Shown one piece after another: positions 1 to 64,000 of a stretch of 64,000 nucleotides of DNA. Source of the DNA: Asterias rubens (lineage: Eukaryota); the NCBI RefSeq assembly GCF_902459465.1, contig NC_047070.1, positions 13,454,001 to 13,518,000 on the forward strand, read 5' to 3'. The notes under the pieces were generated by a model. That model made no database searches and was not told the DNA's origin. It was given only the letters and a program-made list of their open reading frames with translations. The translations under genes and the position numbers were made by a program. The first letter of the stretch is position 1. Each line of letters opens with the position of its first letter.

Positions 1-404
1 GATTTGAAGATCTGATCTTCCAATATCAATTTGCTTTGGTTTTACTACACCTTCCTGCATGGAGCTAGTCTCCAGAGGTACGTTCGTCTCCAAGGATATC
101 TTGTTATCAGAGTTTGTCAAACGCTGTATAGTACTCTCCTCTGTCTGAAATGAGTCTGTCTCTATTTTCAGGTCTATGCTACTTGCATGTTCATGTTGAG
201 GCACTTTGGCAGTAAAGCTTACCACACCTGAGCCTGCCTCGTCAATTCTAATATCTGAGGATGACGTGACCAAAGGGTGAAAGTCGGCTGATGTTGCATT
301 TCTTCGAAGCAAGACCACAAAATCTTCAGTCTTTTGGGGCTTTATCTCTGGCATTGACTGGATTCTTTTTATGCTTCCACTTCCATTGAAATATAAAGCG
401 GTAC
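1..404 (-). CDS. Exon 18 (runs off the window edge) of a Munc13-homology (MUN) domain gene; S/T/E-rich, probably disordered
   Basis: Acceptor ttctttgtacaaAG at 405-406; open frame GTALYFNGSGSIKRIQSMPEIKPQKTEDFVVLLRRNATSADF...GRSDLQI to base 1; phase 1 matches the previous exon. Confidence 0.8.
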
Positions 405-525
405 CTTTGTACAAAGAATAACAATAACGATTATAAACCCACCTCAGATCCTCAAAAATCCATCTTGAGGTATTACTTGAATTGGATGGATCTGGTACTC
501 TATCCCCAAGTCTACAAAATGTTCT

Positions 526-752
526 AGAAGCAGGCATGCAGCCACATCAACCAAATATGACCATGGGGCACCGCAAGAGATCAAAAGTGCTTGATTTTTC
601 ACGAGGGAGGAAAACCGGATGGTCTGGAAAACCCTCGTGGCACATTAGAGAACTAACTCACAACTCAACTCACATATGGCCTTTGCCGGGTATCAAACTA
701 AGGTCACCTTGGTGAGAGGCGGAGCGCTTTACTTAACTGTCCAATGCGGGGC
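526..752 (-). mobile_element. tRNA-derived SINE with V/Meta-type core
   Basis: B-box-like segment and core ggaggaaaaccggatggtctggaaaaccc; second copy at 36621-37045. Confidence 0.6.
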
Positions 753-1153
753 CAGGCATACCAATCTCATAGGGGGTCCAAACATTTGGGTGCTTAGTTA
801 CCATGGGGTATTTGAGAGGATTTTGGACAGCTCTCGGCCAAACCACTGAGGATGTTTAAGAGCAAAATGTAGAACAATGAGAAGGACTTGTGGCGGTAAG
901 ACAACATTGATGACAATATTCAAAGTGAACAACGACAGTAAATAAACACAGAATCAATTAATGTAGTCCTCATTAATATGAGAGATATAACAGTTTGATT
1001 GATTATTCCGGTCAGACCTTTGACAACATAAGAAGATTTATAATTTGTTTTTGATAATCCCAGACTATTATTAAATAGTCAAAGCAGGGGTGATAAAAGT
1101 GTCTCTCTGTGGGACCCAGTATGCAACATAAGTCAAGTGACGTCGGAGCTCAC

Positions 1154-1283
1154 CTTGTTGGTTTCTACCCTTTGAAGACTCCTCTGTGGTATTATTGCGT
1201 TGGTCTTTGGGATGTAGTCTGGAACTGGGTACAGTGGTTGAAGAGCTGGTTTCATCAGTAGGTGTTACTTGACTGGACGTCTC
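1154..1283 (-). CDS. Exon 17 of MUN-domain gene
   Basis: gtttggttttAG ... GTgag; 130 nt, phase 0 to 1; ETSSQVTPTDETSSSTTVPSSRLHPKDQRNNTTEESSKGRNQQ. Confidence 0.85.
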
Positions 1284-1539
1284 CTAAAACCAAACACAAA
1301 CCCAACATTGCGTCAAAGTACAAATGACATTAATGGATTAACCAAAAAAGGCTGGCTTCAATGTCAAATTATGTCTATGTTAGGGCCAATGAAGACACTG
1401 ATGATGTAAACATCAGGCTGAGTAGCCTTGAGACACTCAGGGTGTTTGTGAATTGAAAGATAAACCTAAGTTTTAAGCTCTCAAAAATACAGTGCTAACA
1501 AGTACAACAAATGAAAAATACAGATTTTACACAATAGTG

Positions 1540-1636
1540 TATTTTCCATGAAGAATTTAAGAAGCCAACAAGGGTGGGTTTTTCCCGTTATTTTCTCCCG
1601 ACGCCGATGACCGATTGAGCCTAAACTTTCACAGGA
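1540..1636 (+). mobile_element. Fragment of MITE family B
   Basis: caagggtgggtttttcccgttattttctcccgacgccgatgaccgattgagcctaaa matches the interior of the 16744 and 28975 copies. Confidence 0.7.
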
Positions 1637-1828
1637 TTTTCCCTGTATAGTCCTTTCCTTTGCATCGACATGGCTAATTGTGTTCTTGTTTAATAAAGAT
1701 ATGTGTCAGCATTAAAATATCTGACATTTTTTGGTTGAGGACAATAAGGTCACAACTTGTGCCATTTACAGCCCCAGTCAGTGTTTGGTAGTAGCTACTA
1801 GCCATAACTACAGTCTTTAAAAGCTACC

Positions 1829-2119
1829 GATCAAAGTTTGCAATTTACCTGTTTGGTTTGGACTCCATTGGATGAGCCATCCATTGAGGGGCCCACTGGT
1901 CTGAATGGGGAGGCTGGAGAATGTCTTAAGATGCTGGAAGGATTCTGCCATTGTCTTAGGGGAGGCTCAGGGGATCAAAGTTTGCAATTTACCTGTTTGG
2001 TTTGGACTCCATTGGATGAGCCATCCATTGAGGGGCCCACTGGTTTGAATGGGGAGGCTGGAGAATGTCTTAAGATGCTGGAAGGATTCTGCCATTGTCT
2101 CAGGTGAGGCTCAGGGGAT
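1829..2119. repeat. 144-bp tandem duplication covering the 3' part of exon 16 and its splice donor
   Basis: 1829-1972 and 1973-2116 are near identical (only a few substitutions by eye). Confidence 0.95.
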
Positions 2120-2166
2120 GTCGGCTCTGATGGTGAAGGTGTGTCTTCAATGAAGTCAGGCTCAAA
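1993..2166 (-). CDS. Exon 16 of MUN-domain gene
   Basis: gatactttcAG ... GTaaat; 174 nt, phase 0 to 0; FEPDFIEDTPSPSEPTSPEPHLRQWQNPSSILRHSPASPFKPVGPSMDGSSNGVQTKQ. Confidence 0.85.
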
Positions 2167-2412
2167 CTGAAAGTATCATAATAAGCAGTTGTCATAAGAA
2201 ACAGCTATCATAATAGTGTTTAGAATCAAAATCAATCTGCAAAGTCTTAAGTCAACCTTTTAAAGAAATTTATTGACTTGAAATGCAACTCACTACATGA
2301 TGATGAGATAACTGCCAAACTGAAAAACTCTGAAAACCTGTGACTGAGTCAGTAGAAGTCTGGAGCTTTTCCACAATTCTGTTTCAGCTTGGTCTACGTT
2401 CAATCCCTGCAC

Positions 2413-2666
2413 TAGACTTGCGGACAAGTCGTTAAATGTCAGTCGCGGTGATAGCGTTCCGACTCTTTTCCGAATCTCCACGCGATTCCCGCGGTATTCT
2501 CGTGAGACTGCTGGCCCCGCGAGACTACTGCTCTCACAACTACGGTCCCATTGGGAGTAGAAGTCGGTAACCAGTAGTTCGCGCGAGAGCAGTGATATCG
2601 CGAAAGCACCACCACAACTCAACTATCTCACCGTGGCAGACCATCAACGACTTGTCCACAAGTCTA
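2413..2666. mobile_element. 254-bp MITE, ~39-bp imperfect TIRs, 9-bp TSD
   Basis: TAGACTTGCGGACAAGTCGTT ... AACGACTTGTCCACAAGTCTA; TSD tccctgcac at 2404-2412 and 2667-2675. Confidence 0.85.
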
Positions 2667-3134
2667 TCCCTGCACTGAAAGCACATGGTTTCAAGATTCC
2701 TGATGGAGCTACTGATGGAGCCATGAAAAGGCCCTTCTATTGATTCCTAAGGTGTCCTTTTGATTCAGATGAGGAATCTATCAGTCAGAGCTAAAATCCC
2801 AACATAATAATAGCACAGTTATTCAAGTGTACCAATAGCCCCTTGGTTCCTACTCTGGAGGACCAGATAAGCTAGCACATTGAAGTCTTACACAAACGAT
2901 CCTCCCAAACGTTTGGCAAATGATTTTGTACCATTTTTACTTTCAACCATTTAGCTACCATCGAACGGTTCTTATTTGGACTGTATGCCTCAGCATAAAG
3001 AGGTTACCACCCAATACTCTATGTGATGTTATATGTTGTCTAGGCTTAGCAAATAAGTTAATTAAGAAACATTTTTAGTTAGACAGCTCTTTGAAATTGG
3101 GCCTTGTGATCAAATTTATAGTAAATCAACTTAC

Positions 3135-3240
3135 TTTGTCTGTGTCGACTGTTTTGACCGCTATTTGAGTCAGTTGGTTGGTCATGATCTTCAGCCATGC
3201 TTTTGCCTGGACCAGCATCGGCTGCCTCCATTGCTGAGCT
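3135..3240 (-). CDS. Exon 15 of MUN-domain gene (MHD1-like helix)
   Basis: aaaccttAG ... GTaagt; 106 nt, phase 2 to 0; AQQWRQPMLVQAKAWLKIMTNQLTQIAVKTVDTDK, joining FEP; resembles the W..P....WL.....L......V..D..EP pattern of Munc13-4/BAIAP3 as recalled. Confidence 0.85.
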
Positions 3241-3377
3241 CTAAGGTTTGACATTTGGGGGGGGGAAGAAGAAAGGTAGTTGATATAAACAGTTTAGAAG
3301 TGCTGTTTATGATGTAATGCAGATCAGGGGGTAGTAAACGCTTCATTTCAATTCTTTTATTCAATGAAGTATGGTTT

Positions 3378-3510
3378 TATAGGGTTTGAGGCATTGCATG
3401 GTGAGGTATCAATATACATTTGGTTTGCGGTAACACCATGTGTGTGTGTATCTACTTGCCAGGTAGAGTTTGTTCCTAGAGAACTGTCTTTCTTTATTCT
3501 ACTACCGCGG
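3378..3510 (+). mobile_element. Dispersed repeat (family K), partial
   Basis: tatagggtttgaggcattgcatggtgagg...tttggtttgcggtaacaccatgtgtg is shared with 22681-22846. Confidence 0.7.
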
Positions 3511-4019
3511 AGTAGATTTTCGGATGTTCGGGAGACTTCTCAGTTCTGTAAAGAACTATCCTGCTTGGGCGGAAGGTATATAAAATTGGCTGGGACTACT
3601 ACTTTAGCTTATAGGATAGTAATAAACTGCACTACCACCGAGTCAGTTCTTGAATTGGTCTCAACGTTTCAACTAGCTTGCTCTAGTCATCGTCAGGAGA
3701 CTGGTTCTATTACAGAGCACAACTAAGGCTTTCATTTTTAACAGCTTCAAAAGATATTGTGTGATGATGAAGAAATTATTTGAACTTGGTTCCTTGTTTT
3801 GTTTCTGATTGTGCACTGTAACCACAGGTACACTTTAACTATGGTTTGGCCGTGTTGTTTTCTCACATTTAAATCTGGGTATCGAACAGAGGCTGCAGGC
3901 AAGGTAAACTAGTCTGAGCCCTCTGTAAACAAGGAATATTAGGTGACCTTGAGTGCTAGGTATTCAGGAGACATGACCAAGATGGTGGTAGAATCAAAGA
4001 TTCTTTGGAGTTGACTTAC

Positions 4020-4108
4020 GTTCTTGGTATATAGTCCCGCCATGCTGCATCAAGATCACTTAGCTTCTGAGCTAATGCTAATAAGTCTTGATCAATACGA
4101 TGCAAATC
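4020..4108 (-). CDS. Exon 14 of MUN-domain gene
   Basis: cttactctttAG ... GTaagt; 89 nt, phase 0 to 2; DLHRIDQDLLALAQKLSDLDAAWRDYIPR. Confidence 0.88.
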
Positions 4109-4477
4109 CTAAAGAGTAAGAATCATAAAGGAAATAAAGCACCATTCATAAATACCTCAGACAGTTTCGCTATTCCTATTGGTGGAGAGCGCATCACGTA
4201 GGGTGTTTAAACGGTTGATAATGACCAGCTGGAGCTGTTTATAAGCGTTTTTGGGGGGATACGTTTGTGCAGGTTAGCCCACAGCCTCGTTCCAAGGGGT
4301 GATCAATCTCGCCATGCCATTTTAGCAAATGAATACGAGGATGCATACTACGCGCACGAATGCATATCCGAAAACTGTCTCAGTCATAAAAATGCAACAC
4401 AAGTTCATGTACAGAGCTCAAGAAAAACGGATGAGTTTCTTACTTTACTATGCCTTTTAACCAAAAAGGCAATTATG

Positions 4478-4628
4478 AATGGGAATAAAAGAGTAGTGAC
4501 TCGTTCTTAAACGACCGTTTAAAACCTTGCAGGGTCGTGGCTGTGCAATAAAGGCCTTTATTACATGGCCACAACCCTGCCGGTTTTAAACGGCAGTTTA
4601 AGAACTCGTCGCTACCCTTTTATTATCT
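4478..4628. mobile_element. ~150-bp palindromic repeat (family F), probably part of a longer element from ~4130
   Basis: Near-perfect hairpin centred on taaaggccttta; related centre-deleted copy at 31030-31150. Confidence 0.7.
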
Positions 4629-5254
4629 TATAAGTTCAGTCTATTGCAGGAATAACACTGATAAAACTAAAGCCTAGCTGTTCATTTGAGAAAACCTTTT
4701 CATCAGGGCGACTTGATTACAAAAACAAGAAAGTTTAACGCTGGATTCCTTAAAATTAGGCAGTTTGCTCTTAAAGGGTTGATTCACATTTCCGAAGGGC
4801 TGTGTTGCTTTGTGTCAAAAAGGGGGGAGGGACACGCATTAACATTCTGAGTTTTATACATGCCGAAAAAGAGCACCAAACAAGCTTTATCTTGATATAT
4901 CTTACGTTTAGTGTAATCTTTGGTTCCTAAAGTTAAGATTTTTTTAAAAAATAAATTAACTCGTCATCTAAAAATGACCTGTTATTACAGTCTGTTTAGA
5001 AAACACCAAATACCGTTAAAGGAAACAAAGTACATAAAAAAAATGAAAGGGTCAGAATTTGTTTTATTCATCTTTATTGATCAAGAGTTTCTGTTTGAGA
5101 AATGTGAAAATATAGACCCTTGTGAAGCAAGAAACTGCATGTCACAAAAATATGTTTAATTGTTTGTTTTTATCCTCCTACCACTCAACAGCCCGTACTC
5201 AGAAATGGGCTGTGCAACAAGCGACTCATTTTTATAGGGCCCATCACATTTTAC

Positions 5255-5506
5255 GTGACACTTGTGTCCCTGAGCAAGACACTTCACTGTAATTGCTTCT
5301 CTCCACCCAGGTGTCAATGGGTACCTGTGAGGGCAGAGTTGGTTCTTGTGATTGATTAATTTACATATTTGGGGGCACAGACTGTACACTCCCCAGGGAG
5401 CTGAGATGGTTAAGGAATGATTTTAGGCCCAGTGACCAGGGGTAATAATGTTGAAGGGCCATGAGCGTCACTGCGTGACGGACCTGAGCGCTATATAAGA
5501 AGCCAC

Positions 5507-5592
<86 letters not shown>
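5255..5592 (+). mobile_element. 5'-truncated SINE (Deu-like core) ending in a (TAT)n tail
   Basis: gtgacacttgtgtccctgagcaagacactt...ctctccacccaggtgtcaatgggtacc core; gcgctatataagaa then ~28 ATT units at 5507-5592. Confidence 0.75.
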
Positions 5593-5593
<1 letters not shown>

Positions 5594-5639
5594 AAAAAGG
5601 ACAGTCCCTGCAAACTTTTTAGAAAAATGAGTTACTTAC

Positions 5640-5736
5640 CTTGTTAATATCTGTCATTTCACACACCAGATGGACATCTGACATTAGACTGGAATAGAAG
5701 GTTGTAGCAGCTAGCTTGACTACGTTCTGTTTATAT
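5640..5736 (-). CDS. Exon 13 of MUN-domain gene
   Basis: tgattacccAG ... GTaagt; 97 nt, phase 2 to 0; YKQNVVKLAATTFYSSLMSDVHLVCEMTDINK. Confidence 0.88.
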
Positions 5737-6197
5737 CTGGGTAATCAACATGATGAACACAGCAAAACAAAAAGGGTTAACAATTTAAAATGACTTCACT
5801 TGTTGCAGTGTTGTATTGGTAATGAGAAATTAAGGTACAATATAGAATCCCTTTTGGTAGCTGTGGTAGAAAGCATGAGAAATGACACTAGAGAAACCCT
5901 TGCGCAGTGCCCAGTTGAATGCAACTACTATTCAAGCAGAATTAAAAGACAGCAAGTCACGTTTCATCAAAACAATTTGAATCTGTTGGCATTTTGGCTG
6001 ATTACAACCAAGCATGATTGTTTGAGATTAAGAACAGGTATTAACAATGCACTGAATACTCAGCATGATTTTACTGTTTTTGCTAATGTTGGTACTGTAT
6101 TTAGTAGTGTTTGTACCATTTGAGCCGCCAATGCTGTCACACTGCACAGTACAGTTAGTATTGGATCCTATGAGTAAAGTTCCCACTAATTCCTTAC

Positions 6198-6271
6198 CTG
6201 CTGAAGACACTCTGGTAACAGTCATGGCATCTCGTGACATCTGCCTTTGCACAACCAACTAACTTTGACAC
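6198..6271 (-). CDS. Exon 12 of MUN-domain gene
   Basis: ctttgttgtcAG ... GTaagg; 74 nt, phase 0 to 2; VSKLVGCAKADVTRCHDCYQSVFS. Confidence 0.85.
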
Positions 6272-6931
6272 CTGACAACAAAGTAACAAAGCAATGTTTG
6301 CATAATGATAAGACATCCCCTGATCTACTTTTCCCAGCTCTGTGTTTAACTGTGGGATTAGTGCTGGTGTATGCAAATACTGTAAAAGTAGCATTTCTAG
6401 TCTGGCACGTGTTTTAACAGTGTTTTACACGTGTTTAATGCGAAATGTACAGTGCAATAGTGTCTATATGAGACAATAGAAATTATCCTATCAGTATTAT
6501 TGCTTAATTTGTGATGTTTAAGGTAACATGTTGCATCAGGAGAGTAAACAAGTATATGACATTGTTGAGCAAGTGATAGGCTAGCTCAACCATTACCATT
6601 GTGTTTTAATTCTTAACAAAAGAGTCAACCTTGAGAAGTTAATAAAGTTAACTGAATACCCGTCTGCTTTTATATGTACAGACAGCAATGTCTACTTTAG
6701 AGCCCTACTCTATCTAATAGTGAGAAGGTCAGCTAACTTACTGACGTTTTTTAGCAACATGAAGGAACCAGTGATGAAACAATACATATGTATTGCATCA
6801 TGCCATCGCACGGATACATGTAAATCTTCATTGACTAGGAAACAAAGTGTATGCTTTTTTTTGCTAAAGTAAACACTTCTGCTTATATTTGACCACTTTT
6901 TTTAATGAAATTGGGTGAAGATTTGACTTAC

Positions 6932-7024
6932 TAGTTCAGCAGTTACAGGCAAGATGTAGGTGTTCAAATGAAGCTCAGTTTCCAGTCGAACTTTGTGTCT
7001 GTAATAAGCTTGTTTAGCACTCTC
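6932..7024 (-). CDS. Exon 11 of MUN-domain gene
   Basis: ttcatatttcAG ... GTaagt; 93 nt, phase 0 to 0, the only open frame; ESAKQAYYRHKVRLETELHLNTYILPVTAEL. Confidence 0.85.
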
Positions 7025-7374
7025 CTGAAATATGAACCAATTAAAAAAAAAAAAAAAAACTCTCACATTCACAAACATTAAATTACGGCTGAGTCATAAT
7101 TTCATGAAACAACCTTGGGGACCATTATTGTATGTATGTTCCAAAGTTGATTGCCCTTCTTAATGAAAGTTGCAGTTTAAGCCATAAACTAAGAAGATTT
7201 GTTTGATCCATTTTCTCATTTTTACATAATTGGCCCGTCCAATTGCATCCAATGTTTGGCCAATCAGCACAATCATAACAGGAGCAGCTTTTGTATTTGT
7301 CCTATTGGAAACAATATACTTTTACAACACCCAAGATTGTGTCCTCTATTGACAGTTGTTTATGACCAAAGCTA

Positions 7375-7763
7375 TTAAAGGCAGTGGACACTATTGGTAA
7401 TTGTCAAAGACCAGTCTTCTCACTTTGGTGTATCTCAACAAATGCATAAAATAACAAACCTGTGAAAATTTGAGCTCGATTGGTCTTCGAAGTTGTGAGA
7501 TAACTATGAAAGAAAAAAAACACCCTTGTCACACAAAGTTGTGTGCTTTCAGATGCTTTATTTCGAGACCTCAAATTCTAAACTTGAGGTCTCGAAACCA
7601 AATTTGTGGAAAATTACTTCTTTCTCAAAAACTTTATTACTTCAGAGGGAGCCGTTTCTCACAATGTTTTATACCATCAACCTCTCCCCATTACTCACAA
7701 TCAAGAAAGGTTTTATGCTGATAATTATTTTGATTAATTACCAATAGTGTCCACTGCCTTTAA
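7375..7763 (+). mobile_element. MITE family A (TTAA-flanked, Kolobok/T2-like), full length
   Basis: ttaa-AGGCAGTGGACACTATTGGTAA ... TTACCAATAGTGTCCACTGCCT-ttaa; 13 copies or fragments in the window. Confidence 0.9.
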
Positions 7764-8362
7764 GTTCACATTAAATATTGCACCACGAAAGTAACTTCTT
7801 TGACTAAAAGTAATTTTATGAATTTTGAAAATGTTTAATAAATTCTAGAAAGGTCAAAGTTACGTTTATTTTATCAAAACTGTTTTAGAGGAACACCTTG
7901 CCTTGGATCAGATGAGTTGGTCAATAAAAGAAACAATTGGGATGAATGGGCCTGCAGACCTATTTAACAAAATCTCCTGGAATAGGAGATGACTATTGTG
8001 GGTGGCAACAATTTGGACTTGTTCGCGAGGTTTAGAAAGTATGAACGACTCAAAATATTATATCATTATATCATGTCGCACCATAGTGCAATTTCACAAA
8101 CAAAAGATGATGACACCCAATGTTAACAGATAAAAAGGCTTAGCTAAAAATTATTGGACTATAGTTTATCCCTATAATTAGCTAGTAAGAGTGAACATCA
8201 CATCATACTGATGCACAAATTGAATTACAATATGCATTTTTATCAACCAAACGCTGAGAATTATTTTCCATGCCCCCCTCAAAGAAAATTTAAACACTCA
8301 GTCAAGCTAGTTTTCTCAAGGAACTACAAAGGTATGAAGAAACAGGATGATTAAATAATTAC

Positions 8363-8463
8363 CTTAATGTAGCCTTCCAAGTAACATTCCAACGTGGAGC
8401 CTTTCTGATCTGTAAGTTGTGTTTTAAGATTCAGTACAGATGCAAGGAGACTCACCAAAGCAA
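8363..8463 (-). CDS. Exon 10 of MUN-domain gene
   Basis: ttcttacatgtAG ... GTaatt; 101 nt, phase 1 to 0; ALVSLLASVLNLKTQLTDQKGSTLECYLEGYIK. Confidence 0.85.
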
Positions 8464-9063
8464 CTACATGTAAGAAAAAGAAAAAGGAGGCAAACAGAAA
8501 AGGGCTGATTAAATTGTGTAGAGATAGTAAGGACATGAAGTACCTGCTACTGTACATGTAAGAATAAAAGGGGCATGCTGACCACTATGGCTGAAACAAA
8601 AAATACACTCTCATCAAGGACAAACAACTTTGCATTCCTAACTTGTTTATCAACAAAACTTTCCTGGGTTCAATATGGCTAGAGGGGAAGGTGAAAGGAC
8701 CTCTTGCTCAATAAATTTAGTTGTAGTTTTTTCCCTTCCATTATACATGTATCTAGAAGAAACGAAAAAAAAGATTACCAAATTGTTTGGAATCAAAGAG
8801 TCATGTTGTTACATGTAGTATCGGTTATTTCAACAGTTCAGCATAAAAAGAAAATGCATTAAGAGAGTGAAGCAAGAAAAAAAAAACCTTCAGCAATGCA
8901 AACTAAACGTTACGGTGTAGGGGGAGGTGGCTGAAAGGTTGGGGGGGGGGGGGGGAGTGAGGTCTGCAGATTTGACTATTTACATAAGACCTTTGAAGAG
9001 TGTGTTGTCCAAGGCCCATTAAGCAGTGATTTCATGGAAATCACTAATCTTGTCTAGGGGTAG

Positions 9064-9511
9064 CAGGCCTGTATGCTTCGTTGTTGAAAAGGCAAGGCAT
9101 TTTCTCCTTGGTACAGGGCACCCTATAAGGAAATTATCAATTTCTACAGGAGCATTTCAAGCGCAGGAAGGCAATGTCCAGGGCCAAATTTCAAAGCGCT
9201 GCTTAACGGTAAGCAAACTTGCGTGCTTACTGTAGCAGAAAAATTTGCTTAAGCATTTAGCGTATTTCACAGGTTAGCAGAAAAATTGGGCGGCCATATT
9301 GCGCGTTTCAGTGGATTTGCATTGTGACGTCATTTATTTTCATGCGGTAAGCACCGGAAGGTTAGCATGCCTTTTCGTGTGCTTACGGTTAGCAGCGCTA
9401 TGAAATAGAAATTGCACAGTAAGCTAAGCAGCGGCTAAGCAGCGCTATGAAATTGGACCCTTGGGGCATAGGAACAATCGCCTTTGTTGCCTCCGTGGAG
9501 TTTCAGGCTTG
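9064..9511 (+). mobile_element. MITE family H (CAGGCCTG termini, 6-bp TSD) carrying a nested MITE G
   Basis: Flanks gggtag/gagtag; halves match the uninterrupted copy at 36641-36816. Confidence 0.75.
9179..9462. mobile_element. MITE family G nested in family H
   Basis: TIRs cagggccaaatttcaaagcgctgctta ... taagcagcgctatgaaattggaccct. Confidence 0.8.
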
Positions 9512-10384
9512 GAGTAGCCCTTATGCCAGAAGGTGATCAAACTCAGGCTACCCAAACACATAACTAGAATGCCTGGGTTCCCAGTTAGTTTATCTGATCC
9601 ATGAAGCTATATGTACCTGGATCAGTGGGTCTTAGGTATCCTTACATTACAGTAGCTATAATACACAGCCTCTATTGTACTTATACAAAAATAAAGCAAT
9701 ATGCTACTGTCCCTGATGGAGTCCCCATTTGTCTCAAGAATGAAGTTCTCTGATAGCTCCCCCCCCCCCCTGGCCGCAGATAGAGGGATTACTGTCTCTC
9801 TACATAACCACAAATAGAGGACTAGAGGGTCTGGGTCTCCCCTAGGTCCAGAGGATGAAGCTCCCAGAACCCTTCTGGGTGTTATACTGCACAGGATTAT
9901 ACAGCAGGATTATACAGACTCCCAACAACAAAACAAAGATAGAACATAGGGTCTGGATCTTTCCTAGGTCTGATGAAGGATTAAGCCCTCTAAACCTCCT
10001 GGGGTAGTAAAACATGACTCACTTCATCAACACAAATAGAGAGTTACAGAGATGGCCTGGGTGGGTTTTTCCATTGGTTTGGAGTATGAATCCTACTGAA
10101 TCTGTTTATAGCTTCAAACCATTTACTGCCCCGCTATGTTAAGTTCTGTCTTAGTGGTGACTGTAAGGCATCTATAATCCAGTAATATTACACCCAGGAG
10201 GTAAATTTGGATTTCATCCTCCCTAGACTCAAGAGAGACCCAGGCCCATGGCCTCTTAGTTCTTTTAGTACTCTTGGTGGTGATGCACAGAGACTGTAAA
10301 TCCATTTTAAAATTCAAGCTAAATCCATAGGAACTTAGAACTAAGACAACTATACAGCACCCATCGTATGAATACTTACCAATC

Positions 10385-10475
10385 TGCTAAATAATAAGAA
10401 TAATAATAAGAATAATAATACATGTATGTATTTGTAATGCGCCAAATCAATCTAAAAAGATGTTCAAGGCGCAGC
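10385..10475 (-). mobile_element. L2-type LINE/SINE 3' tail remnant
   Basis: (TAA)-rich tail plus gcgcc...caaggcgca, similar to the tails at 29360 and 44008. Confidence 0.5.
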
Positions 10476-10677
10476 AGAGACAAATAATGGTCCTGAAGAG
10501 TTCTTGGCTGCTTATTCGTAAACCAAACATACCACTTGTACACACTAACAGTTTACAGGGGCTAAAGAAACAAATACTACTAGTGCTTCTAGTTTGATTT
10601 TCCTACATGATAAGAACTGTTCATGCGACAAATAAAGACTAACTAAATATCAAGAGAAGTAAATGATTGAAACTGAC

Positions 10678-10777
10678 CTGCTTTGTGACTCGAGTCTTCT
10701 TGCTCCCTGAGGAGTCCCTGCAGGCCACGTTTACTATGCTCATGTAGCTTGACCAAAACATCATGCAACAAATCAAG
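10678..10777 (-). CDS. Exon 9 of MUN-domain gene
   Basis: gttcctttatAG ... GTcagt; 100 nt, phase 0 to 1; LDLLHDVLVKLHEHSKRGLQGLLREQEDSSHKA. Confidence 0.87.
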
Positions 10778-10925
10778 CTATAAAGGAACAACATGATTGA
10801 TAACTCCCAAAATACAAAATATGTATCTCCAATGAAAACACCAAACGTTTGATTCAGAACATGGTGTCCAAGAAAAAAAAAAAAAACAGGGTTTGCTCTT
10901 AAACAGCTACCTGAGCGGAAGGTTT

Positions 10926-11866
10926 TTAACGGAAATGGTATTTAGACTTGTTTATAATGCACTTGTTGACCATTTTAATGTAATTTTGATATGTTTACAC
11001 TTCTGAGTTTTTCGTAATTATCGATTAAAAAATCAGGCCCCAACCTAAAGGTTTTGAAAAACTAAAAACACTTCTGCCGTTGAGAGCGCGCGCCAAAGGA
11101 CAATGCCGCTGACGTCATTTGTTGGAGTTTGCTTTGTTATACCTCCACGCTGCAACAAAGCGGCTTTACAAATTGGAGCTCCCAACTATGACGTTTTAAG
11201 AGTGATTACGTAACGGGGCTTTTCGCAAATCTCTCAGAAAAGCACTGGATAAGGGTATTCAAAATGATTGTTTTTTTACACAATCAAAATCTATTTATAA
11301 TCATATGACTCGATTTCCTTATTCATTGAAAACATTTTAAATGGAATTCAGCAAAGTTCACGACTTGACATTTTCGTTCAAGCAGGTCTTTAACGGAAAT
11401 GCTACTTTAACTTGTTTATAATGCGTTTGTTCACCATTTAAATGTAATTTTTATATGTGTACACTACTGAATTTTCGCAATTATGGATTAAAAAATCAGG
11501 CCCCAACCTCAAGGTTTTGAAAAACTAAAAACACTTCTGTCGTTGACGGCGTGCGTAAAAATGACAATGGTTGACGTCATGTCTGGGAGTTTGCTTTGTT
11601 ATACCTTCACGCTGCAACAAAGCTGCAACAAAGCGGACATACAAATTGGAGCTCCCAACTATGACGTAATATGAGTGATTACGTAACGGAGCTTTTCGCA
11701 AATCTTTCAGAAAAGCGCTGGATAAGGATATTTGAAATGATTGTTTTTTTACACAATTAAAATCCTTTTATAGTCATATGACTCGATTTCCTTATTGATT
11801 GAAAACATTTCAAATGAAATTCAGCAAAGTTCCTGACTTGACATTTTTGTTCAAGCAGGTCTTTAA
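10926..11866. mobile_element. Head-to-tail dimer of a ~465-bp TTAA-bounded element (family D)
   Basis: TTAA at 10926, 11390 and 11863; both units align along their full length. Confidence 0.9.
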
Positions 11867-11972
11867 TGTTTTTAGTGACTCGTCAGCAAGATCAATTAGC
11901 TTGTCGTTTAACTGGTCCAGCAGCTTTTTCAATCATCCAAATTTGAAACGAGATGGTGATGCTTTTTAAGAC

Positions 11973-12358
11973 TGAAAGGCAGTGGACACTATTGGTAGTT
12001 ACTCAAAATAATTATCGGCATAAAACCTTTCTTGATTGTGAGTAATGGGGAGAGGTTGATAGTATAAAACATTGTGAGAAACGGCTCCCTCTGAAGTGAC
12101 GTAGTTTTCGAGAAAAACGTAATTTTCCACGAATTTGATTTTGAGACCTCAAGTTTAGAATTTGAGGTCTCAAAATCAACCATCTAAACGCACACAACTT
12201 CATGTGATAAGGGTGTTTTTTCTTTCATTATTACCTTGCAACTTCGATGACCAATCAAGCTCAAATTTTCACAGGTTTGCTATTTTATGCATATGTTGAG
12301 ATACACCAAGTGAGAAGACTGGATTTTGACAATTACAAATAGTGTTCATTGTCTTTAA
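11973..12358 (-). mobile_element. MITE family A
   Basis: Reverse-orientation full copy. Confidence 0.9.
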
Positions 12359-12489
12359 ATAGCAAGATGGACCACATTGGAGTGAATGTGTTATATGTAG
12401 TATTTTGCCAACATCTGATTTTACGGGAGAACACCCGACTTATCTGCCTTCCCTTGTTCCCTTGCTGCATGTATGCAGACCTAGGATTT

Positions 12490-12625
12490 CATCTCTGAAA
12501 GGGCAAGGCCATTTTATTTTGCAAAGGTTGTTTTTCATTGGAAAATCTTAAAGTCAAAGGGAAACTTTTCAGCGTGCACGGAAGGCCAACCATTGCCTCC
12601 TTGGTCTGCGTGTAATAGACCTGTA
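12490..12625 (+). mobile_element. Degenerate family H copy
   Basis: gaaagggcaaggcc...cattgcctccttggtctgcgtgtaatagacctg resembles family H. Confidence 0.45.
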
Positions 12626-13016
12626 CATCAAATGCTTCCTTATTACTGCAATTTGCATTGTTGTCAAAATAATATGGTAATATTTGTTGTCAAATAATTG
12701 TTCTCCTGTATATTTTTATTATGCCTGTGCAATAATTTTTTACCATTTTTATATTGTAGTTTTCCATCTTCTCTGTGATTTGGTTTACTTGTTATAGTAT
12801 TTCATTGTTTTGTTCGGTTGTTTGCCTGTAGTTGTGCTTGTCCCTTGTTAAATTTTGTTTATTATGTGTAAACAAGGGACCCCAGGTCGGGCTTCCCTTT
12901 TGCACCAATGTTATTTTTTATGTATTTGTGCAATGAAGGTAACAACAAAATAAAATAAAAAATAAGTACAAATTTTATGCAAATCCCTGTAAAAAAACAT
13001 CTGCACATGTACTTAC

Positions 13017-13125
13017 CTCTTGCCTGACTATTGTGTACGGATGTAGAGAAGTATGCAACATATTGGACAGTCTTTTTAGCTCCTTCAAGATCATCTCAAT
13101 GTACCATACTTGAAACTCAAAATTA
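13017..13125 (-). CDS. Exon 8 of MUN-domain gene
   Basis: ttgtcctccAG ... GTaagt; 109 nt, phase 2 to 0; NFEFQVWYIEMILKELKRLSNMLHTSLHPYTIVRQE. Confidence 0.88.
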
Positions 13126-13227
13126 CTGGAGGACAACAATAATGAGTTGGAAAATTAATTAGATGTAAATCAATGATAAGGAAAAACAAAACTGATGTTA
13201 TGATTGTACATAGTACATGATACATAC

Positions 13228-13277
13228 CTGGTGTTTGCCATGTATTCCAGGTAGATTATCATTCTGTACCACTCTCC
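13228..13277 (-). CDS. Exon 7 of MUN-domain gene
   Basis: ctaaactttacAG ... GTatgt; 50 nt, phase 0 to 2; GEWYRMIIYLEYMANT. Confidence 0.87.
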
Positions 13278-13579
13278 CTGTAAAGTTTAGAGAAAATATA
13301 ATACTATTTCATTCCTTTGTTTCTGTTTTTTCTCATCATTCAATGAAGTTTGGAAGAGACAGAACCTTTATGGTCAAGACATTTAAATGCCATTTCCTTT
13401 CTGGATTCAACATAAGGGCACATTGGTAATGAATAATTCGTAGTTGTATTATCCACAGCTTACATAGATTTATTATTTGTTTGTGGTTTCTGTGCTTTTC
13501 TTGTTTAGTTATTTCTTCTCTCACTCTTTCAATTCCGCTAGTCTTACGTTTTCTTCCTTTTAGATGCAAAGTAAGCTGC

Positions 13580-14554
13580 CAGTGTTGTAGCTAGGACATT
13601 TTTAGTGGTGGGCGCAGCTGAATTTAAACTTGGTCAGAGATTGCGAGCATTGCGCACGTACTTTGTTGTAAGGATTGTTTTCAGGGCTAAATATTAACAT
13701 TCCAATCGCGCCAAATGCACATTATGTAAGATTCAAGAATCACAATTTTAAAGTATAATTAAAATTATTATTACAAAAATGTTTCATTCTCAGCACTAAC
13801 TGAAGCTGTACGAGATACTGTTATATCATCTTCCAATCTTTTCCGTTTTCCAAAAGAAGTTGTCCAGCTTACATTGCGAGGCCATCTTAAAATTTACACA
13901 GTTCTCATTCAAGTTAAAAACCCAGCGCGCTGTCACACGTGTGGACGAAGCGAACGTGTTTACATGCCTATATGTGCATCCGGGATACGCGAACTCGTAC
14001 ACTAGACTTTACACACCCCTTGTACTGTTGTGTGGCGATACTGTTTGTGTGTACATGGAATGCATGAAATCCCCACGAAAACCTCACGACTAGACTTGTA
14101 GTGCACTCTAGGGTCTACCACATCCGCTGGTGTACACCACATGTACATACATACATCGTGTACATGTGCACGGTACCAGCACTACTCAGACTGTATAGAC
14201 GGTACGCCTTCTGCACTGTACTATAGTTCGTTCAATAAAAACATCAGGGCACATTTCACGAAGAAAACTTCACAAGATTGCAAGAGGCAAGTTACGTGGG
14301 AAACACGATTGAGGTTTTTATTGCTCGAAATTCTGGCACAAAAAATACAAACTGCATTTAAAATGACAAAACACGAAAAAACATGACATTTTAGTCTTGC
14401 AATGTGATCAATATCAGCAGAACTTTAATTTTTTTAATTAATTTTGGGGGAAATGTTGTGGTGGGTGGCAGTCTATTTTCAGCTGTAGTGCCGGGCGGAA
14501 ATTGTCAGTGCTGGGCGGGCCCGCCCACCGCCGCCCACTGTGGCTACAACACTG
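13580..14554. mobile_element. ~975-bp non-autonomous hAT-like element
   Basis: 12-bp TIR CAGTGTTGTAGC/GCTACAACACTG; 8-bp flanks taagctgc/ttagctgc (1 mismatch). Confidence 0.75.
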
Positions 14555-14619
14555 TTAGCTGCTCTCCTTTGGCCTGTCAATTAACTTATTCTTTCTAACG
14601 CCCTCTGTGTGATCTCAGT

Positions 14620-15005
14620 TTAAAGACACTAGACACTATTGGTAATTGTCAAAGACCAGTCTTCTCACTTGCTGTATCTCAACATATGCATAAAATAACA
14701 AGTCTGTGAAAATTTGAGCTCAATTGGTCATCGAAGTTGCGAGATAATAATGAAAGAAAAAACACCCTTGTCACACAAAGTTGTGTGCTTTCAGATGCTT
14801 GATTACGAGACCTCAAATTCTAAACTTGAGGTCTCGAAATCAAATCCGTGGAAAATTACTTCTTTCTCGAAAACTACGTCACTTCAGAGGGAGCTGTTTC
14901 TCACAATGTTTTATTCCATCAAACCCTCCCCTTTACTCATTACCAAGTAAGTTTTTATGCTAATAATTATTTTGAGTAGTTACCAATAGTGTCGACTGCC
15001 TTTAA
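14620..15005 (+). mobile_element. MITE family A
   Basis: Full copy with TTAA flanks. Confidence 0.9.
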
Positions 15006-15091
15006 AGCTATACTCATTGACTCTGGGTCTGCTCATGCATGGTTCAGCAAGGGGACAAAGATAGTGGCAGGCAGTAGGATAAATGTCTTAC

Positions 15092-15188
15092 CACGCCATA
15101 GCGAAGACCAAATTCTTTAAGAAGTCTTCTTGATGCAGAGGTGAACATAGAGGTTGAATAGCTACCCACACCTTCTCTCTTATCCAAC
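15092..15188 (-). CDS. Exon 6 of MUN-domain gene
   Basis: attctattctAG ... GTaaga; 97 nt, phase 2 to 0; LDKREGVGSYSTSMFTSASRRLLKEFGLRYGV; with exon 7 gives LLKEFGLRYGVGEWY, like Munc13 IVDEFAMRYGVESIY (recalled). Confidence 0.9.
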
Positions 15189-16743
15189 CTAGAATAGAAT
15201 CATTGAAATCAGCGTCATTCAAAGTTTAGCTGAAAGGAAAACATACTCTGCTTCCGTTTGCCATACTTTGTACTGAAGTTTGACCATTCTTCCCATTTTA
15301 GTCTTTTGTTATTTGAGTTAAGGCATCACAACTGAGTGACGATTGAAATGATACCTGAGAATTATTAATGTGTGTCAGATTTACCAATTACTGGGTGCAT
15401 TGGATTAGCTTCATGTTGACCCAGATCAAACCCCAGTGATTTAGAGTAGCTTGGATGTCATTGTCGAAGCTCACCTGGACGGGTCAAGCAACTTAGATCC
15501 ACAATTGCGAGACCGGGATCCTGCAACAAGATTGGTTGCAGGCGTGAAAACGCGGTCAGGTTCCCACTTGAGTATGATCGCGCATTGATCCCCCCTTTTG
15601 GGGATTGGAAGTGGGCTCAAAAAGACACTGTTTTTTGCTAGCTAATTGCCGGTCTGATCGCCCTTTGCGTTCTCACTAGACTTTTGATAGCCCATTAATC
15701 CAAAAGGGCGATCAGATCCTGCTTTAATCCTAGGAGAATCAACACTGCACGGTCAGATCCTCATCGCCCCTGCATTCCCGCTGGAGCCTGTTTCTCGTTG
15801 ATCCCCCTTTGATCGCCGTTTCGGGGTCTTGATCGCCCTTTTCTCGAATTGGGAGATCATTGCGGGGTCCAGAGGGAATGGGGTCATACTCAGGTCTGAC
15901 CTGTACGCATGACACCACAACAAAAAATGTCCTCAACGGCAACCATCATTAATCATAGTGGGACACTTTCAAAAACTTTGACCCAGATTTTCATCCTTGC
16001 TTTTGGTTTTTCAAACTGCAGATATGTACAGGCATGACCCTTGGTTCTTAGAAAAAAATAGGAAATGTTTGTTCAGTACGAGGCTGCTCTGAAATAGGCT
16101 ATAGAAGACTTTTTAAGGCCATTTAATCACAATCTGATTTTCTGAAGGGCAAAACAATCGTCAGACTAAAGTAGGAAGAATATCATGCCTATTTGGTATG
16201 TACTTCGATATTAATCTAAGCTAGTAAAACAATTTAACATTGCAGTTTTACCACGAGAATATATTCATTCATATGATCTTTTTGTGGATCTACATACATG
16301 TACAAAGCATATTATACATTATAAACAATAAAGACAGAGGTTCTGCATGGTCAGCTTTTCCAAGTTGATCGGTATAAATCGTCGGGGAAGTCAACGTTAA
16401 ATTTGTCAGGTCCTTATCTTGTCCTAAAGGGCAAACTAATTGAAAATTCTATAGTCCTTTAATTCCTTCTTTATTAACCTTTATCTCAGGAAGTACCAAC
16501 CTCTATCTCAGGATGGACTTCCTGAATTACAGCCAATTATTTGGCCTTACACCAGTTGGCCTTACACATTGTTTTCCCTTGACCAGTTGACCGATCCCAT
16601 TATTGTGCACATTTTAAATTTTTTCAGTTCCTTTGTTTTTAATATGTCATATGTCAGATATAAAAATCCCTGCAATCATTATAAATTGTAAATAACTTAA
16701 ATCAGACTATTTTATTTCAAAATGGAAAGATGGTGAATGTGTG

Positions 16744-17087
16744 TTAAAGCCATTGGACACTTTCGGTAAAAAAAAAAGAAAAAAAAGTTCACAGATTTAC
16801 AAATAACTTACAGGGTTTACAGAAGGTAATGGTGAAAGACAAATATTATTCAATGACATGCTTTATTTTTTGAGAAAACATTAAAACAATACAGATTTAT
16901 TTAAAACATATGTCATGACACGGCGAAACGTGCGGAAACAAGGGTGGGTTTTCCCGGTATTTTCTCCCGACCCCGATGACCGATTGAGCCTAAATTTTCA
17001 CAGGTTTGTTATTTTATATATAAGTTGTGATTCACGAAGTGTGGGTCTTTGGACAATACTGTTTACCAAAAGTGTCTAATGGCTTAA
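16744..17087 (+). mobile_element. MITE family B (TTAA-flanked)
   Basis: ttaa-AGCCATTGGACACTTTCGG ... AAAGTGTCTAATGGCT; second copy at 28975. Confidence 0.85.
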
Positions 17088-17162
17088 ATGCATTTTCCCT
17101 CATTCTTCTAGGTAATCACTTATTAGGCCTAAATTGTGGCAAAACTTCTAATCAAACTTTAC

Positions 17163-17329
17163 CTAATAAGTCTGACCATAAGATCTTGATACTCCTGATG
17201 AACACTCTGCCAGAAGATTGGTTTGACCATGCTGCCGACTGGTGAAGGAAGAGCAAACTGCCAGAACCCTTCAATCAACTCCCCAATGTGTTGTCTCTCA
17301 CTCTGCTGCCAATTATCGTATACTCTAGA
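17163..17329 (-). CDS. Exon 5 of MUN-domain gene
   Basis: gtttgaaatAG ... GTaaag; 167 nt, phase 0 to 2; SRVYDNWQQSERQHIGELIEGFWQFALPSPVGSMVKPIFWQSVHQEYQDLMVRLI. Confidence 0.85.
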
Positions 17330-17694
17330 CTATTTCAAACAAACAACAACATACAAAGTGAGAATTTGAACTGGTGGAGGGTGGTGGGTTTGAATTGTAT
17401 GTAAAGCACTCAAATCACATTGGTGTGGGTCATAACTAAATCCTTTTACTGTGCTTCAGGATCCTTTTCTTGTTACTCGTGTGAGTTATTTTCAGTCAAA
17501 AAGTAACTTTTTGAATAATTTGTTTTGTAAATGAAATTACCACATAAAGCTGTTTTCTTTTTGCCCATGTAGAACCTTTAAATATTTGTTGTGTTTGTGA
17601 AGCATAATCAGACTTTCGGAACGCTCCTATGCAAACCAATGTAGCGGTCCCATCAACCAACGCCTGGTTTACAAATGGCCTCCTAGGAAGGAGA

Positions 17695-17820
17695 TGAAAG
17701 GCCTCATGACAAGGCAATATAATACACAACATTGGCTGCTATGTGAATCAGGAACAATGAAAGGCCTCATGACAAGGCCATATAATACACATCATTGGCT
17801 GGTATAAGAATAAGGAACAA
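17695..17820. repeat. 63-bp tandem duplication
   Basis: tgaaaggcctcatgacaagg(c/a)..ataatacaca...ggaacaat occurs twice. Confidence 0.85.
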
Positions 17821-19339
17821 TTCTGCAATAATCAGGCACAAGTCAATATGCAAAGAGATTAATCCATTCACTGTTTGCAGTACCATTAGCCATGGGCTAT
17901 CAACAAATGACCCCATAATCCCCAGAGAAATGGTTGCATGTACATGCAATCTAGTACAGCATCTTGCCATACATGAATGAGGCTTGAAGACATGACCACC
18001 ACCAACAGACAAATAGACTTGAATGCCACTTTACAAATCGGCCGCTATATGTCATGTAGAAGTTTTAAGGGCTAATGTGTGCTCTGAAGCAAACTCAGAT
18101 TAAAAGTTTAATTAAAAGTTTAGTTTTATGTAAGAAGTTTTGAAATAATGTCCAGAAGCAACTTAAAATGGATGTCACTTAAGCTCAAACCATGCTCTAG
18201 TAAAGAACAAAATGAAGCCTTCCCATTGGATGAAAGTTGTCTCACATTTGACACCAATAGCCAAGACCTTATGGGTTTTGCTGGTATGTACACCACGTGA
18301 ATGTCATGGAAGTTGGGTTAAGCCTCTCATATGCAGCCCTTTAAAATCATTAATGCCAAAACTTGCAGACGTTCCATAACCTTACAGTTTGACCTTAGCA
18401 TGCTGCAAAGTAAATAGCACTATATGAACAATGGTTTGCTTCCACTTCCAATATGAAAGTTTCAATGTACTTTGGACATTCTACCATGATTCAGCACAGT
18501 CATAAATATCTTGACAATACAAACATCAAAATAAACAAACCAAAGAAACAAACAAGGCCAGTGAAGTATGAAAAGTGTCAAAACCTCGAACATGTCAAAA
18601 CAAAACAAATGGTCTGCAGTACCCATTACATTAACACTTCATACAACTATCATGCAAAAATGCTACAAAAAGGGAAACAAGATGGCTCAGTTATGCCAAA
18701 TGTACATGTACATGTACAGTGCACGTTTATACGACCCTTTTGATCACACATTGCACTAGTAGTCCATTCGGAGGCATTTCTCACAACTTCTGATTAGTTT
18801 CAGACAGACACAGCTTTAAAGGAAACTTGGGTCTTTGCTTCGAGCCACGTCATGCCATCTAAACTTTATTTGTAGCTACCAGTGGTCCATCCACCAATCA
18901 TGCATTCAAATAAAGTGTGCTCCTTGAGTGATGGGAAAACTTCCTAAAGAACACAGGTTTCTTCCCAAAGAACCCAGGTTTCCTCCTAAATAAAAGAACA
19001 CATGTTTCTTCATAAAGAACCCTAGTTTTTTTCCTGAAAAACCCAATTTTCAAGCACAAGAAACTCAACCTCTTGGTATAGCCCGTCTTTTACTGCCTGC
19101 CATAAATCCCCGTAAATGCCCTGGGCAAACCTCTGTTTTAACAATACAAAACGCTAAGCTGATAACACTTTATCTGTCTCGTGATTTAGAGGCTTCACTC
19201 AGGGAACTAGTGGATCACGTGTACAACGTATGACGTTCCAAGAATTAGCCAGATATTTGTTGACTTTGATGGAACAATCTTTATTTGCATCTGGATATAG
19301 GGTGAACATCAGTTGAATAGAAATAGTGGTGCAAATATG

Positions 19340-19790
19340 TTTCATTTATTAAAACAATATGACCAAAGAATAATTGACTAGAGGTAGATTTTAACCTGTG
19401 ATTTACAATCCAACGCACTACAAACTGAGTTATCTAGCCTATATTGGCAGTCTCGCTATTTTGTCAATATCTCTGTGGGTGTCAGTCATAAGCCATTTAA
19501 CCTGTAACTGCAGTGATCCTTCTCCTGTTGCTTCGTAGATTGTATCATGAACCTGGCTACAGTTACCAGGTTGACTGGCTTCTGACTGGCATCCTCGAAC
19601 AAAGATATTGACAAAAGAGGGAGATTGCTATAAAGGGCTATATATAATGTAGCTCAGTTGGTAGAGCACCGCCACATTGATTCAGAGATCACAGGTTCAA
19701 ATCCTGCTCTAGACAATAGTTTTTGTTCAACTTTAGCAAATTAACAAAAGTTTACCCAGTCAGTTTCCCTTGTGGTTTATTACATTTTTA
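19340..19790. mobile_element. Palindromic element with two outward-facing tRNA-like modules
   Basis: Arms ~19368-19512 and ~19555-19725 are inverted copies; right arm has A box tagctcagttggtagagc and B box ggttcaaatcc. Confidence 0.75.
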
Positions 19791-19926
19791 AAACAAACAA
19801 CCTATTGCAGATGTATGGTTTCATAATTTGGATCACAGACAATTCTAGAAGACTAGAGAATTATTAAAACTAAGCATCTCTTTAAAGCTAGCCATACTTT
19901 CAAGTGATAAGATAATCTCTGTTTAC

Positions 19927-20007
19927 CTTAAAAGCTTGTGGATGATAGAATGGATGCTTGTTGTTTTCAACGACACTCAGCCTGCTCACCAACTCCTCAA
20001 CAAGAAT
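19927..20007 (-). CDS. Exon 4 of MUN-domain gene
   Basis: cttgtaccttgcAG ... GTaaac; 81 nt, phase 0 to 0; ILVEELVSRLSVVENNKHPFYHPQAFK. Confidence 0.85.
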
Positions 20008-20050
20008 CTGCAAGGTACAAGTACATGTATATAATGGATATTAGACTATA

Positions 20051-22440
20051 CACAGGTACCTTGATGCTAAAGACCCCTTCCACAATGCACAATGCACCTT
20101 CACAGGTACCTTGATGCTAAAGACCCCTTCCACAACGCACAATACACCTTCACAGGTACCTTGATGCTAAAGACCCCTTCCACAATGCACAATGCACCTT
20201 CACAGGTACCTTGATGCTAAAGACCCCTTCCACAATGCACCTTCACAGGTACCTTGATGCTAAAGACCCCTTCCACAACGCACAATGCACCTTCACAGGT
20301 ACCTTGATGCTAAAGACCCCTTCCACAACGCACAATGCACCTTCACAGGTACCTTGAAGCTAAAGACCCCTTCCACAATGCACAATGCACCTTCACAGGT
20401 ACCTTGATGCTAAAGACCCCTTCCACAATGCACCTTCACAGGTACCTTGATGCTAAAGACACCTTCCACAACGCACAATGCACCTAAAAAGGTACCATGA
20501 TGCTAAAGATCCCTTCCACAACGCACAATGCAACTTCACAGGTACCTTGATGCTAAAGATCCCTTCCACAACGCACAATGCACCTTCACAGGTACCTTGA
20601 TGCTAAAGATCCCTTCCACAACGCACAATGCACCTTCACAGGTACCTTGATGCTAAAGACACCTTCCACAACGCACAATGCACCTACACAGGTACCTTGA
20701 TGCTCAAGACCCCTTCCACAACGCACAATGCACCTTCACAGGTACCTTGATGCTAAAGATCCCTTCCACAGCGCACAATGCACCTTCACAGGTACCTTGA
20801 TGCTAAAGACCCCTTCCACAGCACACAATGCACCTTCACAGGTACCTTGATGCTAAAGACCCCTTCCACAACGCACAATGCACCTTCACAGGTACCTTGA
20901 TGCTAAAGACCCCGTCCACAATGCACAATGCACCTTCACAGGTACCTTGATGCTAAAGACCCCTTCCACAACGCACAATGCACCTTCACAGGTACCTTGA
21001 TGCTAAAGACCCCTTCCACAACGCACAATGCACCTTCACAGGTACCTTGATGCTAAAGACACCTTCCACAGCGCACAATGCACCTTCACAGGTACCTTGA
21101 TGCTAAAGACCCCTTCCACAACGCACAATGCACCTTCACAGGTACCTTGATGCTAAAGACACCTTCCACAACGCACAATGCACCTTCACAGGTACCTTGA
21201 TGCTAAAGACCCCTTCCACAATGCACAATGCACCTTCACAGGTACCTTGAAGCTAAAGACCCCTTCCACAACGCACAATGCACCTTCACAGGTACCTTGA
21301 TGCTAAAGACCCCTTCCACAACGCACAATGCACCTTCACAGGTACCTTGATGCTCAAGACCCCTTCCACAACGCACAATGCACCTTCACAGGTACCTTGA
21401 TGCTAAAGATACCTTCCACAACGCACAATGCACCTTCACAGGTACCTTGATGCTCAAGACACCTTCCACAACGCACAATGCACCTTCACAGGTACCTTGA
21501 TGCTAAAGACACCTTCCACAACGCACAATGCACCTTCACAGGTACCTTGATGCTAAAGACCCCTTCCACAATGCACAATGCACCTTCACAGGTACCTTGA
21601 TGCTAAAGACCCCTTCCACAATGCACAATGCACCTTCACAGGTACCTTGATGCTAAAGACCCCTTCCACAATGCACAATGCACCTTCACAGGTACCTTGA
21701 TGCTAAAGACCCCTTCCACAATGCACAATGCACCTTCACAGGTACCTTGATGCTAAAGACCCCTTCCACAACGCACAATGCACCTTCACAGGTACCTTGA
21801 TGCTAAAGACACCTTCCACAACACACAATGCACCTTCACAGGTACCTTGATGCTAAAGACACCTTCCACAACGCACAATACACCTTCACAGGTACCTTGA
21901 TGCTAAAGACCCCTTCCACAACGCACAATGCACCTTCACAGGTACCTTGATGCTAAAGACCCCTTCCACAACGCACAATGCACCTTCACAGGTACCTTGA
22001 TGCTAAAGACCCCTTCCACAACACACAATGCACCTTCACAGGTACCTTGATGCTAAAGACCCCTTCCACAACGCACAATGCACCTTCACAGGTACCTTGA
22101 TGCTAAAGACACCTTCCACAACGCACAATGCACCTTCACAGGTACCTTGATGCTAAAGACACCTTCCACAACGCACAATGCACCTTCACAGGTACCTTGA
22201 TGCTAAAGACACCTTCCACAGCGCACAATGCACCTTCACAGGTACCTTGATGCTAAAGACCCCTTCCACAACGCACAATGCACCTTCACAGGTACCTTGA
22301 TGCTAAAGACACCTTCCACAACGCACAATGCACCTTCACAGGTACCTTGATGCTAAAGACCCCTTCCACAACGCACAATGCACCTTCACAGGTACCTTGA
22401 TGCTAAAGACACCTTCCACAACGCACAATGCACCTTCACA
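20051..22440. repeat. Intronic 50-bp satellite, ~48 units
   Basis: Unit cacaggtaccttgatgctaaagaccccttccacaacgcacaatgcacctt; two 43-bp variants lacking cacaatg. Confidence 0.98.
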
Positions 22441-22680
22441 TGCCCATTCTGTGCGCTTTTTGGGGAGTCAAAGTAAGCATAGAGGAATTGACTTCCAAAA
22501 GGCGGAAATGATAGAAGCACATCGTCGGAGGTGCTTTCCACAGTGTGTCTACAGATGAAGATGGGTGGCAATCAAACATGAATTCTATTATAACAGAACT
22601 CAACAGAGCATCAATCTGATGCAATATAAATCTGCGCAAGACCAAAACTTTAGTTTTGTGGTCTTAGTAACTAAGGTAAT

Positions 22681-22846
22681 ACATAGATTTGGTTTGTGGT
22701 AACACTATGTGTGTATCTACTTGCCAGGTAGAGTTTGTTCTTGGAGAACTGTCTTGCTTTATTCTACTGCCAGGAGATACACACATGGTGTTACCGCAAA
22801 CCAAATATATATTGAAACCTCACCATGCAATGCCTCAAATCCTATA
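22681..22846 (-). mobile_element. Family K copy forming a hairpin
   Basis: atagatttggtttgtggtaacactatgtgtgtatct ... agatacacacatggtgttaccgcaaaccaaatatat. Confidence 0.75.
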
Positions 22847-23407
22847 TATATGGTAATAGACCTTTCTTTTGCAACGTCACAGCCCGAGTTTTTGCCAACC
22901 CAGATTGGAAAACTATGGAAAGCCGTAAGTGCAAATTAAGAAAAGATCGCTATTTTTTGTAACAATGTAACAAAATTTGTTAATTTTGTTAAAAACAAAA
23001 CAAATAATTATGAGAGGTATTTTATTTAATTGAAAGTTTGCAGAAAATGCTGAATTTGGTTAAAACATCTGTTTTTAAGATTGAGTGTTTTACTAATATT
23101 CGGCCGACCATGCCAACCAAGGCGGTTTGTTTATCAACAAAAGAAAGGTCTATACATGTAATAGAGGGAAAAACTATAGAGGGCACATAGAGCTACAAAT
23201 GACACAACAAAATTGATTGGTCTATGAATATACATGTAAGACTTTACTCAACTACATGAACATCTATTTGTGTGGCCATTACACCTGTTACACTGAACAA
23301 CATTTTGGCATGGAGCTATCGTAACATAAACTGCTTTACATATTTTGGAGTGTGAATTCTATACTTGGAAGGACAAAAAATAGTCTGTTCCCTTAGTGCA
23401 TACAAAT

Positions 23408-23685
23408 CATAGAGTTATATATATGTTGATGCTTCTTGCACAAACGTGACGGGACCGCAAGGAGACACGCGCGCGCCATTCTGTACGCGCGTTGAATATG
23501 AAACACACGTTGGAGTTTGTGTTTATTGAACGCTACGCGATGCTGTTTTGTCAACTTACAAAATGGCCGCACAAACACACGCTGTGAGATGCCTGTTTTG
23601 TCAACTTAGAAAATGGCTGCCTGCGCGCATGCCGGGTCGCGTATATAGGCCAGTGCGCCCTCTAGTTCTTTTATATAACTCTATG
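23408..23685. mobile_element. 278-bp MITE family J (hAT- or P-like)
   Basis: TIR CATAGAGTTATATA/TATATAACTCTATG; perfect 8-bp TSD atacaaat at 23400-23407 and 23686-23693. Confidence 0.85.
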
Positions 23686-23746
23686 ATACAAATGTAAGTA
23701 TCATTGTCATATAGGCAGGGAACCTGACAAGATTATTTCTTCTTAC

Positions 23747-24088
23747 CCTTGCTGGTGCTTTACGACCCAGTCCTTCAGTGATCACTTCATCATAGTACTG
23801 ATGTCGCTCCTCGCTTAGCAGGAATGCCTTTCTTACAACACCGGATAACATCTCATTCTGTACTAAGACATCTTCCTCACTCTCTGTGTCACTCTTACCA
23901 TCAGTCCCATCATCTCCAGCTAGAGACACCTTATCTGGAGTAAGTCTAGCCTGGGGGTTCCGTGAAGCCAGGTAGGTAAAATGGGAGCCAGTGAATGGGT
24001 AGGTACCACCAGAAGGAGATAAGGTGTGAGGGTAAGGAGAGTGGGACTGAGGAGAAGATGCTTGCTGAGGAGCACTCAAGACAGGAAA
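23747..24088 (-). CDS. Exon 3 of MUN-domain gene (5' acceptor uncertain: 24088 or 24064)
   Basis: cccttctttgtgctcAG ... GTaaga; 342 nt, phase 0 to 0, inside ORF 23681-24121; ...DGKSDTESEEDVLVQNEMLSGVVRKAFLLSEERHQYYDEVITEGLGRKAPAR. Confidence 0.75.
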
Positions 24089-24465
24089 CTGAGCACAAAG
24101 AAGGGCACGTCTGTACACCATAAACTCCTACAAACAGGCAAATTAGAATACAAATTAATACAAAAACTCCCCCCATTCATTCAGAAGGGATGTTATTTGA
24201 GGAGAAATGAGAAGTTGATACTAGAGGATAATCTAGTTTATCATGAAAATCTCAACAAACTTGGTTTATATCCTTTTAAGTTCTTCAGATTTTTATGAAA
24301 AACTAGATTATCCTCTAACATGTCTAAGATTAATCTTTCAACAACACAAATGTTCACGTATGACACGACATCACTGTTGTTGAAAGTCATCTAAAAATAT
24401 TCCTCCAACAATAATCAGTTCAAGGATTGATTTCCACTTGGTTGTGACTGAACATGGTATTCGAA

Positions 24466-24906
24466 GTGCCTCGATAGTCTAGTTGGTAAGACACTGCTCT
24501 AGAATTGCAAGGGTGTTGGGTGCGAATCCCACCAGAGTAATATGCCTGTGATTTTTTTTCACAGGACTCGGAAAAGTACTGAGTATCAGTGCTTACAAAC
24601 ATTGGTGTATGGGTAAAAACCAAAATTAATATTCTTTATCCACAAAGCAAATTTAACAATTTTGTATATTGTTGCGGTACCCGCTCCCAAAACAAAGGAT
24701 TCAAACTGCCTCTAGCTACACGTACAGGGCAACCTCAGCAGTCTAGTTGGTTAGACACTGCTCTAGAATTGCAATTGAGTCGTGGGTTTGAATCCCACCC
24801 GAATAACATGCCTGTGATATTTTTTCACAGGACTCGGGAAAGTTGAGTTTACAGTGCTAACACACATCGGTGTACGGGTAAAAACCAAAATTAATATTCT
24901 TTATCC
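24466..24906 (+). mobile_element. Two tandem tRNA-derived SINE copies (family S)
   Basis: Heads tagtctagttggt(a/t)agacactgctctagaattgca...gaatcccac at ~24470 and ~24735; third copy at 50810-50960. Confidence 0.8.
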
Positions 24907-24941
24907 ATGGTGCAAATTTGTGACTAATTTAACAAAGTTAC

Positions 24942-25116
24942 CTTTTGTGGCAGTGTTGTACGTGTACTGAGATCCATCCCATCCGAGCTAATAGGACTGG
25001 TCATCCCCAAGTCCTCTACACCAGAATCTTGACCATCTGTATGTACCACTGGTAGCCTCTGGTCTACTGAAGGGGTGTGGCTTGGTCCAACAGAGCTGGT
25101 ACGACATTTCCGAAAT
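24942..25116 (-). CDS. Exon 2 of MUN-domain gene (low complexity, S/T/D-rich)
   Basis: gtttgtattcaAG ... GTaact; 175 nt, phase 2 to 0; FRKCRTSSVGPSHTPSVDQRLPVVHTDGQDSGVEDLGMTSPISSDGMDLSTRTTLPQK. Confidence 0.75.
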
Positions 25117-25373
25117 CTTGAATACAAACACACAAGATGAAGAGAGCATTAATATTACAGTCCTGGTGCAGAGTAGTCTCGCCTGACCTTTTTCATCTCT
25201 GTAAAGTTCCCTTTAAATAAGCGAGTAGCAACTGAAAAGTAGGCAAGGCCAGTATTTCCAGTCAAGCTTTGATACAGTGTCAGTGGCTTGAATGGTCGGA
25301 AACTATACCCCAACAGTATCACCTTCAGGATCAATCAGGAAAAAGCCTACGTATCTTACAACACTGGACATAC

Positions 25374-25480
25374 AACATGTACAAAGTTCTGCTGGCCTGG
25401 TTGATCATGATTGTATGACCCTGACCACAGCAGCCTACTTTCCCTACAAAACACTCTGCTTGTTCTTCCTCCATCATCAT
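25374..25480 (-). CDS. Candidate proximal first coding exon of MUN-domain gene
   Basis: ATGATGATG start, MMMEEEQAECFVGKVGCCGQGHTIMINQASRTLYM, strong GTatgt donor in phase 2 matching exon 2; start codon not verified. Confidence 0.5.
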
Positions 25481-26045
25481 CGTCGATAGAGCAATGAACT
25501 CGGGCAATGACAGGGCTTGTGGATTACCTCACTGCATCAACTTCTTGGCAAGACATTGCATGTGTACATGTATACTAATCTGTTAATGTATCTGAGATCA
25601 ATCACATCAGCTAACATTTACCTCACTCACAGTCTCGGTTTCGGAATCAAAATAAAATATGTTGTACACATTCAATGAGACTAGGTGTTGATGAATGTTC
25701 GTCTGAAAGTTTATTTATGTCAATTGAACTTCCCGGAAATTGCACAATAAACTTGGCTGGGTAGTCACATATGCATGCATGTTTTGTCAATTGTACATGT
25801 TGTGCTTTCAAACGAAGTTGAACTATAGCTGACCTTAAATGTATTCCAAATGTGTTTGTTTGTGTGTTTGTTTGCTGTGGGTCTTGTCAGATTAAAGGTG
25901 CCCTTCACAACAGCAATTAAAATATGCCAGCTAATCAAGTTACAGTGTACAATGTATGTCTTAAAAGTTTGCCACCTAATTGTAATGGTGTCTTGACAGC
26001 TACATGTGCATGTAGTTACCCACCTGGCCAACACCACACTAATCC

Positions 26046-26443
26046 TTAAAGGCAGTGGAAACTATTGGTAATTTTTTTTTTCAAAGACTAGCCTTCACAG
26101 TTGGTGTATCTCAACATATGCATAAAATAACAAACCTGTGAAAGTTTGAGCTCAATAGGTCATCGAAGTTGCGACATATTAATTGATGCAAGAAAAAAAC
26201 AACCTTGTCACACAAAATTGTGTGCGTTTAGATGGTTGATTTCGAGACCTCAATTTCTAAATCTGAGGTCCAGAAATCAAATTCGTGGAAAATTACTTTT
26301 TTCTTGAAAACTATGGCACTTCAGAGGGAGGCTTTTTTCACAATGTTTTATACCATCAACCTCTCCCCAATACTCGTCACCAAGAAAGGTTTTATGATAA
26401 TAATTATTTTGAGTAATTACCAATTAGTGTCTACTGCCTTTAA
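26046..26443 (+). mobile_element. MITE family A
   Basis: Full copy with TTAA flanks. Confidence 0.9.
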
Positions 26444-26991
26444 GTTTTAGAGACCTGTTGTACTTGAATGTGTAAAGGAAATATGGAAGTTGTAACTGTA
26501 CCCTAAGTAGGCGCCTACTGTATCTGTGATGGGTATAGCAAAATTGACATAAAAATGAAGATTGAGTAGTTATGGACCTTAGGTTTCTTTTAACTTTCTG
26601 AAAGGGCATGCTATTTCTATGAAGTCATATAAAATAACTTTGTATAAAATATGTTTCTACTCATACATCAGACACAGCAGCTGCTCAACTCAACAAACAA
26701 CTGCTCACAATGTAGCTGATAGATTTGAGGGAACCTAAAGTTGCCCTTTTGATCTTAATTGTTTACATTGAACCTTCACCATAATTTTCAACGTCTGCCT
26801 GCTTTTATGATACCATAATTGATGAGATTTATTAAACCTTAAAAGGTAATGTTGGTTTAGAATATCTGATCCTCGTGGGGCAGTAACAAGGGGGTTGTCA
26901 AACTTTCCTTTTCCTGTAAAACTTTGGGACTTTCCAACCAAGCGTTCGTATTGCGCAAAACATCGTAATCAAGGGGAAAACCACAAAATTC

Positions 26992-27135
26992 TTAAAGTCA
27001 CCTGGAAGTGGTATTTTGTCAAAATAAAGCCTTTGTCACTAAAATATGTGTTTTGATGAGTGAAATATGAATAAACAATTAACTAAGGTTAAAAAAATTG
27101 TTTCCATGTTATTTACAAATTTGAAAATAAGCCCA
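26992..27135 (+). mobile_element. Left end of MITE family C
   Basis: ttaa-AGTCACCTGGAAGTGGTATTTT matches the 52834 copy. Confidence 0.8.
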
Positions 27136-28856
27136 ACTGCCAACACAAGATATTGACGCTTGGCGCAAGCTAAAAACATGCCCTCAAAGTTAAAACAATA
27201 CCTAATTTATTTCACGTTATGCAAATGCTCCTTTAGGTTCGTTACGTCTTTCATGTACCTTCTTCGATTTCCCCACTAGCTGGAAAAATTGTTGGGATGG
27301 CGTCACCAAAATCACTTTTCTTTTTATGTCAAAATGTGTAGTGTATTCCGGATTCTCGAAGCACGACGACTCAAAGTGTTTGCTGCACAGCGCTGGAAAA
27401 TACTTTGGACCGGACCACTTTGCAAACTGACCCCATCTTTAGTTGTTTTGCTGTCATGGCCCTTTCTTGAGGGTTTATCAATGTGTTAGCAATACTGCCG
27501 GTAACGTTATTACAACATGTACAATGTGCAATCTTACCCAATATTCTTCACGAAATAATCCTGGACGTCATTGGAAACATGGAAACTGCTCCTGAAAAAC
27601 AAAAAATGCATCATTACTCACAATTGCACCATCGAGCTCAAGATACCGTTTGAATATAAGCTGATCTAAATATTTCCCCAAAATGTGAGCCCTGTTGTGT
27701 ACACATGCTGCATGCATTTTATAAGAAAGTGGCCCATGTTGGTGTTCATAGCAAGTTTCAGTACCTAATATGAAATGATTTTACAGTACGTAATACACTT
27801 ATGTATGAGTATCAACGAAATATCCCCATTTTATCATAATTGCTATTTTGTGTTTTCACAGAGTGACCTTTCCTCATAGGCCATTTTACCTTTTATGATA
27901 AATCAACTTATGTGTATAGGGTTATGGTTTCAAACTCACCTGTAGTGTTTTTACCAGGTGACCTACATGTACCTAAGAATGTATGTCTCAACACCCATGT
28001 GGTTTTTTCCATAACAGTCTGCAGGCAAAACCTGTTTTTGTTTTTCATTTTCAGGAAGTGATGTGTTTCATGAATCAACATAAAAACAACTGTAAGAATG
28101 AAAACGTATTGATAGTTCTTTAAAAACGAGGAAGTCAACACTAATGTTGTCTTTAATAACAAATACATGTAGTAAGCACAAAAAACAAACAAAAACCTTT
28201 GAATTTTTGTTGCAAATAGACTTTTTGCCTATGGATACAGGGATACATGTCACCTTGTGGCACCAGCAACAAAAAATATCTTAAATAAAACTGACTATAT
28301 TTGATCTGAAAAGGATAATAATCTAAAAGAAAACTGATTAGATTTGATCTGTAATTTGTACTACAAAATTAAAAGATTAAGGTAAAAATATCAGTAAAAA
28401 CCTACTCCCAACTCTTAATACACTTGATAATTTTCTCTTATAAAAAAACATAAAAAAGAGAATACAACAAAAATAAAAAGAGAAAGCAAGTGCATGAAAA
28501 TGGACAGCCAATGACAACAAAACAAAAAGTAAGGATCTATTTGTATGCGAGTGAGGGGATAGCACTTTTACCATTGAAATTAGGTTCTTAAAATTGTTGT
28601 TGTACATAATTGTGTGTGTCTGAGTGACATGGAATGTGTTTTGGTATTTATTTGAAGCCAATTACTAAAGCAATTACTAAAAAGAGCATCATCATTGTTA
28701 TGATATTCAGTACCTACAAATACTTTGCAAGCTTGTTTTTGAATGGATTCAAAAGATCAAGATGTTGTGCATGTCTCACAGGAGCAGGGTATTGAAAGAT
28801 GGGTGGTCAGTGAGAGGTCCTCACCAGATCACCTATTACTTTTGTTAAAATGACTC

Positions 28857-28975
28857 AGGCCGGTTTATAGTCGGTCGCGCAGTGTTAGACTGAGGCCTAA
28901 AAACCGTGTCTTTTTTTTATCACAAGTCTAGATTTCCGACGCCCGACCATCGCGCGACCGACTATAACTCGGCCT
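28857..28975. mobile_element. 119-bp MITE, possibly PIF/Harbinger-like
   Basis: TIR aggccggtttatagtcggtcgcgc / gcgcgaccgactataactcggcct. Confidence 0.75.
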
Positions 28976-29331
28976 TAAAGCCATTGGACCCTTTCGGTAC
29001 AGACAAAATAAATAAAAGTTCACAGATTTACAAATAATTTACAGGGTGTACAGAAGGTTATGGTGAAAGACTTCTCTTGGAATATTATTCCATGAAATGC
29101 TTTACTTTTTGAGAAAACATCAAAACAATAATTACGGATTTATTATAAACACCATGGCATGACACGGCGAAACGTGCGGAAACAAGGGTGGGTTTTCCCG
29201 TTATTTTCTCCCGACTCCGATGACCGACTGAGCCTAAATTTCCACAGGTTTGTTATTTTATATAGAAGTTGTGATACATGAAGTGTGGGCCTTGGACAAT
29301 ACTGTTGACCGAAAGTGTCCAATGGCTTTTA
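28975..29331 (+). mobile_element. MITE family B
   Basis: Full copy abutting the preceding MITE. Confidence 0.85.
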
Positions 29332-29359
29332 GGGTGCACCTCTTTACTAAATGCGCACT

Positions 29360-29750
29360 TAATAATAATAATAATAATAATAATAATGCATTTATAATGC
29401 GCCATCTATCTAGTGTACAAGACCCTATTCCGAGGAGCAGAACAAAAAAACAATACATACAACAAAAAAGAAATGTAGAACATAATACAAAATTATACAA
29501 TGAATAATCTACTGTCAAGACATGTAACGAGCTAAGTGTAAGAGGATTTAAATAAATGAGTTTTAAGCAAGTTTTTAAACAATGGAAGAGAACTACAGCG
29601 CCTGATGTTATTAGGTAAAGCGTTCCAAAGTTTAGGAGCACAAGCGGAAAAGGAACGATCGCCATATGATGAGGAAGTTCTAGGAATAGTTCAAAGGGAC
29701 TTAGCAGAAGAACGAAGAGTGCGAGAGGGGGCATAAGGTACAAGGAGATT
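29360..29750 (-). mobile_element. L2-clade LINE 3' end (ORF2 C-terminus with a stop codon, plus (TTA)n tail)
   Basis: Minus frame YAPSRTLRSSAKSL*TIPRTSSSYGDRSFSACAPKLWNALPNNIRRCSSLPLFKNLLKTHLF is the typical L2/CR1 C-terminal motif. Confidence 0.88.
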
Positions 29751-30638
29751 TAACTTGTACACTACAAGCTTACAAAAAATGGTACATAATTCTGCTAACT
29801 TCTGCAGCACCATTACAAACAACGATTAAATGCTGCGCAATAAGCAATAAGCATAACTTCTGCAATAATATGAATTATTCCTACCTTTTTTGTTAAGTCA
29901 TCCTGCCCTAGTGTTCATAATAAAATAAATACTCTCTGTACACCATGTTCAATTTTAGCCAGTTATCTGCTTAAATACTGCCTTGTCAGTGAAAGATGTC
30001 ACTTTACATACTGGATAATCAATATGAGTCCATGATAGACTACATGGTGTTAATGCAACACTAGTTCTTGGCCATACTACATGTATAGTGGGCCATAGAG
30101 TTGAACCACTAAACCTATGGATCAATGACTTTCCATTTCAGAGGCTTGTCACAAGTTTTCATAGAAAAGGTCATTGATTTCCGGTTTTTTATTTACTAGA
30201 AAGTCCTGCTAAGTTATTCAGTAGTGTAAACAGAGTATGTATTGGTATCGGGCCAGTTGATGATTTGTTTTGGCGAGGTTAAACTTAAGAATGTTTAAGC
30301 CATTTAATCCCCTTCAAGAGGAATCAAGAAGAACAACCATGTTTACAAATCTACTTAGACCTTAGTGCAGGCTTGCATAAATGTAGCAACGATGACAACA
30401 ATGAAGAGAAAAACAACAACAACCCAACACCACAAAACACTTACAGGTATAATCCATTTTGAAATGCTGTTAGACCTAAAAACTTAAACTGATAATATTA
30501 ACTTAGATCAACACAAGCAGCAACATCTGTCTCAGCTTTCCCTTTTTGAAACTGCTACATTATTTATTTTACACATAGGAACAATGAACTGTAAACCAAG
30601 AGACTGTAATGAGCATGTTTTAATGCACACTTTCCAGC

Positions 30639-30998
30639 AGCTACAATGCCAGACACTCGCTTAGCTACAATGCCAGACACTCGCTTAGCTACAATGCCAG
30701 ACACTCGCTTAGCTACAATGCCAGACACTCGCTTAGCTACAATGCCAGACACTCGCTTAGCTACAATGCCAGACACTCGCTTAGCTACAATGCCAGACAC
30801 TCGCTTAGCTACAATGCCAGACACTCGCTTAGCTACAATGCCAGACACTCGCTTAGCTACAATGCCAGACACTCGCTTAGCTACAATGCCAGACACTCGC
30901 TTAGCTACAATGCCAGACACTCGCTTAGCTACAATGCCAGACACTCGCTTAGCTACAATGCCAGACACTCGCTTAGCTACAATGCCAGACACTCGCTT
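30639..30998. repeat. Perfect 24-bp minisatellite, 15 units
   Basis: agctacaatgccagacactcgctt x15 without mismatch. Confidence 0.98.
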
Positions 30999-31029
30999 GC
31001 CTTTTCACTGGTTCTGTTCATTCATTATT

Positions 31030-31150
31030 AAGGGAATAAAAGCGTAAGCGACAAGTTCTTAAGCTGCCGTTTAAAACCGGCAGGGTCCCTTGTCCACAAC
31101 CAGGTTTAAACGGTCTTTTAAGAATGAGTCACTACTATTTAATCCCCATT
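31030..31150. mobile_element. Family F palindromic repeat, centre deleted
   Basis: gttcttaagctgccgtttaaaaccggcaggg...ggtttaaacggtctttaagaa matches 4503-4605. Confidence 0.7.
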
Positions 31151-33659
31151 CAAAAATGCCCTTTCGTGAAAAAGTGAGAAAGTGTCACAATTTAGACAAT
31201 CTGTGACAAAAAACTTTAGCGAAATTTCAAAACTTTCAAAAACTTTTATAAAAAAGTTTTGAGCACGTTGGTTTGTGTATTCGCAGGTGTACAAACTAGA
31301 TCACCCCTGGTACTCAAAGCTATGAACTACGTTCCGCATGTAAATTGGCATACATGATCGTGCGCTCCAAACAAGCAAAGCCAGCCAGTCTGACACAGCT
31401 ATATGTATGTCTTTATCATCCATTAAAACTCCCCCCATGTGACGCCCTCTCCACTTATAGGAATAGCGAAAATATCTGGGGTATTTATGAATACAGATTT
31501 AAACAACATAGCCAAATGTCTGCCAGGCTTCTTCCAATGCATCTAGGCTACCAATCAAAGCAGTTAGGTGAAAAACTGCTGAAATTCAAATTTAAGTCTT
31601 TTTCTTTTACAGTTCTAAAATGTTTTGTTTGTACAACCAAATATGCCATTTCGTTTTCATTATTTTCTCTGTTTGCGGTGACGGTATATGGGGGCAGAGC
31701 AGAAGACAGTCTATGATCTGAAACTGATTGTATCCCTTGCTCTGTTCAGTTTGGGCTGACATACAAAACAGGGACAGCAGTCACACTTATTGTCATTCCA
31801 GAGAATCCGAGTTCTTTTTGTCAAAATGAAAATCTGATATTGGTAATTATCTCGAGCAAAATCTGTTTTTGCTTTGAAATAAATTTATCAGTTAGTAACC
31901 TTTGGTCCTGTCATGAGACCAAGGCCAGCTGCGCAGTGTTGATCAGACCACATTGATAAAGATATTGTATGGGCTTTAATCTTCCACTACTGTGTGTTTT
32001 AACTACTAAATGTACAAGTATTAGAATATTATTGGAATTGGAGTTTGAACAACTTTATTGCATTTGTTTCAGGTCTCTTTTTATGAGTAACCTTTATTAA
32101 TTTTGCAGTTGGGGGGGGGAAGGGGTTTCAAAGTAATTTTTGCAATTAGGGGTGGGGTGGTGTACTTCATTTTTGAAGAAGGTGATACTTATAAGTAATT
32201 CACATTAAAAAATAAAAAAAAAACATTTATAGCATTGAAATTCTAACGCCACTTTTTTAAGAAAATGGTTTTCCCTTTGTTTGTTTCAAATTGTTTTTTT
32301 AGTCGATTGACAGACAGGATATTTCCCGTAGGTTAAAGTAAATCTGAGACAGCATACACATCTTTTAAACAGAAAATAATTAATTTTCTTTACAGAAATA
32401 CTGTTTATACAATAAAATCATTAAATTACTGTCAAAGCAATTCGATTGCAAAATATAATTTACCAATGTAATGTCATAGCAAACCATAAAAATGTACACC
32501 ATTAATTTGACCACCCTTAGATAACAATGGCCTTCAAAGCAGTAGTGGCTGGTCATTCAAACACGCAGTGGATTTATAAGTGCATGATACGCATTTTATG
32601 AATAGACAAATAATTACAAAACTTTGACAGTCCTTGCTTTACTTTCATAGTACAAAACCAGTAAGGACATGTATCAAGGAAAAACAAACCAAACAATAGG
32701 AGAACATAGGGTTACCTCGATTTACGTAATGTAAAAATTTGTGGGCACATTTTGTTGCCGCCATACTTTTTTTTAACCGCATGCGAATACGCAAGAGTCA
32801 AATGAGATTTCTTTCAACATGAGCGTTGGATGGTGATAACATTTTATTCACATGATCGAATAATGAATACAATTTTAAATAAGTTGAGATATTTCTCAAA
32901 TTATTCAAAATTCGAATTCAAATTATCAAAATACGGTTCATCCTTAAAATTGTATAATAATGTACTAAAAAAGTTGTAAAACGTTGTACATGTAGGCACA
33001 GACGTAGCTCTATGATGTAGGCAAGATTTAAAAGAAAACATACCTTCACTGAAGCGATGGAACAATTGTTTTAAAAACAACCAACAAACAAACAATTGGA
33101 TGCATTCCCAGAGACAAATAACTGCTCCTAACCACAATGGACGAAACTGGAATTCAATTGACTCAACTCTTTACATGATTACAGACTGCCTCAGATTTAA
33201 TTAAGACATCATGCCTGCATAATGCATCGTAGGTTTCTTAGTATTAGATTAGGTAGTGAAAGCACTATTAACCAAGCTTGAAAGCATGGTCACGTCTTTG
33301 CTAGTCTTATGTCAAGCCGTTCTACACATACAATGCAGATTTTAATTGAATATTTCAAAGATAAATCCTGACAAAAGTTTTGCGATAGCTTTGAAATAAA
33401 GACTCAGAATCTTCAACAGTGAGCAGCCCATCAATGGTCATCCATGTGAAGGGTAGAAGTTAAGTTTCCAAACCAAATCCAAATAGGGATTTGAACCCTG
33501 ATCCATGAGACAAAATCAAAGTTCCCGGATTACAAACCTGGATCATCTTACTAAATTCAGCATGTAAGCACAACATAATCACGCTGTTGTTACCAACATA
33601 GTTAAGAGCCAAAATGCTTTACCACATGCACCATATCTGACTGGTATCCTGCAAATGTT

Positions 33660-33949
33660 TGATATGCACAAAACATATGTGGAAGGCCACTTCAAGGTGT
33701 GGGCTACAATTATTTTTTTCCAGAGGCCGTTGCCACCTACTCCTAGGGCTGAAACAGGGTTACCCCCTTTACAGTCCATACGGATGTAGGCTTGGGTATC
33801 ATCAGTCCGAAGCCTGGCCGGTAGAGCTTAAAGCACTACCTCCCCAATATTACGTAGCAAGTTTCACGACCGGGATTCGAACCCACACTCTGCTGATCAA
33901 ACACCAGAGCTTGAATTCGGTGCTCTTAACCGCTTGGCCATGACACGCC
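33660..33949 (-). mobile_element. tRNA-headed SINE
   Basis: Minus strand ggcgtgtcatggccaagcggttaagagc...gtgggttcgaatcccggtcgtga (A and B boxes). Confidence 0.75.
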
Positions 33950-34987
33950 ATAATGGGGGGGGGGGGGGGAATGTTAACATTCTAAAGGTGCCTAGGACAC
34001 AGCATTTTTGTCATCCATCTTATAATAGACTTTGAACCCATATCATCAGTCTTAGCATTAATTTGAAAGGCCCACAAAGCATTACTTTTAAAACCTTTTA
34101 AACACTAGAAATCCTAGAAGTTGTTTGTGAGGCTTTCCCAACATCTTCAATTGATTTCATAAACCTGTCTTGTAAAAAGCCTAGCTTGATGGATACCGTT
34201 TCCATGTAGGGCTGTAGGCTGTAGGGTGGGATTGAAAAACTGGTGAGATGCAGCCAGGCATTCTAATATGCATGACTGGTTTATTTTTAATTATAAAAGC
34301 TTCTTCCCAGTGCAACTACAGAGGTTGTCCCTGCCTTATTACAGGTGATTTGCAATACAGTTTGCTCTCTATCGTTGCTCAGAAGCAGAAAAGAAGCCAT
34401 TTTTGCTGTCCATTCTTAATGGGTTTTTTGGCTCCATATACTTCAATGACTGATTTTTACATAAAATCCATATTTTAAACATGCAAAGTTTAAATAAGCT
34501 CCTGCCAATAACACAATGACACTTGACAGAAGGTGACCAACAACTTACCATCAAAATTATTCGAACGCAGAATTAACTGTTTTCAATTTTCAATGGTATG
34601 AAACCGAATTAACCGAATTAACTGAACAATTGAGGAAGGTGGGTGTTTGTAATAGTTCATAACTATTCATACTAGGAAATTGTTTGTGCTTGATTAAAAT
34701 ACAAGAGATTGTTCCCTAAACTGCCTTGTAGCATGGAGGAATTCCTCCATGCTTGTAGTTACCCAAATCCAAAAGCAAATAAAATGTGACATTGTAATAA
34801 TGTGTTTTTATTAATGTTAGGCATAATGAGGTTTTTCATATTTATGAATCAGTAAATTGTGTACCCTCAAAAATCATGAAACTAATGTAAATTTGTAGTA
34901 CTTGGGATAATAAATCAACTACATGTACAGTAGTATGAAACCAAACTGTGGTATTTAGTTTTTTATAAAAGTGGTGTATGTCTGACC

Positions 34988-35330
34988 CATAGAGGACATA
35001 AGAACTATAGGGGGCGCACTGGTGATGCTTCTTGCACAAACGATAGAGGACATAAGAACTAGGGGGCGCACTGGTGATGCTTCTTGCACAAACGATAGAG
35101 GACATAAGAACTAGGGGGCGCACTGGTGATGCTTCTTGCACAAACGATAGAGGACATAAGAACTATAGGGGGCGCACTGGTGATGCTTCTTGCACAAACG
35201 CGATGGGACCGCAAGGACACATGCCTGCGCCATTCTGTACGCGCGTTGAATATGAAGCACCTGTTGGAGTTTGTGTTTATTGAATGCTACGCGATGCCGT
35301 TTTGTCAACTTAAAAAATGGCAGCACAAAC
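34988..35330 (+). repeat. Family J MITE fragment with its left end amplified four times (52-54 bp)
   Basis: atagaggacataagaacta(ta)gggggcgcactggtgatgcttcttgcacaaacg x4, then a body matching 23425-23580. Confidence 0.88.
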
Positions 35331-36620
35331 ACCACAAACTCACAGACTTTTGTACAGGCTTGTAAAAAATCTTAGTACAAAAACAAAACATAAGGACAAC
35401 CAACTGCAATGTGTTTTGTACTTGTTCTATGTAACCACTGCATAGTACACACACCACAGTAAACTTGTACTGTGGTTGAACAGTTTGAAATGTACAGTAC
35501 AAACATGACAAAAGCTGTGAAACATGGGAAACAGTTAAATGTAAATGTTTATGTACATAGTCTTTGTGTACCAGATTTATAAGCAATAACAAAAAGCACA
35601 CCTACCTGCTATGAATGATGGTGAAGTGTTTTTCGAAAACACACCCACAGAAACAAAGTTAACAATCTATCCAGCACACACCATCACTTACCATTACAAT
35701 CTTTACTATAGGCCTGTAGAACCACCATGCAGACAACTCACAGAGAGAGATTTAATATGGTGTCTCCCAAGACCTCTTCATCTCAAGAATCAAGTCCCAC
35801 TTAAAACCTATGCATCAGTGCATACATTTCAGCAGCTGTATTTTACACTACCAGACTACAGGCTAAACTCACTGAGCAACCTACAGGGTCCCCTTCAGTA
35901 CTGCTCCAATGAAAGTGAAAAGGAAGCTTTTGTAAAGCCAGCTTCCACCACCCCCTAATCTCAAGGTCTGTTAAAGAATGCACTATGAAGCACAAAACCT
36001 TTTGTATTGACAGCTCTTACATCTCAATGACAATACACATTATACAGATTGCTTGTGGAGTGTATTTATACCCAAAATTACACACACCTTTTTTTTTTTT
36101 TACATCATCTGTCTGGCTGTGGTTTCCCTTTTCTTTGTGAGATTTTATAAATGTTTTATCCAAGGGTCACAGTAAACTTGGCGTGTCTGTAGTTAGCACT
36201 GAATTGACTGCTGATGGAATTTGTTTTCAACTAACGAAACCATAAATTTAAAGGTAATGTTTGATACAAATATTAAAGCTTTCCAATCCAATGAACACAT
36301 TGTGAATCTATGTTTCCTCTTTGTCAAATAAAACAGCCAGTATATGGAACAATTTTTTTTCACATTTTCAGATTTCAATGGGTGAAATACACTACATCTA
36401 TAAAGGGCTTGAAAAACCACTGGGGCCAATTGTATGGAGCTGCTTTTAAAGCAAAAGACACTTTGTTAAAAAATGTTCTGCTCGGTAGATATTTAAAAAT
36501 GGTGTGACATTTAGCTGGTTAACCTTAAACTGATTATAATAATTTTAATAATTTGGGGGGCTAATCATCTTTACTCGCAGCTAAGAGCTGAATTGCGAAG
36601 GACGCAGCTACAACGTGTTC

Positions 36621-37045
36621 GAGAAGCAGGCATGCAAGGGCAGGCCTGATACTTCACGGAGGCAACGAAGGCGATTGCCTCCGTTGCCACTTGCCATTGC
36701 CTTGGTGCCCTTGAAATGCTCTCAGTAGAAATTTTCAATTTCCTCATAGGGTGCTCTTTACCAAGGAAAAATGCCTTGGTGCCCTTGCCGCTTCAAAAAC
36801 GAAGAATACAGGCCTGCAAGGGCGCCTTTGGCTGCCAGCTACATCAACCCATTATGACCACGGAGCCCAGCCAAGATCGAAAGTGTTTGATTTTTTCCAA
36901 GGGAGGAAAACTGGATGGTTTGAAAAAAAAACATGGCACAGAAGAGAACCAACGCACAACTCATCTCACATAAATATACTGGCAAGGAATCAAACCAGGG
37001 TCCCCTTGGTGAGAGGCTAGCGAGTTACGCAAAAGCCAACCGATT
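36621..37045 (-). mobile_element. V/Meta-type SINE interrupted by MITE H (36641-36816)
   Basis: SINE matches 526-752; H has CAGGCCTG termini and a caaggg TSD. Confidence 0.75.
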
Positions 37046-38277
37046 GAAAGCATTGTTGCGCTTAGCTTGTTTTTTTGCTTAATCCTGCTCTGCTTAACGC
37101 TTGGCTAGTAGTACAGCGAACCCCACAACCAAACAATGCATACAGTAAACACAGGTTCTACTTTGAAGATTTACACAATCTGATGTGGAACAGACACACT
37201 TTCTTTAAAGATTTCAAATCCAAACCTCCTCCTAAATGTTGAGTCACACTTTGAAGTGTTTTGATTTTGTTTACTGCATGTCTGCATAGAGTATACAACT
37301 ATTGACTTCTTTGAGTGCTAGTCATGACAGTTAAAACTACGACCCCTGAGGTGATCTCTCTGGATCATGCCATTTTCCTGAGCAGGGCTCAAAATTTTAC
37401 ATTGGATCTCAGGTCAGAGGCCATAATGCATCAAGCCAGTAAACTCATGACAAGTCCGGGCGTTGTAGAGTTTTTTAATTGATAATAATAATACCTCAAT
37501 TATAACCTTAACCTTACTAACTACGTATTAATAACTTGAACAATAAACAACAATGCTCAAAATGTCTTTCATTAACCAAATTTTACCTTAAAGTTTGTAT
37601 TTAGTGCCTGTTCAAACCAAAAATATTGATAAACTATTTAGGCCCAAGGGTTTTAACACTGTGTAGATTTTGTTCTCATTTTATTTCTGGTCTGCTCTTG
37701 TGACACAAATTCTGGTTCAGTGAAAATTTTAAGCAATACATTAATTATGTAAAAACCCCACAGTCTTGTTCAAAGATTTTCCGGCCGATTTGACCTAAAA
37801 ATTAAAGTAACATTTTAAACAGCTTTTTTTTTCAAAGTAACTTTCATAACCATATTGCACATATAAATCAAGGTCTACAACTTACAAGATTAGTCATTAG
37901 TGCATGCAAAAACAAACCATTGAATATTATCACGAATCCTAACATTATCTCACAGCCATCAAACATAACAAACAAATTTACATGTTACAAAGTATTTATT
38001 GCATTGTTCGCTTTTCCTTTTGAACTGGCACGGTCATCTGTCAATATTTGTTCAGAGAAAAGTAAATTATAAAAACTAGGGCCTATACTTCGGCTAAGAC
38101 TAGGGTCATGCACTTTTAACTGCCTGGAATTAGTTTAAATGTCGAAAAATATTCTTCAAGAAAAGTAGGCTATAGAAAATCTCACAGCTACCAATAAATT
38201 CACACATAATTTCATGACCTTTAATAACCTTTAATGACCTTTAAGATTTTGATTTAGTTTAATATGATTGAACTCAC

Positions 38278-38507
38278 CCACTGGACTCTTCTACATGTTC
38301 TAGCAATCGTAAATCCTCCCTGCTGTGGGGAGCTTCATTTCCAGCATGACTATGCGGATGGTATCCACTACTAGAACTCTGCAGCATAGAGTCCAGGGAA
38401 GCATGATCAAAAGGGACTGATCTCTCATGAGATATCTGGAGATTTGAAACACTCGCAGTACACTCGTAACTCATCTCACTTGAGTAATGTTGTTCCAAAT
38501 ATATTCC
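38278..38507 (-). CDS. Candidate distal coding exon, possibly an alternative N-terminus of the MUN-domain gene
   Basis: ctttttccccCAG acceptor, GTgagt donor, 230 nt open frame with ATG at 38474: MSYECTASVSNLQISHERSVPFDHASLDSMLQSSSSGYHPHSHAGNEAPHSREDLRLLEHVEESS; ends in phase 2. Confidence 0.6.
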
Positions 38508-41500
38508 CTGGGGGAAAAAGGAATTAGAAAAACCAGTGAAACAATCATGAGTGGCAAAGGCTGCAAAAACAACTTATAAAAACTGGAAATAAGGTATTGC
38601 ACAATGAAGGCGAGAAGATGACATACACAAGTGCACAGTTTGTATTCCAATCGATCGAAAGTGCAAATCTGGTAAAATTGGTTTCAGTGCATCGACTTGA
38701 CAAACTTTCTATTTAGGTATTTTCTTAACACTTTTGAGCTCACACTATGTATACAGAAAGTGTACAAGGTGGTTTGGGCTCACATATGCACTCTTACAAA
38801 CTAAATTGAGCATGTTGAAATTTTTAGATTTAAATGCATCATGTTGTGTTTATTTGCTACGATGTTCCCAAAAATGGAACTCTGAACAGCAACCACAATG
38901 GAATATGCTAAGCTGGCAACAGTCAATCTCTTTCAACCATTGGTTTAAAACATCTAGTTTATTTTGCACAACCCAATACATGTAGGTTCTTCTCGTCAGT
39001 TTGAAATCAGTGACCTTTCAGGTTAAAATGCTTTTAAACCAACACTGGACAACAATAATCATCAATCCAGATGGAAAAATTCTCAACTGTCCATTACTAG
39101 CACCAATTATTAACAAAGGGAGTCTGTATTCTAAATTAATATTTTAGGGCGATTGATTGAGCGACGAGCACACCTTTGGAACATCCCGCAAAAATTGTTT
39201 CAGCTTAGTCCTAAGAGAAAATCAGTTGTCTGTAGTTGCACACAAACATGGCGGCGCGCAGAACCCCAAATCATGGAGGTTTCTACCTCCATGCCCAAAA
39301 AATGGTAACAAATTGTCTCATGTTTATCTCTATTTTTCGGAGGCCAATATTCTGAGTTTAAAATTAAACTTAACATTCTCCAGTTTAAGTTTGTATAACA
39401 TTATTGTATCGTGTACGTACTGTAAAACTGTATGTTATGTACAACAAAATAACCGGCCACACCATGTATCTGTTTAGCCCTGGTAGGACGTCAGTGTTGC
39501 CTGCAACAGAGGATTCCAACCTGGGCTAGTATCTGTACTACTGAAACATGACCCATTCTAACTTCTGTACTGTATCATTGAAACAATACACAATACGATT
39601 AGTTGTATTCCATCATATCAGCCAACATAACATGACCTCAAGGACAAAGACTTTCTCTTCGGGCTGGTGCTCTACTTACAATGGTTGCTCTTCTTGTAAT
39701 GATATTGGTAGTGATACAATTACTTTATTTAGTAATCATAACAGTAACACTGCCACACTACCTAGGCTAACCTTCACTGACACTTGTAGTGACAGTACAT
39801 GCAGTGACAAAGTCTACACAAACAGCAGGACAAAACTTTGTAAAGACAACTGAACAGTTGTTCATTTTCATAGATTTGTCGTTATTTAATCATATTTTGT
39901 GTACAAAAGAAACATTAATGGGCCACCAAAAGAGGCATGGCAGACAGTTAAAATACTTACCTAGCTACTTTTACAATCCTCAACAAACCAATACAAAATC
40001 TATATCAAACATGGTTTATCTGTGCAGAATACAGGGACCCTTTCTCTCTGATCTGTCAGTGTCACTGCCAGCATGTAAAAACTACTGGGATACATTGTGT
40101 TTCATCTCAGCTGTGTTTTGCATTCGCGGTTTTGGACACAAAAACACGGACATCATTGCGAGCGCCCTCTATGGACCGTGCACGTCTAATCGCTCGGTGG
40201 CGCGTACTACTAATAAGTTTGCAGCAGAGCCGTTTCTGGTTTGCAGCAAAGATCATAGAGCGCCATAGGCGCTATACGATCTTGGTTTGTCCGAATTCAC
40301 TACCCCCCCCCCCCCCACACCCGACGTAAATTATACGTGCTGACTCAAATTGATTCGGATTTAATCTAATCTGAATTATGTAGTGGCACAGCATCTTAGT
40401 GGCACAATTTTTCAGAAGAAAGCTCAAAACGGGAGAAAAACAATCTGGCACGGGGAGCGAAACTACAAACAGAATCCATGCAGGGCTTCGGTCCGGGGAA
40501 TCTAGGCCTAGACATGGTCATTGTGAAAGGCAGAAGAAACCACCCGGCCAATCTTAAGTCGGCAATCTTCATTTTATGTTTGGGCATTAGAGCGTTCGGT
40601 GCACCTACTTTGGTGGCGGGTGAGCCAAACCCATCCCGACAATTAGGTTGTGTTTGATCCGAAAGGAAATATTATTATAGGCATAACATAAGAAACAAGC
40701 ATAGTACCGTAACTGTACGTACAATAGTGCAGTAAATGCACTAGGGCCCATAACAAATTCAAGAACACTCAATTAAAACAAATTTACATTCAAGTAAAAC
40801 AAACAACCACTTTTACTCACACCCTATCGCCGAAGTTCGTAATTGATTTGACTTGGTTTGTCAATGTTCTAATAGGAAGCCCTATGGTATTATATATCGT
40901 AATTAGTCGTGTATAAAGTATTACGGCGGAACCTGAGGTCCGGTGGAGGATGTCCACAAACTGAAGAAGGACGTTGAACACATTCAAGACAACATCAAAC
41001 CACGGATGGTAGCCTACAGTTATCCAAGCTTTATGTTAAAATACTCTGGAAAGGGTGAATAAAAAAAAAAAAACATATTATTGTTAAACTCCAGTGTTTC
41101 TGATCAGCAGGGTGCGGGGTGCAAGTCCAAGTGCTAGCATCTGTGTTCCTGGGAACGATAATATTTTACCACTGTGGTGTCCAATGACCCATTGAGCCTG
41201 TATGTAAAATAACCCATAGCACTTATCATGAAAGAGTACTGTGGATTAAAAACCCCGACCCCACCCCCTGTGTTTAGTGGTTCACCATTTGAAGGACAAA
41301 CTAATAGTAAATGCACATTACAGCGCTACCCAGGCTTGCGCGCTATTATGATGAAGTTCACTTTCAACCAAACGAAGAAGAGTACGAATCAAAATCGAAA
41401 CACCATACTATTTTCGCAAAATAACAGGATAGGATGCTTACGCCCTCTGTAGTTCGTTCATACTACATCGAAGCTGAATCTGTCGCGCCGTTAATTCATC

Positions 41501-42371
41501 TAAGTCGAGCGTTGCCCGATCTCCTCTTCTCCTTCTCAGGACTGGACAGCGATAGCATTCATTGATGCACCAGTGTGCTGATCAGGGACGTAGTGCCGTC
41601 AAGTGCTGATCCATTGGCTTTATACTAAAGAAGTCAACGAGGACGCGGGTCCCCGTTGCTTCTTCTACTGGATGGGTTGTGGCAGTTGGTGAAGTTGTCC
41701 ATGTGCGATAGATTGATTTGGGTCTAGGCCGTCAGGGGTGGGGCCGTCAGGGGTGGCCTTCGCTTCCAAGTCAACTGGATATTCTGCACACCTTCTTATA
41801 AGATTATGTAGCCAAGGATTTACCGCTATTTGAAGAGTCTACCTATCCAGATTTTAATGACCTCTTCAAAGTTAACTTCTTGTGTATCAACATTCAAGGT
41901 AAACCAATAAGTTTCATGTGATTCTATTGTCAAGTAGTACACAATTTCTGTGATTATTTTTGTAATATCGTTTAGAAATGGCTCGATTTATTACAGTTCA
42001 ACATGCTCTTATTATACAAATAAAGTTGCGTGCCGAAGTTTAACTTGAGTGCAGTCTCGAAAAAACGGAAATTAACGTTACAAAGAAGTAAAATCTTTCG
42101 ACACGTGGTGACCAATAGTTTTACCGTTGGTCATTATCTATGGAAAAACACCTGAGTCATTCTTACATGTACTTATTATTTAGTTCATATTTACTAGTTA
42201 TTGTATTTTATTTCGCACGAAATAAACACAACTTACCATCCACTACAACACAATCCTTGAAAATCTGTCCGTAGCTCATACACCAAGCGTATCAATGAAC
42301 CCCGGCTTTAGGTCACGTTTCTTGTTATCGAATGCCTTTGACCGCCATCAGTCTCTGCTTTACTCATTGTA

Positions 42372-42718
42372 TTAAAGTCAATGGACATGTAGTTGTCAAA
42401 GACCAGTCTTTTTACTTGGTGTATCTCAACAAATGCATACATTTGAACTCTATTGATCGTCCAAGTTGCGAGAGAATAATGAAATCAAAAACGCCCTTGT
42501 CACACAAGTAGTGTGTGCTTTCAGATGCTTGATTTCGAGACTTCTAAATCAATTAATGAGGTCTCGAAATCAAATTCATTTTAGTGAGAAATTACTTCAG
42601 AGGGAGCTGTTTCTCACGATGTTTTATACTAGCAACAGCTCTCCGTTGCTCGTTACGAAAGTAAGTTTTATGCTAAAAATTATTTTTAGTGAATATCGAT
42701 AGTGTCCAGTGCCTTTAA
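42372..42718 (+). mobile_element. MITE family A, degenerate
   Basis: Interior and right TIR match family A. Confidence 0.8.
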
Positions 42719-43614
42719 GGCTCACATAAACAAGAAATACTGCGATGTATTTTCGTTTATGATGAAAAACCCGACCACTTTTCTCAGCTTGGCCCTTCTC
42801 TGTGAATACTCTCGGGTCAGAATGGACCTGGACCAGGTTTCGTGGGGCCTGACCCCTTTTTGGCACCAATGACACAGAAATGGTTCAAACTAATGCAGAT
42901 CATGAGTTTAAGGCATGGTATACAAAACCACCATTGTTTCATAGATCTGTTTGCCTCAGATGCACGAGAACTCAGATTCAAAGTGTCTATGTGAAACCAT
43001 TAGAAACTTCTCTAAACGTCACTTCAAATGGGTCATTTCTAACAATGTTTTATAATTTATAGAGCTCTCAAGTGCTCTTTTTCAATTTAATTCGGTTTAA
43101 TATATGGACATTTACTTGTGGGGGTATATAACTTTAAGTACACACTGCCTTTAAATCAAGTTTCCTGGTCCCTGATCCAGAAATGGGTCAGCCCGACCCG
43201 GAATCCGGGTCAATTCACCCCAGAGTAAACCCCCATGATACCCGGAGAATGTGACACACAATTTGACAATGATGTGTTTATCTCTGAGCATGCGTTCTGG
43301 AGTTGACGGAACAGCTCGGCTAGCAATTTGGTTAATTTTATGATCATAATAACAAATAACCACAAACCTTCTATAATTTTTTTTATAGGAATCACAATTG
43401 GTAGGCACTTTCATTTTCTTTTAAAGGCAAAAATAGAAAATGTAGATGGATCGGACGATTTCTGCATAACTGAAAGACTAAAAATCGTAACTTTTGGTTT
43501 TCGAATGTTTAATTATGAAATTATTAGTTTGTTGAAGTTGGAACCATTCAACGAAAAAACATTTATAAAAAAAAAAATCACCAATACGTTTTTAAATTTT
43601 TATATTGGTATTGA

Positions 43615-43973
43615 TTAAAGGCACTGGACACGTTTGGTAAAAATTTAGGCTTCTCAAAATATATGTTAGCATAAAAAAAACTTACTTGATAACGAGTAAA
43701 GGAGAGCTTATAGTATTTATATACATTGTAAGAAGTTAGTGACTCAATCTGAAGTAACGTAGTTTTTGAGAAATTAATTTTTCTCATTAAAATATTTTGA
43801 ATCTGAGAAAGACTTCAGGCCTAAAGCCTTTCTCCGGCGTCTGGAAGCACACACATTTGGGCATCAAACTTTCACAGTTTACCGTTAACTTATTTGGTTC
43901 ATACAAATATGTTCGGATACACAAATATGAGAATACCGGCTGACAATTACCAGACGTGCCAAGTGCATCTTAA
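43615..43973 (-). mobile_element. Divergent family A-related MITE
   Basis: ttaa-AGGCACTGGACACGTTTGG ... ccagacgtgccaagtgcatct-taa; interior motifs shared with family A. Confidence 0.65.
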
Positions 43974-44007
43974 AATAAACACATACAAATTTCACAAACA
44001 GGGGACA

Positions 44008-44250
44008 TTATTAATAATAATAATAATAATTACAGCATTTAAGGGCGCTAAATACGGATGTTTCTAAGCGCAACCAGATTGACAAAACAGATGGGTTTCA
44101 AGTTGAGATTTGAAAGTGTCCAATGAAGGAGTTGCTTGAATGTGGGTGGGTGGCTTGTTCCAAAGTGTTGGAGCTATGACTGAAAAGGCCCGATCTCCAT
44201 GGTGTGTCATGGTGCGGGGTCCCGGGGGAAAGCTGGAAATGAGCAATATT
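44008..44250 (-). mobile_element. L2-clade LINE 3' end
   Basis: PRTMTHHGDRAFSVIAPTLWNKPPTHIQATPSLDTFKSQLETHLF followed by a (TTA)n tail. Confidence 0.85.
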
Positions 44251-47042
44251 GATACCTTCCTGCGAACTTCCTGCGAAAGGTGTTTAATAAAAACACCATC
44301 CATTTTGAAGTCGAAGTTGCGTGGAATCCGATTGGTATGGCAAGGCTCGCCGTTTAATCACGCTGTCAAAATGAACGTCTGTCATTTGAACTAAACAACA
44401 AATCAAAAATGCCCATAGACCTTGGAGTCATCGCTTTAATTCCTCCCAGTCCAGTCTCACACTGCTCTTACTATCGGCTGGTTCGCGCAGCTTGAGTTTC
44501 TGAAATGTCTTGAAGGAGAAAAGAAGTAAAGACCTTCTCATCATTAATATCAAATAATTATTATTCAGCCTTCGGGATCGGTTATGTCTGGCAAATTTTA
44601 AAGTGGGTACTTGGTGTGAAAGAATGTGTGAAATACTTTCTTAAAGGGACAACACAACCTTGGGTTTGGAAAAGTACATTCTCAGATCATCGACATAGCT
44701 CATGCAATGTGTAGAAAGTCAAAGTTGTTAATTTTACGTTGTAACTATTATGTGAAGCTCCCGGTTGTACAAAGTTTTCAACAGTTGTTTGAAAAACATA
44801 TCTCCATATAGTCAGTTGTTATTTTTTTTTTATAGATAAAGCACACTTCACAGCAACAAACATCTCTCACACGTCAAGTTTTAAAGGTGTATTATCATCA
44901 TGATGATTTTCCTAAAAGTATTGAATCATATACGATGCCTCTTATTGTGACGGACATGTCGCAAAGCTACGTTTGAGGCAGTTGAATTTGGTTAAGCCTT
45001 CATAATTTAGTTCAAGTCGTACCGTATTTCTCTATAATACAACTGCCAGGTTCTTGAGAAGGGAATCTCTCCGAGTTACGATCGACTCTTTTAAATCACG
45101 CGGACTCTATCCCGATAAAATCGCATTCTCCAATCGCCTCTTCGACTGATAAGCTTAACCTCACATGAGAAAGAAAAGTTCACGTTGAAATGTCGTTCAC
45201 CTGGGCGAATACTTTTCAGATATGCGTTTCCAACGTGTATAATATTTGGATACTTCATTTAAAATCGTCGGACAATAACTGCAAACACTGGGGTGTTACA
45301 ATTTACACCACGGAGTTATTTTAAAAGATGTGTCTTCGGTCACAATGAGGTTGTTATAATTGTAATTGATTAAAACAGAGGCGAAATAATGGTACACCAG
45401 TGAGTGTGAACTTACGTAAATTATTGTTTTATTGTTATTTTTTATTTTTCCCCCCTTTCTTTCTGATCAAGGCTCCTTTGTTGAGCAAAGATTTATAACC
45501 TTTTCTTAAGTTATCACAGAACCGGAGAGGTTTTCTTGTTTTTCTCCCATTAACCTTGATATTCAAACTTGGAGCAATTGATCACGACGCGTCTGAAATA
45601 TTAAACATTCCACTCCAATTTGTCCTCCCTTTATGTATACTGCTGTATAGTTATGCTTCCGACGCCGAGCAATGTGAGCGAAATTTGATACAGTATCCTT
45701 AAACAAAAAAAACTGTGCCTCTTTTTGTGAAGATTTCATGTTAAACCGGAGGCCATCCTCTTGAGAACGAGGTGAAAGACCTACTTCGAATCTCGTCACC
45801 AAGGCCGCACAATACCCCGGCACTCTTAATTCTGATTACAAACTCGCTCCCAGCATAATGATAAACGACAGGTTTCTAAAGTTGATACCCGAAGAAGACG
45901 AGCATCGGAAGTTCCACAGGGCGCTATCCTTTGTCTGCGGAATATATATTAAACAAACAGACACACTGTAGAGCCAGCTAACCCTATACCCTCCGCTGCA
46001 ACGCCTCCCGTGTGCTGTTGCACCTTGCGGCATTTCATTGGCAGCTGAAATTCTCTCGCATTCTCTCGTTCACTCTCTCTCTCTAGACAAGTGAAGAGAT
46101 TCATATAAGAACCAAGGCGGACCAACATTTGATTGATTGATAGGTGATACATATATGTTACCGTCGTACAAAAACGCTATGACTTCCGAGGCAGTAAAGT
46201 ATGGTTCTCTTAGCGTGTTGATTGTCTACAAAAACAGAAAGAAATCCAAACAAAATGTGCGTTTTCCCGAAGCGGAGATGTTTCCAATTGGTGAGTTGTT
46301 TCAACCAAAGGCAAAGAGATCTATAGGGAAGTATATATCTGTGTTCGATAACTTGTCTCATAGTCCCTGTATACAGAAATCTGACTTTGTCCAAGAATAT
46401 TCAGCAAGATATTTTGACCGAATGTTATGAACTATTACCGACATGGACCAATATGTCCGACACTAGAAACTTGAACCATTCTGTCCGACCAACGACAAAC
46501 CAAAATGTTATTTTTGTTTTTACACATTGTGCCTGACCAGCCATTATGTCCGGCCCACTGTATCCCACTATGTCCTGTTCCTGTTGTGTTTGACAGACCA
46601 TTAGGTCCGACCCATTATATCGGCAAAAGCATTGTGTCTGACCCAATTTGTCCAACAAATCATTATCGGACCCATTAACGTCCAACGGACCTTTATGTCT
46701 TCAGAGAAATATAAACCATTATGTCTGAACTACTGTGTCCGACGAACGACTGCGTCCGACACGTTTACGTTCTTCGAACACTAATGCCACGTCCAGTGTT
46801 TTACATAAATACGTCCGGAGTTGATCCGTCCAAATAACCATTGTCTCAGACCTATTACGTTCAACAGACCATGTCTGACCTATTACGTCCGACAAACCAT
46901 CATGACTAAACCAATAATGTCCAACCTAATGTGCCTGACGGATCACTTTATCCGTACATCCTTGTTTTAATTAAATCTCATTCCCCTATAGCCAGTTCAT
47001 GACTGTCTGTATAGGAATCTTTTCCCTCTATCATGCCACAGC

Positions 47043-47417
47043 TTCAAGGCAGTGGACACTATTGGTAATTACTCAAAATACTGTTCAGCATAAAACCTCA
47101 TTTTGGGGAGAGGTTGATAGTATAAAGCATTGTGAGAACGGCTCCCTCTGAAGTGACGTGGTTTTCGAGAAAAACGGTAATTTTCAACGAATTTGTTTTC
47201 GAGACATCAAAATACGAATTTGAGGTCTGGAAATCAAGCATCTGAAAGCACACAACTTCGTGTGATAGGGTGATTTTTTTCTTTCATAGTTTATCTCGCA
47301 ACTCCGACGACCAATTGAGTTCAAATTTCACAGGTCTGTTATATTATGCATATGTTGAGATACACTAAGTGAGAAGACTGGATTTTGACAATTACCAATA
47401 GTTTCCAGTGTCTTTAA
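47043..47417 (-). mobile_element. MITE family A
   Basis: Full reverse copy. Confidence 0.88.
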
Positions 47418-49595
47418 GGAAGCCTCGTTATGGGTAGAAGCAAAGAACCGTGAGATTTGGTAAGAGGCTGCATCACATCAGCCTCTCTTTCAATAACTTA
47501 TTTATATTAGGGAGTATTTGATTGTACATATGCATTTCGGTTTTGTGCTGCAAATTACAGATTTGAGTTTAACACAATCTCGAGCAAGATATTGGATTGT
47601 ATTATTGTTGGTTGTATTCTTGCTACTGTAGTATTTGGTTCCCCTTCTTTTAAACTGCAATCGCTGCTCGTTGCAGCCGGGCCGCTATGTAGTCCACATG
47701 TTGTCCGTAAATCCAAATGGCTCAAAATTAAGTTTAAAATAGTCATAGTGTGTGTTTCGGGACGCGGTACGTATGGGGCAACGAAAAATACTTATAATTT
47801 ACCTAAACTTGCAATACCTCCCGTGTTATTGGTTATACGAGTTGGTCTGAACCACAAATTAATGTGTTTTTTTAAACACCAGTCATCTTAATTATTTTAC
47901 AGGTGATGCGCAAAATATATTTATTAGCGAAGATCAAAAGAATCTCGTAGTTTATTAATGTCTACGTTCTCATGTTTGTGCCAAGAAATGAAGGGGAAAG
48001 GCAAGGGTTCTGAAAGGAGTTACTGTGAGCCTGTATACGCCATAGATGATAACATAATTATTTACAGTTTCGTAATGCAAGGGAGCCACAAACTTGAAAG
48101 ATCATCGGTAATAGGAATTATTGTATTCACAATGAAATATTTATAAAACACTTTTAAATAATGTATAATTAAGCCCAAAGGATGGTACTTAGTTGGCGGT
48201 TTCGATCCCAATTTGTGCAGTGTGTCATAACCAGTGCACAAACGGATACCAGGAACTTCTGAACTAATCGTGGAAACCGTTCTGCTCTAGAGCAAGTATT
48301 GAGGAAATACAATACATATTACTTCAAACACTTGTATTCACAGTGAATGGAAAACAAGAGAGGCAGATCCGTTGGACAATGTATGGTAGTTCAACATTAT
48401 CGTAGGACGTTGTCTATGTCGGACTGGGGACTGGGGCGCAACAACAGGTCTGTATTGTGATCTGGACCCAAACTGAAACAAATCACAGGGAAAACATGAA
48501 TACTGTCATAAGTAGTCTACAACACTTTGGCATATTAACCAATACAAATATCTCTCAAACGCCTTTCACAAAGATGTTTCAGCAAAGATGTCACTAAAGA
48601 AATTTCGATCTGTTACTTTCTAAAAATATCGCGACTTTGAAAACCGGGTTCCAGAGCTCAATCAAGTTGAGCAGTCGTCGTTTGTTAGTTTACGATGACA
48701 ATTGTGATCTTGTGAATGATTAAATATGATTTGATTTAATAGTAAATCATCAACGTATTTCATTTGATTCTGATTCCTAATTTCTCTAAGAAGTCCCAGT
48801 GTTTGCCTATATATTTACATATTTGTTTATGTATGTTGTTACGACCAATTATGCCTTTGAGAAAGACTCCGCTATGGTCAAAACGTCGGGTCAAGAACTA
48901 CAAATGCACCTACCGAGATGCCCTGCCAGCGAGACCAAGAAAATATTTTAGACTGGAGAATATTGGCCATGGCGGCTGGATAAGGTAAACTCGAAAAACT
49001 CGGACGAATTACATGTTGCAAAGGGCGTGACCTCTAGGTGTGTGTGACCCGGAAAGTGCTCAAACTGACCCGGAACCAAAGAAACTGACCCGGAATCTGG
49101 GACAATTCTAATAGGTGTAAATCAATGGCGCCATTTTGTCGTTTCAGAAATAGATGGCGTTTCAGAGAGAGTTTGTAACGGTATGTTTTTCATATTGAAC
49201 CTCAGCAGATTAAACATTTGGCATACATTTTTCTCTGTTCAAAGTTTTCTGACCAACATTTCATTTCTTTCATATAAGCTAGAGTTGCTCCAGTCTGGAT
49301 TATTATGGATATTTCGGGAGGTATTTATTTTGCAGAAGCTTTCATACACAGATGTAAACAGAGCTTGCCCAATCTAGCATCTACAATAAATCAGAACATG
49401 AATTCAAATCCTCTGATCTAGGCAACCTGGATTTCAGATAAAAAACAAAAAATGTTGAACTATTTTGAATAAGTCGTCATTGAGACTGACGAGTTGCTTC
49501 TAAAAGTGAATGGATGCTTCTCAACAGAACATGAAACTAGTGTGTGTTTAAAACCTTCCGAATTCAATGAGAGGCACTCGAGTAAACAAAACTCG

Positions 49596-50777
49596 TACAA
49601 AGTCTTCACTATAGTCACCTTTACTATGTATCCCCTCGGCAAACTCGCTCGTCAAAGTCTTCACAATAGTCACCTTCCCGTCAAAGTCTTCACCATAGTC
49701 ACCTTTACAAAGTCTCTCCTCGTCAGACTCGCCCCGTCAAAGTCTTCACCATAGTCATCTTTACAAAGTCTCCCCTCGTCAAACTCACCCGTCAAAGTCT
49801 TCACCATAGTCACCTTTACAAAGTCTCTCCTCGGCAAACTCGCCCGTCAAAGTCTTCACCATAGTCACCTTTACAAAGTCTCTCCTCGTCAGACTCACCC
49901 CGTCAAAGTCTTCACCATAGTCACCTTTACAAAGTCTCTCCTCGGCAAACTCGCCCGTCAAAGTCTTCACCACAGTCACCCTTACAAAGTCTCCCTCGTC
50001 AAACTCACCGCGTCAAAGTCTTCACCATAGTCACCTTCCCGTCAAAGTCTTCACCATAGTCACCTTTACAAAGTCTCTCCTCGTCAGACTCGCCCCGTCA
50101 AAGTCTTCACCATAGTCACCTTTACAAAGTCTCTCCTCGGCAAACTCGCCCCGTCAAAGTCTTCACCATAGTCACCTTTACAAAGTCTCTCCTCGGCAAA
50201 CTCGCCCTGTCAAAGTCTTCACCATAGTCACCTTTACAAAGTCTCTCCTCGGCAAACTCGCCCGTCAAAGTCTTCACCATAGTCACCTTCCCGTCAAAGT
50301 CTTCACCATAGTCACCTTTACAAAGTCTCTCCTCGTCAGACTCGCCCCGTCAAAGTCTTCACCATAGTCACCTTTACAAAGTCTCTCCTCGGCAAACTCG
50401 CCCTGTCAAAGTCTTCACCATAGTCACCTTTACAAAGTCTCTCCTCGGCAAACTCGCCCGTCAAAGTCTTCACCATAGTCACCTTCCCGTCAAAGTCTTC
50501 ACCATAGTCACCTTTACAAAGTCACTCCTCGTCAGACTCGCCCCGTCAAAGTCTTCACCACAGTCACCCTTACAAAGTCTCCCTCGTCAAACTCACCCCG
50601 TCAAAGTCTTCACCATAGTCACCTTTACAAAGTCTCCCCTCGTTAAACTCACCCCGTCAAAGTCTTCACCACAGTCACCTTTACAAAGTCTCTCCTCGTC
50701 AGACTCACCCCGTCAAAGTCTTCACCAAAGTCACCTTTACAAAGTCTCTCCTCGTCAAACTCACCCTGTCAAAGTCT
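49596..50777. repeat. Minisatellite of 55-56-bp and 29-bp units
   Basis: gtcaaagtcttcaccatagtcacc followed by ttccc or by tttacaaagtctctcctcg(t/g)ca(g/a)actcgccc. Confidence 0.97.
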
Positions 50778-50809
50778 AGCCATGACTAGTGACCCCTTTT
50801 TTAAATTTT

Positions 50810-50960
50810 TTTTATCCATACACCGATGTGTGTTAGCACTGTATACTCAGTACTTTCTCGAGTCCTGTGAAAAAATATCACAGGCGTTACTCGGGTGGGA
50901 TTCGAACACACGACCCTTGCAATTCTAGAGCAGTGTCTTTCCAACTAGACTACCGAGGCT
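50810..50960 (-). mobile_element. tRNA-derived SINE (family S)
   Basis: Reverse complement matches the 24466-24906 units. Confidence 0.8.
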
Positions 50961-51461
50961 AGTTAGACACAGGTCATTGAGGCGTTTTCTGGATAGTTTC
51001 GGACAGCATGATCAACAGAACTCCTCTAAAGTATTATTCTATGTACCTCGTTGAGTTCTGAGTGATTCGAGCATATTTTAATGTTAAGCCTCATTATTTC
51101 GACGATCCAAAATGTTCTCCTGTTGAAAAGATCAACAGGCTTGTCTTCATTTCGGAACAAATTTACGGAATGATACAAGTACTAGAAACCAATCGAAAAG
51201 GTCACACTATACCTGGTGTGTGGGTGTGTGGCCAGGGAGCATGGGCGTGCAAGTATCGACCCTGTCAAGAAAATCGATTCCGATGAGATGCTGTTATTTG
51301 GGTTGTGTCGAATCGTCCGTGCCGTAAACATGCTCCACGCATCCTCGTGCTAGATCAAAACACTTTAAGACTAATATTTAACAGCATCTCTTGATCAGAA
51401 AACACAAAGGAAGATTTCCCTTAGGAGTAAAGTGGTGACCGGTCACTTCACAATGTATTGA

Positions 51462-51789
51462 ACACGGTTAAAGGGTAAATTTGAATTTTTGCTTTCATTC
51501 TAACGAATTCAGTCTTTTAGATTTACTTTGCGGAGGCGAGTTGCCCTCCAGGTATTTCTGATTGGGTAGTCCAGAAGTTTTTCTTTTTCGATATTGCAGC
51601 TATTTCCCCAAGAGTGTTTGTCGTGGTTGAGCTTAGCCTACAAGATATGCCTGCACGATGGTGGCACTAGGTAATGTACTAGATGTGGTTGTTCAAATCT
51701 GCCATTATAATACACGGTTAAAGGGTAAATTTGAATTTTTGCTTTCATTCTAACGAATTCAGTCTTTTAGATTTACTTTGCGGAGGCGA
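51462..51789. repeat. Perfect 78-bp direct repeat separated by 172 bp
   Basis: acacggttaaagggtaaatttg...ctttgcggaggcga at 51462-51539 and 51712-51789. Confidence 0.92.
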
Positions 51790-52038
51790 AGTAGGAGCAA
51801 AACGTCAACCCCGAGTTTCCTTGAAAAACAGATTATATGAGTTTAACGGGCAACCAAAACGGCCCGTACTCTATTTATTTATTCATGTTTACTCTTACTT
51901 ATGTTTTGCTTTACTCCGTAATACATGTAACTGTCGTTATTCTTATATGAAAGTGTGGAAATAAATGTATTCTTTAATTGAATTGAACAAGACTACGCTA
52001 GCATTTCCGAGCAAAACACTGGGCTTTTTACTGTGATT

Positions 52039-52318
52039 AACGGCTCCCTCTGAAGTGACGTACTTTTCGAGAAAGAAGTCATTTTCCACGACTTTGATTT
52101 CGAGACATCAGATTTAGAATTTGAGGTCTCGAAATCAAGCATCTGAAAGCACACAACTTCGTGGGACAGGGGTGTTTTTTTCTTTCATAGTTTCCTCGCA
52201 ACTCCGACGAACAATCGAGCTCAGATTTTCACAGGTTTGTTATTTTATGCATATGTTGAGATACAGCAAGTGAGAAGACTGGTCTTTGACAATTACCAAT
52301 AGTTTCCAGTGTCTTTAA
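52039..52318 (-). mobile_element. MITE family A, truncated
   Basis: One end missing. Confidence 0.85.
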
Positions 52319-52833
52319 TGGTCATATAATTAGCCCAAATTCCAAGACAATCATTCGGATTTATTACATCAGAGTTGTGTACAAGTTGACCCCGATCAAG
52401 TTGACTAATGCTGGGTCATTTAGCATACACTGCATTGAACAATAAGAGTCGCTCCTTTAATCGGTTCGTTACAAGTTGGCACTTATTTCATCCCGCATTC
52501 CTTGAGATGGGTTCGATTTCTCGATCATCGAGCTAAGATAGCCCTCACAGAAAAACGCACAGAGCGGATGCAACTCCCGGTAAAAAGACACCGCATCATG
52601 TTGACTCTGTTATCCCACACAGGCACAGTGCAAATGGTCTTATCCAGTGTGCTAAAACCCTCTCTTTCTCCATCTTGAAGAAAATAACCGTATCCTTCAC
52701 GTTTCTACCCTGGATATTTATTTCCCCAGACGGTATGGCTCGCATTAAGGTATTATACGTCTTAAGAAATAACCCGTAAATCTGTGTGTAAGTCAAATGC
52801 CAAGGCTAATAAGGTCAATTTATGAAAAGCATC

Positions 52834-53418
52834 TTAAAGTCACCTGGAAGTGGTATTTTTTTCAAAATAAAGCTTTTGTCACTAAAATATGTGTTTTGAT
52901 GAGTGGAATGTGAATAAACAGTTAACTAAGGTTTTAAAAAATCAGTTCTTATTTTATTTACAAATTTAAGAGTAGACCCCGACCCGAGAGGGCGCTGTTC
53001 GTGACGTCAATCGAGGCAGACTTTGCCTGTAATGCGTAGAGTAAACACAATTGCAAAGTACATGTACGGACCAAGTCGTGAGTTTGTACGTTTCAAAAAA
53101 AAAATTGTTTTTGTTTTTTCCGGCAATGCCGACCAGGTGTATTGCTGCTGCATGCAGAAAAACACTTTATGAAATGTACCAACTCACGACTTGGACGTAC
53201 ATGTACTTTGCACGTGTGTTTACTATACGCATTGCAGGTAAAGTCTGCCTCGATTGACGTCACAAAAGGGGTAGGCGGAGTCAGCCCCCCAAACAACTTC
53301 ATATATTTTTTAAACATATAAATCGTGACAAACAATTACTAAAAAAATAGTTTTATTGTTCGTAAGCATATACTCTTATGTTTGAAAGAAAACAAAATCT
53401 GGTTCCAGGTGACTTTAA
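52834..53418 (+). mobile_element. 585-bp Kolobok-like non-autonomous element (family C) with a THAP-start remnant
   Basis: ttaa-AGTCACCTGGAA ... TTCCAGGTGACT-ttaa; internal inverted repeat; MPTRCIAAAC at 53126. Confidence 0.8.
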
Positions 53419-55478
53419 ACCATTCCTGACTAGGGTTTTATGTGAAAAGGTCTTCTTTGAATTGCAAAGGAAAATGCAGGTTTCACGTTGTTAAGAAGAA
53501 ATTGAATGTCTTTTCATTCACAGATATAAAATATACCACAAGATGTACAAACAACGTTGTTACATTTGGATCTAAAATAGATAAAACAAACATAACATTG
53601 GAAACGAAGAAATCACATTCCAAATAAAACACTTTACTCAGTTGATCTGTACTTGCTCTAAGAATGAATAACTAAAAACTCCTTATTCTATGAGCCCATG
53701 TTCCAGTCCTAGCTCGGACTCATCGCGTGTGCAGTGATTTGATTCTGTCTCATTTAGTCCATTACGTGATAAGTTAAATGCGTAATAGTACAGACCCATA
53801 TTTCTATAGCTCTATATATAAAATCTGAATGATTCTTTCTCTTTAATGGTGACGTCATAATTGAGGGAAACGGTGATAGTCTCGGAGGGCGGGTGCAGAA
53901 ATGGCATTTTCTTTTGGATGTGGTATCAAATCCATGCTGACTGTCAATACCTTTCGGAGCTCCCACCCCAGGACCTTTTAGAGAACATCTGGGTGTCACT
54001 GCCATAGAAGTAAATATGCATTAATTCAGCTGCACCTTAATGGTTGATACCTTACGCGCTTCAGAGAGAGAACAATCAAGTGCCACCCCTTGCCAGCAAT
54101 TATCACATTGTACCTTCATCCACGGGGAGTGTCAGAGGATTTAGTCCATTTGGGACGGCCTTGTACGCTCGTCATCCGAGGGGATGAGACTGCCGTGAAC
54201 GCTCGTCGATCCAGTAAGGGGGATTGGGGGGGGGGGGTGGGGGCAGTGCCATTGGGTTTAGTTCCTGCAGGACGGGGCTATCTTATAGAAGATACACCAT
54301 ACCTCATCACCTCATGGATTCAAAGACCATGGATCTTTGACGAGTTTGCTCTTCATGAAATCGTTGACTCTGGACCACGAATTTTTTCTTTATACTAAAT
54401 TTTGTTTGTATAGGTAACTGCCCTAAGCGCATAAACAGCCCGTCCTTAAAGTTTCGAATACCAATCTGTAAATTGTCGTGTACAACTTTCAGATTGTCTG
54501 CCAAACAATGACGAGAAATTTAAGGTCCGTCGACAATGGTGCTTGTATTGGAGGTTGGGGTTACGTGCACTTCCTGGATGGTAATATGTAACGTTTTGAA
54601 TTTTGAGCTTAATTTAACATGGCACATATCGTGACCCTAAGTTACATAACAAGTATGTTCCGTGAATTTCACCTGACCTATGACTTTACGTCCCATTCGA
54701 ACGACTAAGCAATGGTAAAGTAAATCTTGCACAAGGACAGAAACATGCAGCCTGGCTGGAAGTCAAACCCTTACTCTGTGAGCGACATCATAGGTTGATA
54801 TTTCATATCATTCCACTTTTATACCATCTTTAATGCGTACCAGTTATGATCTTGGATGTTTTTTGTTGAGTATGTTTAACTGACGTGATGGTCTGTCTCA
54901 CGAAGTGAGCCATCGTTATATCCTTCCACGTGGCTGATTAATTCCCTTAATTTTCCCGCTCTTTCCTATTAGTCCATTATAGTTGTCTTGTTTGCTAACG
55001 ATCGTGCGTGATTGAAACTAATTCAGAAATAGGTCGAGCGAATACGGTTGTTTTCTGCTCTATTTGTTGGTTGTTTTTATGGTGCCCCTAAAATTGTAAA
55101 ATTGTATTGGCCCTTTATCTGTCACGTTTGTTTCTTTTGTTGTTGTAATGTCAGTCGTAGACGGTCAGACAAACGGACAGTCCGAATGGTTTGCGAATAG
55201 CTTGTCAACGTGTAATTCTGTTATTCTCAGGTCACGTTTCGGCGAAATGCAATTCAAATTGACATTGAAAATATGAGGTGTTTTACTCTCAAATCGGTAA
55301 CTACAATGGACTCAAAAACTCTGATACGAGACTGGTTTCTCGCTATTGTATTAATGTTCATATCATAACAATATGACGTGATATTACATTGGTTTAACAT
55401 TAAAGGTGTTATATCCATGATTGACAGGGCTTACAGCATAGAGCCACAGACAGTGCTCATGTTTTGTGTGGTCAACAA

Positions 55479-55840
55479 TTAAAGGTTTTGGGTACTTTTT
55501 CCATATGTCCATAGATTTACATTAAACTTATACAGTGTTTGAAGATAATGCTAGTGGAAAGCTTCCCTTCAAGTATTACTTACTGAGGTGCTGTAGTTTT
55601 TGAGAAATTAGTAAAGCAATAATATGAAAATACGTTTGTACATGCTTAAAATAATTTTCGTCTCATGAGACGAAAACTATTTTCATGACATTGTTTTACC
55701 CATTTCCCAAAAACTACAGCACCTCAGCACGTAATATTTTCAAGGAAGCTTTCTACTATCATTATCTTCAAACTGTGTAAGTAAAGTGTAAATCTGTGGA
55801 CATCGTGGTTTTTGTCCTACAAAAAGTACATACACCCTAA
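55479..55840. mobile_element. Foldback MITE (family E)
   Basis: Long inverted arms, e.g. ctgaggtgctgtagtttttgagaaat / atttcccaaaaactacagcacctcag, centred near tcgtctcatgagacga. Confidence 0.75.
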
Positions 55841-56374
55841 GAACAAACCTTTGACATTGTTTGCTTAATCTGTTGTGTGAGTCAGGAGAAACTTTGAAAA
55901 ACAATGCATGCTCAATTTTCAGCGTTTAAAAATATTCTCCTTTAACTTGTTAATGACAACCAAAACTTAGCTGTTCATGTTTTTAAAGGTATTCAGAAAC
56001 AGTTTTCTCGATTATTAAATCATTTCAGAGTGAAATATTTCACACACAAAATGGTGCTACTAGTATGAACAAGTATCAAGATTATAACATCCCAGTGATT
56101 TTTGTATCCTTACTAATACACTGTATAAATAATTTTAGGCTCGTAATTAACAAGATCTTGTTGACAACTAATAATTGTCTTCTTTGAATTGCCCCTAACT
56201 TATATTCACGAAAGTAATGAAACGTTTGTTCCAAATTTCATTATATTAATTTTTTTAAACTCAATTGCAGATCCCTGTTTATTTTCTAGTAAAACAAATA
56301 AATTGAACAGAAACACAAACGCAAAAAAAACCCAACAAACTACACCAACAATAACAACAAGCAAAGATTGCAGC

Positions 56375-56670
56375 TTAAAGGCACTGAACACAATTGGTAA
56401 TTGTCAAAGACCAGTATTATCACTTGGTGTATCCCAACATATGCATGAAATAACAGCCTGTAGAAATTTGGATTCAATAAAAGGCTTCTGGCCAGAAGTC
56501 TTTTATTATTTAGTGAGAAATTACCTCTTTATCAAAATCTACGTTACTTCAGAGGGAGCTGTTTCTCACAATGTTTTATACTATCAACATCTCTCCGTTG
56601 CTTGTTACGAGGTAAATTTTTATGCTAAGATATATTTTGAATAATTACGAAACGTTCATTGTGCCTTTAA
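56375..56670 (+). mobile_element. MITE family A, internally deleted
   Basis: Both ends present; interior shortened. Confidence 0.8.
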
Positions 56671-56774
56671 TACATTGAATTCTTTGTAGAGATTTTCCAA
56701 TATAATTGTGTGTATGGGTTACATTGGAATGCGATTCATGTTGATGCATATTAAACATACGGTTTCTCTTTATT

Positions 56775-57134
56775 TTAAAGGCAGTGGACACTATTGGTAA
56801 TTACTTTAAATAATTATTATCATAAAACCTTTCTTGATTACGAGTAATGGGAGAAACAGCTCCCTCTAAAGTGACAGAGTTTTCGAGAAAGAAGTAATTT
56901 TCCACGAATTTGATTTTGAGACCTCAGATTTAGAATTTGAGGTCTCGAAATCAGATTTCCATGGTGACCATGGTACGACAAGGGTGTTTTTTATTTTATT
57001 AATATCTTGCAACTTCGACGACCGATTGAGCTCAAATTTTCACAGGTTTGTTATTTTATGCTATATATGTTGAGATACACCAACTGTGAAGGCTATAGTC
57101 TTTGACAATTACCAATAGTGTCCACTGCCTTTAA
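56775..57134 (-). mobile_element. MITE family A
   Basis: Both TIRs and TTAA flanks. Confidence 0.88.
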
Positions 57135-58574
57135 CCCTGCACACGTTGACCTTCCCGGTTTAGGTGCCTCAAATAGCCCTAGCTACGCGGTACCGGTACG
57201 TTTTACCTTTTCATCGAATCTCGATTTAGAAAATATGGGTTGGAATTTGCTTATGACCAAACAACCTTACACCACTATGACCTTTGCTCTCATGATGTGT
57301 GTTCGTTTTGTTGAATATCACATACAAAATGACATTGGTTTACACATGTTAGATCTTACATAGTAGTTAATGTTATAAAACAATACAATTTGTTTAATTT
57401 GAGTTTTGCTTTCTAAATTCTTGTATTGATATTCTAGACGCGAAGCGGAATGAATCGGGCATTAAGATGCATGAACCCTTCACCGTTCACCATATCACAT
57501 ACACCCTAAAGGTCTCCAACCACTTCGTGATCACTATGTCATATTTCAAATTCCCCTGCGTCTGAATTTGCATTATTCACTTACATGCATGAATGAACAG
57601 GACAGGGTTGTGCTTATTTATGAATACATTATAGCCACCTTTGCCTGCGTGATGAACCAAAGGTTAAGCACTACATCGCGTTTTTGTTCTTTTTTCTTCT
57701 TAAAAAAGCAAGTTGGACACTTCACCGTGTGCTTCGAATTTGCATGTTTTGTCGACAAATATTCGTTTATTTGCTAGCGTACGACAGGGTACATCACACG
57801 AAGTGAACAACGCTGTCAATCACCCGTTTTATGATAATGTGCTCAGACAGAAGCTTAGCCAGTTGAAAACAAAAACCTAAGGAAATTATCCTTTTTATGT
57901 TCTCTGCGGGAAATCGTCAGATACACGGAATTCTTCAGCTATGGAACAAAACACATGGATACCGAAGAAAGGATCTTTGCGTTAAAAATACATCAATTTG
58001 CAATTTTCTGTTTACATTGGTGTTATTTTAAAACCCTAAGATGTTTTACTTAACTAAGTAAAAACTTTGATTCTTTATTCGTTTGGATTCTTTATTCTTC
58101 GTTCTTTCTTCGTCTTTCTATGCGTGACATTGTGTCAATTTCCACCCCCACTTGTTGCAGTGAAAACATAGTGGTGCCAATTTAAACACCCCATGTTTGT
58201 TTGTTTGTTTGTTTGTTTGTTTTAAACCCGAAACCATCCTTTCGTTTCAAAAACAATCTTTTGATTTCATATCAAAGCTGGAATGCTGAAACACATACCT
58301 TTACTTCTATGACTTTAATTCAGATTACGTTCTGGAAAACAAGTCGGTCCAGGTTCAGCTGTTGAATTATATCAACTACAATGCGCCGTCCTTGACGTAC
58401 ATTATTTGACGAAGCCCATTACTGGATTCCTAAATTATCAAATAACTTTATCGTATTGAAATGCACCACAGGTTCTGAAATTATTGTTACGGATATAGTA
58501 TAATTATTTGATATATTCGCCTTTTGTAGATAATTATATTTTTAATAATTGTTGTTATAATTGGTATTTTTATC

Positions 58575-58706
58575 TTAAAGGCAGTGTGACAAGGCTGTTT
58601 TTTCTTTCATTCATTTCTCGCAACTTTGACGACCAATTGAGCTCAATTTTTCACAGGTTTGTTAATTTATGCATATGTTAAGATACATAGTGTCCACTGT
58701 CTTTAA
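58575..58706 (-). mobile_element. 132-bp double-deletion derivative of family A
   Basis: Both terminal ~10 bp plus one interior block. Confidence 0.8.
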
Positions 58707-60034
58707 AAAACATTTTGTGACGTTTCTCTTTCATAATGTCAAGGGATCTGTAGGAAATCACGAGCAAACGTTTGTCAACAGAGCTAGAATGGGCTAAACA
58801 TCATACCATACAAAACGAACCACATTAAACCGATAATATTTTGAGAAAAGTTTCTCTGATTCCGAGGAATCCAATCCGATGATAGAGATATTGAAAAACA
58901 TTTCCCAAGACCGACACATCAACAACGAAGTACCTAGGTTATCATTTAATGGTTATCACAAGGCCAAGACACCTTGCGATAGCTCTAGATTCCCACACCT
59001 TGGTATGTGACACCTGAGACAGAAATACTCATCCACGAACCACAAGTTTTGCTTCCATGTTAAATATTACCAGAAATGAAATAACATATTATTCAAAACG
59101 ATAACATTGGGTAAAAAAACAATACCTTATACAAAGAATCACTAAAGCAAATATGTACAAACTCAAAATATTAAATGCCCAATGGTTACTTTAACCTTTT
59201 TAAAGCAGTGACACCTTGGCAAATTGCATGTGTATATTCTTAATACTTCTCACTGAAACAAAAAGTGTACCAACTCACCAGTCATTACGGTTTATATACC
59301 ACGAATACAGACCCCTTTCATTGATTGGCGGGATACGCGTCACGTGCCATCCTTTATTTTGCCATGTGCACCCCGAAGCTTCGCAAAGTAATATAGGAGT
59401 CCTACATGGATATGACGCATCAGACTCTTTTGCAGCGTCGTATCAAAAATAATTGTTGCCGCCTGTTTGTCTGAATGAGGTAAGGTAGTGTCGCGCGGGG
59501 CAGTATGGATGGTCGAATTTATGTGTCTACTTGGTGTTTATTGTGTTTTTCTTCGTTAATTGACAAGGATCGATATGTGAGATTCATTTAACAAATATTG
59601 AATGCATTTTGTTTGACAATGTCGCAGAGGATAATCAAAAGGTGCAAGTTTGACTGTCCATTATTGATTGAGTAAATTTGGAAGAAAGCCTCGTCGTGTG
59701 GGTTCGAGTCCTGGTTGAGGCATTTGTGTTTCGCAGAGCGAGAGACTTCTGTTGCACCACATCACCGGGTTTAATTGTCACTTTCAATTTCAATTTCAAC
59801 TGTGGTTTAATGTAACATGAAAACAAACACTGCACTATAGTTCACTATATAGTTCAAAGACTAAACAAGTCAAGTTTACAAAGATAAAATATTGCGTAAA
59901 AAATGAAAGATTAAAAAAGGTAAACACATAACTGCGTGGATATGATATTATAATGATACAAAGAGTACACCTTGCTCTATTGTTTGGACTGCATTCTCAG
60001 AAGGAGTCTTTACATAAGGTGTCATAGGGTACCT

Positions 60035-60421
60035 TTTAAGACACTGGACACTATTGGTAATTGTCAAAGACTAGTCTTCACAGTTGGTGTATCTCAGCAT
60101 ATGCATAAAATAACAAACCTGTGAAGATTTGAGCTCAATCGGTCATTAAACTTGCGAGTTAATAATGAAAGAAAAAAACACTCTTGACACACGAAGTTGT
60201 GTGCGTTTAGATGGTTGATTTCGAGACCTCAAGTTCTAAATCTGAGGTCTCGAAATCAAATTCGTGGAAAATTACTTCTTTCTCGAAAACTATGGCACTT
60301 CAGAGGGAGCCGTTTATCACAATGTTTCATACCAGCAACCTTTCCCCATTACTCGTCACCAAGCAAGGTTTTATGCTAATAATTATTTTGAGTAGTTACC
60401 AATAGTGTCCACTGCCTTTAA
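60035..60421 (+). mobile_element. MITE family A
   Basis: Full copy. Confidence 0.9.
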
Positions 60422-61163
60422 CCTGATGGCCGAATAACAATAAAGCGTCGTCGTCTTTGCAGTTGTTGTGAATGATTAGGTTAGACTGGCGTTATTAATC
60501 CATCGCTGCTGCTGCAGTTGGGAGTTAATTGATATTTATATCATTTCTGGCGTTGACAGGTGGTGACATTATGAATTTATTCTAAAGAAAATATTAAAAC
60601 ATGATATTCTTTGATAAATTGTATGTTATTAAATCCCACGCTAGAAGACGGTGTCTAGACGACTGGATAGAATTGATCGCTTTCTAGTTGGCAACGATGT
60701 GTTATCGCTGAAACAACAACCTTTGGACTTCACTGAAATCTACAGCCATGAGCCGGTTAGTGAGTGGTTAGTCCGTGCGTGACGCACACGCTTTCACGGT
60801 GCCTTTAACGGTTCATGGAAATCATCCAACCATAAGTTGTCTCTCTTCACCTAGGTGGATAAATGAGGACTTGTTGGTGTTGATGGTTTTGATTATTTTC
60901 TTTGCAGATCATCATCTGCTAGGGTGTTTGCTAGAGGTGTTTAGTCTTTGAGGTGTGTCTTTGAATGTGTGTCTGTTGTTGGTGCGTTTTGGGGGGTATT
61001 TGTTGGGGGTGTTTGCTTGTTGGAGTAATTCGAGGTTTGGCGATGGTATCTCCACGATAAGACAGCGTGTTTGACGTAAGAAACAAACAGCATTTTGTTT
61101 TGTGTGACGACCAAGCGATCTTAGTGAATCTTGTTTATTTTGAATTAAATGTACCTATGTCAC

Positions 61164-61553
61164 TTAAGGCTCTTGGCACTATTGGTAATTACTAAAATTA
61201 ATTCTTAGCATAAGACCTTACATACTTGCTGACGAGTAAGCTGTCATTAGTATAAACATTGTGAGAAACGGCTCGTTCTGAAGTAACGTAGTTTTCGAGA
61301 AAGAAGTAATCTCTCACTAAATTATTTGAATTTGATTTCGTGACCACAGAATTAGATTTCGAGGTCTCGAGATCAAGCATCTGAAAGCGCACAACATGTG
61401 CAACAAGGGCGTTTTTTCTTCCATTATTCTCGCAACTTCGACGACCAACTGAGCTCAAATTTTCACAGGTTTGTTATTTTGTGCATTATGTTGAGATACA
61501 CCAAGTGAGAAGACTGGTCTTTGACAGTTACCAAAGGTGCCCAGTGTCTTTAA
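61164..61553 (-). mobile_element. MITE family A
   Basis: Full reverse copy, diverged ends. Confidence 0.85.
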
Positions 61554-62083
61554 GTTGAGAACGGAATAAGTACCAAATCCAATATAGGTTCGAAAGATAG
61601 ATGGCCATTCAAAGTCTGATTAGTTTCATACTGTGACATACCTGGGAGATAGTACAAGTTGGAATCCCTCATACCCACGTCTAGATGCTAGAAGGTAATT
61701 CGCAATGTAATCACCTGGTGGTCAGAGTAATATTTGGGTTATCTCTAGAGCACATCTTCTAAGATTAAACCTGTACAATAGAGATCGAGGGGAATAAAAT
61801 GACTGTCTGTGGTGGGAACTGCTCAATGTATGATTGGGTACCGAGGGGAACTTGATCTATATGAGCTATTGTCTAGACGGTTTCAGCATGGAGATAGAGC
61901 TGTGTTTCGTTACATACTGTTTACAGTGACGTCATTGGCGTAACAAAAACGAGTTGATTTATAACTCAAGTTTGAACGTCCCAAATCGTTTTAACAGGCC
62001 ACAAGTAAACATGTAATGGTAGTTCTATTGTTTTTGCCTTGTAGGTAACAATGGATTTGACTATGGTGGTTCGTATAATAATA

Positions 62084-63137
62084 AACTGCTCACAAAAAGT
62101 AAGGAAACTTTTTTCAATCCAGTATATTTGTTATTATTTATTACTCTCTTTGTATATGGTATATATCAATGCAAAGCTGAACTGTTCCTCTTTAAGATGA
62201 TACCACAGTTGCAATGATTACATGTTGCTGGACTTGACCACGTTAATGAGAATGAGACAACGTCACAAATCAAATGTGCCAAAACTAGCAATTTTGTGTT
62301 ATTGTAATTCAAACAAGCAAGACAACATACTGATCTTAATCCACTTTATTGAGACAAGAAGTTTGGTATAGAGCAAGACAACTTACTGATCTTAATACAC
62401 TTTATTGATACAAAAAGTTCAGTAACAAGTGAATGATCCGAAGGCGTTGACGACAGCCTGGCACCTTCTTCTCATGCTGCACACAGGTCTTGTGATGCGC
62501 TGATGATGAGGGATCGCGCCAGAACCACCAACACATCAACTGTGGCTGACCTAACCAGGTTCCTTAATAAAGAATGGAACGCCAAACTGGTCCCACAGAT
62601 GTTCCATGGGATTCAGGTCTGGACTGTTAGAAGGCCAATCCATCCGGTGCACCACAACATTTTTCAGGTAGTCACCAGTCGGGCTTGATTGGGGCGAGCG
62701 TTGTCATCTTGAAAGATGGCATTTGGTCCAAGAGTCTGCAAGTATGGGACTGCATTCGGCTGTAGAATATCGGTTTGCAAATACCCATCAAACAAGGTGT
62801 TTTTCGTTAGATGAGGGTTAATTGTGTCCGATGAGCTCACTGGTGCAAATCATTGTGTAAACCATTGGTGGTTCTGAAAAGCTTGATCGATTCGATTATT
62901 GAGCATTACCTATTGACCATTCACAGACAACGGTAATTTTGGCACATTTGATTTGTGACTTTGCCTCATTGTTATTCGTGTAGCCAAGTTCAGCAACATG
63001 TAATCATTGCAAATATGGTATCATTTTAAAAAGGAACAGTTCAGCTTTACATTGATATATACCATATACAAAGAGAGTATTAAATAATAACAAATATACT
63101 GGATTGAAAAAAGTTTCCTTACTTTTTGTGAGCAGTT
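62084..63137 (-). mobile_element. Internally deleted Tc1/mariner element with a transposase remnant
   Basis: ~205-bp TIRs starting AACTGCTCACAAAAAGTAAGGAAACTT, TA on both sides; minus-strand IFQDDNARP and WPSNSPDLNPMEHLWD motifs with frameshifts. Confidence 0.92.
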
Positions 63138-63700
63138 TAGTAGTCGTTTGGAAATGGTAAATTCAGAAAATCAACCTCCCAAACGTCCGCAGTGTGTGAT
63201 TACTACCAGAATGATCAAGGTGCATTAGCTATAAATTATGGACATTGCGTCACGTGCATTTTATGCCTAGACTAAAATTGGTTATATGCCATTGGCTGCA
63301 AAGTAATTGACCGTTAAAATGCCCATTTCTACCAAATGGTCACATTGAGTTAGAATTTCCCCAAGAGAATTAGACCCATTCGAATGTGTACAGGGGCCTA
63401 TTAGTCAGTAACTTGAATTTATTAATTATTTTTGAAAAATAAAATCGATGAATCTGCACAAAAGCGTAAGACAAGACTGAAACCTCAGCGTTTCGGTGGA
63501 ACTTCAGGCAGGCAGACTGAGCCTAAATCGGAGCATAAGCTTAAGCCTAGGTATAAGTCGGGGCCCGAGCCGTAGCCTAAGACGGAGTAGGCATAGTGTT
63601 ATAGAAAAAGGGCATTACGGGACCAGTGGTATCCACTAGCTTGTGTAATAATAACGGAGATCATAATACACTATACATTGCAGTGTTAAAACAATACAGG

Positions 63701-64000
63701 TTAAAGGCAGTGGACACTATTGGTAATTACTTAAAATAATTATTAGCATAAAACCTTTCTTGATTACGAGCAATGGGGCGAGGTTGATGGTATAAAACAC
63801 TGTGAGAAACGGCTCCCTCTGAAGTGACATAGTTTTCGAGAAAGAAGTAATTTTCCATGAATTTGATTTCGAGACCTGAAGTTTAGAACTTGAGTTCTCG
63901 AAATCAACCATCTAAACACACACAACTTCGTGTGACAAGGTTATTTTTCTTTCATTATTATCTCGCAAGTTCGATGACCGATTGAGCTAAAATTTTCACA
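63701..64000 (-). mobile_element. MITE family A, cut by the window edge
   Basis: ttaa-AGGCAGTGGACACTATTGGTAA and matching interior. Confidence 0.9.

What the first reader, a model, noticed from the sequence alone, without database searches (positions are those of the whole stretch)
1..25480. Non-canonical Munc13-homology (MUN) gene, possibly PATROL1-like in architecture, invisible in the ORF track
Seen: 18 minus-strand exons join in frame with consistent phases into ~830 aa. Recalled family knowledge: LLKEFGLRYGVGEWY matches the Munc13 EFAMRYGV segment, and exons 12-15 follow the Munc13-4/BAIAP3 MHD1 pattern. In canonical animal Munc13s a C2 domain sits just upstream of that motif. Here the upstream sequence is instead RKAPARILVEELV...AFKSRVYDNWQQSERQHIGEL...VHQEYQDLMVRL, which recalls the N-terminal helical region of plant PATROL1 (DUF810). 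Inference: this may be a little-studied vesicle priming or tethering factor lineage kept in invertebrate deuterostomes.
Basis: partly seen in the sequence, partly recalled or inferred. Interest (0 to 1): 0.75.

Follow-up and report, generated by a model that had tools for sequence, protein, structure and literature searches.

The report
Munc13-like gene without C2 domains
These are the first 19 exons of a conserved, unstudied invertebrate gene; its protein has the vesicle-priming MUN rod of Munc13, lacks the usual calcium- and lipid-sensing C1/C2 domains, and carries a DEP domain after the rod.

Summary
On the minus strand, 19 GT-AG exons (38474 down to 1, then off the window) join into 893 codons with no stop. 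The product is collinear with residues 1-883 of an uncharacterized 1861-aa Patiria miniata protein (60% identity). RNA contigs confirm the last five junctions.

The MUN reading is supported. A profile of the in-window half hits only Munc13-1 in the PDB (E 1e-7), and EFGLRYGV aligns with EFAMRYGV. An AlphaFold model of the orthologue matches the whole Munc13-1 MUN rod (Z 23.9; other CATCHR tethers reach 15 or less).

No C1, C2 or PH domain is present, and the transcript length leaves no room for missed exons.

Three corrections:
Its second half lies outside the window: the rest of the MUN, a DEP domain and a Cys-rich tail.
- The family also occurs in molluscs, brachiopods, nemerteans and a cnidarian, not only in invertebrate deuterostomes.
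- A specific PATROL1 affinity is unproven.

A neighbouring-window note in this scan had already flagged MUN plus DEP. I rate it a new variant of a known kind, of moderate interest.

The parts
38278..38474 (-). E1, first coding exon (ATG at 38474; aa 1-65, phase-2 donor GTGAGT)
   Evidence: Weak tblastn match to the Patiria N-terminus. ATG, donor and phase fit E2. RNA run X3 holds 0.75 of its words, against 0.10 for a mostly intronic 6.2-kb stretch.
27538..27591 (-). E2 (aa 66-83; HVSNDVQDYF motif)
   Evidence: Matches LHVSRDVQTYF of Patiria. AG/GT borders, and the phase joins E1 and E3.
24942..25116 (-). E3 (aa 84-142; conserved RKC...DGxDSGxEDxG motif)
   Evidence: tblastn 64% identity, E 6e-17. 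HMM of the family N-terminus, E 6e-10.
23747..24127 (-). E4 (aa 143-269; low-complexity Pro/Ser stretch, then the conserved VQNEML...RKAPAR)
   Evidence: tblastn E 1e-44; junctions.
19927..20007 (-). E5 (aa 270-296; ILVEELV...HPFYHPQAFK)
   Evidence: 89% identity to Patiria; junctions.
17163..17329 (-). E6 (aa 297-351); the MUN rod begins near its end
   Evidence: Exhaustive phmmer with this exon found the family. The Munc13-1 structural alignment starts at the equivalent of its last residues.
15092..15188 (-). E7 (aa 352-384; ...RRLLKEFGLRYGV)
   Evidence: Invariant E-F-x-L-R-Y-G in 18 family members. Aligned to EFAMRYGV of Munc13-1.
13228..13277 (-). E8 (aa 385-400; GEWYRMIIYLEYMANT)
13017..13125 (-). 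E9 (aa 401-437); donor GAG|GTAAGT
10678..10777 (-). E10 (aa 438-470)
8363..8463 (-). E11 (aa 471-504)
6932..7024 (-). E12 (aa 505-535)
6198..6271 (-). E13 (aa 536-559)
5640..5736 (-). E14 (aa 560-592)
   Evidence: present in RNA contigs
4020..4108 (-). E15 (aa 593-621); holds LLALAQKL, the stretch aligned to the Munc13-1 NF site (YMNLHF)
3135..3240 (-). E16 (aa 622-657); last helix of the N-terminal half of the MUN rod
1993..2166 (-). E17 (aa 658-715); start of the disordered insertion; holds the near-invariant S-x-x-S-[AP]-F motif
1821..1964 (-). Tandem 144-bp copy of the 3' part of E17 with its donor site. An in-frame TGA lies between the two copies.
   Evidence: The RNA contig of run X3 follows this copy; those of X1, X2 and X5 follow the first copy.
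1154..1283 (-). E18 (aa 716-758); poorly conserved, found only through RNA
1..404 (-). E19 (aa 759-893 and onward); runs off the window start inside the disordered insertion

Best explanation
Window 38474-1 (minus strand) holds the 5' half of an expressed, intact protein-coding gene. It is the orthologue of Patiria miniata LOC119720025, which is about 1800 aa.

Domain layout, read from the window for the first half and from orthologues for the second:
- About 340 aa of mostly low-complexity N-terminus with short, deeply conserved motifs.
- A Munc13-type MUN rod whose first half is encoded by E6-E16.
- An insertion of about 430 aa, predicted disordered, inside the MHD1 region. It begins in E17.
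- The second half of the MUN rod, including MHD2.
- A DEP domain, itself interrupted by a disordered loop.
- A short helical end and a Cys-rich, often CaaX-like C-terminus.
- No C1, C2 or PH domain anywhere.

Shown here: the gene structure, its transcription and splicing, the MUN homology by both sequence and fold, the DEP domain, the absence of C1/C2, and the taxon range.

Inferred: like other MUN/CATCHR proteins, it acts as a vesicle tethering or SNARE-assembly factor. Recruitment to membranes would go through the DEP domain and a lipidated C-terminus rather than through Ca2+/DAG-sensing C1/C2 modules. Because the residues aligned to the Munc13-1 NF pocket are A and Q here, it probably does not open syntaxin in the Munc13-1 manner.
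For: Gene model: 19 GT-AG exons, 893 aa, no stop, 60% identity and collinear with P0012 1-883.

RNA: contigs from four runs reproduce the E14-E19 junctions. One 5588-nt contig leaves only about 145 nt beyond the modelled CDS at the 5' end. E1 is held by RNA run X3.

Family: uncharacterized proteins of 1.5-2.2 kaa in sea stars, a brittle star, crinoids, a sea cucumber, hemichordates, amphioxus, a brachiopod, molluscs, a nemertean and a sea anemone.

Sequence homology: the N-half profile against the PDB hits only Munc13-1, at E 1e-7 over about 340 positions. The C-half profile hits Munc13-1 MUN-CD at E 6e-4, Munc13-4 at 7e-3 and the DEPTOR DEP domain at 8e-10.

Fold: the AF2 model has pLDDT 75-95 in both halves.
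- VIA: Z 23.9 to Munc13-1 C1C2BMUN (562 residues, model 72-1184 against 825-1515) and Z 20.9 to Munc13-4. Sec6, Myo4p, Sec15 and Tip20 reach 15.3 or less.
- Foldseek: UNC13D 1.4e-7, BAIAP3 5.6e-7, PATROL1 2.2e-4, CAPS 5e-4.

DEP: Pfam 33.4 bits against a cut-off of 32.7, found in 15 of 17 members. Fold Z 8.1 to the pleckstrin DEP domain.

No C2, C1 or PH domain in Pfam at E<=10, and no beta-sandwich in either model.
Against: - No function has been tested for any family member, and no paper was found.
- Pfam's own MUN and MHD models do not reach threshold.
- The NF residues of Munc13-1 are not conserved.
- The second half of the protein was studied in orthologues, not in this genome's DNA.
- The structure models rest on shallow alignments of 16-18 sequences, with pTM 0.53 and 0.42.
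- N-terminal residues 1-274 were not modelled. There, the absence of a C2 rests on Pfam, low complexity and transcript length.
- The membrane-anchor and SNARE roles are inference from family knowledge.
Confidence: 0.72

Rival explanations
1. It is the animal member of the PATROL1 (plant 'unc-13 homolog', DUF810) lineage: a C2-less MUN protein inherited from the eukaryote ancestor, rather than a derivative of animal Munc13, BAIAP3 or CAPS genes.
For: - C2-less architecture, like PATROL1.
- The nearest language-model clusters are plant PATROL1-like families (score 0.86).
- Pfam TPR_PATROL1 gives weak hits in 3 of 17 C-halves (best E 1.3e-5).
- Foldseek aligns PATROL1 359-1058 over the whole rod with the highest TM among full-length hits (0.34/0.36).
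Against: - The atlas score is below the tool's own trust level.
- Foldseek E-values favour UNC13D and BAIAP3.
- The N-half profile hits Munc13-1 directly.
- The TPR_PATROL1 hits were few and weak (16.1 bits against a cut-off of 27 in the one member whose score is shown) and lie only in the MHD2 region.
- PATROL1 has neither a DEP domain nor the long insertion.
- No tree could be built.
Confidence: 0.15
2. It is a generic CATCHR-type tethering subunit (exocyst-, GARP- or Dsl1-like) that merely resembles MUN because all such rods look alike.
For: Sec6, Sec15, Tip20, the myosin-V tail and syndetin all appear among the fold matches. Helical rods give inflated Z-scores.
Against: - Munc13 chains stand 6-8 Z units above every other CATCHR protein and cover both halves.
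- Sequence profiles hit only Munc13 among all PDB chains for the rod.
- The EFxxRYGV motif is shared.
Confidence: 0.05
3. It is an ordinary BAIAP3/UNC13D orthologue whose C2 exons were missed.
For: The best Foldseek E-values are to UNC13D and BAIAP3.
Against: - Five full-length orthologue models from RefSeq and GenBank have no C2.
- The transcript contig length leaves no room for extra exons 5' of E14.
- The region after the MUN rod is a DEP domain and not C2B.
Confidence: 0.02
4. It is a decaying or non-functional gene copy.
For: A partial exon duplication with an in-frame stop lies just after E17.
Against: - No stop or frameshift in 893 codons, and all splice sites are canonical.
- Spliced RNA contigs in several runs.
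- Strong conservation from the cnidarian to echinoderms.
Confidence: 0.03

Closest known systems
Munc13-1 / UNC13A MUN domain (PDB 5UE8, 7T7C, 3SWH, 4Y21)
   Same: Same elongated A-D helical rod over its whole length (Z 23.9, 562 aligned residues). Significant sequence similarity in both halves (E 1e-7 and 6e-4). Shared EFxxRYGV motif, and a conserved S-x-S-x-x-D at the start of the family's C-half that, by my own unaided comparison, resembles the SCSVVD seen in Munc13-1.
   Different: - No C1, C2B, C2C or calmodulin-binding region.
- A disordered insertion of about 430 aa splits the rod within MHD1.
- The NF-pocket residues (N1128, F1131) align to A and Q here, and to S/A/G and Y/F/H in most of the family.
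- A DEP domain follows the rod.
Munc13-4 (UNC13D) and BAIAP3
   Same: Best Foldseek E-values (1.4e-7, 5.6e-7), with the alignment running from just after their C2A to just before their C2B. Z 20.9 to the Munc13-4-Rab27a structure.
   Different: Both flanking C2 domains are absent. The N-half profile does not hit the Munc13-4 sequence at E<=10. The C-half hit is weak (7e-3).
PATROL1 (Arabidopsis 'protein unc-13 homolog', Q8RX56; Pfam DUF810 / TPR_PATROL1)
   Same: A MUN protein without C1 or C2. A whole-rod fold match, weak TPR_PATROL1 hits and the nearest language-model neighbours.
   Different: PATROL1 has no DEP domain, no long insertion and no Cys-rich C-terminus. Orthology is untested.
CAPS / CADPS
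   Same: Its partial MUN aligns to the N-half (Foldseek 5e-4, model 28-416).
   Different: CAPS has C2 and PH domains upstream and lacks the full C-D subdomains. Neither C2 nor PH is found here.
DEP domains of DEPTOR, P-Rex1, pleckstrin and DEPDC5
   Same: The domain after the MUN rod matches by sequence (E 8e-10) and by fold (Z 7.7-8.1). It lies outside the window.
   Different: It is attached to a MUN rod, a combination I found in no paper. It appears to be interrupted by a disordered loop of about 200 aa.

Membership tests
MUN-domain superfamily (Munc13 / CAPS / PATROL1 / Git1) | Elongated multi-subdomain CATCHR-type helical rod closest to the Munc13 MUN domain | tested here: met
   AF2 model of orthologue P0012:275-1474. 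VIA gives Z 23.9 to 5UE8 and 20.9 to Munc13-4, against 15.3 or less for other CATCHR proteins. Foldseek results. The window encodes the first half (E6-E16).
MUN-domain superfamily (Munc13 / CAPS / PATROL1 / Git1) | Significant sequence similarity to a bona fide MUN domain | tested here: met
   N-half profile against PDB sequences: Munc13-1 at E 1e-7, the only hits. C-half profile: Munc13-1 at 6e-4 and Munc13-4 at 7e-3.
MUN-domain superfamily (Munc13 / CAPS / PATROL1 / Git1) | Pfam MUN (PF06292) or Membr_traf_MHD above the gathering score | tested here: not met
   No hit in five full-length orthologues. MUN matched at E 0.18 in 1 of 18 N-halves. The family lies outside the current Pfam models.
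MUN-domain superfamily (Munc13 / CAPS / PATROL1 / Git1) | PROSITE MHD1 and MHD2 profiles | not testable with these tools
   The only evidence is the source label 'MHD2 domain-containing protein' on two orthologues. The HMM alignment covers Munc13-1 residues of about 829-1204, which by my memory of the UniProt borders includes the start of MHD1.
Munc13-1-type syntaxin opener | NF pocket (N1128, F1131 of rat Munc13-1) | tested here: not met
   YMNLHF aligns to LLALAQK in the window, so N aligns to A and F to Q. Most of the family has S/A/G and Y/F/H at these positions. The alignment is an HMM alignment, not a structural one.
Neuronal Munc13 (UNC13A-C) | C1 and C2B before the MUN domain, C2C after it | tested here: not met
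   No C1 or C2 in Pfam at E<=10. The transcript length excludes extra 5' exons. The C-terminal model shows a DEP domain and helices with no beta-sandwich.
Munc13-4 / BAIAP3 | C2A-MUN-C2B architecture | tested here: not met
   Same evidence as above. The fold alignment spans exactly the inter-C2 part of UNC13D, residues 285-894.
CAPS | C2 and PH domains upstream of the MUN domain | tested here: not met
   No PH or C2 in Pfam.
PATROL1 / DUF810 | MUN domain without C1 or C2 | tested here: met
   TPR_PATROL1 matched in 3 of 17 C-halves (best E 1.3e-5; 16.1 bits against a cut-off of 27 in the one member shown), and only in the MHD2 part. Nothing matched in the N-terminal 345 aa. Atlas neighbours are PATROL1-like at 0.86, and at 0.6 for the N-terminus alone, which are leads only.
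DEP-domain proteins | DEP domain by Pfam and by fold | tested here: met
   PF00610 at 33.4 bits against a cut-off of 32.7 on P0012:1095-1600, in 15 of 17 members. DEPTOR at E 8e-10. Pleckstrin DEP at Z 8.1. Tested in orthologues; this part lies outside the window.

The most novel reading that the evidence does not exclude
This is an ancient eumetazoan lineage of MUN proteins ('MUN-DEP'), separate from Munc13, Munc13-4/BAIAP3 and CAPS. None turned up in vertebrates, insects or nematodes in these searches, which suggests loss there. In it, the SNARE-priming rod would be steered by a DEP domain and a lipidated tail, that is, by acidic lipid or GPCR-proximal signals, instead of by Ca2+/DAG-sensing C1/C2 modules. 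That would make it a Ca2+-independent or receptor-coupled priming or tethering pathway. The long disordered insertion in MHD1 would act as a regulatory hinge.
Probability: 0.3. Interest if true: 0.7.

Novelty: new variant of a known kind. Interest (0 to 1): 0.55.

Why it matters
To my knowledge, MUN-domain proteins (Munc13, Munc13-4/BAIAP3, CAPS) are the core priming and tethering factors of regulated exocytosis, and in animals they have been described only with flanking C2, C1 or PH sensors.

This family is conserved from a sea anemone to amphioxus. It keeps the rod, drops all of those sensors and adds a DEP domain. That suggests the MUN module was coupled to a different kind of membrane or signal input early in animal evolution.

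It also offers a natural test of what the rod does without Ca2+/DAG control. No member was found in vertebrates, flies or worms in the searches run here, which may be why it has gone unstudied. Sea stars, amphioxus, molluscs and Nematostella-like cnidarians are tractable systems for testing it.

Tried and rejected
- Single stop-free exon pieces against Pfam and the PDB gave nothing. Exons are too short on their own.
- The spliced window protein could not be handed to the database tools, because it has no reference. Orthologue P0012 was used as a proxy, and the window product was compared with it locally.
- Three word-indexed homology searches returned only the family itself.
- The ORF at 19153-19025, which looks protein-like, was rejected as an exon because no orthologue matches it.
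- A family N-terminal HMM did not find E1 or E2. They were found by motif and splice-phase reasoning.
- My first borders for E2, E18 and E19 were off by 1-3 nt and were corrected against the sequence.
- Atlas searches on the N- and C-terminal parts scored about 0.6 and are uninformative.
- Four literature searches found nothing on a MUN plus DEP protein. The Aplysia synapse paper PMC9282427 deals only with canonical unc13.

Full report
**What is there**

The window is eukaryotic DNA of about 38-40% G+C, with short stop-free stretches on the minus strand. Single stretches hit nothing in Pfam or the PDB.

An exhaustive phmmer search with the 56-aa stretch at 17329-17162 found 11 proteins. The best is a 1790-aa Patiria miniata protein, 78% identical over the exon. 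The sources call these proteins 'uncharacterized'; UniProt labels two of them 'MHD2 domain-containing'.

A tblastn of the Patiria and Acanthaster proteins against the window laid out a collinear series of minus-strand matches. A junction-by-junction search for GT/AG pairs that keep the frame and fit the orthologue then fixed the exon borders.

**Transcription and splicing**

RNA contigs from four public runs were laid on window 1-6000.
- They reproduce the junctions 5640|4108, 4020|3240, 3135|2166, 1993|1283 and 1154|404.
- They revealed one exon (1283-1154) that homology had missed.

Two further upstream exons were found by motif and phase.
- 27591-27538 carries HVSNDVQDYF, which matches LHVSRDVQTYF in Patiria.
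- 38474-38278 carries the ATG and ends in a GTGAGT donor in the right phase.
- RNA run X3 holds 0.75 of the words of the 38474-38278 exon, against 0.10 for a mostly intronic 6.2-kb stretch.

The final in-window model has 19 exons, all with AG/GT borders. It encodes 893 codons with no stop and is 60% identical and collinear with Patiria residues 1-883. Over exons E3-E17 the identity is 71%.

**No missed C1/C2 exons**

One 5588-nt RNA contig extends 1824 nt 5' of E14. The model needs 1679 nt of coding sequence there, which leaves about 145 nt. The same contig extends 2761 nt beyond the window start, which fits a protein of about 1800 aa.

Pfam finds no C1, C2 or PH domain in five full-length orthologues, even at E<=10.

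**The family**

Word-indexed and profile searches returned only proteins of 1.4-2.2 kaa. They come from:
- sea stars, a brittle star, crinoids and a sea cucumber
- hemichordates and amphioxus
- Lingula, several molluscs and a nemertean
- the sea anemone Actinia

No vertebrate, arthropod or nematode protein appeared.

The window's species is closest to the two sea stars, at 59-60% identity. Identity is 43% to the brittle star and 37-39% to the crinoid, sea cucumber and hemichordate. It is probably another asterozoan; this is inference.

The proteins share three conserved blocks:
- an N-terminal block (Patiria residues 83-713, inside the window)
- a C-terminal block (residues 1106-1585, outside the window)
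- a conserved tail

The two blocks are separated by about 400 poorly conserved residues.

**Is it a MUN protein? Sequence evidence**

A profile of the N block (18 sequences) was searched against all PDB sequences. It hit only Munc13-1, at E 1e-7 and 4e-7, over about 340 positions.

A profile of the C block hit the DEPTOR DEP domain (8e-10), Munc13-1 MUN-CD (6e-4) and Munc13-4 (7e-3).

**Is it a MUN protein? Fold evidence**

An AlphaFold model of Patiria residues 275-1474 is confidently helical in both blocks (pLDDT 75-95). Model residues 403-829 between them come out at low confidence, which I read as disorder.

- Foldseek against the PDB ranks Munc13-1 and Munc13-4 first.
- VIA-align gives Z 23.9 to Munc13-1 C1C2BMUN over 562 residues, covering model 72-1184 against Munc13-1 825-1515. 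That is the whole rod, starting just after C2B.
- It also gives Z 22.5 to MUN-CD and Z 20.9 to Munc13-4. Other CATCHR rods (Sec6, Myo4p, Sec15, Tip20) reach 15.3 or less.
- Against Swiss-Prot models the order is UNC13D, BAIAP3, fly unc-13-4B, Munc13-2, PATROL1, CAPS.

Pfam's own MUN and MHD models do not reach threshold, so the family sits outside current domain models.

The window encodes subdomains A, B and the start of C (E6-E16). The insertion begins in E17.

**Functional residues**

In the HMM alignment, Munc13-1's YMNLHF aligns to LLALAQK in the window. By index in the 5UE8 construct, and from my memory of the literature, the N and F of that stretch are N1128 and F1131 of the syntaxin-opening pocket. 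The asparagine therefore aligns to alanine and the phenylalanine to glutamine.

Most other family members have S/A/G and Y/F/H at these two positions. A Munc13-1-style syntaxin-opening pocket is thus not conserved in the sea-star lineage.

**The rest of the protein**

This part lies outside the window and was studied in orthologues.
- The DEP domain passes Pfam's cut-off on the sub-sequence, in 15 of 17 members.
- A model of Patiria 1330-1861 shows MUN subdomain D followed by a DEP fold. The DEP fold has Z 8.1 to pleckstrin DEP, and the alignment spans a disordered loop of about 200 aa.
- A short conserved strand and terminal helices follow. There is no beta-sandwich.
- Many orthologues end in a Cys motif, several of them exact CaaX boxes. 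I read this as a possible lipid anchor.

My orthologue analysis agrees with it.

**How it most likely works**

Shown: an expressed, conserved protein with a complete Munc13-type MUN rod and a DEP domain, and without C1, C2 or PH domains.

Inferred from what is known of MUN/CATCHR proteins and of DEP domains:
- It acts as a vesicle tethering or SNARE-assembly factor.
- It is held at a membrane by the DEP domain, which in other proteins binds acidic lipids or receptor-proximal partners, and perhaps by a lipidated tail.
- It is not gated by Ca2+ or DAG.
- The long insertion, with its near-invariant S-x-x-S-[AP]-F motif, may be a regulatory linker.

I put about 0.9 on the identity and architecture and about 0.5 on the functional model.

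**Comparison and novelty**

It works like, and is homologous to, Munc13-family MUN proteins. It fails the architectural definitions of UNC13A-C, Munc13-4/BAIAP3 and CAPS.

It shares the C2-less layout of plant PATROL1. Orthology to PATROL1 remains open because no outgroup sequences could be fetched for a tree.

Four full-text searches found no paper on a MUN plus DEP protein. The genes are already predicted and deposited as 'uncharacterized'. The novelty therefore lies in recognising the family and its architecture, not in finding a gene. I rate it a new variant of a known kind, with interest 0.55.

No N runs occur in the window.

Noticed in passing
window 1821-2119: A 144-bp tandem duplication (2.0 copies, 97% identical) copies the 3' part of exon E17 together with its donor site, and an in-frame TGA separates the copies. 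RNA contigs of runs X1, X2 and X5 follow copy 1 and the donor at 1993. The X3 contig goes from 2123 to 1963, following copy 2 and the donor near 1849, which skips 159 nt with no GT-AG. This looks like an allele without the duplication rather than splicing.
   Followed up: partly
window 20051-22440: A 50-bp satellite of 48 copies (95% identical) fills much of intron 4. It produces the long run of 38-40-aa ORFs on both strands and the strong G/C skew seen there.
   Followed up: partly
window 30639-30998: A perfect 24-bp tandem repeat of 15 copies (100% matches) lies in intron 1. A 52-bp repeat of 4 copies lies at 34989-35200.
   Followed up: no
window 10920-11866: A 473-bp unit is present in two tandem copies (87% identical) in the intron between E9 and E10. 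Short ORFs that recur at about 7400-7750, 11990-12300 and 14680-14980 suggest a dispersed repeat family in the introns.
   Followed up: no
orthologues, C-terminal end (e.g. P0021, P0008, P0016, P0022, P0026, P0027; outside the window): Many family members end in a Cys motif. Several are exact CaaX boxes (C at position -4), others are CC-x-C or C-x-C, and a basic RR(K/R) stretch precedes them. This points to possible prenylation or palmitoylation.
   Followed up: partly
orthologues, C-half of the MUN rod (P0012 about 1181-1260; outside the window): A cluster of invariant Cys, His and Arg residues (DLC..., GCRH...C, MC-x-RINN) sits in a loop-rich part of subdomain C. It may be a metal site or an interaction surface.
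   Followed up: no
orthologues, DEP domain (P0012 about 1487-1775; outside the window): In the AF2 model the DEP fold is completed by a conserved 'HFY-x-F' strand about 200 residues downstream, so the DEP domain seems to be split by a disordered loop.
   Followed up: partly
window 49815-50105: Three adjacent minus-strand copies of a 'DFDG.SLTRRDFVKVT.VKT' peptide motif appeared as weak tblastn noise. They are probably a repeat unrelated to this gene.
   Followed up: no
protein atlas neighbours of P0012: CCDC142 families (vertebrates and arthropods, function unknown) appear among the language-model neighbours at 0.79-0.80, next to the MUN and exocyst families. CCDC142 may be another unrecognised CATCHR-like protein.
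   Followed up: no
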